From: a virus | Reading direction: 5' to 3' (one strand) | Length of the DNA: 64,000 nt | IMG/VR virus record: IMGVR_UViG_3300045988_087402 | Shown: positions 1 through 64,000 of the stretch, piece after piece | Position numbering within the stretch: the first letter of the stretch is position 1 | How the letters are laid out: every line of letters begins with the position of its first letter | Notes under the pieces: model-generated | The model's input: only the letters and a program-made list of their open reading frames with translations | Told to the model about the DNA's origin: nothing | Databases searched by the model: none | Made by a program: the position numbers and the translations under genes

Positions 1-28
1 GAAAAGTAATGATGTTAGAACTGTAGAT

Positions 29-2317
29 ATGGTTGCTTATAATAAGCCTGACCAAAGAGTTAGTAATAATAAGAAACAAACTCCTGAATGGTATATTCCA
101 AATGCTAATTATTATATTCAATTAGCTTTGGAATTAAATGATAAATATACTACTCTTAAATTTCTTAATGCTGCTAATGGTAAAATTGATAAAAGTACAT
201 ACGATTATGTTCTTAGAAGTTATACTAAAGAATTAGGAGATAAAGGTGAACAATATGCAGATATAAGAAATATAGACTTTCTTACTCCTATTAAAGAAAG
301 ATATATGGGTGAATTTATTAATATGTTTTCTAATTATCAAGTTATTAATAATGACCCATCTATTGTTTTATCTCGTAATGAAGCTGTAGCTGATAAAGTT
401 ATGGCTTGGGTTAATCAAGAAGTTATTAATGAACTTAATGAAAAAGGTTTTCCTACAAATCAACCTTCTAAAACTCAATTTACTCTTGATGAAACTATAG
501 ATAAAGTCCTTGAAGAATGGAGTGATAATGTAGTTATAAATGGTCAGAAAAGATTAGAACTTATAAATTCTTTGATAAATGCTAAAGAAGTATATTTACA
601 AATGTACTATTATTGGTGGGCATGTCAAGAATGTTATAGTTATAGATATGTTAAAGATGGAGATATTTATGTAGAATGTATATCACCTCTTGAAGCCTTT
701 CCTGTTAATGCTGGTCATAGATATGATGAAGACGGAGAGGCTTTTGTTCGTATTTATGCTATGAGTATAGAAGATGTTATAACTCGATTTAGAGATAAGC
801 TAAAATCTTCTGAAATAGAATATTTGAAAAAATTATATAACTGTGGTAATAAATACGAAGCTACAAAAGGATTAGAATGGATACGAAATCTCGAAGATTT
901 TGGTGCAAGACAAAGTGAATTAAATACTAATTTGCAAGCTCTTTATCAAGTTAAAAGATATAGTAGAGAAATTGATGTAGCGCATTATCAATGGAAAACC
1001 GAAGTTAAACAGGGAGTTCTTACTTATGTAGATACTTTTGGAGATATTCAAGAAACACTTGTTGATGAAACTTATAAACTTAATAAAGAATTAGGTGATA
1101 TAGATATTAAATGGGAATGGACACTTCAAACTTGGGAAGGTTGGAGGATAGGTGGTATGCACGAAGGTGTATATATTAAACCAGAACCTATTATTGTTCA
1201 AAGAGAAGCATTTAATAATACAGCTTCTGTAAAATTAAGTTATAATGGTATTAGAGGTTTAATTAAAGAAGATATTAGAAATCCAATTCCATATCGTATT
1301 CAACCTTATATGGCTTTATATAGGATTTATACTCTTCAACAAGAAAGGGCGATAGCTAAGTTTAAAAGTTACTTACTATTGCCTGAATCTGTTATAGGAG
1401 ATAGTAGTGAAATGACAACTGAAGAACGATTTGCTTTAGGAGCTAAAGATTCTACATTTCCTATAGACGATGCTGATATGAATCCTACAGCTTTGCAGGC
1501 TTTTAGAGAAATAGCTAATTCTACAATAATACCTTATGTTAATGCCCTTGAGCAAATAAAAGCTAATATAAAAGCTGATGCTTATAATGAAGCTAATATG
1601 AATAATGCTCGAATGGGTGATACTAAGGATTATGCTGGTAAAGGTACTACTGAAATGAACTATGCTAATGCTGTAGCTGGTAGTGTTTGGTCTTTAGAAG
1701 TATTTAATCTATTTAGAGAAATAGATTATCAAGCAAATTTAGATTATTCAAAAGCTGCATGGATTGAAGGTAAACAAGGTGCTTATATAGACCCAAATAC
1801 TAATGAAGTTGTTGTTGTAGATTTAGATGGTACATCTGATTGGAATCATAATCTTGCTGTATTTATAAGAAATAATACAGAAGTTAATAATAAACTTCGT
1901 CAAATGCAAGATTTAGCTTTTAGTGCGGCTCAAAATGGAGATTTAGATATAGCTATTGATGCAATAAGTAGTAATAGTTTACGTCAAATAGCTAAAAGAA
2001 TTAAAGATGGTGTAGAAGCCCGAAGAGAATATGAAGAAAATCTTGCAAAGATTGAGCAAGAAGGTAGAGCTAATGTTGAGCAAATTATATCTGATAGAGA
2101 AGCTGCTAATAGAGAATTTGAATCTTATCAGAAACAAGCTGATAGAGATAATCAATTAGTTATCGAACAGATGAAGATTGAATCTAATGAACGAATATGG
2201 GATAAGCGACTTAAATTAGATTTGGATGGAAATGGTTATGTAAGTAAGGAAGAAGCAAGTGGTTATACAGATGCCGATATTAATATGATTAAAATGAAAA
2301 AGGAACTTAATGGGTAG
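29..2317 (+). CDS. putative portal protein (crAss-like)
   Basis: 762-aa ORF at the start of the structural block, followed by a scaffold-like acidic protein and a capsid-like protein. The size and position match crAss-like portal genes. No motif-level proof. Confidence 0.45.
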   Translation: MVAYNKPDQRVSNNKKQTPEWYIPNANYYIQLALELNDKYTTLKFLNAANGKIDKSTYDYVLRSYTKELGDKGEQYADIRNIDFLTPIKERYMGEFINMFSNYQVINNDPSIVLSRNEAVADKVMAWVNQEVINELNEKGFPTNQPSKTQFTLDETIDKVLEEWSDNVVINGQKRLELINSLINAKEVYLQMYYYWWACQECYSYRYVKDGDIYVECISPLEAFPVNAGHRYDEDGEAFVRIYAMSIEDVITRFRDKLKSSEIEYLKKLYNCGNKYEATKGLEWIRNLEDFGARQSELNTNLQALYQVKRYSREIDVAHYQWKTEVKQGVLTYVDTFGDIQETLVDETYKLNKELGDIDIKWEWTLQTWEGWRIGGMHEGVYIKPEPIIVQREAFNNTASVKLSYNGIRGLIKEDIRNPIPYRIQPYMALYRIYTLQQERAIAKFKSYLLLPESVIGDSSEMTTEERFALGAKDSTFPIDDADMNPTALQAFREIANSTIIPYVNALEQIKANIKADAYNEANMNNARMGDTKDYAGKGTTEMNYANAVAGSVWSLEVFNLFREIDYQANLDYSKAAWIEGKQGAYIDPNTNEVVVVDLDGTSDWNHNLAVFIRNNTEVNNKLRQMQDLAFSAAQNGDLDIAIDAISSNSLRQIAKRIKDGVEARREYEENLAKIEQEGRANVEQIISDREAANREFESYQKQADRDNQLVIEQMKIESNERIWDKRLKLDLDGNGYVSKEEASGYTDADINMIKMKKELNG

Positions 2318-2335
2318 ACTACATAATTTTCAATG

Positions 2336-2352
2336 CCGCTCTCCCAGCGGCC
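2336..2352 (+). terminator. short GC hairpin (gccgct-ctccc-agcggc) downstream of the portal ORF
   Basis: Perfect 6-bp GC stem with a 5-nt loop, 19 nt after the stop. Followed by aatggccttta x3, not a U-tract. Confidence 0.3.
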
Positions 2353-2356
2353 TGTA

Positions 2357-2386
2357 ATGGCCTTTAAATGGCCTTTAAATGGCCTA
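2357..2386 (+). repeat. tandem aatggccttta-like repeat, ~3 copies
   Basis: Read directly: taatggcctttaaatggcctttaaatggcct. Shares the aatggcc core with the GC-rich element family. Confidence 0.5.
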
Positions 2387-2421
2387 AATTTCGATTATTT
2401 TTCTTTTACCTTTGTAATATA
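2384..2421 (+). promoter_or_regulatory. putative Bacteroidetes-type promoter (aaatttcgattatttttc ... TAccTTTG)
   Basis: The 18-mer aaatttcgattatttttc is identical to a second copy at 45799. A -7-like TAnnTTTG box (tacctttg) lies about 20 nt downstream of the TTTC(G). Sits ~25 nt upstream of the ATG at 2447. Confidence 0.35.
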
Positions 2422-2446
2422 CATCTATAATAAATAATTCGATAAT

Positions 2447-3766
2447 ATGAGTATAGAAAGCGAAAATGGCGGGGTAAAAAAACCTATTATGCCTGTAAAG
2501 ATTGGAAAACCTGCTACTGTAAATGTAAAGGATTCTAATATTGAAAATGAATCTTCTAATGAAGAAAAAGATAAGAATGAAGATAATTCTTCTGTAACCG
2601 GAAATGATACTTCTGAAAGTAATGAATCTTCTAATGAAACAAATGAAGATAATAATACAAACGAAGTAGAAATTGATGGTGAAATATATAATTTAGATTC
2701 TGAGGGAAATGCTACTAAGGACGGAAATATTGTTTTTACTAAGGAGCAAATTTCGTCAATGAATGAAATAAATAGTGATGATTCTTTGGAAAGTGAAGTA
2801 TCCGAAAATGCTTCTGTAGAACTTATTTCTAATCTTAGTGGCATTGTTCCCTTAGATGATAATGGAGAACCTATATCTTATGAATGGTCTGCTGAAGGAT
2901 TAGCTAAACGAGAATCAGATATATATCAAATTGGTTTAGCTAATGGATTTAAAACTAATTTTGATAAGTTTTTAAAAGATAATCCTGATATTGCAGCTAT
3001 TATTGATTATAAATCTCGTTTTGGTACTATAGAAGGATATAATTCTTCACATGATTATATTAAGATGACAGTACCTGATGATGAAGATGCTAAATTTAGA
3101 TTAATATATGATGCTGAAATTCAGAGAGGTAATTCTCCTGAACGAGCTAAACGAATAGCTGAATTTGCTAAGACGAATAATACTCTTGATGAAGATGCTC
3201 AAATATCTTTAGAATTTCTTAAGAAGAATCAGGAAGCTGCTATTGAACAACGTCGTAAAGAAGTTGAAGATGCACAACGTGAATTATTTGCTAAAGAGTT
3301 AGCTTTTTACGGAGTCGATTATAGTAATGGAAAAGAAACTGTAATTGAAGATGCAAAAGGAAGTCTTTACGATTGTATAGTAAATAATGGTTCTTTAAAG
3401 AATTATACTATTCCTATTGAAGGTATAAATATAAAGACTGATAAAGGTATAAAGAAAATTTCTCGAAAAGAGCTTTTTGATTATATTTCCAAACCTGTTA
3501 AAGAAATTGATGGAAATTATTATACACAAGCTCAACTTGATGAACTTAAACAATTATCTAATCCAGAGGAATATGCTCTTCGTTGTATTATGAATCTTAA
3601 TGGTGGTATAGATTCTCTTATTGAACGTAAAGCTGTTGATAAAGAAATTAAACGTTTAAGAAGTCTTACTTCCACTAAAAATACTTCAAAAGCTCGTGCT
3701 TCTAAATTGGGAGAAACTAATGGAGAAAAAGTTAAACTTAATCTTCCTATAAAGACTCAAAAATAA
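2447..3766 (+). CDS. acidic Ser/Asn/Glu-rich protein, possible scaffolding/head-assembly protein
   Basis: 439 aa. The N-terminal ~140 aa are low-complexity and acidic (SNEE/NEDN). Positioned between the portal and capsid candidates. Confidence 0.3.
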   Translation: MSIESENGGVKKPIMPVKIGKPATVNVKDSNIENESSNEEKDKNEDNSSVTGNDTSESNESSNETNEDNNTNEVEIDGEIYNLDSEGNATKDGNIVFTKEQISSMNEINSDDSLESEVSENASVELISNLSGIVPLDDNGEPISYEWSAEGLAKRESDIYQIGLANGFKTNFDKFLKDNPDIAAIIDYKSRFGTIEGYNSSHDYIKMTVPDDEDAKFRLIYDAEIQRGNSPERAKRIAEFAKTNNTLDEDAQISLEFLKKNQEAAIEQRRKEVEDAQRELFAKELAFYGVDYSNGKETVIEDAKGSLYDCIVNNGSLKNYTIPIEGINIKTDKGIKKISRKELFDYISKPVKEIDGNYYTQAQLDELKQLSNPEEYALRCIMNLNGGIDSLIERKAVDKEIKRLRSLTSTKNTSKARASKLGETNGEKVKLNLPIKTQK

Positions 3767-3822
3767 TTATAAATGGACATCTTGCCAATAATAAACAAAT
3801 ACATTAATTAAATCATTTAACA

Positions 3823-5298
3823 ATGAGAGAACTTGGTGTTGTAAAATTTGATTCTAAAACATATTCTGATAGGAATATGATTTTGAACTTTAATCTTGCT
3901 ACTCCTGCTGAAATAGATATGAATCTTACATATCTTTGGGGACGAGATGAAGACCGATTCCCACTTCTTACTTTAACTGCTGGTCAAGGAGCTATTGATT
4001 CTAAAGTTAAAGTTAATGGTGGAGATACTCAGTACACTTGGCCTATTGCAACTCGTCTTCGTGTTACTTCAAGAGTTAAGAAACTTATTACTACCACAAA
4101 TACTCCGGGTATTAATTTTGGTACTATCGAAGTATTAATGGAAGATAATTGGTTTATTTATCAGCATACTGCTATTTCTCCGAGTGGTGTACAATTTCGT
4201 ATTCAGAATGAGGGTATAGCTTCTGAAATGGGTGGCTACATTTATCGTTTTACGAATATGAGTGGAAATGCTGAAAATTATGCTCCTACAAGTGATTTCA
4301 ATCCGGGTGCAGTTTGGGCTTTAGGTGCTCCTACTATTCCGGGTTCTAAATCTGACGGTAATAGGAGTAATAATCAAGCTCCTGCTAAAGCTATTAATCA
4401 GTATGGTTATTATCGTTTCTCTAAAGAGATTGCTGGTAATATGAGTAATCTTGTAGTGAATATTGAATTTCCTACTGAAGGTGGTGGTACGACAAATCTT
4501 TGGATGCCTTATGAGATGAAAGTTTGGGAAATTACTCGTAGGGAAATGCTTGAAGAAGATTTATGGTTTAGCGAATATAATAGGGATGTAAATGGTATTA
4601 TTCATCTTACTGATGAAAAGACTGGAGAAGCTATTCCTCGTGGAGCTGGAGTTCGTGATATTCTTAGGGCTGTAGGTAATTATGAAACTTATGGTCCAAT
4701 TCTTACTCTTTCTCGTCTGGATAGGATTATTCACCGTATCTTTGATAGTCGTATAGATACTATTGTTAAAGAGATTGTACTTTATTGTGGTAAAGGTTTC
4801 TCTTATATGTTTAACGATGCTATTTATCGAGATGCTCGTTTTAAAAACTATTTTGTAACTCTTGGTGCTAACGAAATTGAAAGTGCTGGTGGTTGGATGT
4901 CTTATGGTAAATATTTCAATAAATATAAACTTATAAATGGACAGACACTTACTATCAAAGTAGTTGATATATTTGATAATGGTATTCGTGCTCGTCGAGA
5001 TAGGGAAGCTGGTCGTACATATAATGGTCTTCCTTTAACTTCTTATACAGCTGTATTTATGGACCATAGTCTTGGTATGGATAATAAGTCAAATATACAG
5101 TTTGTATGTGAGGAAGGTCGTGAGTATAAAGCTGGTGTATATCTTGGTATGGCAGATGTTCCTGATTCTTGGCGTGCAGCTAAGACTAATCAGCTTTCTG
5201 ACCGACAGGATATAGCAAGTTATGAAGTTCTTGGTTCACAAGGTATAAATATTAAGAATCCTACTACTTCGTTCTGGTTGGATTTTGCGCTCGAATAA
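3823..5298 (+). CDS. putative major capsid protein (HK97-fold, crAss-like)
   Basis: 491 aa, typical crAss MCP size. Position after portal and scaffold. Immediately followed by a perfect 12-bp hairpin, as expected for a highly expressed capsid gene. Confidence 0.5.
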   Translation: MRELGVVKFDSKTYSDRNMILNFNLATPAEIDMNLTYLWGRDEDRFPLLTLTAGQGAIDSKVKVNGGDTQYTWPIATRLRVTSRVKKLITTTNTPGINFGTIEVLMEDNWFIYQHTAISPSGVQFRIQNEGIASEMGGYIYRFTNMSGNAENYAPTSDFNPGAVWALGAPTIPGSKSDGNRSNNQAPAKAINQYGYYRFSKEIAGNMSNLVVNIEFPTEGGGTTNLWMPYEMKVWEITRREMLEEDLWFSEYNRDVNGIIHLTDEKTGEAIPRGAGVRDILRAVGNYETYGPILTLSRLDRIIHRIFDSRIDTIVKEIVLYCGKGFSYMFNDAIYRDARFKNYFVTLGANEIESAGGWMSYGKYFNKYKLINGQTLTIKVVDIFDNGIRARRDREAGRTYNGLPLTSYTAVFMDHSLGMDNKSNIQFVCEEGREYKAGVYLGMADVPDSWRAAKTNQLSDRQDIASYEVLGSQGINIKNPTTSFWLDFALE

Positions 5299-5309
5299 TT
5301 GATGCTGAC

Positions 5310-5339
5310 GGGAGTAGGAATGAAGATATTCCTACTCCC
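5310..5339 (+). terminator. strong stem-loop (gggagtaggaat / attcctactccc, 12-bp perfect stem, 6-nt loop)
   Basis: Read directly, 12 nt after the MCP stop codon. AT-rich tail follows. Confidence 0.6.
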
Positions 5340-5381
5340 TAAATTAATATATAAAAGATTAGTAACTTAGATATTAATAAA

Positions 5382-6398
5382 ATGATTAGAGTAAATCGTA
5401 TCATTCGTATTGAATGGAAAAATAATCCTTCTGTTTTTGAATTAAAGAATAAAGAAGCTTTTGGTACTACTTCCTTACGTCTTGGAAGTTCTACTCGTGC
5501 TGTTCAACATTTACTTGCTCGTAGTGAAGAATTAAAAGTTATATTACCAACTGTTGTAGGAACTTCACCTAATGATTCTGATTGGCAAGATAAAGTAGGT
5601 ATGTATCTTAATGATTTTTTCATGGAGATACCTCGTGGTGGATTAACTATGGATTGTGGTTATACTTTTGATGTTTATGAAAGTCGTATCGCTAATGATT
5701 TAAAATCATATGAAGCAACTCTTCCTAAAGCAGCAGATGATAATAATCGAGAAAAATATATTTTAAATTGTATTCAAGGTAAGTTATATGATGGTAAATT
5801 TAAAGTTTCTGAAGAGAATCTTTATAGATATGTAACTTTTAATAATCCTGTTGAATATATAAATTGGAGAATGTGTCTTAATCACGGTAAGGTAGCTAAT
5901 AGTGTTGAAGATATAAGAAAGAGTACTAATATAGAATTTTATCTTACTTCGGAAGAACAGATTCTTGAAGCTAAACGTAATATTACGAAACTTAGGAATA
6001 ATGCTATTAAGTTTTATAATGATATAATATCGGATACAGATATTAGTACAATTAATCCTTATATTATATCTTCAGGACTTGTAAATAGTATTGATTATTA
6101 TAAGAGTTTGAATTTCGAGGATAAATGCTCTTTACTTCTTGATATGTGTAATAATAATCCAGAGGGATTTTTGAAGCTAAAAGAAGATAAAAATCTTAAT
6201 ACACGTTCTAAGATTATATTATACGTTTGGTATGGTATTCTAAAATATCTTCCTAATAGTACAACGATAGTTGACGCAGCTGATGTTGAAAAGACTATAG
6301 GAAATACTATGGAAGAAGCTATATCTTATTTCTCAAATGATTTACATAAAGCACATGTAGCTGAAATGTATAATCGTTATAAAAGTCTTAAAAATTAA
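5382..6398 (+). CDS. hypothetical structural protein
   Basis: 338-aa ORF in the head-gene block. No recognisable motif. Confidence 0.3.
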   Translation: MIRVNRIIRIEWKNNPSVFELKNKEAFGTTSLRLGSSTRAVQHLLARSEELKVILPTVVGTSPNDSDWQDKVGMYLNDFFMEIPRGGLTMDCGYTFDVYESRIANDLKSYEATLPKAADDNNREKYILNCIQGKLYDGKFKVSEENLYRYVTFNNPVEYINWRMCLNHGKVANSVEDIRKSTNIEFYLTSEEQILEAKRNITKLRNNAIKFYNDIISDTDISTINPYIISSGLVNSIDYYKSLNFEDKCSLLLDMCNNNPEGFLKLKEDKNLNTRSKIILYVWYGILKYLPNSTTIVDAADVEKTIGNTMEEAISYFSNDLHKAHVAEMYNRYKSLKN

Positions 6399-6403
6399 TT
6401 ATC

Positions 6404-7492
6404 ATGTATAATACGATAAAAGAACTTCATATAGAAATAGAACAACGTATTAGTGAAATTACCTCTAATCGTCATCGTTCTATTGCTCCGGAATGGATAG
6501 ATATGGTTCTTAATCGTTGTGCTATAAAATATATTGAATCTATTGTTAGTAGAAAAACTAATTATAAAAGAGAGGGATTTGAAGATACTATAAAGAGAGC
6601 TGATGATTTAAAATCTCTTAAACGAACTACTGGTTGGGAAGAGGTTGTAATAGATGATGAAAATCTTTATGGACATGTTCTTCTTCCGGGTGATTATCTT
6701 CATTTAATAAGTTCTGATTCTAAGGTTATATATTCAAAGAATATTAATGATTTTAAACATACTTCTAAAATAATTATTAGTGGTTGTATAGTAGATTTTT
6801 CTAAATTTGATTATTCAACAGCTTCAGATTGGACTAAAGGAGTTGTTACTGTAAATGTTGGTAGAGATTCTGAATATTCTTTTGACATTACAGATTTAAT
6901 ACCTCTTTTAGTTACTGATGAAGATAATGAAGCTGACTTATTTGAATTTATAACTCTGTTTATAGATAGACTTCGAGATTACAAAAATAATGTATATTGG
7001 GAATATTTTAACGAACGATATACTAATAAAGGAATTTATTGTTTTACTAACGACCAAAATCCTGAAATAAAAGTTGAATTTACTACTTCATCTGGAACAG
7101 ATAGTTTTGGTATAACTTGCGATACAAGTCTTTCTGTAGGAGGTGACAGATTTATGGTTGAAGATACAAATTATATTCGTGGTAATGATGTAATTCCTTC
7201 AGAAGATATTAGTACAACATTAACAAATTATTATCTAAATAAGAATAGACATTTAAATCCTATTACTGAATTACTTCCGGATAGATTAAATGTTTATTAT
7301 GGTAATAATCATATTGTAAAAGCAGTTAATATTAATTATATTAAGAAACCTAAACCTTTTAGTTCTTTTATAAATCAAATGAGTGATTTAACTATTACTC
7401 CCGGATTTATGGATTTAGTTGTTTCTGAAATGTTACTTATACTTAAAGATAATTCTTATAATGTAGTTAAACAACAATCTAATATTGAATAA
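6404..7492 (+). CDS. hypothetical structural protein
   Basis: 362-aa ORF, tightly packed after the previous gene. Confidence 0.3.
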   Translation: MYNTIKELHIEIEQRISEITSNRHRSIAPEWIDMVLNRCAIKYIESIVSRKTNYKREGFEDTIKRADDLKSLKRTTGWEEVVIDDENLYGHVLLPGDYLHLISSDSKVIYSKNINDFKHTSKIIISGCIVDFSKFDYSTASDWTKGVVTVNVGRDSEYSFDITDLIPLLVTDEDNEADLFEFITLFIDRLRDYKNNVYWEYFNERYTNKGIYCFTNDQNPEIKVEFTTSSGTDSFGITCDTSLSVGGDRFMVEDTNYIRGNDVIPSEDISTTLTNYYLNKNRHLNPITELLPDRLNVYYGNNHIVKAVNINYIKKPKPFSSFINQMSDLTITPGFMDLVVSEMLLILKDNSYNVVKQQSNIE

Positions 7493-7495
7493 AAT

Positions 7496-8389
7496 ATGAA
7501 TAGTGTTATTGCTGGTTCGAGCTTTGTTACTTCTGGAGAAGTTAACAGTTTAGCTAAAGGTGCTATTGCATTAAGACGTTCTGACGGTAAGTTAGTAACA
7601 GCTGCCGCGGATGTTACAAAAGGACACATGTATCAGTTTGTAGTTGGTCTTGGAAATGGTAATATAAAAGAGGGTGTTTGGTTGAATCCTATTCGTTCTA
7701 CTTTACATAAGGCAGCTTATAAAGCTCCAGCTGCTAAAACTATTACTTTTTCTGATGTAGCTATTACAATAGGTGACGCTTATGCGGGATGTGAAATTGC
7801 TATTGTAATTACTACTATTCCTAAGAATAGTTTTATGGCTGATAAATCTTTAGTTTCTACTGCTATAATTAGTCTTGCTCCGGGTGAAACTGAAGTTCAA
7901 GCTAAAGCTCGTATTAAAACTGAATTAGATAAATTGATATCTCGTTTAAATAATATTTACGGAGATGGTTCTTTAACAGCTACTCCAGCTGATGGTACAA
8001 CTATTGATGATTCTCTTGTTATTACTGGTAAAGCCGGATTTTGGTTTGAAGTTGGATTAGAAGGTCTTATAAGTGGTACCAAAACGGATAATGGTGTTGA
8101 TATAATTGGTAATGGTACTTCTGCTTTTGTAGCAGCTTTAGAGAAGAATGAAGATGTTGCTAAAGTTGGATATAATCCTAACTTTATACAGGCTTATACT
8201 CCTTATGGAGATATATTTACAACAGATATGTCAAAAACTTATAATACTTATGTTATTCATAGTCGTTCTGAACGAAATCATGTTTTTGATATAAATACTC
8301 TCGGTATGGAAGTTGTACAGTATATAGCTTTTGATAGTACAGGAACTGCTACAACTTTAGAAGCTGTATTAGCCGCTTTGATAGTTTAG
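7496..8389 (+). CDS. hypothetical structural protein (Ala/Gly/Thr-rich, possibly capsid decoration)
   Basis: 297 aa, compositionally beta-rich, in the head block. Confidence 0.3.
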   Translation: MNSVIAGSSFVTSGEVNSLAKGAIALRRSDGKLVTAAADVTKGHMYQFVVGLGNGNIKEGVWLNPIRSTLHKAAYKAPAAKTITFSDVAITIGDAYAGCEIAIVITTIPKNSFMADKSLVSTAIISLAPGETEVQAKARIKTELDKLISRLNNIYGDGSLTATPADGTTIDDSLVITGKAGFWFEVGLEGLISGTKTDNGVDIIGNGTSAFVAALEKNEDVAKVGYNPNFIQAYTPYGDIFTTDMSKTYNTYVIHSRSERNHVFDINTLGMEVVQYIAFDSTGTATTLEAVLAALIV

Positions 8390-8534
8390 CAGAACCTGTT
8401 GTAAGTGGAGATTAATATTGTATTTCATATACGATGTTTACATAAATAATAAATATTGTATTTACTATGATAGGTCGTTGTATTATAATTTATTATAGTA
8501 TAACGGCCTATTTTTAATATATTAAATATGTATT

Positions 8535-8975
8535 ATGCAATTTGGAAATAGAAATATAATTAACGCAAGAGATATCTCGTATGATGATGCTGTAATTAAA
8601 TTATCAGAAGGGCAGTCTAATGCTAAATTACAACCTTTATTAGAAGCTATAGTTTCTGTATTATTTGAACTTCAAAATCGTGTTAAAACACTTGAAGATA
8701 AAGTTTCTTCTATAGAAAAAAATATTGAAAGATTAAGAGCTGATATTGGTAGTCTGGATGCTCGTATTGCTGGTCAAGAAAGTACTATTAATATTATAAA
8801 TGAAAACCTAAATAGAATTAATAGTGATATAACATCTTTAGAAACAAAAACCACAAGTTTACAAAGTTTTATAGAAACTAATACAAATGATATAGCTACT
8901 ATAAATAATGAAATTGATGATTTACAAGGTAGAGTTACTATTTTAGAAGGTGGTACATCAGGTGGAGCTAATTAA
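8535..8975 (+). CDS. coiled-coil protein (fibre/whisker-like)
   Basis: 146 aa with clear heptad-like periodicity (LEDKVSSIEKNIERLRADIGSLDARIAGQESTINIINENLNRINSDITSLETK...). Confidence 0.4.
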   Translation: MQFGNRNIINARDISYDDAVIKLSEGQSNAKLQPLLEAIVSVLFELQNRVKTLEDKVSSIEKNIERLRADIGSLDARIAGQESTINIINENLNRINSDITSLETKTTSLQSFIETNTNDIATINNEIDDLQGRVTILEGGTSGGAN

Positions 8976-8987
8976 TATATTAAAACT

Positions 8988-11348
8988 ATGATATATAATC
9001 TTCAAAATATAATTCCATTAGGAGTTCTTGATTATGGAATATATCCTAATAAAGATAGACGTCCGATAATATATTTATATTATCGTCCTAATGGAGATTT
9101 GATGATGTATCGTACAAAAGATGAAATTGAAGTTAATTTAACTAATAGTTCATCTTACGATACTAATATTTTATTTAGAGTTACTGATAAAGATTCTATA
9201 TTTGATAATGATATTACTTGTTTTGAATCTCGTCCTATAGATGTTGATAAAGCTACATATAAATTTGAATATGTAAAAGATAAAAGTGGTTATATTTATA
9301 TTCTTGTACCTGCTATTTATAATACACATTCTATATTTATAAATAATGAAGATGCTACAGATTTATTTAGTTTTGAAGGAGTTTATGAACATGTAATAGA
9401 ACATATTCGTGATAAAGAATATAGATATTATTATGTTTATAGAACTACTAATAAACGAGATATAACAGATGATTTAACTGTAACATTATTAATTAATAGA
9501 ATTACTGAAAATGAAGTAAGTCTTATAGTTAAACATATTAATGATTTTAATGACCCGCATCATACTATAGATAAGATTCTATCAATGAATCTTTTTTCTG
9601 CTATAAATTGGCAAGAATTACCGGGTAATCCAACTGTTATAAATTTAGATATAATACGTGGTACGGAAGAACAAATAAATAATGTACCTTTAAGGGATAA
9701 ACAATTTCTTTTTGATACAACTAATAGAATCTTTTATGTAGATAGTGCTACAGAACGTATTCCGTATGGTAATTATAAAGAGATTGATACTACTGGATTT
9801 ATAAGGTCGTCTCAAATAACACGTATAGAATTTGTAGATAGCGGATATGTTCCTCAACAGGATGATTTTATATTATATCTTGAAATACCGGGTTATCCTA
9901 CTATAACAGTTGATATACATAATTTATCAATACCTAATACAGGAGGTACTTATACAGTTAATGTATCTTCTAATACTTTTTGGACTGTTTTCGGAGGTGT
10001 TTATAATACTTCTTCTGGAAATTATGAATTATATTGGTCTTCTAAAAAATCTACTATTTTAATAAAACCTTCTAAAACTCCTATACAAAAAGGTTCTTCT
10101 TATTATATAGAAGGTGATTGTCGTATGGATATTGTAATAGATAAAAATGATACGACAAATTCTTATTCAAATGTTATTAGTTTTATAACCGAAGATTATG
10201 GTGTTAAAGCTAATGTAGATTTAACTCAAGAAGCAGGTGAAGAACCGGAACCTGAATATTATCTTTATATAAATTTGGCAACTATTGATGTTACTGATTC
10301 TGCAAAATCTATAGTTGTTAGTACAAATACATCTTTTGAAATAGTTGATTCTTATAAAGAGGGAGATTATTATTATATAAATTGGGGTAGTTCTAATACA
10401 GATAGGATTCGATTGTATCCGAGTAAACCTGTATTAGAAGGTAGTATGACTTTTACAATAGATTCTAATCCTAATACGGAAGAAAATGATAGAAGTAAAA
10501 CTATTAGATTCCGTACTATTGTAGATGATTCTATATATAGAACACTTAAAGTTAATCAATATTATGAAGCTCCTACTTTATATCTTAATGTTCAACCTAA
10601 AAGTTTAAATTATACTTCTGATGGTAGTACGCAATCTGTAAATGTATCTTCTAATACTGATTGGACAATTCTTAATTCTATATTTGAATCTCCTAATAAA
10701 TTTACAATTAATCAAACTTCTACTGGAAATAAAATAACTATTATATCTAATGTTAATCCTGTTAATTCTGAAGGAAAATATTATATTAATGGAGATGCTA
10801 AACTTCAAGTTACTGTTCCTGCTACAGAAAATAATTCTGATACAGTAACTAATGTAGAAATTAAATCTAAAGATAATACACTAACTGATAATTTTGGTAT
10901 AAATCAGTCTGGTAAAACTATTGAATATTATATTAGAGCTACTCCTACTGATATAGAATTAACAGATACTAATAATCGTACTATTACAATAAGTAGTAAT
11001 GCTTCTTGGAAAATAAGTGATATATATGATTTTGTTAAACAGGATGATGGTACTTATAAATATGATTTAGATGCTGTAGAAGGAGCTTCTTTAATTATTA
11101 CTCCGAGTAAAGAAGATTTATCTGGTAATATGACTCTTCAAATTAAATCTACAGTTAAAAGTTCGGGTCTTAATGCTACATCTCTCGGTTTAACATTTGA
11201 ATTAATAAATGATAGTTCTAAGAAAGCTGTTGTCGATGTATCATTTAATATGGAAGATGAACCAGAACCTCCTATGTTAGATGGTATAGATTATATGCAA
11301 ATTGAAGGTGATGGTATTGAACATCCTATATTTAGAGTAGCTGATTAA
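8988..11348 (+). CDS. BACON-domain repeat protein (carbohydrate-binding, virion-associated)
   Basis: 786 aa. Recurring VNVSSNTxWT / ITISSNASWKI / TIRFRTI motifs typical of BACON repeats. crAssphage is known to encode a BACON protein in this position. Confidence 0.55.
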   Translation: MIYNLQNIIPLGVLDYGIYPNKDRRPIIYLYYRPNGDLMMYRTKDEIEVNLTNSSSYDTNILFRVTDKDSIFDNDITCFESRPIDVDKATYKFEYVKDKSGYIYILVPAIYNTHSIFINNEDATDLFSFEGVYEHVIEHIRDKEYRYYYVYRTTNKRDITDDLTVTLLINRITENEVSLIVKHINDFNDPHHTIDKILSMNLFSAINWQELPGNPTVINLDIIRGTEEQINNVPLRDKQFLFDTTNRIFYVDSATERIPYGNYKEIDTTGFIRSSQITRIEFVDSGYVPQQDDFILYLEIPGYPTITVDIHNLSIPNTGGTYTVNVSSNTFWTVFGGVYNTSSGNYELYWSSKKSTILIKPSKTPIQKGSSYYIEGDCRMDIVIDKNDTTNSYSNVISFITEDYGVKANVDLTQEAGEEPEPEYYLYINLATIDVTDSAKSIVVSTNTSFEIVDSYKEGDYYYINWGSSNTDRIRLYPSKPVLEGSMTFTIDSNPNTEENDRSKTIRFRTIVDDSIYRTLKVNQYYEAPTLYLNVQPKSLNYTSDGSTQSVNVSSNTDWTILNSIFESPNKFTINQTSTGNKITIISNVNPVNSEGKYYINGDAKLQVTVPATENNSDTVTNVEIKSKDNTLTDNFGINQSGKTIEYYIRATPTDIELTDTNNRTITISSNASWKISDIYDFVKQDDGTYKYDLDAVEGASLIITPSKEDLSGNMTLQIKSTVKSSGLNATSLGLTFELINDSSKKAVVDVSFNMEDEPEPPMLDGIDYMQIEGDGIEHPIFRVAD

Positions 11349-11360
11349 ATTATTAATATT

Positions 11361-11573
11361 ATGTATTCAATAGATATTTCCAAAGTTACAGCTATACATT
11401 TCAATAAACAAGATGTTATTCGTGTATGGTTTAATGGGGAAATAGTTTGGGATAAATTTCGTAGTGGAGTTTATCTTCGGGCTTCTCCTACTAATATTCT
11501 TCTCAGTGAAGAAAATGATTATAAAGCTAATGTTGATATAGAATCTAATACAAATTGGACGTTTAACGATTAA
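11361..11573 (+). CDS. BACON-like fragment ORF (same frame as 8988-11348, separated by a single TAA)
   Basis: 70 aa ending in IESNTNWTF. In-frame with the upstream ORF and only 12 nt after its stop. Confidence 0.35.
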   Translation: MYSIDISKVTAIHFNKQDVIRVWFNGEIVWDKFRSGVYLRASPTNILLSEENDYKANVDIESNTNWTFND

Positions 11574-11581
11574 AAAAAAAA
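11572..11581 (+). repeat. A10 homopolymer tract between BACON ORFs
   Basis: gat taa aaaaaaaa att ATG. Ten consecutive A immediately after/overlapping the stop of 11361-11573 and 2 nt before the ATG of 11584-12219 (frame +1). Confidence 0.9.
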
Positions 11582-11583
11582 TT

Positions 11584-12219
11584 ATGGCAATTCCGAGTAA
11601 TCTTACTGTAACACCTTTTGAAGGTAATGGTAATACCACTATAAGTATTACTTCTAAAACAAAACCTACAGGTCGTAATAATGTAACACGTAGTATAACG
11701 GGTAAAATTGTAGGGCAATCTAATAGTGTTACAATTAATGTTACAGAAAAAGGTAAAGCTGAATTTGTTACTTTTTCTGGAAAAGATAAAACAGTACATG
11801 TTGGAGAAAACGGTGAAACTATTGAAATAACTGGTACTTCTAATAGTTCAAAACTGACTTTTTCTTGGAGTACCAATAAAATTGGTATTCCGAATGTAAC
11901 TTCGTTTACAGTAAATAGTGATACTTCTGCTACAAGTGGTACTGCTATTAAAGGAGACCCTGGTGCAACAGCTCAATATACATTTAAAGTTTCTATAGTT
12001 GTTCCCAAAAATAATACAACTGATAATAGAGATTCTGTTTTAAAAGTTACTTGTAATACAACTTCTATAACAGACAATTTTACTATAAGTCAGATGGCAG
12101 GTGCAGCTTATCTGTATTTAAATTCAACAGGAACTACCACAGCTTCTATTACAATTCCTCAAGAAGGTACTTCACAAACTGTCAATGTATTATCTAATAC
12201 AAATTGGACATTTGAATAA
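11584..12219 (+). CDS. BACON/Ig-like repeat protein
   Basis: 211 aa, Thr/Ser/Asn-rich, ends with VLSNTNWTFE, the same motif as the upstream ORFs. Confidence 0.45.
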   Translation: MAIPSNLTVTPFEGNGNTTISITSKTKPTGRNNVTRSITGKIVGQSNSVTINVTEKGKAEFVTFSGKDKTVHVGENGETIEITGTSNSSKLTFSWSTNKIGIPNVTSFTVNSDTSATSGTAIKGDPGATAQYTFKVSIVVPKNNTTDNRDSVLKVTCNTTSITDNFTISQMAGAAYLYLNSTGTTTASITIPQEGTSQTVNVLSNTNWTFE

Positions 12220-12228
12220 TAAACTATT

Positions 12229-12945
12229 ATGACAGGTGTTGTTAATATAAATTATGAAAATGCAAATGATTATTTAACTGGTAATTATCATACTATAAAA
12301 TATAATAAAATAGTATTAAAACTTTCGGGAGTTAGTGCTTTAATTAATGTTAATGCTTATATAAATCTAAATACATCTGCTTTAAATCTAACTTCCGGAG
12401 AAAAGTTCTATGTAGCTATTAAGTTTTATAGTATACTTACAACAAGACGTGTAACTCTTACACATAATAAAACATCAAGTAATATAGATAATATAAGAGT
12501 TCCATATATTGTATATAATAATTCTTTGAGTTGTTTTTATTGTACAGCTTATAATTCTACATCACAATCTATTTGTATTAATAATTTAGGACAACAAATT
12601 CCTCACCCGGATGATACATCTAATAGTAAAATGTATGTTTATATTGATTCAATAACGGTTTATAGTCAAGCTACATTTGAAAATAAATATAAACAATATC
12701 TTTGGTATCCGGATGAATCTACACAATCTTCTAAATATAGAAATATGTTATATATCGGATATAAATCTGGAAATGGAGATGCTATAGAAAATATAATATG
12801 TTCTGATAATGATAGTATACAAGATAGAACTATGACTTTAAAAATTAAAACTACAGATGGAACTATAACTCGTACTATTACAATTAATCAACCTTTTACA
12901 GGAATAGGTAGGCTAAAAATAGGTACAAATTTTATAATAAGATAA
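12229..12945 (+). CDS. hypothetical protein (tail-fibre region)
   Basis: 238-aa ORF. Confidence 0.3.
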   Translation: MTGVVNINYENANDYLTGNYHTIKYNKIVLKLSGVSALINVNAYINLNTSALNLTSGEKFYVAIKFYSILTTRRVTLTHNKTSSNIDNIRVPYIVYNNSLSCFYCTAYNSTSQSICINNLGQQIPHPDDTSNSKMYVYIDSITVYSQATFENKYKQYLWYPDESTQSSKYRNMLYIGYKSGNGDAIENIICSDNDSIQDRTMTLKIKTTDGTITRTITINQPFTGIGRLKIGTNFIIR

Positions 12946-12957
12946 AATGAATTTGAT

Positions 12958-13476
12958 ATGTCACAAAAAAATAAAAGCGATTTAAAAAAAATGTTTGTTT
13001 CTCAAGCTATTCCAACAGAATCTAATTTTTCTGATTTAATAGATAGCGTACAAGCTACATTAGTGGCTAATGGAAATATTAAATTAAGTAATAGAAGTAA
13101 TGGTTCAGTAGAAATTAGTGCAGAAATCCCGGAACCGGAACCTGTAATTCCTAAATTTATTAATCAATTTCTTATTAATGGGCCTACTCCTATTTATGAT
13201 GGTGATGGAGTTCCATTTTTTATACAATCGGCTATTGACCTAACTATTGCATTACAAAGTACAATTCATTATAAAAATCTTCCCGACGGCTCTATTGTAC
13301 TTCTTGTAAATAGTGGTAAAACAAATAGTCAATGTGCAATTAATATAGATAATACAATATATCAATCTTCAAGTAATGATTTTCTTTGTGTAGTCTTATT
13401 AGTTGTTCATCGTAATTCAAGTGGTAGTACACAAGATTTTGTACATCAAGTAATAATAGGTGAAAAATTAAAATAA
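12958..13476 (+). CDS. tail-fibre-like protein, paralog A
   Basis: The N-terminal ~60 aa are paralogous to the next ORF (..PTESNFSDLIDSVQATLVANGNIKLSNRSNGSV..). The C-terminus is divergent. Confidence 0.4.
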   Translation: MSQKNKSDLKKMFVSQAIPTESNFSDLIDSVQATLVANGNIKLSNRSNGSVEISAEIPEPEPVIPKFINQFLINGPTPIYDGDGVPFFIQSAIDLTIALQSTIHYKNLPDGSIVLLVNSGKTNSQCAINIDNTIYQSSSNDFLCVVLLVVHRNSSGSTQDFVHQVIIGEKLK

Positions 13477-13478
13477 TT

Positions 13479-14018
13479 ATGGCACAAGTAACTAAGACAG
13501 TATTAAAGACTTATTTTAATACAGGAGATTTACCAACAGAATCTAATTTTATAGATTTAATAGATAGCTCACAATCTACTTTAGTAGCAGGTGATAATAT
13601 TTCTTTAACTTCTCAGAGTAACGGTAGTGTTAAGATTGATGCAAACGTTAGTAATAACGGAATTATTACTACTTTTAATAATAGTAATGAATTAGCTACT
13701 GTTTTAAAATCATTTACAAATAATTCTACTCCGGGTATTGCAGTATATATTCCTGTAAATGGTTCTTCGTACATCGGAACTTGGGATTTTAGTGATTTGA
13801 CAGCACCTTTAGGAACAATTGTTATAATACAAGAAACCCGAAATGCTATAGCAAATCCGGGACTTACATTAAATGGATTGGGTATTATTAAGAGAACCCA
13901 ACGTTTATTATCCGTTAAAATTAGTTCTATATCCACTATGGCAGCTGCTATTATAATTAGAACTTTTCGAGCATGGGAAATTGTAGGTAGCGTTGGAGAA
14001 GTACAAGCCGCTAATTAA
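13479..14018 (+). CDS. tail-fibre-like protein, paralog B
   Basis: N-terminus ..PTESNFIDLIDSSQSTLVAGDNISLTSQSNGSV.. matches paralog A. The C-terminus is unrelated. Confidence 0.4.
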   Translation: MAQVTKTVLKTYFNTGDLPTESNFIDLIDSSQSTLVAGDNISLTSQSNGSVKIDANVSNNGIITTFNNSNELATVLKSFTNNSTPGIAVYIPVNGSSYIGTWDFSDLTAPLGTIVIIQETRNAIANPGLTLNGLGIIKRTQRLLSVKISSISTMAAAIIIRTFRAWEIVGSVGEVQAAN

Positions 14019-14028
14019 ATTGATTATC

Positions 14029-14058
14029 GAAGTGGAGGATTTAATAGTCCTCCACTTC
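14029..14058 (+). terminator. stem-loop gaagtggagga / tcctccacttc (11-bp perfect stem) followed by T-rich tract
   Basis: Read directly, 11 nt after the stop of 13479-14018. ctttataaatt follows. Confidence 0.55.
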
Positions 14059-14133
14059 TTTATAAATTATTTCTTTGGCTAATTAAATAATAATCGTATA
14101 TTTATACCAACACCTAATTATTCTATCGGATTT

Positions 14134-14454
14134 ATGGATACAATAGAAACTTTTATTTCTCCTTTCTATATTATTTCTAATAATCTTATAATTTATATTA
14201 TTATAAATAATATAGAATATTATATAAAAAATGTTAAACATAAAGATTATCTAAAAACTGTTTATAAAAAGATAATAACTATTATAATTTCTATTATTAC
14301 AAGTATTATAGCTGTTATTATATTCGATAAAGATTTAGAAGCTATTGTTACTTCCGCTTTATTAAGTATTGTATTTTATGATTATATTGTTAAGTATATT
14401 ATTAAAGGTGTAAAAAACAAAACTTCTAAATATAATAAGAATGGTGATAAGTGA
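14134..14454 (+). CDS. small multi-pass membrane protein (holin-like candidate)
   Basis: 106 aa with 2-3 strongly hydrophobic Ile-rich segments and a charged C-terminus. Confidence 0.3.
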   Translation: MDTIETFISPFYIISNNLIIYIIINNIEYYIKNVKHKDYLKTVYKKIITIIISIITSIIAVIIFDKDLEAIVTSALLSIVFYDYIVKYIIKGVKNKTSKYNKNGDK

Positions 14455-15037
14455 TGTTATTATAGTAGCTATTATTACAGGTTGTTTTATGTTAGCTAAT
14501 ACATATCTTAGTAAAGAACATAAAAGTAAACGTAGTAGAATATCTAAATTAGATAAGAGTTTATATTATATAGAATTAGATAAGATTTGTTTTAATATAA
14601 GAAATGCTTTAAAATGTGACGGAGTTTATATAGCTTATTTCCATAATGGCGGTAACTTTATAAATGGAATATCTATGGATAAATATAGTGTAGTAGGTGA
14701 GGATTATTCTCCTAATTTAAATTCTTATAAAGCTATATATAAAGATAAATTAGTTAATAATTTTCCTTATTTATTTCATAATTTAATTGTAGCTAATAGA
14801 CATTGTATAACTTCTACTAAAGATTATACTTTTCATGATAAGATGTATCGTGATGAATTAAATAATAGAAATATTAATTCCGCTTATAGTTATTTAATTA
14901 AAGACCCTATTAAGAAAACACCTATCGGTTTTGTTTCTTTAGAATATATTCAAAATGTTACATTAAATGAAACTGATGAAAGATTTATATGGAAGTATCA
15001 AAATGATATAGCGAATATTCTTAATATGGGTAAGTAA
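14441..15037 (+). CDS. N-terminally membrane-anchored protein
   Basis: 198 aa. Residues ~3-23 are hydrophobic (VISDVIIVAIITGCFMLANTYL), followed by a soluble domain. Overlaps the upstream ORF. Confidence 0.3.
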   Translation: MVISDVIIVAIITGCFMLANTYLSKEHKSKRSRISKLDKSLYYIELDKICFNIRNALKCDGVYIAYFHNGGNFINGISMDKYSVVGEDYSPNLNSYKAIYKDKLVNNFPYLFHNLIVANRHCITSTKDYTFHDKMYRDELNNRNINSAYSYLIKDPIKKTPIGFVSLEYIQNVTLNETDERFIWKYQNDIANILNMGK

Positions 15038-15055
15038 CAAATTAATAAACAAATT

Positions 15056-15748
15056 ATGGCAACTCTTAATCAACTTTCTTCTCGAATAGTTAATATGATT
15101 GGACAACCAGACAATCATGAATTACGAGAAAGAGTAAAAGATATGTTTAAAAATATATTTGCTAAATATATTAGACAATCTTCTGAAAGACACGGAATAG
15201 ATGAAATACTTACTTTAAGTTTTATAGCTTCTATAGATGAATTAGATTATGACACAATAAGACCTTCTAAATATAGAATACTTAATAAAAGAAAATTAAT
15301 AGGAACTGTAAATAAATTACCGGTTCCTATTCGTATTTTTAATGATTCACCATATCTTTATGTAGGAAGTGTTAATGGAGAGGCATACAAATATATAAAT
15401 AATCCTACAGAACTTGTATTTCAAAATAGTTTATTCCCTCCTAATGAAACTATATGTTATGTTATAGAAAATGGTAGAATATTATTATATAAACCTGATA
15501 ATAAAAATACTCTTATTGATGATAGACGTTCTATTAATGAAATTATGATTAAAGCTGTATGGGAGAATCCTGAAGAAATATTAACTATGTTTGAAGATAA
15601 TGATGGACAAGATATAGAACTTCCATTTCCAAGTGATATGATAGAGACAGCAATATTTGAATTATTAAAAGTAGAATTTAATATAATATCTCGTGATAAT
15701 GATATTAAATTAAAAGAAGATGTAACTTATAAGCAAAATGCTAATTAA
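15056..15748 (+). CDS. hypothetical protein
   Basis: 230-aa ORF. Confidence 0.3.
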   Translation: MATLNQLSSRIVNMIGQPDNHELRERVKDMFKNIFAKYIRQSSERHGIDEILTLSFIASIDELDYDTIRPSKYRILNKRKLIGTVNKLPVPIRIFNDSPYLYVGSVNGEAYKYINNPTELVFQNSLFPPNETICYVIENGRILLYKPDNKNTLIDDRRSINEIMIKAVWENPEEILTMFEDNDGQDIELPFPSDMIETAIFELLKVEFNIISRDNDIKLKEDVTYKQNAN

Positions 15749-15784
15749 AAAGATATATAAATTGATTGTAAAAAGAGGGATTAA

Positions 15785-15820
15785 CGAATTTCGGAATACC
15801 TCTCGCCCTTGTGGCCATTA
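15785..15820 (+). repeat. GC-rich element copy A (cgaatttcggaatacctctcgcccttgtggccatta), forward
   Basis: One of six copies of a ~35-bp GC-rich repeat. Solo copy in an intergenic gap, ~65 nt upstream of the ATG at 15885. Confidence 0.85.
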
Positions 15821-15884
15821 AACTGTATTTCAAACTATATAACATACTGTATATCCAATTATATTTAATATTATATTTAATACT

Positions 15885-16748
15885 ATGTTTCTAATTAATT
15901 CAAAACCCAAAGCTCAAAATAAACTAAAAGGTTCTCAAACTGATTATTTTTATAATGATTTTATTTATGAAGCTACTCTCAAATTGGATAGATATATTAG
16001 GCATTTACATTTAGCTTATACTAAACGTATAGAATTAATTAATATAATAGATAAAAATAAAGATTTTTATAATAATATAGGTATTGATATATCTCCTATT
16101 TATAATCCAGATTATTTTGGTACTATAAAATATGATAAAAAACAATATAATTCTAATCTTTTAAAAATGTCTTTTATAAAAAGTTATAACAATATTAATT
16201 ATTATAAGATACATTTTCTTGATAGAAAGATTAAAACATATAATATAATCAGACAGATACCTCGTCAAGTTTATGTTAATCTTCAAAAAGAATATAATTC
16301 AGAAGTTGCATCTTTTATATTAAAAGGCAATTCATTTAGTATAGGTAATGGTTTAGGATGTCTCAAATTAGATGTCTTTAGAAATCCGAGAGGAAATACT
16401 TCTAAAACTATTGACTGGAAGTCTTCATTAAAACTTAAAAAAGAACTTGAAGATGCGGGTTATGAAGTTATGTCTAAAGATAATCCACATGGTATGCAAT
16501 ATGTTCTTTTTTATGATAATACATATTGTAATACATGGCTTCATTGGGAACGACGTAATTCTAAAATTGTTCATAAATGGTATTATAAATTTGTATTCGC
16601 ACAGAATAATAATTACTCTATAACTGCACTTAAATATAATGATATAGAAGAGATATTCAATGATAAACGAATTGGTATAACAGAACGTTTGTCAGCTATT
16701 AATATATACTATCCCGAACATATTAAAAAATTAATGAAATATGAATGA
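15885..16748 (+). CDS. hypothetical protein
   Basis: 287-aa ORF immediately downstream of element copy A. No recognisable motif. Confidence 0.35.
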   Translation: MFLINSKPKAQNKLKGSQTDYFYNDFIYEATLKLDRYIRHLHLAYTKRIELINIIDKNKDFYNNIGIDISPIYNPDYFGTIKYDKKQYNSNLLKMSFIKSYNNINYYKIHFLDRKIKTYNIIRQIPRQVYVNLQKEYNSEVASFILKGNSFSIGNGLGCLKLDVFRNPRGNTSKTIDWKSSLKLKKELEDAGYEVMSKDNPHGMQYVLFYDNTYCNTWLHWERRNSKIVHKWYYKFVFAQNNNYSITALKYNDIEEIFNDKRIGITERLSAINIYYPEHIKKLMKYE

Positions 16749-17484
16749 TTCAGCTGTTTATATAAATAGTAAAGTTCTTATTGCAGAACTTTATAATGAT
16801 TATAATATACAATCTTCCGATTTTATTCAGAGATTTCCAATATGGTGTGCTAATGCTTTAGGGTATTTAAAAATACATCAAGCATATGTTGATAATGAAA
16901 TTAAAGGTGATATTATAAATAATATGTTTCAACTTCCTGATTATTGTCGAGGGGTTGATTCTGTTATTATAAATAACGTAGAAGCTACTTTAAAGTTTAG
17001 TCTTTTTGATAAAGATTCTACTTCAACAATTAATCATATTCCAGCTTTATCTCCAGTTGGAGATTTTAATAAATCTGATATAACAGATGTTATTGAATCT
17101 CCTATTGTAAAAGAAAATAATGTTAAAGATAAACCTGTGTATTGGGTTTCTAATAATTGGATACATACTAATATAAATCATGGAGATATAGTAGTAAGAT
17201 ATAGAGCTATACCTTATGAATATGATAGTGAAACTAATATGACATTTCCTCTTATATATAATGATGAACTTCTTAAATTGGCTATTAAATTATATGTTTT
17301 AAAAATGATGCTTAATCGAGGTTATGTTCATCCTATACAAAATCTTAAAGATAATAATCCTTTTACTAATCCAGCTCTTTATCTTGAACAAATTAGATTT
17401 AAAGTTAGAACTTCTTGTAATAAATTTACTAAAGATAGAAGAGAAATATTAGCTAATATTAATACGACAATGTTATGGAAATAA
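16741..17484 (+). CDS. hypothetical structural protein
   Basis: 247 aa. Start overlaps the upstream stop (ATGA-type coupling). Confidence 0.35.
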   Translation: MNDSAVYINSKVLIAELYNDYNIQSSDFIQRFPIWCANALGYLKIHQAYVDNEIKGDIINNMFQLPDYCRGVDSVIINNVEATLKFSLFDKDSTSTINHIPALSPVGDFNKSDITDVIESPIVKENNVKDKPVYWVSNNWIHTNINHGDIVVRYRAIPYEYDSETNMTFPLIYNDELLKLAIKLYVLKMMLNRGYVHPIQNLKDNNPFTNPALYLEQIRFKVRTSCNKFTKDRREILANINTTMLWK

Positions 17485-20400
17485 AAGGTTTAAACTTAGA
17501 TTCAGCACCTCTTATCTCTGAAAATAAGTCTCTTAGATTTGCTAAAAATATTTCAGTTCATTCTTCTCTACAATCGTATATTAACGAAGCTGGTTTTAAA
17601 CCAATAGGTAATATATATAGTAATACAACAGATATTCTATGTGGTATTATAACTACTAATATAGGATTTGTAGCTTTTATTAAACGTAATACTTTAGGTT
17701 ATATAAATTATTATGAAGTAACAAATGATGAAGTTGTATTAAAAAAGAGTATATATGCTTACAATTTAAATTTCGATGAAAATAGACCTATAACAGGTGA
17801 CTATACATATAATTATAAAAATGAATTAATTATTACATTTACAGAAGGTATTTCAGAGGAAGCTAATGAGACAAGAATTATTAATATAAATAATCCTACT
17901 TCTCGTGTTGAATCTTCAGAAATACATGTTCAATTAAATACGTCCGAAGTTTCTTTATTAAATATAATTCCAGATGTAACATATCCTACTTTAAATTTTA
18001 GAGTATTAAATAGTGGAAGTTTAAAAGCTGGAGCTTATCAAGTAGCTATTAAATATTGTCTTGAAGACGGAACTTATACAAATTATAGTATATTACACAG
18101 AAGTATTATTATATCTGGTAATTATTTAGATAGTATAAAAGTAGGAGATTATGTTATTAAATCAATAGAAGTAAAATTTGCAAATGTAGAAATTAAATAT
18201 AAATATTATAAATTAGCTATTGTATATATTGATGAAGAAAGTCAATTAGCTTATGAAACAGATAATATAAAATTAGAAGGAGATAATACTTATATTATTA
18301 GTAATTTAGAAAATAATACTTCTATATCTTTAGAAGATATATTTGTCAATAAAATAGGATATATAAAAGATACTTGTCATGTTAATTTTAATAATAGACT
18401 TTTAAGAGGTAATGTAAAAACTATAGATTATTCATCATTAGATAATATATTAAAAAATGCAGCAAATAATGCAAAAGTAGATTTAATAAGTTATAATAAA
18501 CAAAGCGAGTTAGATAAGTCTACTACAAGTACTGATGTAGAAGATTATAATACTCCTTATTATATGGGTTATGAAGTTTATTCCATTTATATAGGATTTT
18601 TCGATTATAAAGGTTCTTTAATTAATATATATAAATGCCCATATAAAGAAGGAGATGCTACTACAAATTTTAATACAAATCATCTTATACCTTATTCAGA
18701 TAGAGATGTTGTATATAGATTGAGTGTAAGTTTTCCTACTAATATTATATCTACTATACCCAATACAGTTAAAAGTTTTTGTGTATTTAATGTTGAACAT
18801 AATTTTAATAACAGTAGGATATTAAGTCAGGCTATTGCTTTACGAGATACTGATATTAATATATTTTCAAATGGTCAAAAATATAGTGGACAATTTGATT
18901 CCGAAAGTAAAGTAAGAATATATCCTTTTGAATTTCTATTTAATAATAAAGAATCTATATCTGCTAATATTCTTACTTATGCTCAAATAGATGATACACA
19001 TATAAGTCATGATGGTAATAACTTACCAGATGAATATAAATGTGTTACAGATACTGAAGTAGCTACTTCAAGTATGAATTTAAATCTTAATGATTTATAT
19101 ACTACTGGAATTATAGGTGATACTCGACAAGATAAATTAAAATATATAGCTGCAAATAATAGTCAAGTAGATAATATAGCTGGTGATTCATATTATAGAA
19201 TTGTACATAATAATCCTGTTGAAGGTAGTAATTGGCTTACTGGTACTAATAGATTCGCACTTATATTGTTAGCAAATACTACTGATAATTTATATGTAGA
19301 TGAATATAATCAAACTCTACAAATAGCGAGTTCAATATATTCTATAAATGAAGATGTTAATGCTATTTGTTACGGTGATACAAGAATATCATATTTAACT
19401 CTTAGAGCTACTACTCCAGGAACTGGATTTAAAATAGGTGGTACTTCTGAAGAACAAAGTAACGCACATGTTTGGAGGTGGATATTTACAGTACCTATTG
19501 AAAGTAAATTTAATATAAGAGCGAGATATGATATAACAACTGTTGATAAAGCATATAAATTACATTATGCTACAGATATTAAAGATTTATATCCTTTATA
19601 TGGTCTTAGTTATGAAGTTGATAATGCTATAAATACAAGTATTGGAAAAGGATATTCTTTAATATTTAATGAAAATGGTATTCAAGATTACGTATATTGG
19701 GATGAAATACCGGGTATATTTGAATATCCATCTCGTATTATAAGAAGTGATATATTAAATACTGAAAGTGAAATTCTAAGTTGGAGATATTATAATGCTA
19801 ATGAATATAATGATTTACCTAATAATAGAGAAGGTATAGTTAGTCTTAAAACAGATAATAAAAATCTTTATATTCAACAACGTTATGGACTTAGATTAGC
19901 AAAACTTAGAGATACTCTTAGTGTTACTGGAGATGGAACTTCTTATTTAGGTAGTACAGATATATTTAATATTGAACCTTATGAAATATTATATTCTCCG
20001 AGTGGATATATTGGATGTATAAATAGTTTCGATACAGCTATAAACGTAGCTGGATATTTTGTTTATGATAACGATAAGGGTAAACTATTTAATATATTTG
20101 GAGATTCTGTTTCAGAAATTAGTAATATTAATACTAAAGAATGGTTTTATAAAAATAAATCAAATGATTATATAAATAATCCTTTTATTCATAATGGTCG
20201 ATACTTTAATTATAATGAAGATACTAATGTTTTAACATTTGTAAATAATAAGGATAATAATAAGTTTACAATATCTTTTAATAATAATGTTAAAAAATGG
20301 ATTTCATTTCATGATTATATTCCTTTGTACGGATTGACAAATCGACTCGGAACAATATGGATATTTGATGATAGTAAAATTATTAATAGTATTTATAAAG

Positions 20401-20909
20401 TAGATGAGAATATAAAAGGATATTTTAATGATAAATATTATCCTTCAACAATTAAGATATTATTTAATGAAAATCCTATTATAAATAAAGAGCTTCAAAA
20501 TATATTATGGAAAGATAGAGTTACTTATATAGATGATAATAGTAAATTAAAAGTTACTCTTTGGGATAAAACTATTGATAATATATTTGTTCATAATGAT
20601 ACACAATGTTCTGATATAAAAGTCGTAAAATTTAATAAAGAATGGTATAATGGAAATACTGGTGTTAATAAGATAAATATATGGAGATTCAATGATATAA
20701 AAGATTATGCAAAAACTCCTAATTTTTTAGCTAATGAAATTTCTATAAAAGATAATGCGTTACATACTAATCTTAAATGGTATAATAGAAACGAAATAGT
20801 TAGTCAATTTGTATATGTTATAATGACTTTCAATAATACAAGTAATAATTATGAATATGAATTACAAGAAGCTGATGCACAGTGGATTGTTGATAATAGG
20901 AATAATTAA
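17475..20909 (+). CDS. large tail structural protein
   Basis: 1144 aa, Asn/Tyr/Ile-rich beta-type composition. Overlapping start with the upstream gene. Size and position fit a crAss tail component. Confidence 0.4.
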   Translation: MEIKGLNLDSAPLISENKSLRFAKNISVHSSLQSYINEAGFKPIGNIYSNTTDILCGIITTNIGFVAFIKRNTLGYINYYEVTNDEVVLKKSIYAYNLNFDENRPITGDYTYNYKNELIITFTEGISEEANETRIININNPTSRVESSEIHVQLNTSEVSLLNIIPDVTYPTLNFRVLNSGSLKAGAYQVAIKYCLEDGTYTNYSILHRSIIISGNYLDSIKVGDYVIKSIEVKFANVEIKYKYYKLAIVYIDEESQLAYETDNIKLEGDNTYIISNLENNTSISLEDIFVNKIGYIKDTCHVNFNNRLLRGNVKTIDYSSLDNILKNAANNAKVDLISYNKQSELDKSTTSTDVEDYNTPYYMGYEVYSIYIGFFDYKGSLINIYKCPYKEGDATTNFNTNHLIPYSDRDVVYRLSVSFPTNIISTIPNTVKSFCVFNVEHNFNNSRILSQAIALRDTDINIFSNGQKYSGQFDSESKVRIYPFEFLFNNKESISANILTYAQIDDTHISHDGNNLPDEYKCVTDTEVATSSMNLNLNDLYTTGIIGDTRQDKLKYIAANNSQVDNIAGDSYYRIVHNNPVEGSNWLTGTNRFALILLANTTDNLYVDEYNQTLQIASSIYSINEDVNAICYGDTRISYLTLRATTPGTGFKIGGTSEEQSNAHVWRWIFTVPIESKFNIRARYDITTVDKAYKLHYATDIKDLYPLYGLSYEVDNAINTSIGKGYSLIFNENGIQDYVYWDEIPGIFEYPSRIIRSDILNTESEILSWRYYNANEYNDLPNNREGIVSLKTDNKNLYIQQRYGLRLAKLRDTLSVTGDGTSYLGSTDIFNIEPYEILYSPSGYIGCINSFDTAINVAGYFVYDNDKGKLFNIFGDSVSEISNINTKEWFYKNKSNDYINNPFIHNGRYFNYNEDTNVLTFVNNKDNNKFTISFNNNVKKWISFHDYIPLYGLTNRLGTIWIFDDSKIINSIYKVDENIKGYFNDKYYPSTIKILFNENPIINKELQNILWKDRVTYIDDNSKLKVTLWDKTIDNIFVHNDTQCSDIKVVKFNKEWYNGNTGVNKINIWRFNDIKDYAKTPNFLANEISIKDNALHTNLKWYNRNEIVSQFVYVIMTFNNTSNNYEYELQEADAQWIVDNRNN

Positions 20910-20921
20910 CATTTATAAGAT

Positions 20922-22652
20922 ATGGCAATAGAAATTAAAAAAGAAAACAGAGGTAAGTTTACCGCTTCTGCCAAAAAAGCTGGTATGGGAGTTCAAGAAT
21001 ATGCTCGACATATATTAGCTAATAAAGATGATTATTCAACAACGATGATAAAACGAGCAAATTTTGCTAAAAATATAGGTGGTGCAGCAAGACGAAGAAG
21101 TAGAGCTTTGGGAGGTACTGCTACTTATGGAAATGAATATACTTATAAAGATATATCTAATGAAGAAATAGGTGGTGGTGATAATCTTAGAAATAATACA
21201 TTAGGAGGATTAGGAAGCGGTGCTGCAATAGGTACTATGATACTTCCCGGAATAGGAACTGCGATAGGTGGAGTACTTGGTGCAATAGGAGGACTTGTTG
21301 GAGGATTATTTGGTAATCGTAAAAGAAAAGAAGAATTAGCTAAAGCTAAAGAAACTGAAAGACAACAGACTATAGCGGCTATGAATGATAAAATTGAAGC
21401 TGATTATACAAATCTACAAAATAGGTCTTTAAATGATTATTCAGAAGGTAATGGATTTTATGCTAAATATGGAGGTAGATTTCCTATTAGATATAGAATG
21501 GCTAAAGGAGGTTTAATTCCAAATTCTTCAAATAGTGATGTTGCTTATGGTGCAACACATGAACAATTTAATCAATTAACAGGTACAACTGGAATACCTC
21601 TCGGTAATTATGAAGTTGAAGGAGGTGGAGATAATAATGGTAATCTACAAGCTGGAGAAGTTATTACTTATGATAATTTAGGAGCTAATGTGTTTTCAGA
21701 TACATTGAAGTTACCAAATAGTAAAAAAACTTATGCAGACGTAGCTAAAAAACTTACTGACCAAAAAGGTAAATTAGAAAATGCTACCTCTGCTATAGTA
21801 AATACTATAGAAGAATCATTAAATGAAATTCCTAAAAATAAGTTAAATAGACTTACACTTGGTACTAAAGTAAGAAATACAGAAAAAATGGTTCGAACTT
21901 TGAATATAGTTAGCGGTAAAATAGCAGAAGTAGATAATAAAATACAAAATCTATATAATGAGCAAGAAATACATGCTACAATTAAAGGATATAGAAATGG
22001 TGAAAATATAGCAGCTAAATATGGAGGAAGGTGTAAACGAGGTATGGGAGGTTGGATGGCTGGATTTGGACTTCTAACAAATTTAATGAACTCTTTATCT
22101 ACAGCTAATGCAATAGATTATGAATCTAAAATACCACTTCCTCGTCAAAATAGAGTTAATACTCCTGTATATAGTACAAATTATAATATTAATTCACAAC
22201 TCCAGGAAATAGATTCTCAAATTAGTTCTGCAAAAAGATATATAACAGCTAATAGTAATAGTCCTCAAGTAGCTCGTGCAGCTATTGGGGAATTATCTGC
22301 AAATGCATCTCGATTAAAAAATCAAATATATGCTGATAGAAATAGAGTATTAGCACAAATATACGATAAAAATGTAGAAGCGAGAAGTAATACTGAAAGA
22401 ATTAATAATCAAATAGATTATGAAAATGCGGTAAATGAATATAATAAATATATTGATATAAATAGTAAACGTGCTGCTAATAGACAACAGATGATGCAAG
22501 GTATTTCTAATGGTATTCAAGATTATGCAAATTGGAAGATACAACTTGGTAATATGGCTTTGACTTCTTTAGGTTTACCGAAAGGTGTTGGTCGACAGAT
22601 GAATGGTATTATGAATAGACTTTATGGAATTAATTTTTCTATTGATAATTAA
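20922..22652 (+). CDS. tail/ejection protein with glycine-zipper membrane segment
   Basis: 576 aa. Residues ~95-135 read LGGLGSGAAIGTMILPGIGTAIGGVLGAIGGLVGGLFG (GxxxG repeats). The C-terminal half is coiled-coil. Confidence 0.4.
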   Translation: MAIEIKKENRGKFTASAKKAGMGVQEYARHILANKDDYSTTMIKRANFAKNIGGAARRRSRALGGTATYGNEYTYKDISNEEIGGGDNLRNNTLGGLGSGAAIGTMILPGIGTAIGGVLGAIGGLVGGLFGNRKRKEELAKAKETERQQTIAAMNDKIEADYTNLQNRSLNDYSEGNGFYAKYGGRFPIRYRMAKGGLIPNSSNSDVAYGATHEQFNQLTGTTGIPLGNYEVEGGGDNNGNLQAGEVITYDNLGANVFSDTLKLPNSKKTYADVAKKLTDQKGKLENATSAIVNTIEESLNEIPKNKLNRLTLGTKVRNTEKMVRTLNIVSGKIAEVDNKIQNLYNEQEIHATIKGYRNGENIAAKYGGRCKRGMGGWMAGFGLLTNLMNSLSTANAIDYESKIPLPRQNRVNTPVYSTNYNINSQLQEIDSQISSAKRYITANSNSPQVARAAIGELSANASRLKNQIYADRNRVLAQIYDKNVEARSNTERINNQIDYENAVNEYNKYIDINSKRAANRQQMMQGISNGIQDYANWKIQLGNMALTSLGLPKGVGRQMNGIMNRLYGINFSIDN

Positions 22653-22660
22653 ACTACGAT

Positions 22661-22685
22661 AAGGGTGTATTTTCGATATACCCTT
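22661..22685 (+). terminator. stem-loop aagggtgtat-tttcg-atatacccttat (10 bp, one G-U) followed by tttgcaatttt
   Basis: Read directly, 9 nt after the stop of 20922-22652. Confidence 0.45.
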
Positions 22686-22723
22686 ATTTGCAATTTTAAG
22701 GTATCAAATTTCGATTTAAAATT

Positions 22724-25700
22724 ATGGTAAAGATAAGAACAGGTCAATATAATTTCGGTCAAATAAACACGCCTAAAATGGCCGATATAAGCCAAATTTA
22801 CGCATCTGTAGGACAGCAACTCAATAAGATGTATTACGACAATCGACAGGCTTATATTAATAATATAGTTAATCCACTTTCTCAAATGCACGCTAATAAA
22901 GATGATGAGGCTTTATTAAATGAGAAAAAGAATGCTATAACAGATGGTGCAAATGCTTTCAAAGAAAGTGATAATTGGCATCAAGCAAGTGATTATATTT
23001 ATAATACAGTAGAAAATATAATTACAGATGAAGGGTTAGCTTTAATAAATTCTAAATATCAACAGAGACAAGCATACATACAATCTCTTAAAGATAGTGG
23101 TTGGTCTCAACAACAGCAAGATATTTTCTTAGCTCGTTCAGATTATTATTCTACAGCAGTTAAAGAAGAAAATGGAAAAGTTGTTGAAGGAGCTTTTAAT
23201 GCTGTAAATTATGGTACACCTTATGATATAAATGAACAACTTGATAAAATAACAAATATAATAAGTAAGGCTAAAGCAAGTAGTGAATCTATAACAAATA
23301 TAAGTGCTGAAGATGCAGTTATAAAAGGATTAGCAAATGTTTTAAATGTCGATGGAGAAACTTTTGTTAGTAATTTTTTACAAACTACTAAATCTACAGA
23401 GTCTGTATCTTATGATGATTTATATAATTATGTTTCTCAACGTCTATATAATAATCAAGAATATATAGATTATAAAACTACTATTGAACAAAATGCTTTA
23501 TTTAAAGAACGCTTTATACCGGATAGTAATAATCCACGAGGTGGTACTTTAAGGGATTTAACTCCAGAATTATTAAAAGATGTATTTAATCAAAGTTATG
23601 CTATTAATGCTTTAGTTGGGACAGGAATATCATTATCTGATTTAGGACAACTTAATGATAATGGTACTTTTACTCTGAATCCTAATATGACAGAAGATAC
23701 CATTAAAAAACTTACAGGAATTAGTGCTGCATTAGGTTTTGATATGGTATCGTATTTAACTACAGGAATAAGTTATTCTGATAATGTTGATATAGATTCG
23801 TTATATGAATTTTTAGATGTTGCTTTTAATAATTATATAGATAATGAATTTAATAATTATTTAAAAAATAATAATATATCTCTTGATAATCCTAATATAG
23901 AAGCCTATAAAGAAAATTGGTATTTGAATTTAAGAACACAGAATGCAATACAATCTGAAATTCATGCTAACGCTGATTCATTAGCAGATTTAATGTCCTT
24001 TACAAGAACTAAAGTAGTTTATGATTTAATTAGTAATAATTCCGTTTATACAACAGCTTATAAACATAAAAAAGAATTAGAAACCAAATATACTACAGAG
24101 GGATTTACTACAGCATCTACTCTTCCTGATACTCCTGTAAATGTCGGTAGTACAAAAAGTATTCAAGCTCGAAAAACTGAATTAGGAGAAACTCTTGCAC
24201 AAATTGTAAATGATAGTCGTTCAATACCTATAACAGAAAATATGTATAAAGTTTTGAATACTATGTATGGTATTGAGCCGGGAGATGTTTCATCTATTAA
24301 TAAATTAGATTTATCTGAAATTCTTAATAATCCTGATATAAATCTTAGTGATAAAGAACGTGAAGCATTTCAACGTTTACATAGGAATAATCAAATTGAA
24401 GCTCAAATTAAAGGTGAAATAGATAATTATGATAGAGAACTTAGTGATGTTTATAATATATTAAAAGATGATGTATCTAATTTAGATTATACTTCACAAT
24501 TTATAATAAATCACAATATTACAAATTATGAAGATTATAAGGAATATATGGCTGAATTTCCTAATTCCGGTCAAGCTCCTATAAATTATATATATCCTGG
24601 TAATGAAATTCCTTATATAGCTAAAGATATTACAGATAGAAAATCTCGTATATTAACAGAAGATGAATTTAATAAATTACAACAATCTCTTACTGAACAT
24701 GCAGCTGAGATATATAAAAAGAAGACAGGAGAAGATTTAAATTATACAACAAAAGGTGTTGTTATATTTAATCCAACAGGTGTATCTCGTCAATATTTAG
24801 ATAATGCTATAGACGCTATAGGAACAAGTTCTGATTCTTGGGTATTAGAAAATGTACAAGGAACTAAGAAATTTAATAAAAATATAGGTCTTAGTTTAGC
24901 TAATAATCCAGAATTAGTAAGACTTCTTTTAACACATGCTCCTACAAGTGGTTCTGGTACTATACCTAATATAAAAGATGTTGGCATAGATGCTAAAGAA
25001 ACAGGACTTCCTGATAAAACTTATGACATTCGTTATAATATTGTTTATGATAATAATGATTTTGCTGAAACAGGACAAGCTAAACAAAAAATATTATGTA
25101 CAGCTTTAGACGTTAATGGTGCACCTCTTGGTAGTTTTACTATATCACGAGATATTAGTAAAGAAGCTCTATTAAATATGATACAATCTGATTACAATAA
25201 TATACGAACTTCTCAAATATATGATAACAATATATCTGGAGAAAATGTATTATCAGAAAGTAGAGGAAAAATTGTAAGTCAAGCTGCATCACATATGTTT
25301 TCCTTTACTCCTGTTACTGGTGTGAAAAATACTACAACAGCTGGTTCAACTTTAAATTTACAAGCTCGTGCTCAACAATTAGAAGTTGGAACTGGAATAA
25401 ATGGTGATGGAGAAAAGTTATATGTTCAGTCCAATTTAATAATACCAACTACTCAACAAAATATCGGAAATGCTTATTTTGAAATAAGTAAAGAATCTCT
25501 TGGTAGAGGTGAATATGGATATAAGGTTGTAATGGTTCAACCAGATGGTAAAGGAAATTGGGTAGATGCAAGTATGCTTGATTGGGGGGATGAAAGATTA
25601 AATCATAATTTTTATACTCTTTCTCGAAAAGGTATGCCAGTTAAAAATATAAATGATGCTTTTGCAGAATTAAGTGATTATTTGTTAAGTATCGGTTATC

Positions 25701-25726
25701 AAATGAATATAAATTATGGGAAATAA
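22724..25726 (+). CDS. large structural or ejected (cargo) protein
   Basis: 1000-aa ORF. Preceded by aaatttcgattt, related to the shared upstream motif. Confidence 0.4.
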   Translation: MVKIRTGQYNFGQINTPKMADISQIYASVGQQLNKMYYDNRQAYINNIVNPLSQMHANKDDEALLNEKKNAITDGANAFKESDNWHQASDYIYNTVENIITDEGLALINSKYQQRQAYIQSLKDSGWSQQQQDIFLARSDYYSTAVKEENGKVVEGAFNAVNYGTPYDINEQLDKITNIISKAKASSESITNISAEDAVIKGLANVLNVDGETFVSNFLQTTKSTESVSYDDLYNYVSQRLYNNQEYIDYKTTIEQNALFKERFIPDSNNPRGGTLRDLTPELLKDVFNQSYAINALVGTGISLSDLGQLNDNGTFTLNPNMTEDTIKKLTGISAALGFDMVSYLTTGISYSDNVDIDSLYEFLDVAFNNYIDNEFNNYLKNNNISLDNPNIEAYKENWYLNLRTQNAIQSEIHANADSLADLMSFTRTKVVYDLISNNSVYTTAYKHKKELETKYTTEGFTTASTLPDTPVNVGSTKSIQARKTELGETLAQIVNDSRSIPITENMYKVLNTMYGIEPGDVSSINKLDLSEILNNPDINLSDKEREAFQRLHRNNQIEAQIKGEIDNYDRELSDVYNILKDDVSNLDYTSQFIINHNITNYEDYKEYMAEFPNSGQAPINYIYPGNEIPYIAKDITDRKSRILTEDEFNKLQQSLTEHAAEIYKKKTGEDLNYTTKGVVIFNPTGVSRQYLDNAIDAIGTSSDSWVLENVQGTKKFNKNIGLSLANNPELVRLLLTHAPTSGSGTIPNIKDVGIDAKETGLPDKTYDIRYNIVYDNNDFAETGQAKQKILCTALDVNGAPLGSFTISRDISKEALLNMIQSDYNNIRTSQIYDNNISGENVLSESRGKIVSQAASHMFSFTPVTGVKNTTTAGSTLNLQARAQQLEVGTGINGDGEKLYVQSNLIIPTTQQNIGNAYFEISKESLGRGEYGYKVVMVQPDGKGNWVDASMLDWGDERLNHNFYTLSRKGMPVKNINDAFAELSDYLLSIGYQMNINYGK

Positions 25727-28700
25727 AATAGGAACTCCTGTAAGTTTAAATCCGGTAACTGTTGAAGATAAACCTTCGACAGTTATCGGAACTCCTGTTA
25801 AAATAAGTAATCCAACGGGAGGTCAATCTTTTATGCAAGGATTTATGTCAACATCTCCTCGAAATTTTGATATATCTTCTTATCAAAAAATGATGAATAA
25901 TGTTGATACAAATCTTCCTTTAAATATTCTTAATGAAGAAAGAGCACGTTATCAAAGTACAGGTCATTTAATAGGTAATTCTCTTATTCAATTAGGAGGT
26001 ACTATAATAGGGGATATTATATCTGGAGTAGGAGCTTTATTTAATTTTAATAAAGTTGGTATAGAATTTATCAAAGATATTGTAGATACAAATTATCAAC
26101 CGGATTGGACTACTATAATGAATAAAGGTGTTAGTGGTGCTATTCAAGATTTTGGTAAGTCTATAAGTGAGGGAAGTAGAGAAATAGCTCCTATATATTT
26201 AACTGAACGTGCTCAACGCGGTGGTCTTGCTGGAGGTATGGGAGATAAAACTTGGTGGGCTGCTAATTTTCCTACTATAGGTAGTGCTGCCACATCTATG
26301 ATTCCTATTATGGGACAAATGAGAGCATTAAATTATATAGGTAAGTCATTATCAAAGGTTGGAAATGTTTCTAAAATAGGTAGAGGAATTAACACATTAG
26401 GTCGTACAATAACTAATAATAAAGTACAAGCTACAATAGGTACTCTTTATGGTGCACATTTGGATATTATGCAAGAAATAGTATATGACTATGATAATCA
26501 ATTTCAATATGCTAAAAATCTTGGATATTCAGATGAAGAAGCTCGTGAATTTGCAAGTATTTATGCTTCTACTGCTTATAAAGATGCTTGGGCTTATGGA
26601 ATACTTTTTAATGCTATAGAATTAAATAGTATATTAAAAGGTACAAATAGATTTTCAAAAACTATATCTGAAGTAGATAAAACTATTAATAAACATATTC
26701 CTGATATATCACGTCAAGGAACTAAGTTTACAGGTATTTCAGAAGAAGTTGTTGATTTATCCAAAAAGACTATATTTCGTGCAACTTTAGGAAAAAGTTA
26801 TGATTTCTTTAAAACTTCTATTTCAGAAGGTCTTGAAGAAATGCGTACAGATATAGCTTTAAAAGAAGGTGAATTAGAAGCTAAAAAATATCTTGATATT
26901 TATGACCCATTAAATGATATGACATTTGCGAAAAGACTTTATTCGCAAGTTAGTGATGCTCGAAATTGGGATAGTTTTTTATGGGGTATGGCAGGAGGTG
27001 CCGTAATGTATGCTGGAAAAGGTATATTAAATAAAATTCGTATGCCAGATTCATATAAAGATTATAATAAAAAATTATATGAAGGTATAATGAATAGTTT
27101 ACAAGATACTATAAATACTATAGCTACATTTGATGGAGATTTAAGTATAAGAACCAGTTTAGAAGAAGACCCTGCAATAACTATATTAGCTCCTTTATTT
27201 AATACTTTAGGAGCTGCCAACGCAATAGTTTATGGAGAAAGATTATTAGATGAACTTGGAACTATGACTTCTGAAGAATTAACTGCTGTTTACGGTTCTG
27301 ATAAAACAGAACTTATAAATACTCTTCGAGAAGAATTTAAAATAGCTAAAGATATATATGTTAGAAATGCTGATATAACTTATAATAGCAAAGCTGATGA
27401 TTATATTCAAAATGAAATGGCAGGTTTAGAGTATTTACATAATTATTATACTCGTAAATTTAATGAGATAGAAACAGAGATACAAAGAATTAAAACTCTA
27501 AACGATGATTTAGATATAAAACGAGATAATGAACTTAAAGAATTAGATGGTAGATTATATAAATTAAATTCTGATAAAGAATCTCTTTTAAATTCTATTA
27601 AATTTAATGAAGCCAATTCTAATGCGATAGATAAATTTGTTAATAGTAAAGAAACTTCTGAAAAATTAAACGATTTAAAACGCGAAAAAGAATCTTTAGA
27701 AAAAGAGATAAAATCTATTAAACAAACTATTAAATCTAATAATACTCGTAATGATAATATTCGACGTAATTTAGATAGATTGAATAGTTTATTATTAAAT
27801 TCTGAAACTGATACTGAAAAAGAACAATATAAAACTGAGTTAAAACATAATAAAAATAAACTTAGAGATAATAGTAAAAATATAGATAATTTATATATTA
27901 AAGAACAAGCTTTATCTGGAATTGAAACTTCTATTGCATATTTAAATGGTGAAATAGAATCTCAATTAAAAAGAAAAGAATTTAATACAAAAGCTATCGA
28001 AAGAGCTAAATCTACAATAGATATGATAGATGCTCAAATAGATAAATATAAAGAATCAAGAGGTGATATAATTAAACGTTATGAAGAAATAAGAAAAGAT
28101 TATGATTCAATTCCGAGAGTTAAAAATATTACTTTAGAGGATTTAACTAAGCTACGAGATAATATATTTAAACAACTTTCTAATTATGGAAATATACAAG
28201 ACCATAAAGAAGAATTTGCTAATAATCTTAAAACAGCTGTAGAATCTATAATTGATATTGAAACTAAAGAATTAGAACGTAAAGAATATAAGATTGAAGA
28301 AGATAAGAAAAATACAGAATCTGAAATTAAAGAAGAAGATGAATTTAATAATCGTCCTACATCTATAAAAACAGTTTTAAATGAAGGTGAATATATAACT
28401 TTAACTATAGATGATTTAAATAGGATTAGAAGTTTTATAATAAAAGGTAAGAAATATGATTTAAATAAAATTTATAATATACGAGGAAAAGATGTAGAAA
28501 TAATTAATATAAAAGATGATAATGGAATTATAAAAGTTACTACACCAGAGGGTGATATTCTGGCTGTAATATTTAATATGTTATCATCTCGTGATAATAG
28601 TGGATATTCAAAGACAATTTATAATGCGATAGATAGATTTACAAAAAGTAATTTTGAAAATGATTTTTATGATACATTAGTTGATTTAGATAAAGCATTA

Positions 28701-31700
28701 AATAATGATAAATTTAAAAAGGCTTTTACTTTTAAAGTTTCTAATATAGATATTATAAGTATAAGAGGTAGAGCTATAGAAGGAATTATTAATAATCTAA
28801 CTAAATATGCAAATGATAGAATTAATGAAGATAATCAGAAATTATATGATAGAGTTTATAATGAATTAAATTCCATATATGCTCAATCTGTATATGACGG
28901 AGAAATTCTTTTAATAAAAGATTATTTATATGATATATTTTATATAAATCTTCCTGCTAAATCTGCTGAAATAAATAATCAATTTAATAGTGAATATTTA
29001 GATAAATTTATAGATAATTTAGCTAAATACATAGAACGTTATATTTCTATTGATTTTACTAATGATAAATTTAAGTTTAAATATAATACAAATATTAATG
29101 AATTTATTAATACATTAGAGATATATTTTGATGAATTTGAAAGTCTATTAGCTAATAAGTTTTATACTCAATATACTCTTCAAGATTTTAGTGATTTAAA
29201 TAATGAATTAGCAAATAAGTTTAATTCTTTTAAAGAACAATTATTAAAAGATTATAATAAACAGCAAGAAGTTAGGAAAACTGAATTAGATAAAATTAGA
29301 GCTGAATTAGATACAGAAGAATCTGCAAATAAAGACTTTCTAAATGCTATAATAGATTTTATATCTTTTAGTAAATCTACTGATTCAAATATAGAAGATA
29401 GAGAAAATATATCTAAAAATGATTATAGATATTATGTAACTCCTGATAGATTAAATGCATATATCACCTTAGCAAATGTTATATCTAAATGGAAAGTATC
29501 TAATTCTTTTAATCCTAATAGAAAACTTTCATATACGGATATTTTATCTATTATATATAATACTCCGGAAGGTATTGAAAAAATAGATGATATTTATAAA
29601 TCTTTATGGAGAGCTTTAAAAGCTGCTTCTGATATTGATTCTATAGAATCTCTAAAAGATGAAATAAAAGAGAATGTTCCTAAAGAAAATTATAAAGAAT
29701 TTTTTAATATATTAGATACTATAGTAAATAATATAGTTCCTCCTATACGTTCTATCGAAAGTAAATATCTTGATAAATTTGATAATATTACTTCTGCTTA
29801 TATTAAAGATTTTAAGAAAACACATTTTCCAGAAAGAATCGAATATGGTACACATGAAGGTGTTCCTTTAAGTAATAATATAATATTCGATTCTCTTAAA
29901 TCTGCTATGGATTCTAAATCTAATAAAATAGAACATTTAATAAAAATCGAAGATAAAACTTATTCTCCTACCGAATTAATAAATATTTATAAAAATATTA
30001 CAAATGGTACACCTATAGCTGCTAAATATGATATTGAATCTAATATTGTAACTCTTACTGTTACTATTAACGGAAATACTGTACCTATTGGTAGTATTGG
30101 ATTATCCGACCACTTGAAAATCGGCAATTTAAAGGCATATAAAGAACTTAAAAATTCCGGTGGAACACTTATATACGACAGTTTTTTGGGTACGTCAGAT
30201 GGCTTAAAATCGACCTTAATAAGCCTATTACAAACGGTATCAAAAAGTCCCACTACATACGACTTAATACGTGAATATTTTAAAACTTATTTAAATGCTA
30301 AGACAAATAATACTACGACAGATAGCCTTACTATTGATATACTTAAAGATATTATAAGTAAATTAGATAAAATAGGTACACATAAAAATGCTGGAGGACA
30401 TTCTAATATAGTTAACGCTCTTATACAACTTTCTAATTATAATACGGAGAGAGAAGATACAGATGAAATAAATTATGAAGATTTATTTACTATCATTCAA
30501 CCTATGTTTTATGGTAGACTGAATATTATTGATTCTCTTAATAATAATTATTATGATTTAAAAAATAGTTATGAAATATTTAATAGTCGTGTTGGAGAAA
30601 GATTTAATCAATTAGAAACTCTTAGAAAAGCTATAATTAATAATCCTGATGCACCACTTATTATAACATATATAGGAAAACCTCGTATTAATTATAGTAA
30701 TGATAGACGTATAAAAAATAATATAAATGATTCTATTCAAAAAGATATAGAAGTTAATGGAAAACCTACTGTAGATATTATAGCAAGACAATTAACAAAT
30801 AATAGATATATTGTATCTTCATTAACCAGAAATGAAATAGTATCTGATGATGCTGCAAAGCGTACAATATATGACCCTAACAGAGGATTTGATTTTTATG
30901 TTAGAATAAAGTCGAATGGAACTGATACAGGTTTTAGTTATGTTCCTATTAAACTTACTACTGTAAATTCTGATACTGCATATTCAAGAGTTAGTAAAGA
31001 ATTTATTGAAGATGCTATTCGACAAATAATAACAGATAGGTTTCTAACTAATCTTTCTACAAGACAATCTAAAGATAATGTAATTGTTTCAGATTTAGTT
31101 AAGAAAGAATATAATAAAAAATATTTAAATCTTATTGATGATATAAGCGAAGCTATTATAGTTAATAATGGTGAAAAATCTAAGTTTCCTTGGTTTGATA
31201 CAAGTACACTTTATGATAATAAAAAAGAAGGTTTTGTAAGTAAAGATATTAAATTTATTATTAATAAGGACGATGAACATTCTTATGCTGTCTCTCTTAG
31301 AATTAATTATGAGCATGATATTGATGTAGATTCTCCGTCTATAATAAAGAATATAAAACTTACAGTTTATGATAGTAGAGAAAATCGTATAAAAGGTACT
31401 CCAAAAGATATATTTACTCAGACAGAATTATCTAAATACGGATTTGCTAAAAGAGATAGTAAAATAAATAAATCGGATGTTATTACATATAGTAAATCAG
31501 ATAAAAGTAAAACTATAACATTTGATGTTAATAATGATAATATAGAAAATTTTATTAAAAGTGGACTTATAGATATGTTAGTTGGTAATATGGTTCGTAA
31601 TGTAAAAACTGTATTAACAAATGGTTCATATACATATACTTCTAAAGCTACAGGAGCTTCATTTGGAAAATCATATAATGAAATAGATAAAAATAATATA

Positions 31701-33245
31701 ATAAAAGGAGATAATAATTCTAAAGTATTTAAGGGAACTTATACATCTCCTATTTTGGAGTGGGGTAAAGAAAAAGGTATATATAGTGGTAAAACTACTT
31801 TTGATTCTATACAAGATTTTTATCTTGATACAAAAGCATTAGTTACAAATATAATACCTATTAGAGATAATGTTACAAATGAAGTTGTAACTGATTATAA
31901 TCTTTTTAATGATTTACCGAGAATTTATGTAAAGATTGATAATCCTAATGCAGAAATTGAACAAACTAAACCTATAGAAACTATAAAAGAAGAAGAATTA
32001 AGTAAGAGTGTAAATATTATTGAAAATATTGCTTCTGCTAATGTATATTCTGAAGATAATTTTATTGATAAATTGAATAATGAATATGGTTTAACAAAAG
32101 ATACTTTTATAAATATAGGATTTATTAAAAGAAATACTACAGATGAAGTATTTAATATAATTAAAGATTTTATTGTAGAAACTGTAGATTCTGGTAAACC
32201 ATTTCCTTTAATTATAGTACATAATGTAGAAGATTATATTCGTATATTAAGAAGTCAAGGTTATATTGATGCATCTGATGATGAATTAACTAAAAATTAT
32301 AATATGATGGGAGCTTCTTATAGCGGTTATACATCAACTCCTTTTATATTAGTTAATCCAAAAATATTTAATACTACTAAACGAAATATTGGTAGTGGTA
32401 TATTTCATGAAATTATTCATCATAGAGTTGAAAAAGATACGGAAAATGATGTTATAACTGATGATGTAAAAGAGGCTTTAAATGATATAGTTAAAGATTT
32501 AGTAGAACGTAAAGAAGAAGTATTACGATATGATATAGAAGATTCTATTAAAAATAGTATATCAAAATCTTTAAAAGTAGCTTGTTATAATTCGGATGGA
32601 ACTATAAATGAAGATGTTGCATATCACGAACTCTTAGCTTATACATTATCTAATCCAAATTTAGCTGGTTATTTAAATAATATATATTATAAAGAAGAAA
32701 CTAATAGACCGAGTGAATCTATTTGGAAAAGAATTATTGATAATCTTCTTAAATTATTTGGTATAAAAGTTAATAATAATAGTGTACTTCAACAAATACA
32801 AAATGCTTTTGATGAAGGTTTTATGTTTATTGTTAATAGTGTAGAAGTTGAAAATAATGAAAATGCTACAAGCAAACAAACTTCGGAACGCCCTCCCGCC
32901 CTTGTGGCCAATAAACAAGCGTCAATAGATGACATTGATGTTACAACTCTATCGGATGAAGAATTTATGAATAATGGCGATGAATTGTTTTTACGAATAG
33001 ATTTCGCAATTTCTGATGAAACTACGAATGAAATTTCTGATGAAACTACGAATGAAGCTATAGAGCCAAAAGATGACACTTCTATATTGGCCACAAGGGC
33101 GGGAGGGCGTTCCGCTGTTCTTCCGACTAATTCTATAAATTCTTCTGACAATCGAAATAAATTATTATCTTTAAATATTGATACTAATATTATTGATTCT
33201 TTTAAGGATTCTTTTACTGATAGTTCTAATTTAAAAATATGTTAA
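25716..33245 (+). CDS. giant virion cargo/ejection protein with HExxH metallopeptidase-like motif
   Basis: 2509 aa. Long K/E-rich coiled-coil region. HEIIHH at nt 32406-32423. The C-terminus carries an in-frame inverted-repeat element (32884-33114). Confidence 0.5.
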   Translation: MGNKIGTPVSLNPVTVEDKPSTVIGTPVKISNPTGGQSFMQGFMSTSPRNFDISSYQKMMNNVDTNLPLNILNEERARYQSTGHLIGNSLIQLGGTIIGDIISGVGALFNFNKVGIEFIKDIVDTNYQPDWTTIMNKGVSGAIQDFGKSISEGSREIAPIYLTERAQRGGLAGGMGDKTWWAANFPTIGSAATSMIPIMGQMRALNYIGKSLSKVGNVSKIGRGINTLGRTITNNKVQATIGTLYGAHLDIMQEIVYDYDNQFQYAKNLGYSDEEAREFASIYASTAYKDAWAYGILFNAIELNSILKGTNRFSKTISEVDKTINKHIPDISRQGTKFTGISEEVVDLSKKTIFRATLGKSYDFFKTSISEGLEEMRTDIALKEGELEAKKYLDIYDPLNDMTFAKRLYSQVSDARNWDSFLWGMAGGAVMYAGKGILNKIRMPDSYKDYNKKLYEGIMNSLQDTINTIATFDGDLSIRTSLEEDPAITILAPLFNTLGAANAIVYGERLLDELGTMTSEELTAVYGSDKTELINTLREEFKIAKDIYVRNADITYNSKADDYIQNEMAGLEYLHNYYTRKFNEIETEIQRIKTLNDDLDIKRDNELKELDGRLYKLNSDKESLLNSIKFNEANSNAIDKFVNSKETSEKLNDLKREKESLEKEIKSIKQTIKSNNTRNDNIRRNLDRLNSLLLNSETDTEKEQYKTELKHNKNKLRDNSKNIDNLYIKEQALSGIETSIAYLNGEIESQLKRKEFNTKAIERAKSTIDMIDAQIDKYKESRGDIIKRYEEIRKDYDSIPRVKNITLEDLTKLRDNIFKQLSNYGNIQDHKEEFANNLKTAVESIIDIETKELERKEYKIEEDKKNTESEIKEEDEFNNRPTSIKTVLNEGEYITLTIDDLNRIRSFIIKGKKYDLNKIYNIRGKDVEIINIKDDNGIIKVTTPEGDILAVIFNMLSSRDNSGYSKTIYNAIDRFTKSNFENDFYDTLVDLDKALNNDKFKKAFTFKVSNIDIISIRGRAIEGIINNLTKYANDRINEDNQKLYDRVYNELNSIYAQSVYDGEILLIKDYLYDIFYINLPAKSAEINNQFNSEYLDKFIDNLAKYIERYISIDFTNDKFKFKYNTNINEFINTLEIYFDEFESLLANKFYTQYTLQDFSDLNNELANKFNSFKEQLLKDYNKQQEVRKTELDKIRAELDTEESANKDFLNAIIDFISFSKSTDSNIEDRENISKNDYRYYVTPDRLNAYITLANVISKWKVSNSFNPNRKLSYTDILSIIYNTPEGIEKIDDIYKSLWRALKAASDIDSIESLKDEIKENVPKENYKEFFNILDTIVNNIVPPIRSIESKYLDKFDNITSAYIKDFKKTHFPERIEYGTHEGVPLSNNIIFDSLKSAMDSKSNKIEHLIKIEDKTYSPTELINIYKNITNGTPIAAKYDIESNIVTLTVTINGNTVPIGSIGLSDHLKIGNLKAYKELKNSGGTLIYDSFLGTSDGLKSTLISLLQTVSKSPTTYDLIREYFKTYLNAKTNNTTTDSLTIDILKDIISKLDKIGTHKNAGGHSNIVNALIQLSNYNTEREDTDEINYEDLFTIIQPMFYGRLNIIDSLNNNYYDLKNSYEIFNSRVGERFNQLETLRKAIINNPDAPLIITYIGKPRINYSNDRRIKNNINDSIQKDIEVNGKPTVDIIARQLTNNRYIVSSLTRNEIVSDDAAKRTIYDPNRGFDFYVRIKSNGTDTGFSYVPIKLTTVNSDTAYSRVSKEFIEDAIRQIITDRFLTNLSTRQSKDNVIVSDLVKKEYNKKYLNLIDDISEAIIVNNGEKSKFPWFDTSTLYDNKKEGFVSKDIKFIINKDDEHSYAVSLRINYEHDIDVDSPSIIKNIKLTVYDSRENRIKGTPKDIFTQTELSKYGFAKRDSKINKSDVITYSKSDKSKTITFDVNNDNIENFIKSGLIDMLVGNMVRNVKTVLTNGSYTYTSKATGASFGKSYNEIDKNNIIKGDNNSKVFKGTYTSPILEWGKEKGIYSGKTTFDSIQDFYLDTKALVTNIIPIRDNVTNEVVTDYNLFNDLPRIYVKIDNPNAEIEQTKPIETIKEEELSKSVNIIENIASANVYSEDNFIDKLNNEYGLTKDTFINIGFIKRNTTDEVFNIIKDFIVETVDSGKPFPLIIVHNVEDYIRILRSQGYIDASDDELTKNYNMMGASYSGYTSTPFILVNPKIFNTTKRNIGSGIFHEIIHHRVEKDTENDVITDDVKEALNDIVKDLVERKEEVLRYDIEDSIKNSISKSLKVACYNSDGTINEDVAYHELLAYTLSNPNLAGYLNNIYYKEETNRPSESIWKRIIDNLLKLFGIKVNNNSVLQQIQNAFDEGFMFIVNSVEVENNENATSKQTSERPPALVANKQASIDDIDVTTLSDEEFMNNGDELFLRIDFAISDETTNEISDETTNEAIEPKDDTSILATRAGGRSAVLPTNSINSSDNRNKLLSLNIDTNIIDSFKDSFTDSSNLKIC
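32884..32912 (+). repeat. GC-rich element copy E (cggaacgccctcccgcccttgtggccaat), left arm of an intragenic inverted pair
   Basis: 29-nt perfect inverted repeat with 33086-33114. Variant of the element family (cgccctcccgccc instead of cacctctcgccc). Confidence 0.85.
33009..33056 (+). repeat. 24-bp tandem duplication (atttctgatgaaactacgaatgaa x2) inside the intragenic inverted pair
   Basis: Read directly. Encodes ISDETTNE x2 in the giant ORF. Confidence 0.9.
33086..33114 (+). repeat. GC-rich element copy F, right arm (reverse orientation)
   Basis: attggccacaagggcgggagggcgttccg is the exact reverse complement of copy E. Confidence 0.85.
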
Positions 33246-33248
33246 TCT

Positions 33249-36200
33249 ATGAATTATTGTAATATTATTCCGACTATTGGAGAAAGTAATACACCTTCTC
33301 ACGTATTTACTTCTGTATTAAATCTCGGTAATATTATTTCTACAGAAGATATACTTTCTATGGATATTAAAGCTAAATCTATTAGAGATTTAGCTACTTT
33401 AATATTTAAATATTCTCAATCTGCAAATATAATAAATAAAGGTTTTCCTACTTATGAAGATACAGGCGAAGTAAAACTTGAATATACACTTAAATATATA
33501 ATTGATAATCCTAATATATCTAATAGTAGTGCTAAAAGGATATATCAAAAAATGCTTGATTATTTAAAAGTAGATATTGAAACTTTATATAATCCTACTA
33601 TAAAATATAATGGAACTTTTTCGAGAACTGATTTAAATTATAGTAATGCAGTTCTTGTACAAATATATAATGAACTTATTGAAGAAATTCCTAATCTTCG
33701 TACTAAAAGTCAAATTACATTAAAGAAACTAATTCTTAATAGACTTTTAGAGAAAATGGCTCCTTATCGAGCTAATGATAATACTTGGGAACAATTTGTT
33801 AATGATTATTTTGAAGATGTTCTTAAAGTAGATTCTATAATTTGGAATGAGTTTATTACTTATTTATCTACTGAATATGGAATTAAATATTATAATGTTC
33901 AAAAAGATTTAACTCTTTCTGATATAGAAGGTACTTTTACTACCGATGGAGTTGAGGAAATATGGGATGCTTCAAGTCAAGATAAAATAAATAGAAAAAA
34001 TACTATAGCAGCTATTGTTAAAAATAAACTTGCTAAAATATTAAATGATGTTAATCACGGAGATTCTACTGTTAATAAACTTTATATTCCACTTCCTATG
34101 GATATAAATAGTTTATGGAATAGGTTAATAAATCTTCATATTTATGATAAAACTCGCGGAGATATTGTTGCGAGTTTAGAAAGAGTAATTCTTCAATTTA
34201 ATGATACTGAGAAGTTTACTGATAAAAGTAATATAATTGGTTTTCAAAAAATTTTAGATGAATTTCATAAAGCAGATGAGGGAATTGTCGATTCTCAAAA
34301 CTTTGTAAATGCTTATATAAGTGGTGTTGCTCTTGCTGTTATACCTGTTAATGCTATTGCATTAGACGTCGATTTTGTCGCCTCCATAATGACGCAAAAT
34401 AGGGCTTCTTTTGCATTCAATGTTTACTATGATAGATTTATATCGGTCATTCAAAATAATTTAAAATTCGGGTTGTATGACCCCTTTAATGAGGCGTCAG
34501 AGCGTGCCACCGTTATAACCGACAATGGGATATTAAATATAGATAAAACATTAGATAGTATAACAAATGCTATAAATGTTATTGGATTAGATATTAGTCA
34601 TAGAGCTTTATTATCTTATATAAATTCTCAATCCGATAAACAAGGTGCTCTTCAAGAAGTTTCTAATACTTTAAATTATATTTTAAAAGAGATAGATACT
34701 CTTAAAGGAAATAGGGATATAAATTACGAATCATCTACAGATAATAGAGGTGCTTTATATAGATTAGCTAATATTGCATCTTTAGATTTTGATTCTATTG
34801 GTAAATTGAGTTATTTAGATGTTCGAGGAGAACTTAATTATAGTCCTCAATATGAAAATTTATTAACTTCTCTATTCAGAGGTATAGCTGTAAGAGGTAA
34901 AGTTCGTGAAGATTATCTTAATTATAGATTTAAAGATTATCTTAATGACCCTACTTTAAAATTTGATAATCTACTTTGGTATGATGATGCTACTGGAATA
35001 GGCATATTTGAACATACGAAACGTGTCGACGGAGAAGGTTATAAATTAAATGATTCTTTTGTAGATAGATTAGCTAAAGGTGAAGAATTTATTATTAGTA
35101 AATTTGATGGTATAAGAATTTCTGAAGATTATAGTAGTAGAGGATATAAATATAAAAGTATTCAATCTACTACTTATAAATTTACAGAAATTCTTGCTAA
35201 TCTTATGGGACAATATATCTTTTTAACTTCGGATAGTCCTCGTAGTTATATGATTAGTGTAAGACATATAGATATTGATGATTTATATGTCAATGAAGTT
35301 ATTAATATTAAATCTAAAATATTTACAGCTTTAAGTAAGATTGTAGATAATAATTTACGAATATTTGAACTTTATGGTTCTCGTGTATTTAATATTGATT
35401 TGAATACTGATGAAGGTAAAGATTTAGCTACTTCTATTCATAATGTTAAATATTGGAATGGTAAAACTATTTTTGATAAAGATGGTATTCCTACAGGTAG
35501 AGCTTTTAAATTTTTAGATTTAACATATAATGATGGAAATGGTTCTGTAAATATTATAAAATATATAGCAAATGAAAATGGTGTTTCTGAATCAGATGTA
35601 TATAAAGAACTTGTTAAATCTGTAGTCAATGGTGTTATTTCTAAATATGATGTATCTTCATATATACCAGCTTTTGTAACTAAATATATACAATATGCTG
35701 AAAATAGTGCTGAATCTGATTTTGGAGATATAGCTGAATTAGTTAGTCGAGTATCTATTAAATTAGGAGATACAAGATTATCTTTAATAGAAGATTCAAG
35801 AAATGATGCTATAGATGAATTATATAATGATTATATAGAAGATTATAAAAATCGTCATAAACAAGAACCTTCTTTTAAACAAAAAGAAGTTTTATATGAA
35901 CGTTCAAAACGAGAAGTTTATGATACTAATACAGAAATTGGAAAAGAAGTTTATAAAAAAGCTATTTTAAAAATTATATTAAATAATGCTGTATATGGTA
36001 CTTCTTTTGATGGTCTTGTTTATGGCAAACTTAGTGAATATAAATCTACAATAGATTATAATAAACGTGGTACACAAATAGTTAAAACGGGTCTTAATTC
36101 TATAGATACAGGTAAACCTATAAAAATACTTGTTGTAGAAGATATGGAATTTGCATCAAATATTATTGATAAAATGTTTGTCGATAGTACAGATGTTACT

Positions 36201-39200
36201 GAATTAGCTATTAAAAAATCTTATGAAAAACCAGCTACTATAAATGATTCAATGTCTATCATAACAGATGTTAGATTTGAAGATTTATTGAAATCTACAG
36301 GAAGATGGGATGAATATAAGAAAATAGTAGCTGATTTAAGAGATGAAACTGAAAAATTTAATCCTTTTTTATATGATAAACTTATAGAACAATTAAAATT
36401 ATTTGGTGTAGCTCGTAGAAGAAGAGGTGATTTTCTTATTAAAGATACAGCTGTTTATGATGATTCTGGAAATATATTATCGGATATATTTGCAGATGAA
36501 GTAGATACTGTTCAGATAAAAGACTCTACAATAGTATTATTTAAATCTACAACTCGTGGTACGGCAATGGGTGATGTATATGATTATATGATAGATAATG
36601 ATATACAACAAATATCTCCTAAATCTGCTGTTAAAGTATCCGGTATAACACCTATTAAAATACATGATGACAAAGGTAGATTTGTAGCTCCTATTGTAGA
36701 TTCCAGAAGTCTTCTTAATATGAAGTCTTCTGATTTTGTTATACAGCAAGATGTAAAACCTGATATAATAGATGCTGAAGTTACTGTTCCTTCTCGATTA
36801 TTTAAAAATATATTAGGAACTCTTTCAGCAAGTCATTATACTGTAGACGGTAAATCTTATACTCCTTATGAATTTGCAAAAGAATTTAATACTATTGTTT
36901 CATCTACTATTCAAGAAGATGCTATAAGTGTTGCATACGAATTGGGAGCTATAGATGAAACCGGTAATATTCGTACAGATAATGTAGGTAATATACAACT
37001 TGATACAAGAAAACTTACAAAATATTTTCAAGATGTTGTTCAAGATGATAATTCAAGTATTAATATTAAAAAAGCTCTTGAATTAGATTCTGTTGGACAA
37101 CCTAAAATGCCTTTATCTTTTCCTGTTACATATAGGAAATTTGAAAGAATATTGGCTTCTAAATTTACTAAAGATGTAATATATAGAAAACTTCCCGGAT
37201 TTCATGCTCCTTTAAGAGCTGATATATTTACTGCATCTAATAGTTTAATTTCTCGTGAACAATACCTCGATAAAGATAGTTATGATAAAGCTATTGAAGA
37301 TTTATATGAAAGGGGTATTATAACTTATTCAAGAGATTTTATAGATAGATGTAAAGCTGAAGGTAGAAGTCTTGAATTAAGAGCTGAATACGGTTATGAT
37401 GAAAATGGTGAATTAATATATAAAGCAGAAGTTATAGCAAATCCTTGGTTAAAAGAGTTCTTTGATACCATACCTATTATAAGAAGAGTTGATATGGGCG
37501 ATGGTGTATATAAAGAATTTTTAAGTGTTGATATAGATGCTATACCTATTGAAGCAAGAACTATGTTTGGAGGTAGGATACCTTCTGAAGGTTTAATGTC
37601 TCTTGTAGTTTTTGAAATAGTAGGATTTTTAAATACTGGTGCAACTCAAGCTATATTTCCTCAAAGTCTTATTACACGAACAGGTTGGGACTTTGATATA
37701 GATACTATTTATGCTTATGCTAAACATATTAATTTTAATGGAGAATCATATACTATTCCAAAATATGATAGTAAAATGATTTCTGAAATTAATGAAAATC
37801 TATCTAAATATTATGCTTTAAAAGATATATTAAAAGAAAGTCTTGAAATTATAAAAGTGACTAAGAGTGATACAGATACTTCACTTAATAGTCCAGCTTT
37901 TAAGATATTAACTAAATATTTTATTAAACTTTATTCTTCTGATAGTAATACAGATGTTTCTTTAGATTCTATTATTCCGACTTTAGATAGTATTCTTGCT
38001 ACTATATCTAATAAAGAAAGTATAGAATATAAGAATATTTTACGTATAAAAACTTATGTTCAAGAATCTATACCTTCTATTGTATCAAGAGTTAAAGTTA
38101 ATTTTACAAATCTTATTAATACAGCTCGTGAATATACAGAAGCTATAGAATATTTAAAATATATTAAACAAAGAGATTTAACACAAGAAGAACGAATTGA
38201 TTTAAATCCGGGAATAGATAATAATTATGTTCAAAATAAACGACGTATGTTTAATGAACTTTTATTATCTATTGAAAGAGATATTAAAACTACTAATAAA
38301 ATATTTAATAAAATTAAAACTTTAATTAATAGTATAGATATAACTTCTAAAGATAGTGATAATATTATATCTATAAATGATTATTATACTGTTAAAGATT
38401 TTTTTGAACCTTTTATTAAAGGTAGTATTAAAAATGATAGTGGTAAAGTTATAAATATATTTTCTATATTTGATAATATAGAAGAAAAGATTAACAGACA
38501 ATATACAGGTCTTAAAGAATCTAAAGGATATGATTTTGAAGATATAAGTGAATCTGTTACTATAAGTCGTCAGGCTCGTGATAATAGAATTATAGATATG
38601 GTAATATCTGTATTATCTAATAAAAATCATAGAATTGATATTGATAAACCTAATAGTTTTGATAATATATCTGCTGTTTCAGCAAGAGATAATGCTTTAT
38701 GGGGTAAATCTAATAATGGATTAAATCCCCACAATTTAGCTGATAAAATATCTTTAAATATTAGTAGTATGTCATCTACTATATTAAAGGGATATTCTAT
38801 TAATACAGATGGTAATATAGCTATATTAGGTAATCTTCATGCTAAACTTAATAATCCTGTTAGAAGAATAATTTCTATAGATTCTTTACCTAATAATGTT
38901 ACAAAAGAAGTATTAGATTCTGTATTAGGAAGTGATAATTGGAGTTACACAGAAGATGGAAGATATGTTATAGTAGAGGATGTATGGGTTGGTAATAATG
39001 CTTCTAATACTTTTACTGATTTATCTGGTGAAAGAATTAATATGCAACTTACTGAAGTAACAGCTGCTATTCTTGATGTATTAAAGTCTGAATTAATGTT
39101 CAATTTAAATCTCGATACCATTGGTGTATTTAGACTTTTATCACAAGGTTGTGTTACTGAATTATATAATGGTAAACCTAATAGATTTAGTTATGCTTCT

Positions 39201-42200
39201 GCTTTTATAATGCAACCTGTAATTGTAGAATTAGTAAATTTTAAAAGTGGAGCTATAATTACAAATCCTAATTTTAGTATATTAGATGCTTGTAATACTC
39301 TTATAATAAAATATACGGATATTCTTAATTCTAAATATGAACAAAAAATTCCATATTATTATTATAAATATAAATTACATACTACTGAAGAATTAGTTAG
39401 ATTTATTAAGAATAGAAATAATGAATCTTTAAGTTATTATTTAGGTCAATTAGATGTTTTATATCTGTTTAGAGAATATGAGACTATATCTAATGATATA
39501 ATTGATTTATCATTTGTATTAAAAACCGATGTTCCAGTTAATGATTTTAATACAGCTGATGAACGTGAATCTAAACTCGCGGATTCTTATATAAATAGAG
39601 ATAAATATTTTAGTATATTAAGAGATGCGTATACAAAATCATTAAGTTATATAGATTCTATATCTGAAACAGAAGAATATTGGGATAATTATAAAGTTTT
39701 ATTTACAGATTTTAAATCTCTCTCTACAGGAGATTTTAAAATAAAATATCCTAATATTAGTTATAAAGATATAGAATTTATTACATTACCTAATTATTAT
39801 GAAGCTCTAAATGATTTTCCAAATCTTATCACATGGCAAGATAGAAAAAATAAGTTAGAACTTCTTAATATATCTTATAAACCAGTTGGTAATGTAACAG
39901 TAAATGGACAAGATATTATAAGTGTTGTATTTACAGGTTTAAATGAAAATTATAAATTTAATGGTATAATAAAGCCTAATTATAAAGATAGTCTTTATGG
40001 TATAATTCAAGTTAGAGAACAGTATGGACATTGGTTGTTTGCTAATTCTTTTAATAAAGTTTTCGCACAACGTTCTTTGGCTATGAGAAAAGCTGTTCGT
40101 ACTTTCTTACAGCAAAATGGAAAATCTTATAATAGAAAAGCTAATAATTATGTTACAGGAAAAGTATTAGAATATTATATACAATCTTACGGAGATGAAA
40201 CTGTACCTATAATGTCTAATATTCCTGCAAAACAAATTAAAACAATATTAGGTATAATATCTGATGAAGAGAGAGCTAAACATAATAAATATATAAGTGA
40301 GTTACAAAATAATTTAGGAGATGTTATAACTAACGACAAATTTTCTAAATGGGTTAGTTTAACATTAGAAGAACAAATTAATTTAATACTTAATGATAAA
40401 TCTCTTAAATCTTATATTAATAAAGCTGATTTTAGATTTTCTAATATATTTAATCATTTACAAATAGTAAGAGATAGTATAAGACGATATGGTTATTCTG
40501 TAATAAGAATTATAACAGACGATTCAAATAAACTTTCTATAGATGATGTTTCATCTGGTATATTAACTATGTATCAAAGTGATATACCTTATATAGCACA
40601 TACTATTAGAAATTTAATTGCTTATACTTATATAACAGAAGGTTTTACTTATGGTGCTAATATATCTAAATTTATACCTATAGAAATACTTACTTCTGAT
40701 TTAGTAAATGAAAGTTATCAAAAACGTATAACACAAATCGGTGTAATAGACCCTACTATAGGTATATCTGATTATGGACAAGCTCTTCGTACAGCTGAAA
40801 CAAAACTACTTAATGGTGAAACTTTTAATATAGAAGAATCACTTGATTATATAAGTAGACAAAATCCATCTATAAATGCTACTATACCAAGTTATAGAGA
40901 ACAACATAGAATTAATAATAGTACAATATATCAAGCAACATTTGGTCTTTTAGTTAATTCTGAAGGATATAATGTTGGTAAAATGCGAGTTACAGATGCT
41001 AATGGTATAGAACGTAATATAATATTTGAAACAAAAGAACGTGTTATAGCTTCTACTCGTTCTAATGCAAAATATCTTACAGAACGTTTAGATGGTAATG
41101 TAACTATTTATAAAAGAAGTGATTCATTTTTATATAATACAACAGATAATTCTAAAGAAGTTTATTATTATTATCCTGTTAGTAGACTTCTTCCTAATGA
41201 ATTTTCTGAATATAGTATCATAGATAAATATAATGTATCTGATAGAATACTTATTCAGGATGAAAACGGAACAATATCTACAATAGATGTTGATACATTT
41301 GTTAAAAGATATAGTACGTTAAAAGATTTCTTAATTACTTTAAATAAATTAGAATCTGAATATAAAAATAAAAGTAATAAAGATGCTCCAGCTAATTTTG
41401 AAAATAATTCTGATGAAGGAGTTATAATAAATGTTCCCTATGATTATGTAGAAGAAGTTTCTTATGAACCTGAAGAAATATCCGAAGATGTACCTATTGA
41501 ATCTAAAAGAAAATCACCTTTATATTCTTTAGGAATAACTTTTGAAGATACTGTTACTGAAAAAAGTAATAAATCTCTTATAGAAACTGTTAAAGATGAA
41601 GTTTCTAAAAATGATAATCTTATTTATATAGGACATGAATCAAATATTGTTAGTAGAATATATGATACGAATGGTAAATTTATTCATGTTGATTTTACTA
41701 AAAATCCTTATGATGAAGCCAATAGAATTTCTAAGTTGTTAAAAGAAGGTGATTATCTTATAGTAGGTGATAGATTTGAAGATGCTGGAATTACTACAGA
41801 AACAGGTTCTATATGGACAAAACTATTTATAGATAAACTTTATCAAAATAATGGTAATATAAATTCTATAAATACTATATTAAATGATGGTTTTGGATTT
41901 GCTGTATCTCAATCTTATGTAGATGTAAATAGACGCAATGTAACTTATTCAGAACCTAAGCAATTATTTAGTAAAACAATTAATATAAAAAAGCCTTCTA
42001 ATATAGGTATTGAAACTCGTACTAAAAAGAATAGTATAATAGCTCTTGATTATTATCAAAGTCTTGATAAATTAAAAAAGTTTTTAGAAAGAAATAATAT
42101 ACCTAATACAGCTGCTATATTAGATGCTTATAGTAATATAAATAAAGAAGATTACGATGGTTCATTAGAAAATGACATAAATGATGCTAATCAAAATGCT

Positions 42201-45200
42201 GTATTTTATGCTTTTGAAAGAATGATTCCTATAATGGAAAATCTTATGGATTCTATAAGACTTCTTTTAATGGAAGTTGAAAGTGTAAATACAGATACAA
42301 TTAGAAATGATTATGCAAAATGGCAAGATTATAAAGTAAAAGTAAATAGTCTTAGAATTTTAATTGATTATCTTAATAAGTTTAAAGATATTCAACCTAT
42401 AACTATAAACGATACTATTTATAACTCTGAATCTGAAGAGGATGTTGCATCATTTCATGAAGAATTTGATACAGCTAATAAAGCTATTGAACGATTATCT
42501 GAATTATATAATAAATCTATTAGTTTACAAAGTAGAGTATTAGATAAAGTTCAAGAAATTATAGTAGATTTAGTTATAACTCAAAGTCGTAATCCGAATT
42601 ATGCTACAGCTTTTTCTAAAGTATTAGAAGCTGCTCGAAAAAATGATTTTGATTCTTCTACTTTTGATATAGAAAATCTTAAAATAACAAGTGAAGAATA
42701 TAATGATATAGTAGCTAAAGTATTTGCTCTTAAAAATTCGGATATTACTTTTTGGCAAAGTAAATTAGATTCTCCTTTTGTAACAGGTGTAACACTTACT
42801 GACATAATAGGTAAACAATATACTACAATTAAGTACGAAAATAATAAAAGAATTAATAAATTATTAGATAAAGTAGAAGATGCTATAAAAGAATTAGAAA
42901 AAGCTGAAAACTTAAATCTTTCTACTTATGAAGCAAGAAATAAATATTTTCGTAAATTTGTTAATGATTATGGTACTTTTATAAATGATTATAATAAAGA
43001 TGCTGTAGATGAACAAGTTCAAGGATTAAAAGATTCTATACAAGATTTATATAATAGAAAATATTATGGTGCTACATATATTGATGAAAGACTTGTAGAT
43101 GATATTATAAAAGAAACTGATGATTATATTTTAGATTTTAATACAAATTCTGATGGAATATTAATCCCTCTAACAGATGAAGAAGTAGATTCTTTATTAA
43201 AAGAAATAGAAGGTAAGTCAGATGTTGTTATAAATAATTATCTAAAATATAATGGATACTATGAAATAAAAAGGATAACAAAAATAGGAGAAACTCCTGA
43301 AAAAGTATTTTATAAATTATCTTATAAAGATAGTGCGAAAAATGTTAAATATAGTGAATTGACAGAAGCTGAATTAAAGTTTTTAAATACTATTAAAACT
43401 ATTATTGGAAATGTTATTTTAGAATATAATCCGTCTTGGTTTATTTCTCCGGATGCTATAATAGATATATTTCCTTATTTAGCAAAACCGGATTCAAAAA
43501 ATTCACTTAAAAGATTTATAGGTGTTCCCGGAATTAAAAAAGATTCTACTTATGAAGGACTTGATAGAAAAAATAAATATATACTTAAAGCAAGTACCTT
43601 AAGTATACCTAATTTCAATCCTGTTTTTAATATTCCTAAAAGAAGAGTAGGAGAAGTTTATGATGATTATGCTGAAAGAGTAGCAAGAGAATTTAATGAA
43701 TGGTATAGAAAAAATCCGGATGCAATAGAGCCAAAAACTCAATTAAAATCTATTGCAGATATTAGAGATTATAATAGTTATGTTAGAAAGTTAAATCATA
43801 CAGAAGCTATTGATAAAAGAACTTATGATATAAAAGCTGTAATGGAATCTTTTATAAAAGAGCTTTATAATATCAAAATTGTTAATGATTTTATTATAGA
43901 TTGGGAACTCGGTAAATTTGCATTAGATAGTGCAGCTGGTGAAGCTAAAATAGATAATTTGTCAGCTATATTTGAATCTATGCGAAAACGAGTTTATAAT
44001 ACAAGCAAAGTTAATAATACAGTAGATGTTATAGCTAAAGGTATAATGCGATATTCATCTATTAATTATATGTGGTTTAACTGGAGTGCTGGATTAAAGA
44101 ACTTAGCAAAAGGTATATCAGATATGATAATTGATACTTCATCTATTAATTATCTTACAAGTAAACAACTTATGCAAGGTCTTTTAGATATAATTAAAAT
44201 AACTCCTGAATGGATAGCTGAAATAAATAAAGAAAAAACTAAGAATCCAATTATAGCTTTAATTAAAGATTTTGAAGTTATATTTCAAGATACACGAGAT
44301 ATAAATGTTAGTATGACAGGAGAGAACTGGTTAACTAAAGTTTTAACTGCTGCTGATACAGCCGGTTATAGTCCTAACCAAATAGGTGAGTTTTTTATGC
44401 AATTTGGTATGCTATTAGGTATGTCTCGTTCTCACAGAGTTATAGCTGGTCAGATAATGTCATTTCAAGACTTTTATAATGATTCTAAAATAGAAGAATT
44501 ATCTAAAGTATTAACTGATGAACAAAAAGAAGAATTTGCTAAATTTGTAAAAGCTAAAAATGATTATATAATAAAATATGAAAATGAAAATAAAAAGAAA
44601 TATCTTTGGCAAAGTGATTATGCAGGTGAATTTATAAGGGCTAATATAGATAAATTTACAAAAGAACAACGAATTGAATTAAATAAATTAATTAAAGATA
44701 ATAGAAAAGTTCTAAAAGAAAGATTTGAAAGATTTCCAACATTGGATTCTCAATTAACTGTTGTAGATGGTAGATTAGCTTATAAAGAAGGAAGTCAATT
44801 AACAGATAAATCTGTAAATGATTTTAAAAATAGAGTTAAAGGCGTAAATCAAGCTCTACATGGTATTTACAATATAATTGATAAAAATGCTTTACAAGAA
44901 AGTGCATTTGGAGATTTATTCATGCAATTTAGAAAATGGATTCGTCCTAACTTTATAAGATATTGTGGACGTCGTTTTAATAAAACTATATTTAATGAAA
45001 TGTTAGGTACATGGGAAGTACCTGTATATAAACCGAGTTTTGATTGGGCTACTTATGGTTATAAAATGTTTAAACAAGATAGTGATATTGTTAAGCTAAA
45101 TATATTTAAAGACCCACGTGCATTCTTTAAAGGTTTATTTGAGATGTTTAATTATCAATATAAACTTCTTAGACATGCTAAATTATATTATAATTCTCTT

Positions 45201-45653
45201 ACTAAAGGTGAACAAGCAAGTATTATTAAATGGGCTAAACATTTATCTACTATAGCTATTATTGCAGTAGCTGCAATGATGTTAGGTAAATTAAAAGATG
45301 ATGATGAACCTTATTATTATACTGTAACAATGTATACACTTACAGCTTTATATAAAGAAGTTGTTGAACCTGTGCCTCTTTATGGTTGGTATAGTACAAT
45401 AAATCAAATGAAAGATAAACTCTTTGTTGGAGAAACTGTTATAACTAATGCTATGAATATTGTTAAATATGCTATGGCAGATGTATTTACAGATGATGAA
45501 TCTTTAGTTTATGACAGAGGTGTTTATAAAGGTCAGACAAAATTATCTGTTTCAGTTAAGAAGTTAATACCTATATTAACTCAAATAGAAAAGAGTAAGA
45601 ATCTTAAAGCTACAATGAATTGGTATAAATGGTATAATCCTTTTAATTTATAA
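33249..45653 (+). CDS. giant protein containing a crAss-type virion RNA polymerase module (DPBB catalytic motif DFDID)
   Basis: 4134 aa. ...TRTGWDFDIDTIY... at nt 37683-37706 matches the DxDxD metal-binding loop of the two-barrel RNAP (phi14:2 gp66-like). Size consistent with fused cargo proteins in some crAss-like lineages. Confidence 0.5.
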   Translation: MNYCNIIPTIGESNTPSHVFTSVLNLGNIISTEDILSMDIKAKSIRDLATLIFKYSQSANIINKGFPTYEDTGEVKLEYTLKYIIDNPNISNSSAKRIYQKMLDYLKVDIETLYNPTIKYNGTFSRTDLNYSNAVLVQIYNELIEEIPNLRTKSQITLKKLILNRLLEKMAPYRANDNTWEQFVNDYFEDVLKVDSIIWNEFITYLSTEYGIKYYNVQKDLTLSDIEGTFTTDGVEEIWDASSQDKINRKNTIAAIVKNKLAKILNDVNHGDSTVNKLYIPLPMDINSLWNRLINLHIYDKTRGDIVASLERVILQFNDTEKFTDKSNIIGFQKILDEFHKADEGIVDSQNFVNAYISGVALAVIPVNAIALDVDFVASIMTQNRASFAFNVYYDRFISVIQNNLKFGLYDPFNEASERATVITDNGILNIDKTLDSITNAINVIGLDISHRALLSYINSQSDKQGALQEVSNTLNYILKEIDTLKGNRDINYESSTDNRGALYRLANIASLDFDSIGKLSYLDVRGELNYSPQYENLLTSLFRGIAVRGKVREDYLNYRFKDYLNDPTLKFDNLLWYDDATGIGIFEHTKRVDGEGYKLNDSFVDRLAKGEEFIISKFDGIRISEDYSSRGYKYKSIQSTTYKFTEILANLMGQYIFLTSDSPRSYMISVRHIDIDDLYVNEVINIKSKIFTALSKIVDNNLRIFELYGSRVFNIDLNTDEGKDLATSIHNVKYWNGKTIFDKDGIPTGRAFKFLDLTYNDGNGSVNIIKYIANENGVSESDVYKELVKSVVNGVISKYDVSSYIPAFVTKYIQYAENSAESDFGDIAELVSRVSIKLGDTRLSLIEDSRNDAIDELYNDYIEDYKNRHKQEPSFKQKEVLYERSKREVYDTNTEIGKEVYKKAILKIILNNAVYGTSFDGLVYGKLSEYKSTIDYNKRGTQIVKTGLNSIDTGKPIKILVVEDMEFASNIIDKMFVDSTDVTELAIKKSYEKPATINDSMSIITDVRFEDLLKSTGRWDEYKKIVADLRDETEKFNPFLYDKLIEQLKLFGVARRRRGDFLIKDTAVYDDSGNILSDIFADEVDTVQIKDSTIVLFKSTTRGTAMGDVYDYMIDNDIQQISPKSAVKVSGITPIKIHDDKGRFVAPIVDSRSLLNMKSSDFVIQQDVKPDIIDAEVTVPSRLFKNILGTLSASHYTVDGKSYTPYEFAKEFNTIVSSTIQEDAISVAYELGAIDETGNIRTDNVGNIQLDTRKLTKYFQDVVQDDNSSINIKKALELDSVGQPKMPLSFPVTYRKFERILASKFTKDVIYRKLPGFHAPLRADIFTASNSLISREQYLDKDSYDKAIEDLYERGIITYSRDFIDRCKAEGRSLELRAEYGYDENGELIYKAEVIANPWLKEFFDTIPIIRRVDMGDGVYKEFLSVDIDAIPIEARTMFGGRIPSEGLMSLVVFEIVGFLNTGATQAIFPQSLITRTGWDFDIDTIYAYAKHINFNGESYTIPKYDSKMISEINENLSKYYALKDILKESLEIIKVTKSDTDTSLNSPAFKILTKYFIKLYSSDSNTDVSLDSIIPTLDSILATISNKESIEYKNILRIKTYVQESIPSIVSRVKVNFTNLINTAREYTEAIEYLKYIKQRDLTQEERIDLNPGIDNNYVQNKRRMFNELLLSIERDIKTTNKIFNKIKTLINSIDITSKDSDNIISINDYYTVKDFFEPFIKGSIKNDSGKVINIFSIFDNIEEKINRQYTGLKESKGYDFEDISESVTISRQARDNRIIDMVISVLSNKNHRIDIDKPNSFDNISAVSARDNALWGKSNNGLNPHNLADKISLNISSMSSTILKGYSINTDGNIAILGNLHAKLNNPVRRIISIDSLPNNVTKEVLDSVLGSDNWSYTEDGRYVIVEDVWVGNNASNTFTDLSGERINMQLTEVTAAILDVLKSELMFNLNLDTIGVFRLLSQGCVTELYNGKPNRFSYASAFIMQPVIVELVNFKSGAIITNPNFSILDACNTLIIKYTDILNSKYEQKIPYYYYKYKLHTTEELVRFIKNRNNESLSYYLGQLDVLYLFREYETISNDIIDLSFVLKTDVPVNDFNTADERESKLADSYINRDKYFSILRDAYTKSLSYIDSISETEEYWDNYKVLFTDFKSLSTGDFKIKYPNISYKDIEFITLPNYYEALNDFPNLITWQDRKNKLELLNISYKPVGNVTVNGQDIISVVFTGLNENYKFNGIIKPNYKDSLYGIIQVREQYGHWLFANSFNKVFAQRSLAMRKAVRTFLQQNGKSYNRKANNYVTGKVLEYYIQSYGDETVPIMSNIPAKQIKTILGIISDEERAKHNKYISELQNNLGDVITNDKFSKWVSLTLEEQINLILNDKSLKSYINKADFRFSNIFNHLQIVRDSIRRYGYSVIRIITDDSNKLSIDDVSSGILTMYQSDIPYIAHTIRNLIAYTYITEGFTYGANISKFIPIEILTSDLVNESYQKRITQIGVIDPTIGISDYGQALRTAETKLLNGETFNIEESLDYISRQNPSINATIPSYREQHRINNSTIYQATFGLLVNSEGYNVGKMRVTDANGIERNIIFETKERVIASTRSNAKYLTERLDGNVTIYKRSDSFLYNTTDNSKEVYYYYPVSRLLPNEFSEYSIIDKYNVSDRILIQDENGTISTIDVDTFVKRYSTLKDFLITLNKLESEYKNKSNKDAPANFENNSDEGVIINVPYDYVEEVSYEPEEISEDVPIESKRKSPLYSLGITFEDTVTEKSNKSLIETVKDEVSKNDNLIYIGHESNIVSRIYDTNGKFIHVDFTKNPYDEANRISKLLKEGDYLIVGDRFEDAGITTETGSIWTKLFIDKLYQNNGNINSINTILNDGFGFAVSQSYVDVNRRNVTYSEPKQLFSKTINIKKPSNIGIETRTKKNSIIALDYYQSLDKLKKFLERNNIPNTAAILDAYSNINKEDYDGSLENDINDANQNAVFYAFERMIPIMENLMDSIRLLLMEVESVNTDTIRNDYAKWQDYKVKVNSLRILIDYLNKFKDIQPITINDTIYNSESEEDVASFHEEFDTANKAIERLSELYNKSISLQSRVLDKVQEIIVDLVITQSRNPNYATAFSKVLEAARKNDFDSSTFDIENLKITSEEYNDIVAKVFALKNSDITFWQSKLDSPFVTGVTLTDIIGKQYTTIKYENNKRINKLLDKVEDAIKELEKAENLNLSTYEARNKYFRKFVNDYGTFINDYNKDAVDEQVQGLKDSIQDLYNRKYYGATYIDERLVDDIIKETDDYILDFNTNSDGILIPLTDEEVDSLLKEIEGKSDVVINNYLKYNGYYEIKRITKIGETPEKVFYKLSYKDSAKNVKYSELTEAELKFLNTIKTIIGNVILEYNPSWFISPDAIIDIFPYLAKPDSKNSLKRFIGVPGIKKDSTYEGLDRKNKYILKASTLSIPNFNPVFNIPKRRVGEVYDDYAERVAREFNEWYRKNPDAIEPKTQLKSIADIRDYNSYVRKLNHTEAIDKRTYDIKAVMESFIKELYNIKIVNDFIIDWELGKFALDSAAGEAKIDNLSAIFESMRKRVYNTSKVNNTVDVIAKGIMRYSSINYMWFNWSAGLKNLAKGISDMIIDTSSINYLTSKQLMQGLLDIIKITPEWIAEINKEKTKNPIIALIKDFEVIFQDTRDINVSMTGENWLTKVLTAADTAGYSPNQIGEFFMQFGMLLGMSRSHRVIAGQIMSFQDFYNDSKIEELSKVLTDEQKEEFAKFVKAKNDYIIKYENENKKKYLWQSDYAGEFIRANIDKFTKEQRIELNKLIKDNRKVLKERFERFPTLDSQLTVVDGRLAYKEGSQLTDKSVNDFKNRVKGVNQALHGIYNIIDKNALQESAFGDLFMQFRKWIRPNFIRYCGRRFNKTIFNEMLGTWEVPVYKPSFDWATYGYKMFKQDSDIVKLNIFKDPRAFFKGLFEMFNYQYKLLRHAKLYYNSLTKGEQASIIKWAKHLSTIAIIAVAAMMLGKLKDDDEPYYYTVTMYTLTALYKEVVEPVPLYGWYSTINQMKDKLFVGETVITNAMNIVKYAMADVFTDDESLVYDRGVYKGQTKLSVSVKKLIPILTQIEKSKNLKATMNWYKWYNPFNL

Positions 45654-45716
45654 AATTCTACTAATGATATAAATAATATTATACTTATAGATGCACCAAG
45701 TGCAAAAAAGGGGAAT

Positions 45717-45746
45717 AAAGGAGTTAGTACATTTGCTAACTCCTTT
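45717..45746 (+). terminator. stem-loop aaaggagttag / ctaactccttt (11-bp perfect stem, 8-nt loop) then attattat
   Basis: Read directly, ~64 nt after the stop of the 4134-aa ORF. Confidence 0.55.
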
Positions 45747-45798
45747 ATTATTATAAAAGCCATTTTACGGCCGACTTTAATAATGATTTTAAGCTATT

Positions 45799-45833
45799 AA
45801 ATTTCGATTATTTTTCAATGGACATACATTTGT
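45799..45833 (+). promoter_or_regulatory. second copy of aaatttcgattatttttc + TAcaTTTG (-7-like box)
   Basis: 18/18 identity with 2384-2401. The TAnnTTTG box (tacatttg) lies ~20 nt downstream. Points into the inter-module region. Confidence 0.3.
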
Positions 45834-45874
45834 TCAGCCGAATAAAAATAATAGAAATTTACAATGTTTATGGC

Positions 45875-46207
45875 TCAAATAGAGGCATTATAAAAAGGTA
45901 TGTATACACGCTCTTTTATCAAGTAATAAAGATTTCCAAAAGTAAAAGAACTATGAATATTTTTCTCACTAAGTGTAACATTAAAAGTCTTTGCTACATC
46001 ACATTTAAATTTATAAATATCATCATAATTAATAAAACCTTGTAATACAACTTGTATAGGTTCTTCAAAATCAATTATAATATCATTAACATTTGCATCT
46101 TTTATATAATCTTTTAATATATGTTTTACAACAATTTCAAATCGTTTTCGATTTAAAGTTTCATTTGTAGTATTTATATCAGTATTTAAATCAGCATTTA
46201 ATGTCAT
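45875..46207 (-). CDS. small hypothetical protein
   Basis: 110-aa ORF with non-degenerate composition, first gene of the minus block after the convergence hairpin. Weak. Confidence 0.25.
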   Translation of the reverse strand: MTLNADLNTDINTTNETLNRKRFEIVVKHILKDYIKDANVNDIIIDFEEPIQVVLQGFINYDDIYKFKCDVAKTFNVTLSEKNIHSSFTFGNLYYLIKERVYIPFYNASI

Positions 46208-46242
46208 ATTAATTTCGTTAGAATTTATAATAATTATAAAAT

Positions 46243-46277
46243 AAATTTCGGAACACCTCTCGCCCTTGTGGCCATTA
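46243..46277 (+). repeat. GC-rich element copy B (aaatttcggaacacctctcgcccttgtggccatta), forward
   Basis: Left arm of a convergent inverted pair with copy C. Confidence 0.85.
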
Positions 46278-46334
46278 TACTGTGTATAATACTATGTAAC
46301 ACTATAAGTTTAATAGTTACATCCGAATTAAATA

Positions 46335-46390
46335 CAGTATTAAATACAATATTAAATTCAGTATTAAATACAATATTAAATTCAGTTGTT
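46335..46390 (+). repeat. 24-bp tandem repeat cagtattaaatacaatattaaatt x2 (+ partial) between copies B and C
   Basis: Read directly. Confidence 0.9.
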
Positions 46391-46429
46391 ACTTTATTAT
46401 ATTAAGTGCTAACTATAGAGACATTTGTT

Positions 46430-46466
46430 TAATGGCCACAAGGGCGAGAGGGTGTTCCGAAATTCG
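46430..46466 (+). repeat. GC-rich element copy C (reverse orientation: taatggccacaagggcgagagggtgttccgaaattcg)
   Basis: Reverse complement matches copy B except for one extra c. Confidence 0.85.
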
Positions 46467-46554
46467 TATTGAATTTATTATCTTTTCTTTCGTTACTATT
46501 TATAATAATAGGGATAACTATTTCACAATAATTATCCCTATCTTTATTTAAATA

Positions 46555-47271
46555 TTATTTTCCGGTACTTCCGAATCCACCATTTCCTCTATCAGTTTTA
46601 GTTAATTCTTCAATGCTTTTAACTTTTTTAAATTCGCATTGTTCTACTTTGGCAAATACACCTTGTGCTAACCTTTCATTTGGAAATATTATATAACTAT
46701 TAGGAGAAGGATTATTTATAATAATTCCTATATTACCACGATAATCACTATCAATAGTACCAAAATGGGCTATCATATTAGTTTTAGCTCCAATACCACT
46801 ACGAGGTCTTATCTGAATTTCATATCCATCAGGAATTTGAACAAAGCATCCAGTATTAATTATATTATGTGAAAATGGTAATATTATATTAGCTACTTCT
46901 ATATTGTTGTCATCCATATAATCATATAGAGTACCATACTTTATACCACCATTTTTTTCAGCTGTTTTGTTAATTTCAGATAATTTATTATTAATAGCTT
47001 TTTGTATAGATTTTATATAATTAATACTACTTATAATTGAATAAGAAATATCATTATCTATAAAAGGTATTAATTCTTCTATAAATTCTTTAGCAATATA
47101 TTCTTCAGTACCGTCAAATGCATCTATCTTTTTTATATCATTAGGAGTAAAAACTTGACAATTATTTGATGAACTAATAGTAGTAAACAAATCAAAACCA
47201 GAAGCACCCGAAGTTTTATATTCGGGTACTTTTCCAGTTTCAGAATAGATTTTTATAATCTGTTTTTCCAT
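46555..47271 (-). CDS. dut: dUTPase with ~80-aa insertion between motifs I and II
   Basis: Motif I SGASGFDL, motif II RPRSGIG, motif III GTIDSDYRGNIGI, motif IV ERLAQG, motif V RGNGGFGSTGK. 238 aa against a ~150-aa core. Confidence 0.8.
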   Translation of the reverse strand: MEKQIIKIYSETGKVPEYKTSGASGFDLFTTISSSNNCQVFTPNDIKKIDAFDGTEEYIAKEFIEELIPFIDNDISYSIISSINYIKSIQKAINNKLSEINKTAEKNGGIKYGTLYDYMDDNNIEVANIILPFSHNIINTGCFVQIPDGYEIQIRPRSGIGAKTNMIAHFGTIDSDYRGNIGIIINNPSPNSYIIFPNERLAQGVFAKVEQCEFKKVKSIEELTKTDRGNGGFGSTGK

Positions 47272-47296
47272 AGTTTTTAAAATTTTAATTGTTATT

Positions 47297-47596
47297 TTAA
47301 TCTACGCTATTTGGTATAGCATTTGTATTATTTATAAATTCAGATAATCGTATTACATGTTTATAAGGAATTTCTATATTTATTTCTGTATTAGAAATTA
47401 CAAAATAGAATTTAGGATTCCTTGTAAATCTAAGATTAGGTTCAATACTCGAAGGACTATAATTAATACAAGTATCTACATTTTTAAGTATTTGATGAAT
47501 AAGTGTAATATCTCCACTCAATTCTCTAACTTTACAATTATCCAAATCATAACAATCAATATATCCGTCACTACATATATTAACTCTATTTATCAT
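47297..47596 (-). CDS. hypothetical protein
   Basis: 99-aa ORF. Confidence 0.3.
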   Translation of the reverse strand: MINRVNICSDGYIDCYDLDNCKVRELSGDITLIHQILKNVDTCINYSPSSIEPNLRFTRNPKFYFVISNTEINIEIPYKHVIRLSEFINNTNAIPNSVD

Positions 47597-47599
47597 ACT

Positions 47600-48724
47600 T
47601 TATGCAGCATATTTTCCGATTATTAAATTATAAGATTTCTGATTTAGTTTAGCACCTACACCATCCATAATAGAATTAAATTTATCTTCATTAGATTTAT
47701 AATTAATTCCATTGTTTATATATGAAGTAATTCCATTATATAACCAAAGAGCTGTTCCATAATTATAATCTTGACCAGCTCCTTTTTCAATATAAGTGAT
47801 AGCTTCTTTCATTTTATTTAAAGTTTTTGTAGCTATCAATTCATCACCATTAGTTATATTAAAGAAAGAACCTTTTGATTTAATATAATTTACTTGTTCT
47901 TCATTAAGAAATAAATCTTGTATAAATTCAATAGCATCTTTCTCTTTTACTTCTATTTTAGAAAGAGGTTCTAATGTTTCTACAAGTGTATTTTTATACA
48001 TAATAGCATTTTTCATAAGATTTGAACCTTCGTTTAAACGTTTATTTACATTTCTTGTATGTTTAAACATCATCTTATTTGTACAACCATTCAATGCCAT
48101 ATTTAAAGTATTATTACATACAACACGTATATCAGTAAAACAAGCTGTTATACTTCCACTTCCATCGTGTGTTGTTGTAAATAGAATATAATTATTTATT
48201 AAATCTTTAGCTATAATAAAATCCGGAAGTTTAGCTGTTACAAATATTCTTTCACCTTTTCCTAAAATTCCAGCTGTTTCTATAATTATATCTTTAGGAT
48301 GAATAATATCTTGATTACTTAAAACATTAAATATAAAATCTATAGCTACATAATTTTGAACAGGTTCATATCTATTACCTACTACACCTAATACATCGAG
48401 AGTATCTGTACGATATGTAGCATAATTTGTTTTAATAAGTTCTCCCTTTTTCTTTATACTATAAGGAATTGTTTCGTTTCCACTTCTATAATAACCTTTA
48501 TATTCACCAGTTATTAAATCTTTTTCACAAGTAACTGCACCATTTGGAATAAAACTTGCATACAAAGGAGCTAATTCTACTTTATAATCCATATTAGCAA
48601 GTTCTAATATTTCATTAGGAGTTTTAGCTTCTTCTACAATAGTTCCTAAACCATGCCAAGGAAGTTCTTTTAAACTATAAAAACTATAAGTTCCTCTAAT
48701 TTCGTTATAATTTATATTATCCAT
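47600..48724 (-). CDS. hypothetical protein (replication module)
   Basis: 374-aa ORF, no recognised motif. Confidence 0.35.
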   Translation of the reverse strand: MDNINYNEIRGTYSFYSLKELPWHGLGTIVEEAKTPNEILELANMDYKVELAPLYASFIPNGAVTCEKDLITGEYKGYYRSGNETIPYSIKKKGELIKTNYATYRTDTLDVLGVVGNRYEPVQNYVAIDFIFNVLSNQDIIHPKDIIIETAGILGKGERIFVTAKLPDFIIAKDLINNYILFTTTHDGSGSITACFTDIRVVCNNTLNMALNGCTNKMMFKHTRNVNKRLNEGSNLMKNAIMYKNTLVETLEPLSKIEVKEKDAIEFIQDLFLNEEQVNYIKSKGSFFNITNGDELIATKTLNKMKEAITYIEKGAGQDYNYGTALWLYNGITSYINNGINYKSNEDKFNSIMDGVGAKLNQKSYNLIIGKYAA

Positions 48725-48733
48725 AATTGCAAT

Positions 48734-49462
48734 TTATTTAAATATAGCAGTTGTTGATGTATTTTCAGTAATATTTAAATCAGCTATAATCTCTTCATAT
48801 TCCGAAAGATTTTCATAAACAGCTTCTACATCATCTTCTTCTCGTTTATTAACAATTATATTTTCATATTCTTCTCTACTTTTTATAAGTTCTTTTGCAT
48901 AAGTTTTATTTAAAGACTTTTTAATGTCTTTAATTTCATATTCATAATTATTACATTTACTAATAAAATCTCTATAATCTACGATTGGAATTTTTACAGT
49001 AAGTTCTACATTAATTAGATTATCTATTATATCAACTTGATTATAACTATAATATTCATTTTCTACTTTATCAATAACAAATTCCAATTTTCTATCATCA
49101 TAATCTATACTTTTGCTATCTTTTGTATAAACTGTAAAGTCAGGATATTTAAGTTTATAATTTGTATTAGATTTTATACCATATATTTTAAGAGTTTCTA
49201 CGATATTATTTTTAATAAGTCGTATAGTATTTTCTCTACTTGCTATTTTATTTTTTAATCTTTCTTGTTCATCTTTTACATATTCTTTTTCATATTTATA
49301 TCTATCTATAATATATTTATAATTTCTAAGTTTATCTTCAAGTTCACTTTCATTAATAGATAATTTTTCTGCAATTTCGGGAGTTATTTCACCTTCATTA
49401 TCTTCAATAATAGAAAGAATATCTTCGTATTCTTTTGCTATATCAAATATATTTTTACCCAT
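48734..49462 (-). CDS. hypothetical acidic coiled-coil protein
   Basis: 242 aa, E/K/Y-rich. Confidence 0.3.
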   Translation of the reverse strand: MGKNIFDIAKEYEDILSIIEDNEGEITPEIAEKLSINESELEDKLRNYKYIIDRYKYEKEYVKDEQERLKNKIASRENTIRLIKNNIVETLKIYGIKSNTNYKLKYPDFTVYTKDSKSIDYDDRKLEFVIDKVENEYYSYNQVDIIDNLINVELTVKIPIVDYRDFISKCNNYEYEIKDIKKSLNKTYAKELIKSREEYENIIVNKREEDDVEAVYENLSEYEEIIADLNITENTSTTAIFK

Positions 49463-49465
49463 GTT

Positions 49466-49783
49466 TTAATCTTTATTATTAAATTTAATAGTTGTTTGTT
49501 CCATAAATTTACATTTTCGTTTAACTTCATTATAAGAAGTAATACGACATCTTATACATAATTCATCAATAGTTTTTATAAGATATGCAACTTCATTTGA
49601 TGAATAAGTTGGAATCTCTTTTACAACAATATATTTACTATCTAAAGTCTCAATATATTGATATAATTGAGATTTATTATCTATATCATGTAGTACAATA
49701 TCTTTTTTAATATCATCTTCTAATTCAATATAATCTTTAAATGAAATATAAGTTTCAACTATTTTTAATTCATTATCTTTCAT
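49466..49783 (-). CDS. hypothetical protein
   Basis: 105-aa ORF. Confidence 0.3.
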   Translation of the reverse strand: MKDNELKIVETYISFKDYIELEDDIKKDIVLHDIDNKSQLYQYIETLDSKYIVVKEIPTYSSNEVAYLIKTIDELCIRCRITSYNEVKRKCKFMEQTTIKFNNKD

Positions 49784-50471
49784 AATTATTATTATTTATA
49801 TAATCAACAATATTATATGCTACTTCTGTAGCATATTCATATAAGTTTTGAAAAGTACTATTATTTTCAATAACATAATTCCATTCTACACAATCATCTA
49901 AATCTGTTTCAGTACAATGTTTTCTAAATGATTCATTATTATCTTTTATATTTCTATTAATTCTAATAAATATAACATCTTTTCTATTTTTAACTCTATT
50001 ATATTCATCTTTAAGTCTTAAATCTGTAACTATAGCAATATTTTTATTAAATATATCTTTATATACTCCTACCCTACCTAATAAAGAATCTATAAAGAAA
50101 TAAGGATTATCTTTTCTTACAATATCCCCAAAATAAATAAGAAGTTCTCTTATTGTAAGATTTTTACCATTAATTTTATAACAACTTTTTGAACGTTTAA
50201 ATAAATCTATATTTAAATATTTAGAATCAATACCTATTAAACCTGCTACAGAATCTTTTAATGGTTCTGCTAAAGCAGTAAAATATATACTATTAAATAT
50301 AGATTTTACATCATCTCCGTTATCAATTCTTTCAACAATATTCATAAAATTATTGATATTCGGATGATAATTAGCTTTATTAGGATTTGTGATATAATGT
50401 AATACATGTCCTAACATGATACCAAATGTATCTTTTCCACTACCAGCTTTACCATTAATGAATATTATCAT
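49773..50471 (-). CDS. deoxynucleoside monophosphate kinase-like P-loop protein
   Basis: N-terminal MIIFINGKAGSGKDTFG resembles T4 gp1 dNMP kinase (..IFLSGVKRSGKDT..). Confidence 0.5.
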   Translation of the reverse strand: MIIFINGKAGSGKDTFGIMLGHVLHYITNPNKANYHPNINNFMNIVERIDNGDDVKSIFNSIYFTALAEPLKDSVAGLIGIDSKYLNIDLFKRSKSCYKINGKNLTIRELLIYFGDIVRKDNPYFFIDSLLGRVGVYKDIFNKNIAIVTDLRLKDEYNRVKNRKDVIFIRINRNIKDNNESFRKHCTETDLDDCVEWNYVIENNSTFQNLYEYATEVAYNIVDYINNNNYER

Positions 50472-50688
50472 TTTCTATATTTATTTCTTGTCTTTCAAAT
50501 TGTCCAGATAAAACACGTTTTGCAGCTTCTAATTTAATAGCTTTTGAAGTATTAGAATCAATATTTTTAGAACATATTCTAAATGCTTCTCTTGCTACTA
50601 AATCATTTCCTCGTGTCTTACCATATTTATTATTTATTATATCAAGTAATTCATTAAGACTTTTATTTTCTATTTCATCTCTTGTCAT
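50455..50688 (-). CDS. hypothetical protein
   Basis: 77-aa ORF. Confidence 0.25.
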   Translation of the reverse strand: MTRDEIENKSLNELLDIINNKYGKTRGNDLVAREAFRICSKNIDSNTSKAIKLEAAKRVLSGQFERQEINIENDNIH

Positions 50689-50694
50689 ATTAAT

Positions 50695-50952
50695 TTAATT
50701 CTTATTTTCATCTAAATGTTTATGATAATTATATAAAGTTTCAAATGTATCATTATATAGACTTGCATCAAAATCTTTATATAAAACTTTTATATGTTTA
50801 TCTAATATATCTGTTATAGAACTACAAACTTTAATTTCTTCCAAAGTTACTTTAGAATTATCTTTAAGGAACAATTCTATATTTTTGTCACTAACTTTAA
50901 TATCTTTTAAAGCCTGTCGAATAATCTCTTTAAATTCAGCTTTAGAAATCAT
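50695..50952 (-). CDS. hypothetical protein
   Basis: 85-aa ORF. Confidence 0.25.
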   Translation of the reverse strand: MISKAEFKEIIRQALKDIKVSDKNIELFLKDNSKVTLEEIKVCSSITDILDKHIKVLYKDFDASLYNDTFETLYNYHKHLDENKN

Positions 50953-52135
50953 AATATTTAGAATAATTTATTTTTAATAATGTATATACTTTATCGGATA
51001 ATCTTTTAATTTGTGGATGAGCACATTTTGCACTCCGTTGAGGAATAAAACCTTTATTTTCTTTTATAATAATTCCATTAATATTATTTTCGATAGATTC
51101 TCCAACCCACATATCCATAGTTCCTGTCATATATAATTCAGTCTTTAAACCGAGTGGTAATATATCTCTCGCAAATTGTTGATTTATACCAATTTCAATA
51201 GAATCTTTATAATATTGTTCACATGTAACATAACCATCTGTTTCTATTTCATTAAATGTAATTATTGAATTAGAAGTTTCTTTACTTCTTACATAATCAC
51301 TTATATTATAAGATGGTATAAATTTAATTGTATCACCAGATTTGCTATAATTTATATATCTTGTAGATTCTTGCATAGGAGCTATTTCACTATGACGTAT
51401 AATTTCATTTGCTATAGCCCTATTTGTAATAAATTTAAAAGTTGAAACATATATTTCTGGAGCATTCATTAATATAATATTTGGATTAACACGTTTTAAT
51501 GCATCATTTATATAAGATTTAGTATAACTTTCCGGAATATAATCTATCATAGAATAATCTATATTAAATATACTTTTTAATTCCGGTGTACAATCCCACA
51601 TTTTATTAATAATAATATTCATTAAATGGTAATCATTAATGAAACTTTTTCTTACATCATTTCTTTTGCTATTAATTAACATATCTAATAAACTTCTATA
51701 TGATACAGCTATATATCTTGCGTCATTAGATACTTGTATATATCTATTATAATAAATAAGTTTATAAATAATATCACTTGAAGATAAAAAGAAAGCATTT
51801 ACAAGACCACCTATATCAAAATATACAAATTCATGAGCTAATATAGAAGTGTGACCATCTTTTATTCGATTTTTTACAAAATTAATATAACTATTTTCTG
51901 TAATGTTATGTTCTTTCTTAGTACATACTTTACCTATAAGTTCTATTTTTTTAAGACCTTCTTTGATAATTAATTCAACAGAATCATTAACTATTTCCAT
52001 ATCTTTAAAAGAATTAATTTTATTATTAATTACGAATGATAATGAGATTTGATGTGTATACAAGTCGTGTTCGTAGAATGCCCGTAAAGGCCATAAATAA
52101 GCCCTATAATCGAATATAATTTTTAAGACGAACAA
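50942..52135 (-). CDS. thyX: ThyX-like flavin-dependent thymidylate synthase (extended)
   Basis: RHSEIAPMQESTRY fits the ThyX signature RHRxxSxxxxSxRY with two substitutions. 397 aa is longer than the canonical ~230 aa. Confidence 0.4.
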   Translation of the reverse strand: MFVLKIIFDYRAYLWPLRAFYEHDLYTHQISLSFVINNKINSFKDMEIVNDSVELIIKEGLKKIELIGKVCTKKEHNITENSYINFVKNRIKDGHTSILAHEFVYFDIGGLVNAFFLSSSDIIYKLIYYNRYIQVSNDARYIAVSYRSLLDMLINSKRNDVRKSFINDYHLMNIIINKMWDCTPELKSIFNIDYSMIDYIPESYTKSYINDALKRVNPNIILMNAPEIYVSTFKFITNRAIANEIIRHSEIAPMQESTRYINYSKSGDTIKFIPSYNISDYVRSKETSNSIITFNEIETDGYVTCEQYYKDSIEIGINQQFARDILPLGLKTELYMTGTMDMWVGESIENNINGIIIKENKGFIPQRSAKCAHPQIKRLSDKVYTLLKINYSKYYDF

Positions 52136-52195
52136 ATGTTCATCCGTATAAAATAATTGATTATAAGGCTTTAAAATCGGTATTAATTATCGGAC

Positions 52196-52516
52196 TTATT
52201 TAAGTCGTTTAAGTCTATATAGGACTTGTAATGTAGCTTCATCAATAGTATCTACAATAGCAATTTGAACATTTTCTACTAAGACATTTCTTATATTCTT
52301 AGTTGAAATTCTAAATTTATTAAAATAATCTATTATATTAGTAGGTTTATCTGTTTTAGGAACAGTAATATTTATATCTCCATATAAGGCTATTGAAGTT
52401 TCAGCTAATGAATCAACTGAAGCATTCATTTGTTCTATAAATTGGTCAAGAGCTATATGTTGAGCATAAGAAGCTGTACCTGTAACATCCCAATGATATA
52501 ACTTTGCACCTCCCAT
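52196..52516 (-). CDS. hypothetical protein
   Basis: 106-aa ORF. Confidence 0.3.
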   Translation of the reverse strand: MGGAKLYHWDVTGTASYAQHIALDQFIEQMNASVDSLAETSIALYGDINITVPKTDKPTNIIDYFNKFRISTKNIRNVLVENVQIAIVDTIDEATLQVLYRLKRLK

Positions 52517-52608
52517 TACACTACGGCATTCACCTATATACTCACCAATTTTATTCTTATCTACACTCTTTAATTTATATCTGCCATATTAGTTTCATTT
52601 TTATTAAA

Positions 52609-53958
52609 TTATTCGTAATCTCTTATACCAATTACATTAGCATGAAAAGGTATTCCGTTTTTAGTACGTTCATAAAACTTTATAGTAGCAAATTTACCTT
52701 TATAATAATCTTTATTATTTAAAATATTAAGTTTATCTTCTACTGTACCAGTTCCATTACATTCAAACATTAAATCATTTATATCATTCAATAAAGTATA
52801 AACTATAGTAAATCCAACTTTATCATTTGGATTTCCTTTTGATTCTATATCTACAATTTCAAATTCAGAATCTTTAAACTTTTTAAGTTTCATCATTGTT
52901 TTAGGTCTTTGTCCAAAACAATAATCAGCTTTTTTATTTCGTATTACCGCACCTTCAAAACCATTTGATATAGCACATTCCATATAATTTATAGATTCCA
53001 TATCATTATTAGCTATATCACTATTAAGTACAATAATATTATAACGATTCCAAAGATAATGTTGATTTAATACTTCGTTTATAAATATTCTTCCAGCACA
53101 CATATTGTAAGAAGAATGATTATTTTTATTAATATAATCTTCCCAAATTTTAAATCGTAATTTATCTCTATCTTCGTTATTAACATCTTCTATACTTAAA
53201 TCAAAATTAACAAATGTTAATAATTCATTAAGAGGATTAGCTATATTTCGAGCAGCACCACCAATAGTTGTAACTTTTTCATCTTTAATATATAATTCAC
53301 CATCAAATACTATATTTTTATATTGTGGAAATTGACTATAAAGATGATTAAATACTTGTTCTATATATGGAACATTGTAAACGAGACCTTCTTTAGTTTT
53401 AATTACAGAAGTATATCTTTTATCATTAATATAAATTCCTTTAGAACTAAATAAATCAGTAGGAGTATATTCTTCTAACATTATTACAGCCCTAACTCCA
53501 TTAATTTTAGGTTGTATAATACATGGATAATTAAATGTGTCAATTTTAAAAGTTTGACACTTCATAGGTTTTACACAATTATTAGCATCAGTATTATATT
53601 TAGGAAGAATAGATTCTAAATGACCTATAAGATAATTTAAATCATTAATATTTTTAACATCTATATTTTGTTCTTTTATTATAGTATCTAATGATTTATA
53701 TCCTTTTTTAATTTGACGATTATATGCACTTTTAAGTTCATTAGCAGCTTGTTGATAAGGAGTTGTCTCGTTCTTTTTACCTATATTTTTACCTTTTATT
53801 TTATCACTATAAGTAACAATAGGATTATCTGTATTTAATTCTCCATATGTATATTTTAATCTACAATTTTCTATATCTTCTCCGGCAGATATTACACTAC
53901 CTTTCCAATACATCACTTTACCATTAATATTTCTTTTAAAAAGAACAGTAGTTTCCAT
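52609..53958 (-). CDS. ATP-dependent DNA ligase (nucleotidyltransferase superfamily)
   Basis: Motif I QPKINGVRAV (KxNG; Asn where Asp is usual), motif III FDGELYI, motif IV FEGAVIRNK, motif V KLKKFK. Confidence 0.6.
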   Translation of the reverse strand: METTVLFKRNINGKVMYWKGSVISAGEDIENCRLKYTYGELNTDNPIVTYSDKIKGKNIGKKNETTPYQQAANELKSAYNRQIKKGYKSLDTIIKEQNIDVKNINDLNYLIGHLESILPKYNTDANNCVKPMKCQTFKIDTFNYPCIIQPKINGVRAVIMLEEYTPTDLFSSKGIYINDKRYTSVIKTKEGLVYNVPYIEQVFNHLYSQFPQYKNIVFDGELYIKDEKVTTIGGAARNIANPLNELLTFVNFDLSIEDVNNEDRDKLRFKIWEDYINKNNHSSYNMCAGRIFINEVLNQHYLWNRYNIIVLNSDIANNDMESINYMECAISNGFEGAVIRNKKADYCFGQRPKTMMKLKKFKDSEFEIVDIESKGNPNDKVGFTIVYTLLNDINDLMFECNGTGTVEDKLNILNNKDYYKGKFATIKFYERTKNGIPFHANVIGIRDYE

Positions 53959-53964
53959 AATATT

Positions 53965-54450
53965 TTATTTAGATTCTTTCTTATTAGGAGCTTCTTTAAC
54001 TACTATACAATATTTTGGCATATTTATTCTATTCATTAAACAGTGCCAACTACCCCAAGCTGTTCTATGGTCACAAACATCTTCTAATCCAAGTTCTTTT
54101 GCACACCAACATTTATAACTATTTCTAACTACATTTCTAATTTCATCTTTAATACTTTTCGGACGAGGTAATATACTTTTTAAAAGAGCTTCTGTTTGTT
54201 CTCTATATTCTTTTTTCATTTTATCTGGAGCATTCCAAACTTCAGATTCTCCGTGAATAATTATATCTTGCGGACGTATATCATATTTATCTACAAAAGC
54301 AGCAATATGAAAAGAATTAGAACATCTTTCAGCTTCTTTAATTATAGATTTATATAAATATTCTTCTACTGAATAAAGATTATATTCATTACCTTTAGAA
54401 TCAATATTTATAAGATATATACCAAGTATACCTTTCGTTTCTCTATTCAT
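53965..54450 (-). CDS. Cys/His-rich hypothetical protein
   Basis: 161 aa. The C-terminal CWCAKELGLEDVCDHRTAWGSWHC cluster suggests metal binding. Confidence 0.3.
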   Translation of the reverse strand: MNRETKGILGIYLINIDSKGNEYNLYSVEEYLYKSIIKEAERCSNSFHIAAFVDKYDIRPQDIIIHGESEVWNAPDKMKKEYREQTEALLKSILPRPKSIKDEIRNVVRNSYKCWCAKELGLEDVCDHRTAWGSWHCLMNRINMPKYCIVVKEAPNKKESK

Positions 54451-55493
54451 ATCTTTAATATCTTTTTAATTATTAAATCGAATTGTTCATATACTTTATT
54501 ATATCCGTATTTTTTTACCATATCTGTTGGGTCTTTAGAATCATATCCTAATGTAAAATATATAGGATGTATTCCGAGAGTTTCTTCTAAATGAATCATA
54601 CCTTTTATTCCAGCACTATCATTATCGAATAAACTATATATATTGTCTTTATTAGTATATTTACTTATTACTGTATGTATATCATTAGGTATATTTACTG
54701 TTTCTGATGCAGCAGATAATATCTGTATATTTTTAATATTTTTTTCAATAATAATTCTATCAAATAAAATCTTATCTTTTATAGATTTTATTATAATAGT
54801 ATAATCTGCTTTTTTTATATTATCTATATTCTCTATAGGAACTCTATTATTTGTAATAAATCTTATATCTTTTTTAGTCCTAAAAGGAAAATATAATTTT
54901 ATTTTATTCGGATTAACTCTATAAGCATAACAAGGGTCACAACCTGTATATCTATAAGGAGACATACGACCATTAATATAATAACTATCTACAACTTTTA
55001 CATTTTTATTAAAATATTCTTCATTAATTCCAAACTGTTCATAAAATATATAATTTAGACGATTTGGTTTACGAGAATTATATTCAATTATAGTATTATT
55101 TTTAGATAATTCTTTTTCTTCTCTTTCTTTAGCTATTATAATATCTGCATTATCTTTAGTACATGTAACAATTATGTCACTACATATATCTATAAATCCT
55201 TGTCTGCTTCTACAATCTTTATTTATAATATTTCCTACAACTTCAAATATATCTCCACTATATCTATTATCTCCAAAATCTCTTGCAATAAGTTTATCGT
55301 TATAATATTTAAATTTTAGTGAAGGACTTTTTTCATATCTATAAGAATTAAGTATTTTACAATTATCTATAATACTAATTCTTATATCTTCAATACTAAT
55401 TCCAAGATATTTACTAAATACAAGTTCTTGATTAATATTCTCGATAATATATTGTTTTAAATCCATAATATCTTGAAATATTTTTAGATGCAC
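54447..55493 (-). CDS. DnaG-like primase (zinc-ribbon + Toprim)
   Basis: YRYEKSPSLKF resembles the DnaG zinc-binding HxEKTPSF. C-terminal FDNDSAGIKG is a Toprim DxDxAG motif. The start may be GTG or a downstream ATG. Confidence 0.55.
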   Translation of the reverse strand: MHLKIFQDIMDLKQYIIENINQELVFSKYLGISIEDIRISIIDNCKILNSYRYEKSPSLKFKYYNDKLIARDFGDNRYSGDIFEVVGNIINKDCRSRQGFIDICSDIIVTCTKDNADIIIAKEREEKELSKNNTIIEYNSRKPNRLNYIFYEQFGINEEYFNKNVKVVDSYYINGRMSPYRYTGCDPCYAYRVNPNKIKLYFPFRTKKDIRFITNNRVPIENIDNIKKADYTIIIKSIKDKILFDRIIIEKNIKNIQILSAASETVNIPNDIHTVISKYTNKDNIYSLFDNDSAGIKGMIHLEETLGIHPIYFTLGYDSKDPTDMVKKYGYNKVYEQFDLIIKKILKI

Positions 55494-55497
55494 AGTT

Positions 55498-55533
55498 TAA
55501 TGGCCACAAGGGCGAGAGGTGTTCCGAAATTCG
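55498..55533 (+). repeat. GC-rich element copy D (reverse on plus strand; forward relative to the minus-strand primase gene)
   Basis: taatggccacaagggcgagaggtgttccgaaattcg. Abuts the primase start codon. Same orientation relative to the downstream gene as copy A. Confidence 0.85.
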
Positions 55534-55542
55534 TATATATGA

Positions 55543-55576
55543 ATAGTGGCGATAATATTTCTACTACCGCCACTAT
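55543..55576 (-). terminator. stem-loop atagtggcg / cgccactat (9-bp perfect stem, 16-nt loop)
   Basis: Read directly, between the stop of 55602-56426 (minus) and copy D. Confidence 0.35.
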
Positions 55577-55601
55577 CTCCACTAATAATGATTTTTATAG
55601 A

Positions 55602-56426
55602 TTAATTATAACCATCTATAATCTTTTGAACTTCGGGGTCTATACCACCATTATCAATAGGAACGCTACCATTTGCTATAGCCTTTTCTGTTTTACTTGC
55701 AGAAACATCTTTAGCTAAAACTACAGTTTCATTAGGTTCGAGAGCTATAGAAGGATTTACTTTAGGAAGTATTCTTTCAATAAATCCACGACCTACGAAA
55801 TTAGGAATAGCAAGATATTTTCTTGTTCCATAATTAGCTACAAGTTTAAGATAAAATCCTACACCTTTATAATAAGGTTTTTCATCATTACCTTTAATAG
55901 TATTAAGGAAATGTGTATAGAAAGCTCGGAACTGTTTAATTCTAACTTCTACATTAGCTTCTATATCAATTCCCGGAACAGCTTCATCATCCGTAAATCC
56001 GGGTATTCCTACCATACTATTTACAATATGTTGAAGTTGGTCAAATTGCATCTTAATAAGTCCAATTATAGACTTACGTTCTATAGGTGCACCATTATTA
56101 TTAATTACAGGAACAACTTTAAATCTATGTTCGTAATAACGAGGTTTCGGGTCTTCATTAGTAGGAATTTGCTTAAAAGTAATAACCAATGTAGGAATAG
56201 AATAACCAGCATATTCAAAAGTAGATTCCTGCTGAGTTTCAGGATTAATTTTAGAAGTTTCATGTTCTTCTATTCGTACATCATCTATAGTAACACGACA
56301 AAGATTTCCTATTGCCGGTTCAGGTTTCATAGTAAGACGACGTTCTACTTTTTTATCTTCAAATATAATCATCGAACTTGAAACTTGATTCTCCATTTTT
56401 GAATTAGAATTTACATTAGTGCCCAT
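55602..56426 (-). CDS. hypothetical protein
   Basis: 274-aa ORF, moderately GC-richer than its surroundings. Confidence 0.35.
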   Translation of the reverse strand: MGTNVNSNSKMENQVSSSMIIFEDKKVERRLTMKPEPAIGNLCRVTIDDVRIEEHETSKINPETQQESTFEYAGYSIPTLVITFKQIPTNEDPKPRYYEHRFKVVPVINNNGAPIERKSIIGLIKMQFDQLQHIVNSMVGIPGFTDDEAVPGIDIEANVEVRIKQFRAFYTHFLNTIKGNDEKPYYKGVGFYLKLVANYGTRKYLAIPNFVGRGFIERILPKVNPSIALEPNETVVLAKDVSASKTEKAIANGSVPIDNGGIDPEVQKIIDGYN

Positions 56427-56455
56427 TGTTTATATATCTTATTATAAATGACGAA

Positions 56456-56490
56456 AAAGAGTAGTAATTTAATTAGAATTACTACTCTTT
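56456..56490 (-). terminator. 14-bp perfect stem-loop aaagagtagtaatt / aattactactcttt
   Basis: Read directly, ~35 nt downstream (minus strand) of the stop of 56524-57237. Confidence 0.55.
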
Positions 56491-56523
56491 AAATGATAGA
56501 TTAATGATAGATATTAAAGAAGA

Positions 56524-57237
56524 TTAAAGAAGATTTTCTATATCACTTTTACTATTTACCGGTATATCAATATCTTCAGTTTCTACATTATTATCTTCAA
56601 CTTCATTTTCTACATCTTCGTTTTTAATAGCTTCCTTCTTCTTTTCATCAGGATAACGCTTAATAACATTCTTAAGAACGAATACCCTTTCATAAGTAGT
56701 ATCACCTACCGTTACAGGAATAGCTACTTCATTTTCATCTGTTACAAGTTCTACTTCATAAGCGAGCTGATAAGGAACGAGATTTGCATAGCACATTTCT
56801 TTCTTACCATCTCCTTTGTCTCGACTCATCTGGGTAGGAACATATTCCATAATACCTTTTTCTACAAGAGCGCGTTCACCAAGAGGCTGTGCATCTAAAT
56901 CTTCTTGTATCATAAGGCTCCAAAGAGAAGAATAACTAAAGTTGAGAACTTTCGGAGCACCAATAGTTTTATTACTGGAAGCCAGTTTAGCATCCTTAGC
57001 TGTACCCTTAGCAATAAAGAACTTTTCATCAAGACTTTCTGCATCAGGAATATAGAACATAACTACATTATCACCATTGTCTACATCCAACAGAGCTGCT
57101 GCCGAAGCATTCATAGTGAATTTGTTAATAGCACGACCAGTAACAACTTCCGGACGAGCGTCATTAGTAGTTTTCGTTCCTTTTGCAACAACGTTCAGAT
57201 TAGAAAGTTTTGATGCGCTGAAAATTGACTTTTTCAT
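56524..57237 (-). CDS. hypothetical protein with atypical (GC-richer) composition and acidic C-terminal tail
   Basis: 237 aa. Visibly higher G+C (roughly 38-40% by eye) than the flanking ~27%. C-terminus DVENEVEDNNVETEDIDIP is acidic. Confidence 0.4.
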   Translation of the reverse strand: MKKSIFSASKLSNLNVVAKGTKTTNDARPEVVTGRAINKFTMNASAAALLDVDNGDNVVMFYIPDAESLDEKFFIAKGTAKDAKLASSNKTIGAPKVLNFSYSSLWSLMIQEDLDAQPLGERALVEKGIMEYVPTQMSRDKGDGKKEMCYANLVPYQLAYEVELVTDENEVAIPVTVGDTTYERVFVLKNVIKRYPDEKKKEAIKNEDVENEVEDNNVETEDIDIPVNSKSDIENLL

Positions 57238-57288
57238 AATTTTAAAATGTTTTTATTTGTTATTTAATTTAATGATAGATTGATAAAT

Positions 57289-58317
57289 TTAATTATCATT
57301 ATTAGTGGAATTTTCTATATTATTAGTAACATCAGTTACATCTTCTGCTACAACATTTTCTACAACAGCATCTTTAAATTTAAATGCTTCTGCATTTGTA
57401 TAAACTTTAACAGAATCTATTTCATCGGTTTCATAAATACCATTAAGTTTATCATTTGCTATAATTCTTGCTCCAATCATTATAGACATTTTTCGAAGCA
57501 TTGCTGCTGTATGACTTATCCAATTATCTTTACCTTTTACTTCTTCACCAAAACTATTGATTCCAGGATAATAACCAGCTTCAATAGCTTCTCTAAGAGT
57601 ATATGGTATAGCTACAACAGATTCTTTACCATTAGAATTAATCCTTGTTAATTTAACAAGAGCGCGTCTTGTCGAAAATCTTTGTAGCATTATTTTACCA
57701 GCATCTATATCAGCTTTTAATTTAGTAGCAGATTTACCGTCATTAACAACTGTATATTTATTATTTAAAAATTCATCTCGTTCATCAAATTCAACTTCTT
57801 CATCTAACTTACCATTTCTAAGAAGTCGATAATAATAATGAATCTTATTTCCATCCTCTATAACATCAACAGCGATATTATTTTCATTAAGGACTTTTAA
57901 TACAATATTAATTCCAGTATAAATAATTTCATTTTTACCACTATCCCAAATATAAATATTTTGCATAGCAGTAATAGGGTCAAGTCCAAGAGTTTTACCT
58001 TTACGAACTTTAATAACAGATAACCTATTTAACATTCTTCCAAATTGAAGAGCTTCCATAGGTTTCAAACCCATTTCAGAACCAAGCATTAAACAAGTAA
58101 CTATTGCAGGAACGTTTATAGTAACGTTACCATTTTCATCTTTTTCTCCAAATTGAGCGGCAAAAGCATTATTTTTAGAAATATATTCAGCAAGTCCCTT
58201 TGCACGTTCAAGAGTTAAAATTGTACTTTCATCTTCAGTAGAATACTTAGTTACTTCATTAGTATCTTTACTACCATTAGCTTTAGTTATTGTATTTACT
58301 TGCTTGTTCATAGTCAA
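57289..58317 (-). CDS. hypothetical protein (possibly recombination/annealing protein)
   Basis: 342 aa, no Walker motif. Functional guess based only on position between helicase and unknown genes. Confidence 0.3.
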   Translation of the reverse strand: MTMNKQVNTITKANGSKDTNEVTKYSTEDESTILTLERAKGLAEYISKNNAFAAQFGEKDENGNVTINVPAIVTCLMLGSEMGLKPMEALQFGRMLNRLSVIKVRKGKTLGLDPITAMQNIYIWDSGKNEIIYTGINIVLKVLNENNIAVDVIEDGNKIHYYYRLLRNGKLDEEVEFDERDEFLNNKYTVVNDGKSATKLKADIDAGKIMLQRFSTRRALVKLTRINSNGKESVVAIPYTLREAIEAGYYPGINSFGEEVKGKDNWISHTAAMLRKMSIMIGARIIANDKLNGIYETDEIDSVKVYTNAEAFKFKDAVVENVVAEDVTDVTNNIENSTNNDN

Positions 58318-58361
58318 ATGTAATAGTAATAATCATAATAATAAAATTTGCAGTAGCTTTT

Positions 58362-59849
58362 TTAGTAAAATATTTCGCTTATACTCGATACCCATATAGG
58401 AGTTTGTACAGTAGTAGATTGTCTTTCTATAAGTTTTTGTTTATCTCTACTTTTAACATCTTTTAGTATATCTGTATTATCTTCTTGATTTACACCTATT
58501 TTTATTGTAAAATCGTCAATATAAAGATTTATAATAACACAAACTTTATTAGGATTTGCATAATCAAATGTTTTACCTCGTGCAATTCTATTTTCATGAG
58601 TTTGAGTATTACATGAACCACCAGTTGTTATAACTTGTTCTATATTCTCTATAGTAAGACCTTCATTAAGAGATTTAACAGTAAATAGTTTATTATATGT
58701 ACCATCTCGCATACCTTCTATAGCCATCTTTTTTAAAGTAGTTTTACCAATCTTTTTAGGTTCACCACTTTTAGTTCTTATAATATCACCTATCTTACTA
58801 TCATACATATATCTTGATTCAATATTATTATGATAAGCTATACTATTTTTTGGATAATAATTTGCAAGCTCTTCTGCCATTTCTACAGATTCATTAAAGC
58901 ATATAGTTGGAACAGGATTTGCTTTAAGAATATCCATTACAGCTTCAATTTTAGGTCTATTAAATATAAGTATATTATTTCTATTACTTACATTTTGTTT
59001 AAATGTTTTAGCTCGTTCATATATATTATCCGGATTCCAATAAAGATTAATTTTCTTACCATAATCTGAGGATACATCCAAATCAGCATTCCAACCTTGA
59101 CATTCAGCAACAATTTTACGAATTATTGTAGATTTTACAAAAGTTCTAAATCCATTAGTATCTTTAATATATTTACCGGCAAAACAGGCAATAATTAAAT
59201 CAAAATCTGAATCAAAAACATTCTTATGAAATACAGAATTAACTCCTTTATAAACTCCTTTAAATATATCAAGAGTTTCATGTATAAGATTTGTATATTT
59301 AGCATATTTGAATTTATCATCATCACTTAATTCAACAGCTAAATTATATTCTACAAAATCACTTATCCATTTATTTTCAATAGCTTCTTTCTCACTTATA
59401 GTATCTATTACAGGACAATTTATAGCTTCTAATTTTTTTTTCTGTTCAGAAGTAATATTTACACCAGTTAAACAAAGAATAAATTTAGTATTTATTTTAA
59501 TAATACAATCATAAATTTCATTATCAAGAAATTTATGACATTCATCAATAATTACTAAATTATAATCTATATAATCTTTTACATTTTTATATTTATTAAT
59601 AAATTGATTAGAAGTTAAAAGTTCTATTTCATTTCCATATTTAGTATTTTTTATAATATTCTTTTTAGTTATATCATTAGGTACTAAAAACAGAATTTTA
59701 TTATTACCATTTTTATCTATATAATTAGTAAGTATAATATCTGCTACACGAGTTTTACCAAATCTAAAAGTAAGATTTAGAGTTCCTCTACCTTTAGCAT
59801 TTCTCCATTTAGAAACACATTCAGCTTGACGTTCATCTTTACTTATCAT
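58362..59849 (-). CDS. SF2 DExH-box helicase
   Basis: Walker A FRFGKTRV (motif I) and LVIIDECHKF (motif II, DECH). 495 aa. Confidence 0.65.
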   Translation of the reverse strand: MISKDERQAECVSKWRNAKGRGTLNLTFRFGKTRVADIILTNYIDKNGNNKILFLVPNDITKKNIIKNTKYGNEIELLTSNQFINKYKNVKDYIDYNLVIIDECHKFLDNEIYDCIIKINTKFILCLTGVNITSEQKKKLEAINCPVIDTISEKEAIENKWISDFVEYNLAVELSDDDKFKYAKYTNLIHETLDIFKGVYKGVNSVFHKNVFDSDFDLIIACFAGKYIKDTNGFRTFVKSTIIRKIVAECQGWNADLDVSSDYGKKINLYWNPDNIYERAKTFKQNVSNRNNILIFNRPKIEAVMDILKANPVPTICFNESVEMAEELANYYPKNSIAYHNNIESRYMYDSKIGDIIRTKSGEPKKIGKTTLKKMAIEGMRDGTYNKLFTVKSLNEGLTIENIEQVITTGGSCNTQTHENRIARGKTFDYANPNKVCVIINLYIDDFTIKIGVNQEDNTDILKDVKSRDKQKLIERQSTTVQTPIWVSSISEIFY

Positions 59850-60005
59850 TTCTATTAAAATATTTTAAATATTCTATTTTATCTTTTATAGCAACAATTA
59901 TATCACTTTTTATAGAATAACCATTTGCTACTAATTCCCAAAATAAATCTTCAAGTTCTTCAATAGTTTTATTATCTATTATAGTTTCATTATTAGGCAT
60001 AACTA

Positions 60006-61416
60006 TTAATTAAAAGGTAAATCATCAGAATCATCTTCATCAAAAGAAGTACTTATTATAGTAGGAGTATCGTTTTGATTTATACTTTCTAATAAAAATC
60101 TATTATCAACTTGAAAATCATCTATACTTCTACGTACATCTTCTTTTCGTCTATTATTAATTCTATTAGAACGATTTATAGTTTCAAATTCACCTTCTAA
60201 TAAATTAGGTTTATCATTAGAAAATAAATCAAAATCTAATTGACGTTTTATAATACCTTCTTTCTTTTTATTTTCACCATTTAAAACCTTACTACATTCA
60301 CGTTTATAATAACTAAAATTTAAATGATAATTATCTTTATAAATATAGTTATTAAAAGGCTCTATAGAATATTTAGCTATAATACGAGATTCTTTATTTA
60401 TTGAATTACCATTATCATCTACACCATCAGAACATTGTTTTATAATAGTTCCTGTACCAGTATTACTAATATAAAATCTATTAGATTTTTGAAGTTTATC
60501 TCTAACAATTTGTCCGTCTACTATATGTTCATAATAAATAGTAAATTTACTATCACTTTTCTGACTTATACAATAATCATAAATAGCAAATTTTGAGCTA
60601 TTAATATGATTCATTATAGTATCTTCATAAGGGATACTATATATAAGTTGCAAGTTAAGAGCTTTAGCGATAACTGGAGAATTATATCCTTTATTAAAAA
60701 CTAAATCTTCAATAAAGAAACCTTTTCTCTTTATATAATCATCTTCTAATTCCTTTAATGCTTTCTTTTTATCTTCATCAGATTTATCATTAAAATCTGA
60801 ATTAATTAATTTAGCAAGATTTTCATTAAAACCTTTTTTAACAGCTATATAATCATTAACATCTTTTCTTAAATATCTTTCATAATCTGTATATTCAAGT
60901 TCAAAACCAAGTTTAGTTTGCCAAGCATTACATATATTATAATAAGTATCTTCTAAATGATAAGGTATCTTACAAACAATACCATCTGTATTAGCAGATA
61001 CAACGTTAATTCCATTAAGTTCTAATTCTTCAATTAACATAATAAGACATAATTGAAGATTTATAGTAGTTCTATAAGTACAATATGGGTCATAAAGAAA
61101 ATCATTACTATCACGAAATGCACCATACATTCTATTAATAGCAATTTTAAGACCTTCAGCTTTAGTTTTTAAAGATTTAGATTCCTTAGTTAATCTATCT
61201 ATTTCTTTATGTAATATTTCACTATCTTTATTAGATACTTTTTTATTTTCTAATAAAGACTTTATTTCATCAGCTTTCTTTTTATAATTTTTACTATTAT
61301 GTTTAGCTTCTACTCGCGTATCAGCAGTATATTTTACTGTATTAATAAAAGCATCTTCTTGTAAATGTTCCGGTGCTATATGAAATTTAACAATTCCACG
61401 AGGATAATATGAAGCA
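60006..61416 (-). CDS. polB: family-B DNA polymerase, exon 2 (motif A remainder SYYPRG, motif B KIAINRMYG, motif C VSANTDGIV)
   Basis: The frame is open upstream of the annotated Met to 61416. KxxxNxxYG and NTDG motifs in PolB spacing. Acidic C-terminal tail DDSDDLPF. Confidence 0.6.
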
Positions 61417-62476
61417 CATTATTGAATAACATTATTATCAGTAACTAACTGTCTGTTATTCCTATTAGTTTCCTAATAGATTAGACTATATCTTATACTT
61501 TACATTACCATTATCATCTATATAACGCCAAATATAACCATAAGCTGTTTTTTTATTACCATTACAACAACCTCTTATAGTTTGAGCTTTAAAAGTAGGA
61601 TTATCTTTTATAACATCTTCTATACGAGAATATACTTTAATAGGTACTCCGTTTAAATCATATTGCGCAACTTGATTACTTTTAATAATAGACATATATT
61701 CTCTATACTCTTTAGTTTTATGACTTTCTTTTGAAGTATTAGAATAAATAGTTTTTAGTCTATCACTTATATAATAATCAGAAATCTTTTCATTATAAAG
61801 ATTTTCAATACCTTTTGATATTTGATATTCTCTTTCTTTTTCTAATAAATTATCATTACATTCTTCAACAATTCTATAAACAAAACTATCAATACTATGT
61901 TCATTAAAATCATCCTGCATTGCATGATTAGTATGTTTATTTAATTTTAACTCTGAAAAATGTTTAGTAATTCTACTACCTATATTAGAAGTAGAGCCAA
62001 TATATTCTTTATTGGTAATTTTATTAAAAATAGAATATATTCCAGATTTACCATTCATATTAGAAAATGTACCATATTCAAATTTAGAATCTGAATTAGA
62101 ATATTTATTAGAATCTACTTTTACTAAATCGTTAATTTGTTTACTATCCATAATATTATCTTTATTGGTTAACACCTACTAAGACAATACCTTGATTGGA
62201 TAATACCTAAAATTATATAGACTAAATATATAAAGTATTGTGGCATTTCCAAATGAATTAGTTTTTTCATCTGTACTCCCATTAGGGATAGTCGTTGAGC
62301 TTTCATCTTAATAAACAATATTAAGACGCTTAGCTGCGGATTGCCCAATATTCTTACTTTTTACTATACCTTGAAAATTACTTCTTGCCATATCTATATT
62401 ACTACGATATTTAGTATAAGAATCTCTAAGGGGTTTCCCGCAATTAACCACATTAGGACGCTACATATTCATATTA
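61417..62476 (-). mobile_element. group I intron (IA-like) interrupting polB motif A, carrying a GIY-YIG homing endonuclease ORF
   Basis: On the minus-strand RNA, P element AAUUGCGGGAAACCCC is the complement of 62430-62445. Q element AAUCCGCAGC is the complement of 62333-62342. R element GCUCAACGACUAUCC is the complement of 62288-62297, with a GACUA/UAGUC P7 partner near 62217-62232. Boundaries chosen so that exon 1 ends in U and the intron ends in G, giving spliced D-V-A-S-Y-Y-P-R. Boundaries are +/- a few nt. Confidence 0.65.
61486..62175 (-). CDS. GIY-YIG homing endonuclease (intron-encoded)
   Basis: KSGIYSIFNKITNKEYIGSTSNIGSRITKHF is a classic GIY-(x10)-YIG plus R..H motif (I-TevI-like). 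C-terminal YGYIWRYID is a DNA-binding motif typical of Tev-family HEGs. Confidence 0.8.
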   Translation of the reverse strand: MLTNKDNIMDSKQINDLVKVDSNKYSNSDSKFEYGTFSNMNGKSGIYSIFNKITNKEYIGSTSNIGSRITKHFSELKLNKHTNHAMQDDFNEHSIDSFVYRIVEECNDNLLEKEREYQISKGIENLYNEKISDYYISDRLKTIYSNTSKESHKTKEYREYMSIIKSNQVAQYDLNGVPIKVYSRIEDVIKDNPTFKAQTIRGCCNGNKKTAYGYIWRYIDDNGNVKYKI

Positions 62477-63648
62477 ACGTCCGCATCTCTTAATATATAA
62501 TCATCTGCAACTAATATACCCGGTGTATCTTTACTATGTAATCCACCAAGAGCCATAGTATATTGATTATCACCGAATTTAAAAGTATAAGCAAATTTAT
62601 CTTTCTTATCTTTACTACCTACTATAATCTTAGATTTTAGAATAGTAGCTAAAAGATTATGTAGAGTAGGAGTTTTAAACTTTATTATATCAGATACTAC
62701 ATCTTCGAGATAAATAACTCTACGATTAGTTCTTAAATCATAAAAATCTTTTTTCTCAAGACCTGTAAAATCACTATATAATTTAGTAGTTATAGCTTTT
62801 CCGATAGAACTTCGAGACATATTACGAACATCAATTCCAAATTCACTTGTAATATCGTCTCTTAAATCAATTTCATCTTTAACAGTTCTTTTTAATGTTA
62901 ATGTAATTAAATCATCATTAACATTATAATCCATTATAGTTTCTATATCATCTTCATCAATATTAGCTAAATAATGAATAGGTAAATCTTGTATACGATA
63001 CCATTTTAATATAATAGCAACCTGTTTTAAACTCGTAAAAGATTTATCAAGATATAGAATCTTTTGAATATCATAATTTGTAAAAGGTATATTAAAACTT
63101 TTATTAATACCTAATGTATAAAGATAACCATTACCAAAATTAATACATTTTTGGCTATGTCTAAACATAAAATCTGTAAGATTCATTTTTTCTTTATAAT
63201 GATAACCTTCAGGAGTAACATATTTAGCATTATAAAGAAGAAGTATAAGCATTATTTTATCATAATTATTACTATTATATCCTGTAACAATTTTATGACT
63301 AATAAAAAAGTTTTGAATATAAAGTAAATCATTATGAAAATCTTTACCATTTAAACTATTCCAAATATAGAATTGTTTAGCACCCATTGCTGTAAGAATC
63401 TTTTTCTTATCAGCTTTATATTTTATTATATTATTTTGAAGATTATCTAAATAATCGTCTTTTTTAATAGCATCTTCAAAAGTTACATCTTTAATATAAT
63501 TATTAATTTTATCTTCAGCATCAATACGAAGTATATCAATATTTACATAAGTATCTATAAGCTGTTGAGAAACATCTTCCGGTATAAAAGTTACACCACA
63601 AAAATTCTTATAAATTTCAAAGTCATAAATATATTTTTTATCAGTCAT
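62477..63648 (-). CDS. polB: family-B DNA polymerase, exon 1 (3-5 exonuclease domain through the start of motif A)
   Basis: Exo I YIYDFEIYKNF (DxE), Exo II VTGYNSNNYDKI. The ORF ends ..LRDADVN right where motif A DxxSLYP should continue. The ORF-track tail (M)NM* is intron-encoded. Confidence 0.6.
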
Positions 63649-63899
63649 AGTCTATTCTTAGTTAAATCGAGACTTATTAAATCTTCTGTATCATAATCTA
63701 TATCCTTTTGAATTAAAGAATATAAAGCATTAGAAACTTTATCAAATCCATCTTGAGTTAAATTGATAACTTTAAATTTTCCATTTAAAGTTTTATTTAC
63801 AATAACTCTTATTTGAAATTTATAACCATTTTCTTTAGTATGATTATCTTCAAGAAATTTGATAAGTTCTTTAATATTAAATATATCTTTATCGTTCAT
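63645..63899 (-). CDS. hypothetical protein (first gene of the minus-strand replication operon in this window)
   Basis: 84-aa ORF overlapping the polB start. Iteron array immediately upstream. Confidence 0.3.
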   Translation of the reverse strand: MNDKDIFNIKELIKFLEDNHTKENGYKFQIRVIVNKTLNGKFKVINLTQDGFDKVSNALYSLIQKDIDYDTEDLISLDLTKNRL

Positions 63900-63943
63900 A
63901 TTAAAATTAATTTTAATTATATTTGTAATATAATTTTTAATTT

Positions 63944-64000
63944 CAGTTGTAAAGACAGTTGTAAAGACAGTTGTAAAGACAGTTGTAAAGACAGTTGTAA
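63944..64000 (+). repeat. 12-bp tandem repeat cagttgtaaaga, >=4.75 copies, runs off the window edge
   Basis: Read directly: cagttgtaaaga x4 + cagttgtaa. Confidence 0.9.

Follow-up and report, generated by a model that had tools for sequence, protein, structure and literature searches.

Results

A discrete family of GC-rich elements in the window

The window (the whole 64,000-nt stretch of DNA analysed here) is 94% identical to the crAss-like phage cr127_1 (Kahucivirus, Crevaviridae) and is AT-rich, with a GC content of 0.22-0.34 in 2-kb windows. It contains exactly six copies of a ~42-nt GC-rich element, designated A-F (Table 1), where none is expected by chance, and no weaker members. Copy A lies between the gene for crAss tail ring protein 2 (15056..15748) and a gene for a 287-aa protein starting at 15885, copy E is located ~335 nt upstream of the start of the virion RNA polymerase gene (33249), and copy B lies 35 nt upstream of the ATG of a gene for a 110-aa protein (45875..46207, minus strand). 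A seventh copy (cr127_1 position 11910) is found just past the end of the window, upstream of a small gene and the DNA polymerase operon. The preliminary description placed the solo copies A and D directly before gene starts; both indeed point to the next gene (15885 and the primase), but the primase starts at the ATG at ~55469 and not at the GTG at 55493.

Table 1. Copies of the GC-rich element (HMM profile coordinates) and neighbouring repeats and hairpins in the window
Feature	Coordinates	Strand	Remarks
Copy A	15784..15825	+	solo, co-directional
Two period-12 tandem arrays, AAACTGTATAAC x2.8 and ATTATATTTAAT x2.8	15820..15890	+	between copy A and ATG 15885
Copy E	32876..32918	+	co-directional; in frame within 2509-aa ORF 25716..33245
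Period-24/12 tandem duplication	33008..33060	+	E-F interior; encodes ISDETTNE twice
Copy F	33081..33122	-	inverted partner of E; in frame within 2509-aa ORF
Copy B	46241..46282	+	inverted relative to minus-strand genes
Period-12/24 tandem array, ATTAAATACAGT x5	46327..46386	.	B-C interior
Copy C	46426..46467	-	co-directional with minus-strand genes; downstream of dUTPase gene 46555..47271(-) and its hairpin
Hairpin AGGGATAA ... TTATCCCT	46510..46539	-	between dUTPase stop and copy C; read directly from sequence
Copy D	55493..55534	-	solo, co-directional; ~25-30 nt upstream of primase ATG
Hairpin ATAGTGGCG ... CGCCACTAT	55543..55576	-	between stop of gene 55602..56426(-) and copy D; read directly from sequence
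Period-12 array ACAACTGTCTTT, at least 4.8 copies	63944..64000	-	in cr127_1 directly follows the seventh copy

A 36-mer consensus with up to 3 mismatches identified A (15785-15820, +), B (46242-46277, +) and D (55498-55533, -), with no matches in shuffled sequences, and the core CGCCCTTGTGGCCA is present without mismatches at 15804, 32897, 33088(-), 46261, 46433(-) and 55501(-), with a shuffle expectation of 0.01. A profile HMM constructed from the ten cr127_1 copies and run against the window returned the same six copies (E 8e-12 to 2e-16), the next-best match having E = 2.7; with this gap after the sixth match, the element family is discrete. The six places originally listed were therefore recovered, as was the character of the element as a GC-rich string in an AT-rich genome: the top recurring GC-rich 12-mers of cr127_1 all belong to it.

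The element is bipartite, with box 1 (TTTCGGAAC) and box 2 (CCCTTGTGGCCA(W)T) separated by an 8-10-nt C/T-rich spacer. Within the species the boxes TTTCGGAAC and CCCTTGTGGCCA hardly vary, and variation is greatest in the spacer: variable alignment columns make up 1% of the boxes, 7% of the flanks and 24% of the spacer (Fisher tests, boxes versus flanks p = 4e-4, spacer versus flanks p = 1e-7). The spacer also shows 1-nt indels between the invariant boxes. Judged from these alignments, the boxes appear to be under selection and the exact sequence of the spacer appears unconstrained.

Copies B/C and E/F form convergent inverted pairs of 225 and 231 bp, respectively, from outer end to outer end, and a period-24 tandem duplication is present in each (46327-46386, 2.5 copies; 33008-33056, 2.0 copies), both as previously noted. 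A 29-nt arm of F (33086-33114) is exactly complementary to E (32884-32912), and in the window these two copies share pair-specific variants. The minus-strand unit of the B-C interior array, TACTGTATTTAA, is also repeated in the interior of the homologous pair of a related lineage, L263. The three top-scoring tandem arrays of the window, all with a period of 12 or 24, adjoin copies of the element (permutation test, number of arrays beside copies p = 7e-4, summed score p = 1e-5), and array copy number varies between strains. A terminator scan of the window did not detect the hairpins that precede copies C and D because they lack a T-run; relatives possess a hairpin followed by a T-run at the place matching the hairpin between dUTPase and copy C, and a terminator hairpin with a T-run at the place matching the hairpin before copy D.

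Positions of the element within the species

The genome of cr127_1 contains ten copies. In ~30 independent gut assemblies of the species, each copy maps to one of these ten sites, and neither empty nor additional sites nor flipped interiors were seen; the interiors flanking B, C, E and F were in the cr127_1 orientation in all assemblies, as seen in the consensus, in which minor subpopulations are invisible. Because the same copies recur in ~30 independent assemblies, they are not an assembly artefact, an outcome that the preliminary description had named as refuting. Six out of the ten copies aim at the next gene start (A, C, D, E and those at cr127_1 positions 11910 and 82340), and the targets of the forward copies include the virion RNA polymerase gene, recognized by its DFDID motif. 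Three copies (B, F and the one in the gene for uracil-DNA glycosylase, UDG) are antisense to local transcription, at positions that are conserved in relatives, and three are inside coding sequence, also conserved. In several strains the arms of E and F differ from each other at 2-3 spacer positions without compensation.

Matches to the 14-mer core and to CGGAA-N7-11-CCCTTGTGGCC in viral_contigs were mostly due to chance and came from GC-rich contigs; after filtering, the true copies were confined to three conspecific IMG/VR contigs. Among the matches listed for genome_contigs, one was true, a fragment of the same phage, and the others were due to chance. Thus, in the viral, metagenome and genome collections (for genome_contigs, among the matches listed), the element was found only in this phage species.

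Different elements at the same places in related lineages

In related lineages, whose primases are 38-64% identical, the same places are taken by different elements that are rich in GC and in pyrimidines. Five out of six of these lineages have, 15-30 nt before the primase ATG and just after a hairpin and T-run, a pyrimidine-rich GC element that terminates in CCCCTACC(R)G or CCCTATCC; counting the window's own lineage, the site before the primase is conserved in six out of seven. The exception, L296, has no element, and its primase ATG follows the hairpin after 8 nt; a promoter is therefore not obligatory at the primase junction. L263 carries an inverted pair after dUTPase, ~30 nt before a small gene, and L265 has copies upstream of polB and Thy1, where the element nearly fills the intergenic space, such that a leader would be 10 nt or shorter. 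The antisense copy within the UDG gene always falls in the loop that separates CxxC from motif A, where the amino acid sequence follows the DNA element. Comparison of the UDG-internal with the primase-upstream copies in five lineages gave 32-36 matches over ~42 nt when both came from one genome and 17-23 when they came from different genomes. This between-lineage comparison, which covers sites other than E/F, A and 82340, indicates concerted, lineage-specific sequence change at the sites compared.

For the E/F site in distant relatives, a tblastn search with the C-terminal 509 aa matched only cr127_1, a search for protein homologues (the C-terminus of the 2509-aa ORF and the DFDID region of the RNA polymerase) gave only conspecific fragments, and a search for loci related to the E/F region gave only conspecific contigs. 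Scans of viral_contigs for elements of the L265 and L263 types returned one distant contig and chance matches. Two other phages have repeats of their own: p-crAssphage contains a genome-specific GC-rich repeat in 31 copies, and cr271_1 contains its own in at least 17.

Promoter signals and RNA folding

Inspection of all copies by eye revealed no consistent -35/-10 pair or Bacteroidetes -33 TTTG/-7 TAnnTTTG pair at a fixed distance from box 2. Matches to promoter consensus sequences, including those of the sigma-70 type, were no more frequent in the window than in shuffled sequences (182 versus 166 +/- 12 and 132 versus 147 +/- 13). A Pfam search of 20 early and replication proteins of cr127_1 identified no sigma factor and no helix-turn-helix regulator. 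A reading of GGAAC as the -35 element of an ECF sigma factor was dropped, as box 1 is not conserved between lineages.

Single copies of the element fold at -3.1 to -3.4 kcal/mol (z = +0.4 to +0.9), and in Rfam the window had no match at gathering thresholds and, at E <= 1, only one to the unrelated dinG RNA (8111-8197, E = 0.76). For single copies, the proposal of a structured RNA family is supported by neither result. The folding of the paired regions that had been recommended did give long hairpins at B-C and E-F (-96.5 and -97 kcal/mol, z = -11.8 and -9.8), but this is expected of any inverted repeat.

Discussion

The elements described here occupy fixed positions, retain conserved boxes, change in a concerted, lineage-specific manner, and are placed 15-65 nt upstream of start codons after terminator hairpins. 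Among the explanations offered in the preliminary description, the one that the evidence favours is recognition by a protein that the phage encodes, for instance at a promoter. On the comparative evidence, the element is fixed and not mobile, and it most likely controls gene expression. As the best explanation, at roughly even confidence, we propose that operon starts are marked by a cis-regulatory recognition site, probably a promoter or promoter-proximal, which co-evolves with a putative phage factor. A phage-encoded, fast-evolving DNA-binding factor would read both boxes; candidates are an RNA-polymerase specificity factor, an activator or the phage's own polymerase, and the readout would be initiation or control of transcription. 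The units controlled by the site, acting as a promoter or from a promoter-proximal position, would be the operons of the primase and the DNA polymerase, the small gene after dUTPase, the gene for the virion RNA polymerase, a block of tail genes and the first structural operon. Under this proposal the copies of a genome would change together as lineages diverge, because all sites must remain readable by one factor. An RNA fold is less likely than recognition of the DNA by a protein, given that single copies lack structure and form a discrete family. The three antisense and three coding copies among the ten count against a simple directional promoter, which does not predict them, and neither these copies nor the flanking period-12/24 arrays are explained by the proposed regulatory site. 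The lack of a readable hexamer pair, the Pfam result, the element-free primase junction of L296 and the short leader implied in L265 weigh against the proposal as well. The inverted and coding copies may be antisense promoters, paired sites for looping, or partners of forward copies in RNA duplexes.

It had been suggested that the family is a MITE-like, non-autonomous element, built of internal repeats between terminal inverted repeats, that multiplies in the phage genome; we regard this as highly improbable. The B/C and E/F pairs do resemble terminal inverted repeats (29-35-nt arms) around AT-rich, repeat-bearing interiors, 225-231 bp in all, but this layout is present at just two out of five loci in the window, and E-F is translated. 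The search for empty sites and target-site duplications, proposed as a check of this idea, gave neither: ~30 conspecific genomes, identical in the positions of their copies, show no presence/absence polymorphism and no new sites, and no duplication was seen by direct reading beside either pair (flanks ...AAAATA and CGTATT... for B/C, ...AACTT and CTGTT... for E/F). Moreover, no transposase is annotated in cr127_1, and the element is restricted to one phage species in the collections scanned (in genome_contigs, among the matches listed). In distant lineages, the same positions (among them those of the dUTPase pair and the UDG-internal copy) are filled by elements of other sequence that match the remaining copies in their own genome; transposition could not give rise to such a pattern. 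An improbable alternative, though less so, is that the pairs are invertons, with B-C flanking a promoter-bearing segment upstream of the small gene and E-F being intragenic and recoding a part near the C-terminus of the 2509-aa virion protein. Each pair consists of 29-35-bp inverted arms around a ~150-bp interior, and flipping 32884-33114 keeps the 2509-aa ORF open, which holds for only 1.6% of segments of the same length in genes of the window and 3.7% in the 2509-aa gene; all six strain haplotypes stay open upon inversion of E-F (231 nt). Against this, no assembly contains a flipped interior of either pair, and a recombinase is neither annotated in cr127_1 nor found in the 26 proteins scanned, although a host enzyme is conceivable. 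Invertons also leave the solo copies unaccounted for, and with ten interchangeable sites facing both ways the genome would become scrambled. Preservation of the ORF is not a general property of such pairs, a possibility we rejected because among three short intragenic pairs of the p-crAssphage repeat one stays open after inversion and two acquire stops.

Two further explanations are unlikely. One is that forward (C/U-rich) and inverted (G/A-rich) copies pair as 29-35-bp RNA duplexes, serving as RNase III sites or in antisense control of leaders. The long B-C and E-F hairpins, the pair-specific variants common to E and F in the window, and the UDG mRNA, which in five lineages contains a stretch exactly complementary to the leaders of other operons, are consistent with this. 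However, the strength of the hairpins is what any inverted repeat would give, and strict co-variation of E and F, tried as a test of the hairpin, failed, as several strains show 2-3 uncompensated spacer differences between the arms. Four solo copies lack a nearby partner, the UDG copy lacks a partner in cis in three out of five lineages, and forward copies, if they are promoters, are not transcribed. Slightly less probable is a site for a phage-encoded, site-specific nuclease or nickase, acting as a hot spot of recombination or replication initiation, where cutting and repair of the spacer would create a mutable centre, template switching would generate the tandem and inverted duplications, and gene conversion would keep the copies alike. 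A variable spacer with 1-nt indels between invariant boxes, the association of the top three arrays with the copies, the differences in array copy number between strains, the presence of copies in either orientation and within genes, and the extended imperfect palindrome of the B-C module, such as inverted duplication would give, all fit a nuclease. On the other hand, the 24% of variable columns in the spacer may reflect just the neutral rate, because the flanks are mostly coding, and a nuclease would not predict that copies sit close before start codons and behind terminators. The sites have no candidate nuclease linked to them; the sole homing endonuclease seen lies within the insertion in polB and is missing from cr127_1, where all copies are present.

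The proposed regulatory site has partial parallels in known systems. Promoters of phages T7, T3, SP6 and K11 are 23 bp long and phage-specific, and in T7, T3 and SP6 the copies co-evolve within each lineage. The element resembles promoters of this group in being a long, near-identical sequence with ~10-17 copies per genome at conserved gene boundaries, sometimes in the 3' end of the upstream gene, and in having a version of its own in each lineage that co-evolves with a reader protein, which in our case is proposed. It differs in its bipartite structure with a free 8-10-nt spacer, in the antisense orientation of three out of ten copies, and in that no single-subunit RNA polymerase is encoded. 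In phi14:2 and beta-group crAss-like phages, an extended tripartite middle/late promoter motif has been reported, including upstream of the virion RNA polymerase gene, with some matches in coding regions and few antisense; it resembles the sigma-70 -35 and -10 elements and is transcribed by the host RNA polymerase (bioRxiv 10.1101/2020.03.07.982082). Compared by description, the two signals are alike in being extended and located upstream of genes including the virion RNA polymerase gene, but no sigma-70-like hexamers are readable in ours.

MITEs such as the Correia elements of Neisseria have inverted arms of ~26-35 bp and an AT-rich interior of 100-230 bp, and affect neighbouring expression. 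They share with the pairs described here the inverted terminal arms around a short AT-rich interior; here, however, there is no target-site duplication, insertion polymorphism or dispersal, solo arms are common, and positions are conserved despite differing arm sequences. The REP/BIME sequences of enterobacteria are likewise GC-rich, species-specific repeats of ~35 nt, single or in inverted pairs, near terminators between genes, but their units are imperfect palindromes, whereas ours are unstructured, three of our copies are coding, and no RAYT-type transposase is present. Gut Bacteroidales contain invertons, some of them intragenic, in which inverted repeats surround invertible segments. The ~150-bp segments between inverted repeats, upstream of a gene or in frame within one, are similar, but no flip was observed in the assemblies and no invertase gene was found in the cr127_1 annotation or the 26 proteins scanned, and the element also occurs solo at operon starts. 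Yeast mitochondrial GC clusters and Rickettsia palindromic elements are short GC-rich islands in AT-rich genomes too, some in frame within genes; those sequences are palindromic and polymorphic in position, but the units described here are asymmetric and have kept their places through deep divergence.

A search of the literature yielded no description of such elements in crAss-like phages, and the element thus appears to be undescribed for this group, as had been supposed. It is doubtful, yet conceivable, that it represents a new kind of signal, a site for the crAss-like phage's own transcription machinery, whose promoters are not known to have been defined, with paired sense and antisense copies, one antisense copy being lodged for good in a UDG loop whose protein sequence is dictated by the DNA signal, and that the repeats of p-crAssphage and cr271_1 are versions of one Crassvirales-wide system.

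Phages of the crAss-like group are among the most abundant viruses of the human gut; to our knowledge, little has been learned about how they time gene expression except in one marine model phage, and most lack a cultured host. The results correct a tempting misreading, as inverted GC-rich pairs that look like MITEs in an AT-rich phage are here fixed sites that appear to be under selection. The UDG loop provides a natural case of amino acids following an overlapping DNA signal. The element may be used as bait for its reader protein, and such a discrete signal could serve as a handle for annotating transcription units in uncultured crAss-like genomes.

Copies of the element in the window and in its sister genome

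The preliminary description had listed six copies of a GC-rich element in this AT-rich crAss-like phage, and all six were confirmed: the core CGCCCTTGTGGCCA was exact at 6/6 places, against 0.01 expected, and a consensus 36-mer with ≤3 mismatches recovered copies A, B and D, where shuffled sequences are expected to give none. A profile of the ten copies in cr127_1, the sister genome, matched the window six times (E from 2e-16 to 8e-12), with no further match below E = 2.7. The element family is real and discrete. The two convergent pairs, B/C and E/F, and the period-24 duplication within each were likewise found as described.

Coordinates of element copies (window, by the profile of the ten cr127_1 copies), tandem arrays, UDG genes and primase-site elements
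Feature	Genome or locus	Position	Strand	Remark
Copy A	window	15784-15825	+	
Copy E	window	32876-32918	+	
Copy F	window	33081-33122	-	
Copy B	window	46241-46282	+	
Copy C	window	46426-46467	-	
Copy D	window	55493-55534	-	
Strongest tandem array	window	15820-15890		period 12 or 24, directly beside element
Strongest tandem array	window	33008-33060		period 12 or 24, directly beside element
Strongest tandem array	window	46327-46386		period 12 or 24, directly beside element
Strongest tandem array	window	63944-64000		12-bp array, directly beside element; comes after the cr127_1 copy just beyond the window end
UDG gene with element	cr127_1 (L001)	11244-11852		
UDG gene with element	L263	1801-2397		
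UDG gene with element	L265	2257-2808		
UDG gene with element	L295	2486-3043		
UDG gene with element	L298	2343-2909		
Primase-site element	L263			AATCCAATTACTGACTTTCTTCTCCCCTATCCGCCAGC
Primase-site element	L265			CGTGTAGTGTGCGTCCAACCTCCTCTGCTACCGGCAGTG
Primase-site element	L298			CTCCCATCTCCTCCCCTACCAGG

The sister genome, uncultured phage cr127_1 (MT774393.1, 83,412 bp; Crassvirales, Crevaviridae, Kahucivirus intestinalis), is 94.4% identical to the window over a 3-kb test stretch and carries ten copies, the window's six and four more. The first of these four, just beyond the window end, precedes a small gene and the DNA polymerase. The second is antisense and falls where the uracil-DNA glycosylase (UDG) gene encodes its N-terminal part; the third precedes the opening gene of the long structural operon, and the fourth, at position 1767, borders a 1.4-kb unannotated stretch. 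The stretch that this last copy faces (1781-3228 of cr127_1, outside the window, gene-free by annotation) contains dense short tandem repeats and, twice, the near-palindrome TCCGAAGAATATTCGGAAGA. It may be analogous to the long intergenic regions of phage phi14:2, which are reported to be highly transcribed (bioRxiv 10.1101/2020.03.07.982082).

The element is placed just upstream of start codons and after terminators. Copy D, preceded by a hairpin, lies ~25-30 nt ahead of the primase ATG; copy C comes after the dUTPase gene and a hairpin; copy A separates the tail ring protein 2 gene from the gene that follows. Copy B is 35 nt ahead of the ATG of a 110-aa gene, but in the opposite orientation. 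Copies E and F are in frame within a 2509-aa ORF, close to its C-terminus; directly downstream is the gene for the 4134-aa virion RNA polymerase (GWDFDIDT at residue 1481). Inversion of the E-F segment (32884-33114; antisense ORF 32789..33151) would turn an acidic 58-aa stretch into a Ser-rich, hydrophobic one.

Two other features of the window were recorded. A hairpin with a 20-bp stem followed by a T-run (8469-8512), in the 146-nt gap after the gene at 7496..8389, is probably a strong terminator within the structural module; no element copy adjoins it. The DNA polymerase B gene is in two parts (60006..61130 and 62461..63648), split by a 1.3-kb insertion (61131-62460) encoding a GIY-YIG homing endonuclease (ORF 61486..62175, minus strand), at which Rfam detected no group I or II intron. 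At this point cr127_1 has only a 620-bp gap without the endonuclease ORF, and polB is uninterrupted in the related loci L263, L265 and L295 (841-863 aa).

Positions are fixed within the species

Mobility was assessed with about 30 human-gut contigs of independent origin, taken from among the matches listed by two scans of viral contigs and one of metagenomes: 150 nt from either side of each of their 69 copies were mapped onto cr127_1. All 69 fell on one of the ten positions known from cr127_1, none in reversed orientation or with a flipped interior, and neither an empty nor a new site was present among these contigs. The MITE-like mobile element favoured by the preliminary description is not borne out by these data. 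A scan of genome contigs gave one true match among those listed, a 3.4-kb fragment of the same phage (L368, URQK01000116.1). It covers the site of the copy at 1767 and has been assigned to the MAG 'uncultured Mollicutes bacterium UMGS1248', which may hint weakly at the host or be a low-GC binning artefact.

Two conserved boxes flank a variable spacer

The element consists of two boxes, TTTCGGAA(C) and CCCTTGTGGCC, which are under selection: within the species 2/190 of their alignment columns vary, compared with 170/2419 in the mostly coding flanks (p = 4e-4). The 8-10-nt C/T-rich spacer between them is the most variable part (25/103 columns, p = 1e-7); it contains 1-nt indels but remains pyrimidine-rich. 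The earlier suggestion of a structured RNA family was not upheld for single copies, these being without secondary structure (z = +0.4 to +0.9), and the element has no Rfam match. Each pair folds as a long hairpin (z = -11.8 and -9.8), an automatic outcome for inverted repeats; strict co-variation between the arms was not found.

The window's three top-scoring tandem arrays, each with a period of 12 or 24, adjoin copies. Of 33 arrays in all, seven are no more than 160 bp away from a copy (permutation test, p = 7e-4 by number and p = 1e-5 by summed score). Array copy number varies among strains.

Related lineages carry their own elements at the same sites

The syntenic loci of six other lineages were found through primase homologues (38-65% identical); the A, E/F and first-structural-gene sites were compared within the species only. 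The window's element sequence occurs in none of the six. Five of them have a GC-rich, pyrimidine-rich element of their own at the primase site, 15-30 nt before the ATG and preceded by a hairpin and a T-run. Downstream of dUTPase, L263 also carries its element as a convergent inverted pair; the inverted arm is 31 nt from the small gene that it precedes, and the interior, as in the window, repeats TACTGTATTTAA, an array unit common to the two homologous sites. In L265, copies precede polB and, in inverted orientation, Thy1, and the element also follows dUTPase. L296 contains no GC-rich element anywhere in 15 kb; there (5947-6012) the primase ATG lies 8 nt past a terminator-like hairpin. In this phage the junction must be read through.

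In 5/5 lineages with a UDG gene in the stretch compared, one and the same loop of this family-4-like UDG, between the CxxC and FIGxxP motifs, holds that genome's version of the element on the antisense strand. The loop amino acids therefore follow the DNA signal and differ completely between lineages (ATRARGVPKS, ADRGEESQS, AGRGVGCTHTTRA, SRIADVKK and GRGRGWRHNHS). The sequence changes in concert: the primase-upstream and UDG copies agree at 32-36 of ~42 positions within a genome, compared with 17-23 between genomes. Transposition cannot yield fixed positions with concerted, lineage-specific sequence.

Similar systems and dispersed repeats in other crAss-like phages

In its logic the element comes nearest to the promoters of the T7 group; among crAss-like phages its closest parallel is the extended middle-promoter motif found in phi14:2 and in the beta group (bioRxiv 10.1101/2020.03.07.982082). 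It departs from these in having copies in both orientations, a bipartite structure whose spacer is free, and no hexamers of host type. Its likeness to REP/BIME elements, Correia elements and invertons is confined to appearance, and no description of it was found in the literature searched.

Two crAss-like phages of another family have dispersed GC-rich repeats of their own. In cr271_1 (MT774394.1; L291+L292), at least 17 copies of TCTTCTACGGGGGAGC, also given as AGCTCTTC-TACG-GGGGAGCT, occur within and between genes (e.g. 14927, 31904/31979, 86384); an 8-bp hairpin capped by a UACG tetraloop forms in just one of the orientations (-11.3 vs -5.0 kcal/mol). The prototype p-crAssphage (BK010471.1; L418+L419) has 31 copies of CCTC(T/C)ACGGGG, also written CCATCCTC(T/C)ACGGGG(R)GT (e.g. 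6022, 10169, 22901/22928, 58515/58727), 10 intergenic and 21 in genes, where every reading frame and either orientation is represented. Across ten consecutive copies (30490-58727) the orientation alternates without exception, and the literature searched contained no description of this repeat. Nothing comparable was found in crAss001.

Proposed role of the element

Several other roles were weighed. Pairing of sense and antisense copies into RNA duplexes would account for a UDG mRNA complementary to other leaders, but the majority of copies have no partner, and we consider this unlikely. About as unlikely is a nuclease or recombination hot spot, which would account for the mutable centre, for the palindromic form of the B-C module and for the tandem arrays nearby but leaves the placement unexplained. 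That the copies are inversion sites is somewhat more doubtful still: flipping 32884-33114 leaves the 2509-aa ORF open, as happens for only 1.6-3.7% of same-length segments, and this property is kept in 6/6 haplotypes, yet the assemblies contain no flipped form and no recombinase was seen in the cr127_1 annotation or in the 26 proteins scanned. A MITE, three of whose defining features are contradicted, is highly improbable.

A promoter function also fits some observations poorly. Three antisense copies are conserved, no -35/-10 is readable at the element, Pfam identified no sigma or HTH protein among the cr127_1 proteins scanned, and the L296 lineage manages its hairpin-primase junction without the element. 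Fixed positions combined with concerted, lineage-specific sequence are what is expected of a recognition site co-evolving with its reader. We put at about an even chance that the element marks operon starts as a cis-regulatory recognition site, with a promoter or promoter-proximal signal as its likeliest form; its output would be transcription, and its reader would be a factor encoded by the phage itself.

Follow-up and report, generated by a model that had tools for sequence, protein, structure and literature searches.

An opposed pair of K-boxes, a dispersed and probably regulatory motif, lies in coding sequence ahead of the giant polymerase gene of crAss-like phage cr127_1

The inverted repeat at 32884-33114 is best explained as an opposed pair of K-boxes, putative cis-acting signals that recur genome-wide, appear to be ancient and selected, lie here within coding DNA and probably represent a transcription or regulatory site. 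This reading, which is drawn from sequence comparison, is given a probability of roughly 55%. The stretch of DNA that was analysed (64,000 nucleotides, hereafter the window) belongs to the uncultured phage cr127_1 (Crassvirales, Crevaviridae, Kahucivirus), which has a genome of 83 kb. Among the viruses of the human gut, crAss-like phages rank first in abundance.

The two arms (32884-32912 and 33086-33114) are complementary at 29/29 nucleotides and enclose an interior of 173 nt, giving a unit of 231 nt, or 77 codons, exactly as the sequence-only reading had described it. An imperfect extension of the repeat reaches 46 nt at 89% (32879-32924 and 33074-33119), and the number of such matches expected by chance in the window was 0.00 (100 shuffles). 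The 24-bp tandem duplication reported earlier inside the unit was located as a perfect x2 repeat at about 33008-33055, which encodes ISDETTNE twice and is present in 1, 2 or 3 copies among close relatives. As predicted from the nucleotide sequence, the unit is read in frame by an intact ORF of 2509 aa (..SERPPALVAN..ISDETTNEISDETTNE..ILATRAGGRS..), which agrees with the earlier claim that the giant ORF runs straight through it. The features at this locus are as follows.

25716..33245, plus strand: ORF of 2509 aa that holds the coding pair; part of the giant-protein gene block and without a match in Pfam or PHROG.
32882..32912, plus strand: K-box c, left arm of the coding pair, TTCGGAACGCCCTCCCGCCCTTGTGGCCAAT; peptide SERPPALVAN, with rare GC-ending codons (GC3 0.60).
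32913..33085, plus strand: interior of the coding pair, an acidic, poorly constrained linker peptide.
33086..33116, minus strand: K-box d, right arm of the coding pair (inverted copy); peptide (I)LATRAGGRS(A).
32789..33151, minus strand: antisense ORF of 120 aa, regarded as a side effect of composition and symmetry and not as a gene.
33249..45653, plus strand: downstream ORF of 4134 aa, with a DFDID motif at residue 1481.

The giant-protein gene block corresponds to the "transcription block" of Yutin et al., and DFDID is the catalytic-type motif of crAss-like phage RNA polymerases (PMC7886860; bioRxiv 10.1101/2020.03.07.982082). Orthologues of the 4134-aa protein match PF25176/DUF7831; in Pfam and PHROGs, no match was obtained for the two giant proteins themselves or for the box-adjacent ORFs, with the exception of one primase. 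K-box d ends about 130 nt upstream of the start codon of this next gene. The antisense ORF noticed earlier does exist, with a TTG start, and its frame is lost in 7/11 lineages. An open antisense frame was also found in 7% of random windows of the same size (231 nt), and dual coding of the unit was rejected, the antisense frame being unconserved and unremarkable against this background.

Both arms are copies of an asymmetric motif of about 45 nt, named the K-box (core TTCGGAACACCTCTCGCCCTTGTGGCCATT), which is not itself palindromic. A total of eight K-boxes were identified in the cr127_1 genome, comprising two convergent pairs and four singles, all with sharp conservation boundaries; six of the eight are intergenic, and two are located outside the window. 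In line with the earlier reading, the arms do belong to a repeated family, although the second pair and the singles had been missed. All four single boxes are sense to the local genes and stand ahead of a gene block, and each pair begins with a sense box. Tandem arrays with a 12-nt period occur within about 100 nt downstream of 5/6 sense-oriented boxes. The other boxes in the window, including the intergenic pair (copy 2, the coding pair being copy 1), are listed below.

15790..15819, plus strand: K-box b, single, sense, in a 136-nt gap before ORF 15885..16748 and followed by 12-nt tandem arrays at 15820-15890.
46247..46276, plus strand: K-box e, arm of the intergenic pair, antisense to the local minus-strand genes.
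46327..46386, no strand assigned: 12-nt-period array x5 between K-boxes e and f, variable in copy number among relatives.
46431..46461, minus strand: K-box f, the sense member of the intergenic pair, placed between the dUTPase gene with its hairpin (upstream) and a 110-aa ORF (downstream).
55499..55528, minus strand: K-box g, single, sense, between the minus-strand ORF 55602..56426 and the primase-like ORF 54447..55493.

The composition of the arms sets them apart from the gene that contains them. Their GC content is about 0.42-0.45 (100-nt windows) against a background of about 0.23, and their GC3 is 0.55-0.60 against 0.082 for the whole 2509-aa ORF, the arms using its rarest codons. In the distant lineage, the right arm has a third-position identity of about 0.9 and a GC3 of 0.8-0.9, compared with a background near 0.1. 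In some lineages the left arm reads SGRATSSPTG, and in others, shifted by one base, it reads VGDQPTSLPA. Since the surrounding protein is less conserved than the arms, whose reading frame moreover differs with the lineage, the comparison indicates that conservation here acts on nucleotides rather than on the peptide, that is, on the DNA or RNA itself.

Comparison with orthologues of the 2509-aa protein dates the pair. The orthologue with 48% identity, on contig ERZ26781227 NODE_79, has its GC-rich inverted pair at the corresponding site and can be aligned through both arms and half of the interior, the first half being conserved at the protein level, and only the 29-aa stretch with the tandem repeat is lineage-specific; the clean 77-codon indel envisaged by the sequence-only reading was not found. 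In the nine orthologues with about 30% identity, GC-rich patches are present at the same place, and the distance from the end of the right patch to the stop is 112-127 nt. In 8/9 of them these patches form an inverted GC-rich pair at the equivalent position, while L034 keeps the right arm only, and the inverted repeat is significant in L031, L032, L035 and L036 (0/300 shuffles match the observed score). K-box d is the positional orthologue of this right arm, which is universally conserved in the distant orthologues. As judged from these alignments, the coding pair has been at its site since before the relatives diverged to about 30% protein identity.

The version of the box in the distant lineage, motif M, reads AGTGGGCG....ACCC....CCCTACCGG. 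K and M agree at only about 11/30 nt, with no clear sequence similarity, and were equated by position and through the intermediate orthologue. Motif M is likewise dispersed, being syntenic in every locus at about 3.7 kb (-), 6.9 kb (+), 17.5 kb (+), 17.8 kb (-) and 26.8 kb (+), and at least ten sites are present in one 92-kb contig; as an assembly circle closed by a 99-nt overlap, this contig gives box positions that are uninformative on genome ends. Sites 1-4 are syntenic across nine deeply diverged genomes, and motif identity reaches 70-90% across genomes in which the flanking proteins are about 30% identical and the flanking DNA cannot be aligned. Single M-boxes ahead of genes are sense in about five cases and antisense in three, and downstream of many M-boxes there are mini-hairpins whose GC stems covary and whose triloops are G-N-A. 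All copies of a genome share one version of the box, K in Kahucivirus and M in the distant lineage; copies from a single genome have an identity of 0.76, and those from different genomes one of 0.70 when they occupy the same site and 0.68 when they do not. Searches of INPHARED phage records with DNA and protein queries (element, flanks, distant orthologue and M motif) returned cr127_1 itself as the sole match, and Rfam gave no family match.

Several structural descriptions of the motif were considered and rejected. A G-quadruplex or i-motif was dropped, the three C3 tracts being missing in the single boxes and in copy 2. A tRNA-like reading of motif M was dropped as well, its loop being no T-loop and the 5' acceptor strand being absent, and an internal 6-bp hairpin of motif M shows no maintenance by compensation, the variants ACCTCCT and AGCGGG being uncompensated.

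The coding pair and the dispersed K and M boxes thus present a near-identical asymmetric motif ahead of genes, in lineage-specific versions. We propose that the boxes would be recognition sites of a phage-encoded, sequence-specific factor that co-evolves with them, and that most probably they mark transcription-unit starts or boundaries, as a promoter, an operator or a related regulatory site. The coding pair would serve the polymerase gene, and it would sit in the 3' end of the 2509-aa gene because there is no intergenic space before the giant RNA polymerase gene. Pairing of the arms, as an RNA hairpin or a DNA cruciform, would follow from the presence of two opposed sites; it may add function, and is not visibly maintained by selection. 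The boxes of the distant lineage occur in either orientation and therefore fit poorly with a simple one-way promoter, and the similarity of boxes within a genome could alternatively be caused by gene conversion among repeats instead of co-evolution with a trans-acting factor. A scan for sigma-70 promoters was uninformative (92 sites against 102 expected).

Phage-wide box sets are represented by T7-type promoters, the stoperators of cluster A mycobacteriophages and the start-associated sequences of cluster K. The K-boxes share with such sets an asymmetric motif of 20-45 nt in near-identical copies, usually in the short gaps that precede genes and at times within the gene upstream, and the existence of lineage-specific versions. 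They differ in occurring in both orientations and twice as convergent pairs, one of which lies deep in a coding region and has been kept there across divergence to about 30% identity. No description of such a motif in crAss-like phages was found in the literature, the coverage of which was incomplete.

Among the alternatives, a functional long-range RNA hairpin in a polycistronic mRNA is considered unlikely. The GC-rich stem of about 30 bp would act as an RNase III-type processing site or as a stability or pause element, uncoupling or tuning the expression of the 2509-aa gene and the polymerase gene, and copy 2 would act likewise for the 110-aa ORF. Folding of the coding pair does predict a long stable hairpin (-97 kcal/mol, z = -9.8), as the sequence-only reading had anticipated, and copy 2 yields z = -12.9; pairing of the left with the right arm was predicted in 11/12 folded elements (10/11 orthologue lineages and copy 2), with z of -3 to -8, and both arms are kept in coding sequence despite costly codons. 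However, partner arms have an identity of 0.71, compared with 0.77 for other copies of the same genome, no pair-specific compensation was seen, and close relatives carry uncompensated changes. L034 has lost the left arm and retained the right, the majority of boxes are single, and no U-tract follows the stem of the coding pair, whose tail is ctgttcttccgac; the K-box pair at 46.2-46.5 kb was not picked up by a terminator scan. If the message were cut 130 nt before the stop, a non-stop message would moreover result for a protein with a conserved C-terminal tail. On the earlier proposal of an mRNA hairpin before the giant gene the evidence is divided: the long predicted fold and the pairing potential across lineages speak for it, the lack of compensation, the single loss of the left arm and the missing U-tract against a function as such. 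Partner arms being no more alike than other copies of the same genome, these comparisons indicate that the hairpin is not separately selected.

It also appears improbable that the boxes are selfish, functionless short repeats of a REP/REPIN-like or MITE-like kind, which spread in an ancestor, sometimes as inverted doublets, and were kept alike by gene conversion, the coding copy being tolerated in a disordered linker. REP/REPIN elements, which are mobilised by RAYT, are short dispersed repeats, mostly extragenic, that are single or form hairpin-capable inverted doublets, with copies alike within a genome and differing between lineages. The K-boxes recall them in being dispersed, in both orientations, GC-rich in an AT-rich genome and twice arranged as inverted doublets, in being more similar within than between genomes, and in that arm variants of close relatives resemble other copies of the same genome. 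A weak likeness between the interiors of copy 1 (+) and copy 2 (-) may point the same way (score 39 against 25.9 +/- 4.7 in shuffles, with 7/500 shuffles reaching it). Palindromic repeats are also reportedly tolerated in frame in Rickettsia, as Ogata et al. are said to have described in 2000; such palindromic elements and in-gene MITE-like repeats share with the coding pair a palindromic unit, a length that is a multiple of three, an intact ORF and a variation-tolerant region, although no orthologue was found here without the coding-pair unit. Unlike REP/REPIN elements, the K-boxes are low in copy number (8), deeply syntenic and not palindromic, one of their doublets lies in frame in an ORF, and no RAYT-like gene is annotated in cr127_1.

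Further observations weigh against mobility. The synteny persists where flanking proteins are about 30% identical and the motif is still 70-90% identical, and no polymorphism of presence and absence was seen among the recovered relatives: protein- and flank-based searches found no element-free allele among Kahucivirus-like contigs, all of which carry the unit, while motif-pattern scans, which could return carriers only, added no inverted or rearranged copy. The flanks have no direct repeat that would represent a target-site duplication, either at copy 1 (..caaact/TCGG...CCG/ctgttc..) or at copy 2 (..aaataaa/TTTCGG...CCGAAA/ttcgta..), and no transposase, RAYT, integrase or recombinase is listed in the annotation of the deposited record (83-kb genome; annotation only). 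The idea of a MITE-like insertion later domesticated as coding sequence is consequently not supported, there being no empty site, target-site duplication or annotated transposase. K and M motifs were absent from 185,579 bacterial and archaeal genomes, which also counts against selfish repeats; a host-derived repeat or CRISPR-repeat mimic was rejected, no exact match being present in bacterial genomes.

A slim chance is left to structured-DNA entry sites, a reading built on analogy. Under negative supercoiling, opposed boxes would pair within strands, and the AT-rich interior and the 12-nt arrays would become single-stranded, providing a promoter or origin to an enzyme dependent on single-stranded DNA, such as the crAss-like RNA polymerase, as in N4. 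In vitro, the templates used by the crAss-like virion polymerase gp66 are single-stranded or denatured DNA, double-stranded DNA being hardly transcribed, and no promoter motif was found for this polymerase, the one crAss-like enzyme studied (bioRxiv 10.1101/2020.03.07.982082). The precedent is N4, whose virion RNA polymerase has as promoters extruded GC-rich hairpins in which a sheared G:A pair closes a loop of 3 nt (PMC4496689). Common to both systems are GC-rich, structure-prone elements in a phage with a giant virion polymerase, and the boxes of the relatives also share mini-hairpins with G-N-A triloops; in addition, both K-box pairs enclose AT-rich interiors with tandem arrays. The N4 hairpins, however, have stems of 5-7 bp and 3-nt loops and occur only at the first-injected genome end, whereas the K-box pairs would enclose 150-260 nt with stems of about 30 bp, and the boxes occur genome-wide. 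Loops of this length make cruciform extrusion kinetically hard, the K-boxes of the window have no mini-hairpins, and the boxes stand ahead of structural, replication and polymerase genes alike, with no obvious early set. It is doubtful that the K and M boxes are recognition elements of the crAss-like RNA polymerase or a partner factor, with opposed pairs as extruded or single-stranded entry points; if true, such a structure within the gene upstream would control the polymerase gene.

Finally, an intragenic inverton, an invertible segment by which the linker peptide would alternate between two forms, would be compatible with the perfect flanking inverted repeats, with an inverted interior that stays in frame by arithmetic and with the open antisense frame, yet it is largely refuted and very improbable, because 0 of about 20 independent copies of copy 1 or 2 are inverted (phage record, IMG/VR and metagenome contigs; assemblies), interiors are collinear across orthologues, the antisense frame is not kept open in 7/11 lineages and a recombinase is unannotated.

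The opposed K-box pair, if read as a regulatory signal, bears on crAss-like phages as a family, for which few transcription signals have been described; a GC-rich motif that is family-wide and covaries with lineage offers a concrete and cheaply testable candidate. The candidate signal would mark the boundaries of gene blocks, and it has been retained even in coding sequence ahead of the polymerase gene. The element provides a clean case in which selection on the DNA or RNA sequence appears to override codon choice and reading frame inside a gene, and it cautions that an inverted repeat found within a gene is not necessarily a mobile element.

The window was 99.9% identical to the uncultured phage cr127_1 (MT774393; Crassvirales, Crevaviridae, Doltivirinae, Kahucivirus intestinalis) from human faeces. 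The perfect 29-nt inverted repeat described in the sequence-only reading was confirmed (32884-32912 and 33086-33114 are fully complementary), as were the perfect 24-nt x2 tandem duplication (33008-33055) inside the 173-nt interior, the in-frame passage of the 231-nt unit through a 2509-aa ORF and the antisense ORF 32789..33151. The repeat of this pair, copy 1, reaches 46 nt when few mismatches are allowed; its arms are GC-rich islands in a genome of 26% GC, and its RNA fold has a predicted energy of -97 kcal/mol (z = -9.8). The 4134-aa protein encoded next downstream carries DFDID at residue 1481, the type of catalytic motif reported for the giant crAss-like phage RNA polymerase (PMC7886860; bioRxiv 10.1101/2020.03.07.982082). 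The arm sequence matched 0.00 times by chance in the window (100 shuffles) and recurs elsewhere, with eight copies in the cr127_1 genome. Alignment of these copies defined a motif of about 45 conserved nt with abrupt edges, termed the K-box. The features are as follows.

25716..33245, + strand: 2509-aa ORF containing copy 1 (boxes c and d)
33249..45653, + strand: 4134-aa ORF, next downstream, starting three bases after the 2509-aa ORF
46247-46276 and 46431-46461: second pair with near-identical arms (copy 2, boxes e and f), in an intergenic gap, enclosing a 12-nt-period tandem array
15790-15819, + strand: single K-box (b)
55499-55528, - strand: single K-box (g)
82337-82365 of MT774393, - strand: single K-box outside the window
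1753-1782 of MT774393, + strand: single K-box h, outside the window

Six of the eight K-boxes are intergenic. All four single boxes point in the same direction as their neighbouring genes, preceding the structural block, the block from 15885, the primase gene and a 2-kb poorly coding stretch, and in both pairs the sense box comes first and the inverted one second. Tandem arrays of 12-nt period, among the strongest in the genome, occur within ~100 nt after five of six sense boxes, and the 24-nt coding repeat of copy 1 occupies the corresponding position. Boxes f and g each come after a hairpin. These hairpins are AT-rich and long-looped, on the - strand, at 46483-46530 (ATAGGGATAA..TTATCCCTAT) and 55545-55585 (ATAGTGGCG..CGCCACTAT), the order at both being upstream gene stop, hairpin, box and next gene.

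Other repeats were also recorded. The top-scoring array of the window, a perfect 12-nt-period array (CAGTTGTAAAGA x4.8) at 63944-64000, has no K-box close by and continues past the window end. Both ends of MT774393 (1-40 and 83360-83412) lie inside one 12-nt tandem array, so the cut that made this record linear fell within a repeat. Right after box h, the ~2 kb of MT774393 1782-3800 hold several 12-, 24- and 36-nt-period arrays and no annotated ORFs beyond very small ones (30-37 aa); this stretch may be non-coding or resemble an origin. Past the portal gene, at 2327-2385, a GC-rich hairpin (gccgct-ctccc-agcggc) is followed by an 11-nt repeat (AATGGCCTTTA x2.7). A 14-bp stem flanked by T-runs on either side (45714-45749), where + and - gene blocks converge, probably terminates transcription in both directions.

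Copy 1 and/or copy 2 was found in every Kahucivirus-like contig recovered from IMG/VR and metagenomes, where motif-pattern scans could return carriers only and protein- and flank-based searches were also run. In most close relatives the copy-1 repeat is imperfect (2-3 mismatches), and its tandem repeat has 1, 2 or 3 units. Genomes otherwise identical across 481 nt differ solely in the (CCCN)-like core of the arms. This core, CCCNCCCNCCC (32894-32902 and 33097-33105), holds the only substitutions, sometimes two at once (e.g. TCCCG to GCCCT), which suggests slippage or conversion in a microsatellite-like stretch.

A protein search identified one orthologue with 48% identity to the 2509-aa protein (P0012) and eleven with ~30%; the relatives are metagenome assemblies, and the distant genomes were read in part. 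The clean 77-codon indel anticipated for a domesticated insertion did not appear, since P0012 aligns (SAPQAL..PIEFDDIDITTIDDSFIINNDDGLF..LLADREGHGQS) along both arms and the interior's first half and lacks only the 29 residues carrying the tandem repeat. At the DNA level, P0012 shows a GC-rich patch at each arm position and a predicted long-range stem (z = -3.1). Within the last 300 residues, conservation across all orthologues is highest in the C-terminal tail ..N..N.VS....FxDKYxDxxNxKIC (33140-33242). Another matched protein, P0004 (ENA contig, 3398 nt), has an MreB/actin-like N-terminus followed by the phage protein's final 190 residues and is most likely a chimeric assembly.

Two GC-rich patches were present in 8 of the 9 ~30%-identity lineages fetched, the right patch always ending 112-127 nt upstream of the stop; locus L034 has lost the left arm. 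They form an inverted repeat, M, whose sequence is other than K (left AGTGGGCG....ACCC....CCCTACCGG, right its complement), significant in four lineages (0/300 shuffles) and weaker in the rest. M sites are syntenic in each 28-kb locus, between genes 1 and 2 (-), between genes 2 and 3 (+) and as the coding pair (+/-), and some lineages also have one within the polymerase gene (+); one 92-kb circular contig, covered over 52 kb, has at least ten. Their flanks are unalignable across lineages, whereas M itself is 70-90% identical. Copies are more alike within a genome (0.76) than at the same site across genomes (0.70), and thus each lineage has its own version of the motif. K would correspond to M, an equation drawn from place in the protein alignment and the intermediate P0012 locus rather than from strong sequence similarity.

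Along the circular 92-kb contig IMGVR_UViG_3300045988_042075 (loci L040-L044), (-)(+) M-box pairs bracket segments of 3-8 kb (42561/45721, 70241/76361, 80555/88292 and 92033/2812), with the small (+)(-) coding pair in addition; boxes a and h of cr127_1 form a similar bracket of 2.8 kb. In the distant lineage, a variable GC-rich extension comes after many M-boxes (L031:3640-3720, L031:6848-6925, L031:17520-17600 and equivalents in L032, L034-L036 and L040-L044), whose mini-hairpins have covarying stems (GGCC/GGCC, GCTGGGC/GCCCAGC, GGGGC/GCCCC, GCC/GGC), G-N-A or GCAA loops and GAGCG-like words on the flanks.

The proposal of a recent MITE-like (or RPE-type) insertion was rejected: empty sites were absent among the recovered Kahucivirus-like contigs (IMG/VR, metagenome assemblies), neither a target-site duplication nor, in the deposited annotation, a transposase was found, and the pair is syntenic in distant orthologues. 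An inverton was likewise rejected, as orientation to the flanks is constant with no inverted copy in all recovered Kahucivirus-like contigs, and the open antisense frame is missing from 7 of 11 lineages and occurs in 7% of random 231-nt windows. No known RNA family matched, and the stem, lacking a trailing U-tract, is no intrinsic terminator. Neither the K nor the M motif had an exact match in 185,579 bacterial and archaeal genomes, a further argument against a recent MITE-like insertion.

Codon usage points to selection on the arms at the nucleotide level. Their GC3 is 0.55-0.60 versus 0.082 for the 2509-aa ORF in the window, and they consist of codons used 1-5% of the time (e.g. CGC, CCC, GCC, GTG, GGG, GCG, TCC, TCG). 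In the distant-lineage right arm, third-position identity is ~0.9 against ~0.4-0.5 in the surroundings, and GC3 is 0.8-0.9 against ~0.1. The left arm is read as SGRATSSPTG (L031-type) or, shifted by one base, as VGDQPTSLPA (L033-type); because the same DNA is read in two frames, its conservation cannot be explained by the peptide.

The evidence on the suggested mRNA hairpin, which may affect expression of the downstream gene, is mixed. Left-right pairing was predicted in 11 of 12 folded elements, namely copy 2 and all but one of the 11 orthologue lineages, but partner arms are 0.71 alike versus 0.77 for any two same-genome copies, and uncompensated arm changes occur, also in copy 2, in a less closely related strain. 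Motif conservation thus accounts for the complementarity, and the sequences give no sign of selection for pairing itself. That 10 of 11 orthologue lineages have kept the two arms nevertheless suggests a need for each of them.

The K/M boxes are most likely cis-acting signals for a phage-encoded, sequence-specific factor changing alongside them, as promoter sets co-vary with phage polymerases. A simple promoter, however, explains neither why distant-lineage boxes face both ways nor why the pairs are kept. The pairs may instead be operator or looping sites, or a processing stem. A structured-DNA entry site is attractive, although only by analogy: the crAss-like polymerase works best on single-stranded templates, and no promoter is known for it (bioRxiv 10.1101/2020.03.07.982082), phage N4 uses extruded GC-rich hairpins (PMC4496689), and many M-boxes bear mini-hairpins with covarying stems and G-N-A triloops. 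As cis-acting signals, the boxes would mark transcription-unit starts or boundaries, which fits their placement past the end of one gene and before the next block. Since there is no gap upstream of the polymerase gene, its signal would have to sit inside the preceding gene, where it may be tolerated in an acidic, poorly constrained linker before the conserved C-terminal tail.

Follow-up and report, generated by a model that had tools for sequence, protein, structure and literature searches.

Stoperators of the mycobacteriophages L5/Bxb1 (cluster A) are asymmetric sites present in many copies, mostly in short intergenic gaps, that are oriented with transcription and flip between the genome arms. 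Their sequence is specific to the phage group and co-varies with the reader protein. The boxes described here resemble stoperators in forming a multi-copy, mostly intergenic and lineage-specific asymmetric site, which in our species is largely oriented with transcription. However, a stoperator measures 13 bp and binds the immunity repressor of a temperate phage, whereas the boxes span ~45 nt with a variable C/T-rich spacer, some lie inside coding sequence or form inverted pairs with arrays, and their phage has no known repressor and is not known as temperate.

Promoters of the T7 group (T7, T3, SP6, K11) occur in ~10-17 near-identical copies at conserved positions, some of them in upstream coding sequence. 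They differ between related phages and co-evolve with the polymerase; the boxes, too, keep their places while their sequence changes. T7 promoters, however, span 23 bp and are strictly co-directional, whereas 3 of 10 boxes are antisense to local genes. In addition, the sole known RNA polymerase of the phage studied here is a virion two-barrel enzyme, for which no promoter motif was found in phi14:2, the only crAss-like phage with a known transcription programme. T4-type PeSLs, intergenic cassettes of a promoter and a structure, are repeated in a lytic phage, as the boxes are, and are possible recombination junctions, which may be compared with the mosaic border near one of our boxes. In PeSLs, unlike the boxes, the promoter is an early one of the host sigma-70 type and the structure a small stem-loop; they also cluster in hyperplastic regions and are not embedded in conserved genes.

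Several mobile or structural repeats of cellular genomes also offer parallels. Correia-type MITEs of Neisseria and the RPEs of Rickettsia are 100-250-nt units with 26-35-nt terminal inverted repeats and co-transcribable hairpins, as found here, and RPEs also occur in frame inside genes. The boxes differ from both in lacking target-site duplications and presence/absence polymorphism. RPE copies at the same site in different species are the more alike, whereas orthologous boxes are less alike than paralogous ones, and the copy in the UDG gene appears to overwrite a native loop without adding length. Yeast mitochondrial GC clusters are short GC-rich repeats of an otherwise very AT-rich genome that lie between genes or, now and then, within them, and are associated with ori, processing sites and recombination; they number hundreds in several strain-polymorphic classes, whereas the boxes form one class of ten copies with positions fixed within the species. 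Finally, the B. subtilis IRI/IRII sites (RTP) and E. coli Ter/Tus present facing polar sites of ~30-47 bp at the skew switch, with ~10 sites in two opposed groups, as the boxes do. In contrast to Ter/RTP, no homologue of the reader protein is known here, conserved boxes lie mid-arm in the "wrong" orientation, and transcription direction confounds the comparison. Literature searches for an earlier description of these repeats returned nothing relevant. The joint sequence change of all box copies within a genome points to a previously undescribed, probably transcription-related control signal.

The inverted pair and its box family

The window, the whole 64,000-nt stretch of viral DNA analysed here, comes from a crAss-like phage; for most of its extent it matches cr127_1 (Kahucivirus) at ~99% identity. 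An earlier note on this sequence had described a GC-rich inverted pair with tandem repeats between its arms, and both features are real. Arm B (AAATTTCGGAACACCTCTCGCCCTTGTGGCCATTA; 46243-46277, plus strand) and arm C (46430-46466, minus strand), which has the arm B sequence with one extra C, are complementary at 35 of 36 positions with a 1-nt bulge and are separated by a spacer of 152 nt (46278-46429). Shuffled sequences gave no such match: an arm 30-mer with up to three mismatches matched three times in the window against 0.00 expected from shuffles, and a 13-mer core matched six times against 0.06. Read on the minus strand, the AT-rich interior between the two boxes (46281-46426) contains GTAACAAC followed by five 12-nt units of AATAYTGWATTT. 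This array (46327-46386) can be described as period 12 with 5.0 copies or period 24 with 2.5 copies, and its Tandem Repeats Finder (TRF) score of 113 is essentially tied for the highest in the window.

The pair was also said to lie exactly where the two gene modules meet. It does stand at the end of the replication module, just beyond the dUTPase gene (46555-47271, minus strand), but gp50, a 110-aa ORF annotated in cr127_1 (45875-46207, minus strand), intervenes. The true convergence gap of the modules is 45653-45875, between the end of the virion-RNAP (vRNAP) gene and the end of gp50. gp50 matched no Pfam family; its counterpart by position in the related species L195, a 93-aa ORF, is a weak homologue (32% identical over 71 aa, E = 0.008). 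A candidate promoter at 45799-45833, thought to fire toward the pair, gave no match in a sigma-70 scan of the plus strand; the interval coincides with a 19-mer, TAAATTTCGATTATTTTTC, that recurs at 2385, and a TAnnTTTG motif follows both copies.

Arms B and C are members of a lineage-specific family of ~45-nt boxes with the consensus AAACGAATTTCGGAAC-(C/T-rich, 7-10 nt)-GCCCTTGTGGCCATTAAAC. We found six copies in the window and ten in cr127_1, with none expected by chance. The gap between the conserved halves varies from 7 to 10 nt, a feature that would be awkward for a rigid protein binding double-stranded DNA and that speaks against the box as a factor site. Although only ~6% of the window is non-coding by our ORF list, 7 of the 10 cr127_1 boxes are intergenic. 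Box B (ATAAATTTCGGAACACCTCTCGCCCTTGTGGCCATTATAC; 46241-46280, plus strand) runs antisense to the minus-strand genes around it, 36 nt upstream of where gp50 starts. Box C (46427-46467, minus strand) shares the direction of the replication-module genes and comes just after a terminator-like hairpin, found by inverted-repeat search, that follows the dUTPase gene (46502-46547, minus strand). The single copy A (15784-15823, plus strand) is co-directional and lies where the capsid module gives way to the gene-expression module, flanked by the tail ring protein gene (15056-15748) and an ORF at 15885-16748; a 12-nt array of 2.8 copies follows it (15858-15890). Copy D (55495-55534, minus strand), also single and co-directional, follows a terminator-like hairpin by 12 nt and precedes the primase ATG (55466, minus strand) by 34 nt. 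At both D and C the order is thus a terminator-like hairpin, directly the box, then the next ATG, and L195 has the same arrangement.

A second inverted pair forms the unit E-interior-F (32878-33122, plus strand), which lies in frame inside the 2509-aa ORF of the virion protein gp48 (25716-33245). The sense box E (32878-32918) is ~330 nt, and the antisense box F (33082-33122) ~130 nt, upstream of the start of the vRNAP gene (33249-45653, plus strand; 4134 aa), and the interior contains a perfect 24-nt repeat in two copies (33008-33056). The E-to-F segment is homologous to C-to-B as a whole unit, interior included, in the same polarity (z = 3.05). Such whole-unit homology is also expected from an ancient duplicated or mobile cassette, which counts against a control-box reading. 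E and F share pair-specific variants (CGCCCTCC and CCAAT) that keep their complementarity. The window also has an array of TTACAACTGTCT (63944-64000, minus strand; 4.8 copies, 100% matches), which in cr127_1 follows box G; box G itself lies just past the window end after the UDG gene, and box H is antisense inside the UDG gene.

The boxes are associated with tandem arrays. Most copies are followed by 12-nt repeats of the AMWAYWGTMTTT type, and the three top-scoring tandem repeats of the window all lie beside boxes. The 12-mer pattern matched 12 times against 2.7 expected, with 7 of these matches in box-side arrays.

We then considered orientation. The five single copies all run in the direction of the local genes, as does one member of each pair, giving 7 of 10 overall; the remaining three (B, F and H) are antisense. 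Each of the seven co-directional copies is 34-340 nt upstream of the start of a gene or, for one copy, upstream of a long non-coding stretch. The genes concerned are the first of the capsid module, the first of the gene-expression module, the vRNAP gene, gp50, the primase gene and gp71 (ahead of the DNA polymerase gene). The orientation rule is nevertheless weak, because three of ten copies break it, about half of the intergenic sites in the L197-type species are antisense, and five of five singles corresponds to p ~0.06 (two-sided).

Box orientation bears on whether these are polar replication-fork barriers, permissive away from an origin in the cr127_1 non-coding region (82.3 kb-1.7 kb), with B/C as a convergent fork trap. 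Eight of the ten cr127_1 boxes point away from that region and toward B/C, and orientation flips exactly at B/C, which coincides with the maximum of cumulative GC skew. However, gene direction, skew and box direction are all confounded, H and F would block forks mid-arm and are yet conserved across species, orientations are mixed in the L197-type species, and no Tus-like or RTP-like gene is known in the phage. We consider this explanation quite improbable.

Comparison with cr127_1 raised a further possibility, that the boxes are recombination linkers, short sequences shared at module borders that aid module exchange between co-infecting relatives, a role suggested for T4 PeSL cassettes. Divergence from cr127_1 is 0.37% over positions 1-46200, 7.0% over 46540-55000 and 0.8% thereafter, and the divergent block has its left breakpoint ~80 nt from arm C and its right one ~500 nt from box D. 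Both fall outside the boxes, though close by, and the chance of such closeness, judged from the one mosaic block examined, is a few per cent, which is not negligible. Moreover, inverted copies would cause harmful inversions, and none were seen. A role as recombination linkers therefore seems scarcely probable.

Boxes in strains and related species

Every distinct strain sequence carried the element (eight sequences for B/C, six for E/F, seven for A and four for D). There was no empty site and no inversion among the eight B/C and six E/F sequences, and all assemblies showed one flank-interior combination. These data bear on the idea of an inverton, in which a site-specific recombinase would flip the segment between the inverted arms and E/F would be an intragenic inversion. 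The arms do enclose 150-170 nt, E/F has an open frame on the minus strand as well (ORF 32789-33151), and gut Bacteroidales are rich in invertases. Against this stand the single arrangement in every assembly, the absence of an annotated recombinase in cr127_1 and the single box copies, which inversion does not explain, so that an inverton is very improbable.

Some strains have three substitutions in arm B that are uncompensated in C, and the partner arms of L195 and L276 are imperfect. Because pairing is thus not maintained, each box appears to be read on its own. The number of array units between B and C also varies between strains. An CGGAAACTCTCTC allele is present at site 1751 and, in some strains, at B; this shared allele suggests gene conversion.

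We compared the window phage with two other box-bearing species, L195 (ENA ERZ26781227 NODE_79; primase 64% identical) and L197 (48% identical). Their box sequences differ from ours but occupy the same sites, upstream of primase and after dUTPase or at the module end. The intergenic region singled out by the earlier note for comparison thus holds a box in both relatives, with pair member C kept in all three species, but the inverted pair itself recurs there only in L195. Both relatives also carry an antisense box inside the UDG gene at the same codons as in cr127_1. In the gp48 tail of an L197-type contig, the one relative checked at this site, a sense and an antisense box again lie in frame ahead of the vRNAP gene. 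In all, at least five box sites are conserved across species. Other sites turn over: G occurs only in the window species, an extra site precedes Thy1 in the L197-type species, which has at least 11 sites, and B' in L195, F'' in L276 and a copy at 82336 appear to have decayed.

Within a genome, box copies are 85-91% identical, whereas orthologous copies of the window phage and L195 are only 51-60% identical. As judged from these alignments, all boxes of a genome change together, which is concerted evolution. A 5' module (AATCCAATT) is common to the L195 intergenic copies but missing from the one in the UDG gene. Between species, the interior of the pair is better conserved than the boxes, with a 60-nt block of B/C ~75-80% conserved in L195.

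A three-way alignment of UDG proteins is gapless at the box, and the segment is only 2 aa longer than the loop of TM0511 (family-4 UDG) and, by eye, ~4 residues longer than in UDGs of relatives without a detectable box system. On this alignment, the UDG copy looks like overprinting of a native loop rather than insertion. A non-coding signal that dictates 11 UDG codons at the same position in three species would be an unusually clean case of overprinting, of interest for the constraints on phage genomes.

More distant relatives (primase 42-43% identical) had no detectable multi-copy box in the replication-module stretch examined. One of them has only a hairpin and 22 nt before its primase ATG, so the box is not indispensable for primase expression. 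Searches for intermediate relatives added little: tblastn of dUTPase and of the vRNAP C-terminus against the phage collection found none, a protein search with the vRNAP C-terminus gave no matches, a related-locus search returned only the three contigs already found, and a protein search with the gp48 tail returned same-species fragments and one chimeric low-coverage contig (L301), with no box-free gp48 homologue among them.

Structure, termination and mobility

The earlier note had predicted a very stable stem, and in silico folding agrees: as single-stranded RNA the B/C region forms a long hairpin of -96.5 kcal/mol (z = -11.8), and as single-stranded DNA one of -54.7 kcal/mol (z = -11.5). 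We asked whether this stem could be the bidirectional intrinsic terminator or cruciform that had been proposed. The structure expected of an intrinsic terminator, a loop of 3-8 nt and then a T/U run, was not found at B/C, where the loop is 152 nt, and single arm copies elsewhere are unfolded (z about 0). A terminator consensus scan placed sites only at 45714-45749 and 45758-45772, with none at B/C. The first of these lies in the true convergence gap, combines a 14-bp hairpin and a T-run, and is likely the junction terminator, and together with the hairpin after dUTPase it means that classical terminators flank the element. In two species, moreover, the homologous E-to-F unit lies in frame inside the gp48 ORF, where termination would truncate the mRNA. 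These findings speak against an intrinsic terminator at B/C, and a spacer of 152 nt would make extrusion of a DNA cruciform very unfavourable. B/C may act through a bound protein as an insulator or roadblock in both directions, close in spirit to a bidirectional terminator.

The stem could also act at the RNA level, if transcripts spanning C/B, E/F or H/G form a ~35-bp GC-rich duplex that serves as an RNase III processing or stability site or a two-way terminator. RNase III acts at sites between genes in T7-type phages, the B/C stem runs into a U-rich tract on the minus strand, and the stability of the fold and the complementarity kept by the E/F variants agree with such a role. However, 5 of 10 copies are single and unstructured, arm changes go uncompensated in some strains and related species, and cleavage within E/F would destroy the gp48 mRNA. 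The long loop and the adjoining terminators weigh against it as well. No Rfam family matched at the gathering score in the window, and the matches around the element and in L197 were all sub-threshold and attributable to chance. We regard an RNA-level hairpin as unlikely.

The suggestion that the pair is a mobile element at a permissive site fared no better. The B/C flanks (...TTATAAAAT and CGTATTGAA...) contain no direct repeat, and no target-site duplication was found at E/F either. In 185,579 bacterial and archaeal genomes, an exact-pattern scan found no copy except chance matches in GC-rich genomes and no AT-rich bacterial genome with the motif. The same type of scan of IMG/VR and JGI/ENA metagenomes, which reaches the same species only (92-100% identical to cr127_1), gave no copies outside the phage species. 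Together with the absence of empty or inverted sites, and with box sites that are orthologous across species while their sequence is species-specific, these results argue against a mobile element of that kind.

An older element is harder to set aside. In the main rival to a control function, a MITE-like or GC-cluster-like selfish repeat, comprising a ~230-nt unit and solo arms, would have spread in the ancestor of the clade, including in frame into tolerant coding loops. It would since have been inherited vertically, with its copies kept uniform by gene conversion and no function required. The 35-nt terminal inverted repeats, the two whole units homologous through their interiors, the turnover of sites such as G and the pre-Thy1 site, the CGGAAACTCTCTC allele common to sites and the decayed-looking copies all fit, and the absence of a detectable box system in more distant relatives suggests multiplication in one lineage. 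On the other hand, none of the marks of recent movement was found in any strain or outside the phage species, and neither the annotation of cr127_1 nor Pfam calls on the replication modules of the relatives include a transposase or recombinase. In UDG, the box stands in for a native loop of almost the same length, and at least five sites have been conserved despite the compact genome. We judge this explanation rather unlikely, though it is the strongest of the alternatives. If correct, a selfish repeat homogenised by gene conversion would be an unusual GC-cluster- or MITE-like element in a lytic phage; few comparable cases are known, the closest being small mobile elements of mycobacteriophages.

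Several likenesses were examined and rejected. A first viral scan with a 14-mer was too short and returned mostly chance matches in GC-rich contigs, and nine single matches of the L195 box in IMG/VR were taken as chance. A 15-mer that the box shares with the terminator hairpin of an unrelated phage group (CCGCCCTTGTGGCCAACAAGGGCGG) was judged coincidental. A CRISPR solitary repeat or anti-CRISPR RNA was discounted because the bacterial genome scan gave no array or matching repeat, and DGR/IMH and integron attC sites because no reverse transcriptase or integrase is annotated.

A candidate control site at the heads of transcription units

The observed box family, with its copy number, positional orthology, concerted turnover, overprinting and association with arrays, resembles a family of promoters or operators: it has many near-identical, mainly intergenic copies at gene or operon heads, and its positions are conserved while its sequence is lineage-specific. 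We therefore asked whether known signals explain it. No convincing host-type -35/-10 or Bacteroidetes -7 motif was found at a fixed distance from the boxes. Sigma-70-like -35/-10 spacing from TTGTGG was inconsistently placed, and only one of eight intergenic matches to the Bacteroidetes TAnnTTTG motif was properly upstream of a gene. Resemblances to lambda boxA and to an anti-Shine-Dalgarno-like C/U tract were set aside because a host-factor site should not be species-specific.

With a probability of roughly 0.4, we favor the reading that the box is a cis-recognition site for a phage-specific factor that would control transcription at operon heads. In this model, box and array would together mark the head of a transcription unit in Kahucivirus-type crAss-like phages, and a sequence-reading factor of the phage, either a protein or the transcription machinery itself, would recognise the box. 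The box might then exert control, or pose a roadblock, close to promoters. For gp50, the last replication-module gene, the control region would be the C-interior-B cassette; the homologous E-interior-F cassette lies upstream of the vRNAP gene. The antisense member of each pair could provide a convergent promoter, a two-way roadblock or insulator, or an anchor for protein bridging. We found no candidate factor for the box, an observation that counts against the control-box reading. A precedent for the control-box reading is another crAss-like group, in which a multi-part promoter motif has been described repeatedly upstream of vRNAP, portal and other genes (bioRxiv 10.1101/2020.03.07.982082).

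A control function of this kind would matter beyond one genome. CrAss-like phages rank among the most abundant human gut viruses, and the box family would offer a concrete handle on their transcription programming, since boxes mark the heads of the capsid, gene-expression, vRNAP and replication units. The box would predict where transcripts start or stop in metatranscriptomes, could serve as bait for pull-down of a reader protein and would provide a natural experiment in the co-evolution of a cis element and its reader. A bolder and more tentative version casts the ~45-nt box as a private "address label" for the Kahucivirus-type gene programme. The label would be read by a putative phage protein (possibly vRNAP or a partner), would have overwritten a UDG loop and the tail of the 2509-aa protein, and would be rewritten in step at ~10 sites with each change of its reader.

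A likeness seen by eye between the L299 UDG loop and the sequence upstream of primase was dropped, as it was not among the best blastn-short matches. The box core also resembles, by eye, the reverse complement of the ancestral UDG "R-G-E-G" codons, as seen in L300, which has no detectable box system. If this likeness is real, then, still more speculatively, the box family may have been born from a segment of the UDG gene, and the UDG mRNA could pair with sense copies carried by other mRNAs.

The inverted pair and its gene setting

The window is from a crAss-like phage, with ~99-100% identity to 'uncultured phage cr127_1' (NC_055886; Crevaviridae, Kahucivirus) across most of its length and 95.5% identity over 44000-49000. 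Arm B of the inverted pair reads AAATTTCGGAACACCTCTCGCCCTTGTGGCCATTA on the plus strand (46243-46277), and arm C on the minus strand (46430-46466) is the same sequence with one extra C. The arms enclose a 152-nt AT-rich spacer containing a tandem array of five 12-nt units (or 2.5 units of 24 nt; 46327-46386). A 30-mer of the arm found no match with up to three mismatches in shuffled sequence, and the region folds into a single long hairpin (RNA, -96.5 kcal/mol, z = -11.8; DNA, z = -11.5). These results show that the earlier note was correct in describing a GC-rich inverted pair with internal repeats, and the in-silico folding it proposed gives the stable stem it expected.

The same note placed the pair exactly at the meeting point of the two gene modules, which does not hold. 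A 110-aa ORF (45875-46207, minus strand), annotated as gp50 in cr127_1 and matched in one related species by an ORF of weak similarity in the corresponding place, separates the pair from the convergence gap proper (45653-45875). Therefore, the pair is part of the replication module on the minus strand, where it lies upstream of the final gene and is flanked on its other side by the dUTPase gene (46555-47271, minus strand). A 4134-aa gene with homology to virion RNA polymerase (vRNAP) ends at 45653, and within the gap lies a 14-bp hairpin with a T-run behind it (45714-45749). A second terminator-like hairpin lies 3' of the dUTPase gene (46502-46547).

A family of boxes with adjoining 12-mer arrays

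Both arms belong to a family of ~45-nt boxes whose core, CGCCCTTGTGGCC, has six matches in the window compared to 0.06 expected. The other window copies are A (15784-15823, plus), E (32878-32918, plus), F (33082-33122, minus) and D (55495-55534, minus). The cr127_1 genome carries ten copies, and the extra ones lie at record positions 1751 (plus), 11350 (minus, inside the UDG gene), 11893 (plus, directly 3' of UDG; copy G) and 82336 (minus, upstream of the first gene of a long structural block). The consensus is AAACGAATTTCGGAAC-(C/T-rich)-GCCCTTGTGGCCATTAAAC, with a C/T-rich spacer of 7 to 10 nt that differs among copies and strains.

Seven boxes, comprising every one of the five single copies and one box from each pair, are co-directional with the local genes. 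They are found 34-340 nt upstream of a gene start, except for one that instead precedes a long non-coding stretch. Downstream of them are the first gene of the capsid module, the first gene past the tail ring protein, vRNAP, gp50, the primase, gp71 (which precedes the DNA polymerase gene) and a 1.4-kb non-coding stretch. Where the capsid, gene-expression, vRNAP and replication units begin, boxes are located between a terminator-like hairpin and a gene start; at D and C, the hairpin is followed directly by the box. E and F are in frame within the 2509-aa ORF of virion protein gp48, and the protein continues through them (...SERPPALVAN...LATRAGGRS...).

These properties bear on two other readings. 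An RNA hairpin, acting as an RNase III site or as the terminator suggested in the earlier note, fails to account for the single copies or for the unit within coding sequence, and isolated boxes are unstructured (z ~ 0). A replication fork trap would fit eight of ten box orientations and the skew maximum, but the two exceptions are exactly the conserved in-gene copies.

Most boxes have, 20-60 nt downstream, a GTTACAAC-like word together with tandem 12-mers that belong to a single family, AMWAYWGTMTTT. The arrays comprise AATAYTGWATTT (five units) in the B/C interior, TTACAACTGTCT (4.8 units) at the window end, following copy G just beyond the window, the related 12-nt repeat ATTATATTTAAT (2.8 units) after A, and TACAATAGTATT (three units) after the cr127_1 copy at 82336; E/F has a perfect 24-nt duplication. 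The window's three best tandem repeats are all in box-associated arrays, and the degenerate 12-mer has 12 matches compared to 2.7 expected, seven of them within the two arrays. Unit number differs from strain to strain. The 12-mer can also stand alone, because two copies of AATATTGTATTT, 38 nt apart at 8414-8463 in the intergenic gap before ORF 8535-8975, adjoin a terminator-like hairpin with no GC box. Period-12 tandem duplications account for about one-third of the 94 TRF rows for the whole window, some inside coding regions, which hints at a genome-wide bias to 12-nt slippage.

Other sequences resemble parts of the boxes. The sequence TAAATTTCGATTATTTTTC occurs at 2385-2403 (plus), 45798-45816 (plus) and 45843-45861 (minus), and its first bases resemble the box 5' end (AATTTCGR: 13 matches, 5.7 expected). 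Next to the plus-strand copies, 3-8 nt downstream, is TAnnTTTG (TACCTTTG at 2407, TACATTTG at 45825), a Bacteroidetes-type -7 promoter motif, and the copy at 45798 is the candidate promoter directed at arm B that was noticed earlier. After the portal gene (2328-2385), a GC hairpin, GCCGCTCTCCCAGCGGC, precedes 2.7 units of AATGGCCTTTA, within which TAATGGCC is the reverse complement of the box 3' end; this repeat may be a box remnant. Five IMG/VR sequences (~40% GC) from an unrelated phage group carry a terminator hairpin, CCGCCCTTGTGGCCAACAAGGGCGG, followed by TTTT, and its 15 nt in common with the box core are probably a coincidence.

Strain variation and related species

When IMG/VR, metagenomes and 185,579 prokaryotic genomes were scanned for the exact pattern, the motif was confined to contigs of this one phage species, 92-100% identical to cr127_1 and from human gut where the record names a source, apart from chance matches in GC-rich genomes. 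No Rfam family matched, and we found no prior description of these repeats in the literature. One low-coverage contig (ENA ERZ1307742 NODE_3485), in which the phage gp48 tail is fused near position 1758 to a bacterial gene resembling MreB, is most likely an assembly chimera.

There were no empty sites or inverted interiors among the distinct strain sequences (8 for B/C, 6 for E/F, 7 for A and 4 for D). An inverton is therefore unsupported by the assemblies. The element does not pass the tests that define an intrinsic terminator, an active MITE or an inverton, and the mobile element at a permissive site proposed earlier fares poorly. In some strains, arm B carries three substitutions (the CGGAAACTCTCTC allele, also present at site 1751) with no compensating change in C.

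We reached related species through primase homologues. L195 (primase 64% identical) and L197 (48%) have replication modules syntenic with the window phage and GC-rich boxes of other sequence at the same sites. The L195 box directly upstream of the primase ATG is AATCCAATTACTGAC-(C/T-rich)-CCCCTATCCGCCAGC; the L197 boxes (...CAAGTGGGCGTSCAACC...CCCACCGGG...) are found upstream of the primase and at the module end. Between dUTPase and the gp50-like ORF, where a comparison had been proposed, L195 keeps an inverted pair, although an imperfect one with a different box sequence. Window and L195 boxes can be aligned in the same polarity (CGGAACACCTCTCGCCCTTGTGGCCA and CTGACTTTCTTCTCCCCTATCCGCCA) and are therefore diverged homologues. 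Box identity is 85-91% within a genome compared to 51-60% for orthologous copies of the window phage and L195, a textbook case of concerted evolution. A 60-nt block of the AT-rich C-B interior, including TAATACTGTATTT.ATTCG, is ~75-80% conserved with L195, above the boxes themselves.

In all three species, the UDG gene contains an antisense copy of the species' own box at identical codons, encoding MATRARGVPKS, MADRGEESQSL and GAGCTPTLRRT. The three-species protein alignment has no gap at this segment, and its top blastn-short matches are other boxes (E = 1e-10 to 1e-4). In the solved family-4 UDG TM0511, its counterpart is the loop immediately preceding motif A, which is only two residues shorter, indicating that the box was probably written over a native loop rather than simply inserted. 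The gp48 homologue of L276, a contig of the L197 species, ends with an in-frame sense box and, ~210 nt on, a diverged antisense box; relative to the giant gene, the two lie ~450 and ~135 nt upstream, and they align with E and F. Boxes of this species (e.g., L213, L231 and L256) are ~90 nt long, occupy at least 11 sites across its contigs and end in CACAAGTTACAAC, with the same GTTACAAC word as downstream of window-phage boxes. They contain a variable GC hairpin with a compensatory change between strains (GCTGGGC-GAA-GCCCAGC and GCTGTGC-GGA-GCACAGC).

In L299 and L300 (primase 42-43% identical), the part of the replication module that was compared contained no multi-copy box of significance, and from these comparisons the box system appears to have arisen within a single clade. 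The L300 UDG loop (2992-3027) is canonical (...SRGEGQG...), and its reverse-complemented DNA, CTGACCCTCGCCCCTACTGG, resembles by eye the boxes of box-bearing species. Such an ancestral UDG segment may have given rise to the family or seeded it.

We also considered an old repeat of the MITE or GC-cluster kind whose copies gene conversion keeps alike. The C-to-B and E-to-F units are homologous as wholes, interiors included, and in the same polarity (z = 3.05; 1/300 shuffles), the gain is specific to the clade, sites turn over between species, different sites have alleles in common and certain copies have decayed, all of which such a repeat would equally produce. Even so, we regard this origin as rather unlikely.

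Boxes as candidate control signals

Conserved positions, lineage-specific sequence, within-genome homogeneity and tolerance in coding sequence are typical of cis-elements whose sequence co-evolves with that of a private reader, as in the promoters of T7-group phages and the stoperators of mycobacteriophages. This combination, together with placement at unit heads, leads us to think that a phage-specific factor recognises the box and acts on transcription there, and that box and 12-mer array would form a control region. At the sequence level, in copy number, placement and lineage-specific sequence, the boxes resemble a phage-specific promoter or operator family and look like a multi-copy, co-evolving cis-signal; the factor itself, and transcription as the controlled process, are what we infer. 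A precedent for a recurrent control signal upstream of phage genes comes from beta-crassvirinae, where vRNAP, portal and other genes are preceded by copies of one multi-part promoter motif, and the replication, gene-expression and capsid modules of phi14:2 are early, middle and late classes (bioRxiv 10.1101/2020.03.07.982082).

B/C would then act as the control cassette for gp50, and E/F would do so for the vRNAP gene; the antisense partner could serve as a convergent promoter, a two-way roadblock/insulator or a protein-bridging site. Compensatory changes do not preserve the complementarity of the arms, either within the species or among relatives, and we therefore think that each box is read individually, the hairpin being a by-product of two facing copies. 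Several observations count against a control signal. Three of ten boxes in cr127_1 and about half of the intergenic sites in the L197 species are antisense, and a relative with no detectable box system has only a hairpin and 22 nt before the primase ATG. The variable 7-10 nt spacer is awkward for a rigid DNA-binding protein, and no host-type promoter motif is consistently placed relative to the boxes. The system is unusual in box length, in its inverted-pair cassettes with repeat arrays and in its overprinting on two proteins.

Boxes could also act as recombination linkers, as suggested by a single mosaic block with borders ~80 nt from C and ~500 nt from D. Divergence from cr127_1 is 0.37% over 1 to 46200, 7.0% over 46540-55000 and 0.8% beyond. 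Within the block, divergence has one peak midway through the dUTPase gene (238 aa; 69-76% nucleotide and 75% protein identity), in an apparent insertion domain, and another at 51000-52000, where part of the sequence is unalignable to cr127_1.

The DNA polymerase gene (60006-63648, minus strand) is split into ORFs 62461-63648 and 60006-61130 by an insertion of ~1.3 kb. Rfam detected no group I intron there at gathering score. The insertion contains an ORF (61486-62175) resembling GIY-YIG homing endonucleases (Pfam E = 7.8e-9) and looks like an intron with a homing endonuclease. The corresponding gap in cr127_1 is shorter (622 nt) with no annotated ORF, and L195 has one intact 850-aa ORF at this place.

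Follow-up and report, generated by a model that had tools for sequence, protein, structure and literature searches.

A probable mobile group I intron with a GIY-YIG endonuclease gene interrupts motif A of the family-B DNA polymerase gene in the crAss-like phage Kahucivirus intestinalis

Analysis of the 64,000-nucleotide stretch of viral DNA taken from IMG/VR record IMGVR_UViG_3300045988_087402 (the window) revealed a single family-B DNA polymerase (PolB) gene that is, with high confidence, interrupted by a mobile group I intron carrying a GIY-YIG endonuclease gene, its splicing and homing being deduced from the sequence. The DNA comes from a strain of Kahucivirus intestinalis, a crAss-like phage of the Crevaviridae. 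PolB introns of group I are known from crAss-like phages in general (Yutin et al., 2021), as an earlier note on this DNA had mentioned, and the intron described here is a well-documented further example that leaves the current understanding of introns and of crAss-like phages unchanged. Its exact splice coordinates allow correct annotation of an essential replicase in a very common human gut phage, a polymerase that public records including RefSeq cr127_1 and cr271_1 list as two fragments.

Exon 1 (63648-62477, minus strand) encodes the exonuclease domain, with Exo I (D9/E11), Exo II (D130), and Exo III (Y241/D245), and continues through Asp390, the catalytic residue of motif A, into codon V391, of which it supplies the first two bases. 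Exon 2 (61416-60006, minus strand) opens with the remaining base of V391 and goes on to ASYYP, which completes motif A, then to motifs B (KIAINRMYG) and C (SANTDG) and an acidic tail at the C-terminus. Joining 62477 to 61416, for which the predicted ligated-exon sequence is ..GAUGCGGACGU followed directly by UGCUUCAUAUUAUCC.., excises 1060 nt and yields a protein of 860 aa in which ..RDADVASYYPRGIV.., KIAINRMYG, and SANTDG are present. The exon 1 limits of 62477-63648, the intron of ~1060 nt, and the exon 2 frame open up to 61416 that the earlier note had read from the letters proved exact to the base. Its splice, with exon 1 ending in U (GACGU), the intron ending in G (AAUAAUG), and exon 2 resuming with U, restores motif A as D390-V-A-S-Y-Y-P and was the only U/G combination that preserved the frame and restored DVASYYP; across this junction the spliced protein was colinear with ~40 uninterrupted homologues, the comparison with intron-less relatives that had been proposed as a check.

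The assignment to family B, also made in the earlier note, was upheld by profile comparisons. The DNA polymerase family phrog_1252 matched the spliced protein in one stretch (residues 3-775, E 2.5e-104). Pfam on the full 860-aa polymerase alone gave no match and a family profile run against PDB sequences was needed, which matched structures of archaeal polymerases, Pol alpha, and Pol II with a best E of 1.2e-9 and aligned aDVaSyYP, KIaiNriYG, and SANTDG with the A, B, and C motifs of family-B polymerases from archaea. The columns of Exo I-III and of motifs A (DxxS[LY]YP), B (KxxxNxxYG), and C (xTDG/S), by which family-B polymerases are recognized, were invariant. Together these data support the gene as a family-B DNA polymerase, apparently the single polB of the phage, interrupted directly after the catalytic Asp.

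An intein was rejected, as the exon-1 frame stops four codons into the insert (..NMNM and stop) and the insert ORF occupies a separate frame and lacks a Hint domain. In the ORF list, exon 1 reading into the intron appears as a 395-aa ORF (63648-62461) with the C-terminus ..RDADVNMNM, and part of exon 2 as a 374-aa ORF (61130-60006). Upstream of 61130 the same frame stays open for 96 more codons, as far as the TAA at 61422-61420, and contains no ATG, GTG, or TTG (chance of 96 open codons at the base composition of the window, ~2.6e-4), so that these codons would be expressible only by exon ligation. It is scarcely credible that the two ORFs are instead translated separately and assemble as subunits of a truly split polymerase, with the spacer an inserted endonuclease cassette only. 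Such split-subunit polymerases are reported for gene 43A/43B of some T4-like Aeromonas phages and for some archaeal PolBs, the GenBank record of cr127_1 has two separate "DNA polymerase" CDS, and gene callers give the 395- and 374-aa products in hundreds of assemblies; however, the first downstream start codon (61130) falls inside motif B, the startless upstream codons are conserved and specify the fingers together with what is left of motif A, the break lies within a codon one residue past the catalytic Asp, and the spacer is a group I ribozyme in which the guides for the two exons, P1 and P10, covary. Separate subunit genes were discarded on the ground that SYYP of motif A and 96 conserved codons precede the first start codon.

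The intervening group I intron (61417-62476, minus strand; 1060 nt) is subgroup-IA-like, begins with UAAUAUG, and ends with AAUAAUG, its terminal (omega) G lying at 61417. In the P1 hairpin (62456-62482, minus strand), exon bases GGACGU (62482-62477) pair with the guide GCGUCC (62461-62456), leaving a U.G wobble at the 5' splice site, and GUA (62464-62462) is able to form P10 with the first exon-2 bases UGC. Contiguous P10 in the window is just 3 bp (UGC/GUA), whereas the 6 bp of relatives are stronger. The core elements were P = AAUUGCGGGAAACCCC, Q = AAUCCGCAGC, R = CAACGACUA, and S = UAGUC, and all of those named in the earlier note (P, Q, R, and the P7 partner UAGUC) were at the places it gave. 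The 5' catalytic core (62239-62452, minus strand), delimited by an Rfam half-match of 34.7 bits and the unconstrained fold, comprises P3 (UGUGGU), P4 (UUGCGG/CCGCAG), P5 with its P5a extension, and P6/P6a, followed on the same strand by J6/7 with the P7 5' strand (62297-62289, CAACGACUA), P7.1 (62288-62277, UCCC-UAAU-GGGA), P7.2 (62273-62250, CAGAUGAA..UUCAUUUG), and P3' (62244-62239, GCCACA). A deletion of 17 nt in the P5 extension was seen in one contig of 1x coverage. The remainder of the minus-strand structure consists of the P8 5' strand (62230-62238, AUACUUUAU), the P8 3' strand (61503-61495, GUAAAGUAU), J8/7 with the P7 3' strand (61494-61484, AAGAUAUAGUC), a P9 hairpin with a GAAA tetraloop (61479-61462), and a P9.1 hairpin (61461-61424), after which AAUAAUG runs up to the omega G.

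The unconstrained minimum free energy (MFE) fold gave P1, P3, P4, P5, P5a, P6, P6a, P7.1, P7.2, P8, P9, and P9.1, and the 5' core was 73-75% identical over 130-165 nt to SPO1-like and Twort-like phage genome sequences. Extra P7.1/P7.2 hairpins define subgroup IA in the classification of Michel and Westhof, and both were present between the P7 5' strand and P3', in an IA2-like arrangement, and covaried among related introns. These features support the intron as a group I ribozyme of IA-like type. By the proposed mechanism, the pre-mRNA would fold into this subgroup-IA-type ribozyme (P1 and P3 to P9.1, including P7.1 and P7.2), free guanosine would attack after U62477 held in the U.G pair with the guide GCGUCC, the released exon 1 would attack after the terminal G at 61417, and the ligated mRNA would encode the 860-aa polymerase with D390-V-A-S-Y-Y-P restored.

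Comparison with related introns showed pairing maintained through sequence change. The P1 variants in seven related introns were GGACGU/GCGUCC, CGACGU/GCGUCG, GGACAU/GUGUCG, and GGGACAU/GUGCCCC, and those of P10 in relatives were GUCGUC/GACGAU, UGCGUC/GACGCA, UGCAUC/GAUGCA, and CAACUC/GAGUUG. Distinct variants were counted for P3 (7/8 introns), P7.2 (6/6), and P8 (8/8), all 100% paired, a value that is partly by construction in a helix table curated by hand; swapping the partner strands of these three helices between introns gave about 50-58% pairing. The P8 3' strand sat exactly 2 nt 5' of GAUAUAGUC in all eight compared introns. The MAFFT alignment of ORF-excised introns was unreliable from P7.1 through P8, where the helices were tabulated by hand, and RNAalifold and the unconstrained MFE fold served as independent checks on the table. 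Applied only to the well-aligned parts of eight related introns, RNAalifold recovered P1, P4, P5, P6, P6a, P7, and P9, and 18 of the 36 pairs showed compensatory changes.

A scan of the window with Rfam at the gathering threshold reported nothing. In E-value mode, Intron_gpI matched as two halves at 62452-62239 (34.7 bits, E 1e-6) and 61603-61462 (31 bits, E 1.3e-5), the window intron falling below the threshold because the 0.7-kb ORF in P8 splits the model in two. The endonuclease-less allele of phage cr127_1, with a core identical to that of the window, matched Intron_gpI (RF00028; gathering threshold 50 bits) over the full model at 67.7 bits (E 6.5e-17). The earlier note had offered an Rfam scan as a check and the lack of a group I hit as refutation; the check was sustained by the sub-threshold halves and the ORF-less allele and not by the default window scan, which would falsely point to refutation because the ORF in P8 breaks the model. 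ORF-bearing group I introns are missed by such default scans, and intron surveys of phage metagenomes are likely to undercount them. A whole-window scan at E<=0.01 gave no match and missed the known intron too; since the filters tighten with sequence length, whole-window scans cannot exclude other ORF-bearing introns. The sole other exact AGATATAGTC (39482-39491, minus strand), considered as a sign of a second intron in the window, was rejected as a chance match because it is antisense within a 4134-aa plus-strand ORF with no core nearby.

Silence of Rfam at the gathering threshold in the window and ongoing deletion of the endonuclease gene in the population would both suit a decayed, splicing-dead relic and a polB that is a pseudogene in this assembly, but this is very improbable. 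The low score is explained by the ORF in P8, given the 67.7 bits of the ORF-less allele; most sampled contigs share a ribozyme core that is 100% identical, barring a few point changes; both exons are intact and conserved; and no further polymerase was noticed along the collinear genome. Furthermore, the exact intron-bearing exon-1 product was recorded in 1179 assembly blocks, and the phage is therefore a thriving one.

The intron carries an ORF in P8 that the earlier note had described as 229 aa with a GIY-YIG motif, of which the identity stood and the extent is likely to be shorter. The listed ORF (62175-61486) starts at GTG 62175, and the likely start is ATG 62151, since gene callers used it in public contigs, giving a 221-aa ORF (61486-62151, minus strand). 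Its final 13 codons overlap the P8 3' strand, and the three bases with which the P7 3' strand begins are those of the UAG stop (61488-61486). The endonuclease cassette in the P8 loop (61526-62233, minus strand; 708 nt) is flanked by 7-nt direct repeats TTATATA. The ORF matched Pfam GIY-YIG (PF01541) at E 7.8e-9 and 36.2 bits against a cutoff of 22.6, and the I-TevI catalytic domain (structures 1mk0 and 1ln0) by sequence (E 5e-8, 32% identity) and by fold (TM 0.84, rmsd 1.6 A), and its C-terminal DNA-binding module weakly resembles I-HmuI. Residues Y39, Y50, R60, H64, and N120 were invariant across 48 homologues, and H73 and E106 were kept in at least 90%. We infer that the product is an I-TevI-type GIY-YIG homing endonuclease with predicted activity, in which an I-TevI-type nuclease domain would be joined to the C-terminal DNA-binding module.

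Five introns with homologous endonucleases occupied the identical nucleotide position in other crAss-like PolB genes; four sampled endonuclease homologues and a fifth in MT838267/L011 each lay between two PolB fragments. A natural intron-less PolB site (contig L008) reads CGTGATGCAGATGT followed directly by TGCATCTTATTATCC, and contig L016 had no megablast match among deposited phages. Within Kahucivirus intestinalis, 24 sampled contigs included 11 deletion alleles, ten intact 221-aa ORFs with all catalytic residues present, and one in-frame ORF deletion that removes the catalytic Asn. The exact 708-nt cassette, deleted between the TTATATA repeats, was absent in cr127_1 and eight other sampled contigs, a separate 604-nt deletion allele was also found, the two deletions leaving introns of 352 and 456 nt, respectively, and what is left of the ORF still codes for the conserved C-terminus of the family, ..IDDNGN... 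The endonuclease gene has been lost from roughly half of the contigs sampled, by at least two deletions of independent origin.

An intron-less allele of the species, searched as the exact 26-mer junction, was absent from IMG/VR and JGI metagenome contigs, the spliced 860-aa protein was absent from a collection of 15 billion protein sequences, and the best uninterrupted relative of this PolB was 67% identical. The endonuclease-less junction likewise had no match in IMG/VR, yet that allele is common in ENA assemblies. The intron appears fixed in Kahucivirus intestinalis, where the endonuclease may already be functionally idle. In a mixed infection, the endonuclease would cleave polymerase alleles that have no intron, close to where motif A is encoded, and repair off the intron-bearing genome would copy the intron into the cut allele; after fixation its gene would have nothing left to cut and therefore be lost through deletion, as expected late in the homing cycle.

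Signs of mobility came from contig L004, whose exons are 94.4% and 93.8% identical to those of the window while the intron is identical at 1058/1060 positions (Fisher p ~1e-20), with divergence shifting from 0.2% to ~6% within 22-31 nt of the splice sites. This identity indicates recent lateral transfer of the intron, although it could also stem from ordinary recombination and not from endonuclease-driven homing. That the ribozyme is functional and now only vertically inherited, with an endonuclease idle or decaying and the L004 intron acquired by general recombination, is an appreciable if rather unlikely alternative: no empty site was found in Kahucivirus intestinalis, and the 11 of 24 contigs with endonuclease deletions, plus the one without the catalytic Asn, fit it. 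The ten contigs with an intact ORF argue against it, as do the switch in divergence so close to the splice sites in L004, which is the expectation for homing with short co-conversion tracts, and the presence at that same site of diverged intron-endonuclease pairs in distant lineages of PolB.

A mobile intron captured at a late stage of its homing cycle remains the preferred reading, and public data on one abundant species contain side by side alleles with an intact endonuclease, two independent deletions, and a lateral transfer to a diverged lineage, the coexisting alleles offering a natural snapshot of this stage and strain markers. More speculatively, and with considerable doubt, the intron-endonuclease lineage may specialize on one nucleotide position of PolB motif A across several Crassvirales families. 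Whether a strain carries or lacks the intron, and whether it carries or lacks the endonuclease, may influence competition among co-infecting strains of the most abundant human gut phages via marker exclusion, as with I-TevI- and I-HmuI-type enzymes. Equally tentatively, translation of the endonuclease would unfold the ribozyme, because the ORF ends inside P8 and P7, coupling endonuclease expression inversely to maturation of the polymerase mRNA.

The phage T4 td intron (group IA2) with I-TevI is similar in being a phage IA-type intron with P7.1 and P7.2, in residing in a host gene of nucleotide metabolism or replication, and in encoding a two-domain GIY-YIG endonuclease whose catalytic domain is of the kind matched here. 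In contrast, the td host gene is thymidylate synthase and not a family-B polB, the td ORF is located in the P6 region whereas the ORF here lies in P8 and extends into the 3' strands of P8 and P7, no P2 was aligned in the PolB intron, and I-TevI has a zinc finger and helix-turn-helix in place of the weakly I-HmuI-like C-terminal part. DNA-polymerase group I introns also occur in phages SPO1/SP82 of Bacillus (I-HmuI/I-HmuII), Twort/K-like phages of Staphylococcus, and T7-like phages, likewise in conserved regions of the polymerase genes, but these hosts are Bacillota or Proteobacteria as opposed to Bacteroidota, the polymerases belong to family A, and the endonucleases are mostly HNH. Inteins, found in archaeal family-B polymerases within the regions of motifs A, B, and C, are similar as selfish homing-endonuclease elements at the most conserved catalytic motifs and differ in splicing at the protein level, whereas the element here has in-frame stops and an RNA ribozyme.

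A precedent sharing the phage order, gene, and element class is found in the available portion of Yutin et al. (2021; PMC7886860), which reports group I introns, located via protein domains, in the genes for PolB, MCP, and primase of crAss-like phages from the Delta and Zeta groups. That portion gives no insertion site, RNA structure, or endonuclease type for this PolB intron and states that alpha-gamma group genomes are without such insertions. In contrast to that statement, the phage analyzed here belongs to the Crevaviridae, which a 2023 review equates with Gamma, and carries a PolB intron, as does cr271_1 (Intestiviridae, Alpha).

The ORF listing of the window gave three consecutive minus-strand ORFs, consisting of an upstream PolB ORF of 395 aa (63648-62461) with the C-terminal end ..RDADVNMNM before the stop codon, a middle ORF of 229 aa (62175-61486), and a downstream PolB ORF of 374 aa (61130-60006) that begins MYGAFRD within polymerase motif B. 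The frame of the downstream ORF extends 96 open codons 5', as far as a TAA at 61422-61420, and none of these codons is ATG, GTG, or TTG. Excision of 62476-61417 (1060 nt) joined GAC GU to U GCU UCA, producing a conceptually spliced protein of 860 aa containing ..RDADVASYYPRGIV.., KIAINRMYG, and SANTDG. The spliced protein was matched by phrog_1252 (DNA polymerase) in a single stretch (residues 3-775; E 2.5e-104) and approximately 40 uninterrupted homologues (26-68% identity) were colinear over the junction, keeping RDADV[AS]S[YF]YP. The PolB family profile matched archaeal family-B polymerases, Pol alpha, and E. coli Pol II (best E 1.2e-9), aligning aDVaSyYP with LDFRSLYPSII (motif A), KIaiNriYG with KILANSVYG (motif B), and SANTDG with YSDTDG (motif C). 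The motif A alignment therefore places the insertion within the codon that follows the catalytic Asp390, between its second and third bases. These results agreed with the claim of the earlier note that an intron splits PolB in motif A, and its predicted splice (exon 1 ending in U and intron in G) was upheld; apart from the 62477/61416 junction, every pairing of a U-ending 5' exon with a G-ending intron breaks the frame.

The intervening sequence had also been described as a group I intron. The Rfam scan proposed for it reported no match in the window at the gathering threshold; in E-value mode, Intron_gpI matched in two halves at 62452-62239 (model positions 50-157; 34.7 bits, E 1e-6) and 61603-61462 (3' part of the model; 31 bits, E 1.3e-5), with the 229-aa ORF standing between them. 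The nearest deposited genome, that of the uncultured phage cr127_1 (MT774393; Kahucivirus intestinalis, Crevaviridae), was collinear with the entire window at 97-99.8% identity and lacked exactly 708 nt of the intron as the sole large indel across 64 kb, the remaining 352 nt being identical to the window intron. Intron_gpI matched this ORF-less allele along the entire model, P1 included (67.7 bits; threshold 50; E 6.5e-17), and the unconstrained MFE fold of the allele (-87.7 kcal/mol) yielded P1, P3, P4, P5, P5a, P6, P6a, P7.1, P7.2, P8, P9 (GAAA loop), and P9.1. In P1, exon GGACGU pairs with the guide GCGUCC such that the splice site falls at a U.G wobble; G is the last intron base. The score of the ORF-less allele, the fold, and the wobble established the group I assignment. 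In the established classification, the P7.1 and P7.2 helices are the mark of subgroup IA, and by their presence the intron would be classed as subgroup-IA-like.

The intron ORF matched Pfam GIY-YIG (36.2 bits; cutoff 22.6) and the I-TevI catalytic domain (E 5e-8). In an AlphaFold model with 48 homologues as input (mean pLDDT 85), the N-terminal domain superposed on I-TevI 1mk0 (TM 0.84, rmsd 1.6 A) and the C-terminal part weakly resembled I-HmuI (E 5.6e-3). Counting from the ATG at 62151, residues Y39, Y50, R60, H64, and N120 were invariant across the family, and H73 and E106 were conserved in at least 90% of it. The Pfam and I-TevI matches and conserved catalytic residues support a GIY-YIG homing endonuclease, the type named in the earlier note. 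Its final 13 codons traverse the P8 3' strand and its UAG stop is the beginning of the P7 3' strand, so reading the ORF to its end and folding the ribozyme are predicted to be mutually exclusive in any one RNA molecule. No deposited phage record held the endonuclease at 60% identity or above.

The intron ORF as query retrieved 57 protein clusters (214-246 aa). All four homologues looked up sit between two PolB fragments on crAss-like contigs of 73-92 kb, a layout shared by the unannotated GenBank fragment MT838267. These related introns (998-1061 nt) were all inserted at the identical position after GAC-[G/A]U, and all the compared same-site introns carried the ORF within the P8 loop, with the P8 3' strand exactly 2 nt 5' of GAUAUAGUC. 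P1 covaried with the exons (GGACGU/GCGUCC, CGACGU/GCGUCG, GGACAU/GUGUCG, and GGGACAU/GUGCCCC) as did P10 (GUCGUC/GACGAU, UGCGUC/GACGCA, UGCAUC/GAUGCA, and CAACUC/GAGUUG), the latter independently confirming 3' splice sites whose initial placement relied on the reading frame; contiguous P10 of the window intron is just UGC/GUA. Distinct variants were present for P3 (7/8), P7.2 (6/6), and P8 (8/8), each always paired with its own partner compared to about 50-58% pairing for strands swapped between introns, in a table curated by hand and hence partly circular. RNAalifold on the aligned ORF-excised introns independently recovered P1, P4, P5, P6, P6a, P7, and P9, and 18 of the 36 pairs showed compensatory changes. 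Contig L014 is related at 72-77% to p-crAssphage, which itself has an uninterrupted PolB at the insertion site. The Intestiviridae phage cr271_1 (MT774394; L009 2474-2843) has an ORF-less group I intron in PolB (Rfam 51.7 bits) at D|YTSYYP in phase 0, 5 nt upstream of the window's insertion site, with a 72% similar core. GenBank lists the cr127_1 and cr271_1 polymerases simply as two CDS each, both labelled "DNA polymerase" in cr271_1. A second group I-like intron was observed farther downstream in PolB of another crAss-like contig (L012, about 4230-5300), with a P4-like AAUUGCUGG at 4246, GAUAUAGUC at 5194, and a 241-aa ORF weakly matching GIY-YIG (E 5.6e-4, under the cutoff).

The exact exon-1 ORF product, including the intron-encoded NMNM tail, was recorded in 1179 public assembly blocks. 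Among 24 contigs spanning both junctions, eight carried the 1060-nt window form, and single contigs had introns of 1059 nt (ORF leader altered by 1 nt), 1076 nt (16-nt tandem duplication, AGGTATTATCCAATCA, in the ORF leader), and 1044 nt (in-frame 15-nt deletion removing the catalytic Asn; uncertain at 1x coverage). Nine contigs had the 352-nt form, with the 708-nt deletion flanked by TTATATA repeats, and two a 456-nt form with an independent 604-nt deletion (62195-61592). In its P8 loop the 352-nt allele retains ..AUAGAUGAUAAUGGUAAUG.., a coding remnant for IDDNGNV, which is part of the conserved endonuclease-family C-terminus WRY[IV]DDNGN; the ORF-less alleles thus arose by deletion and are not ancestral. 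Length variants map to window 62195-61592 and 62209 (L030, L039, L034, and L036), and one 1x-coverage contig had the P5 extension shortened by a 17-nt deletion. The comparison with intron-less alleles found none within the species: neither IMG/VR nor JGI metagenome contigs contained the intron-less junction, and the protein collection lacked the spliced protein. This absence carries a caveat, as the 395-aa and 374-aa fragments have no common sequence yet fall in one 90%-identity cluster (849 members) that was missing among the spliced-protein matches in the protein collection; this may reflect a tool quirk or a bridging full-length member.

Contig L004 shared 94.4% and 93.8% identity with the window in its exons, compared to 1058 of 1060 identical positions in its intron (Fisher's test, p about 1e-20), and the exon differences closest to the splice sites lay 22 nt upstream and 31 nt downstream. 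This pattern points to a recent lateral transfer with short co-conversion tracts.

According to Yutin et al. (2021; PMC7886860), the MCP, PolB, and primase genes of Delta-group crAss-like phages typically contain group I introns, and alpha-gamma genomes are without such insertions; this class of element in PolB was thus already reported. The Crevaviridae correspond to Gamma according to a 2023 review. The literature search found no description of the exact element, its insertion site, RNA anatomy, or endonuclease type, of a PolB intron in Crevaviridae and Intestiviridae, or of the endonuclease-gene polymorphism. The earlier observation was real and correctly interpreted: the element is a phage group I intron with a GIY-YIG homing endonuclease, a known class, with splicing and cleavage predicted. 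Its main value lies in the annotation, the warning on the Rfam scan method, and the population picture.

Besides the endonuclease cassette, the sole stretch not aligning with cr127_1 was window 51461-51815 (353 nt versus 284 nt), adjoining the thymidylate-synthase region of cr127_1. A single 4134-aa ORF (33249-45653, plus strand) has a "hypothetical protein" counterpart in cr127_1 that is followed by another very large ORF. Window 46244-46463 (220 nt) had a second cr127_1 match on the opposite strand (record 28679-28897; 77% identity), which suggests that the intergenic region preceding the giant ORF contains a diverged inverted repeat. In the Steigviridae phage cr108_1 (MT774385; L010 2443-2761), two very large CDS, both "hypothetical protein", are separated by a group I intron (Rfam 80 bits, E 3.8e-19) and are probably parts of a single giant gene that it splits.
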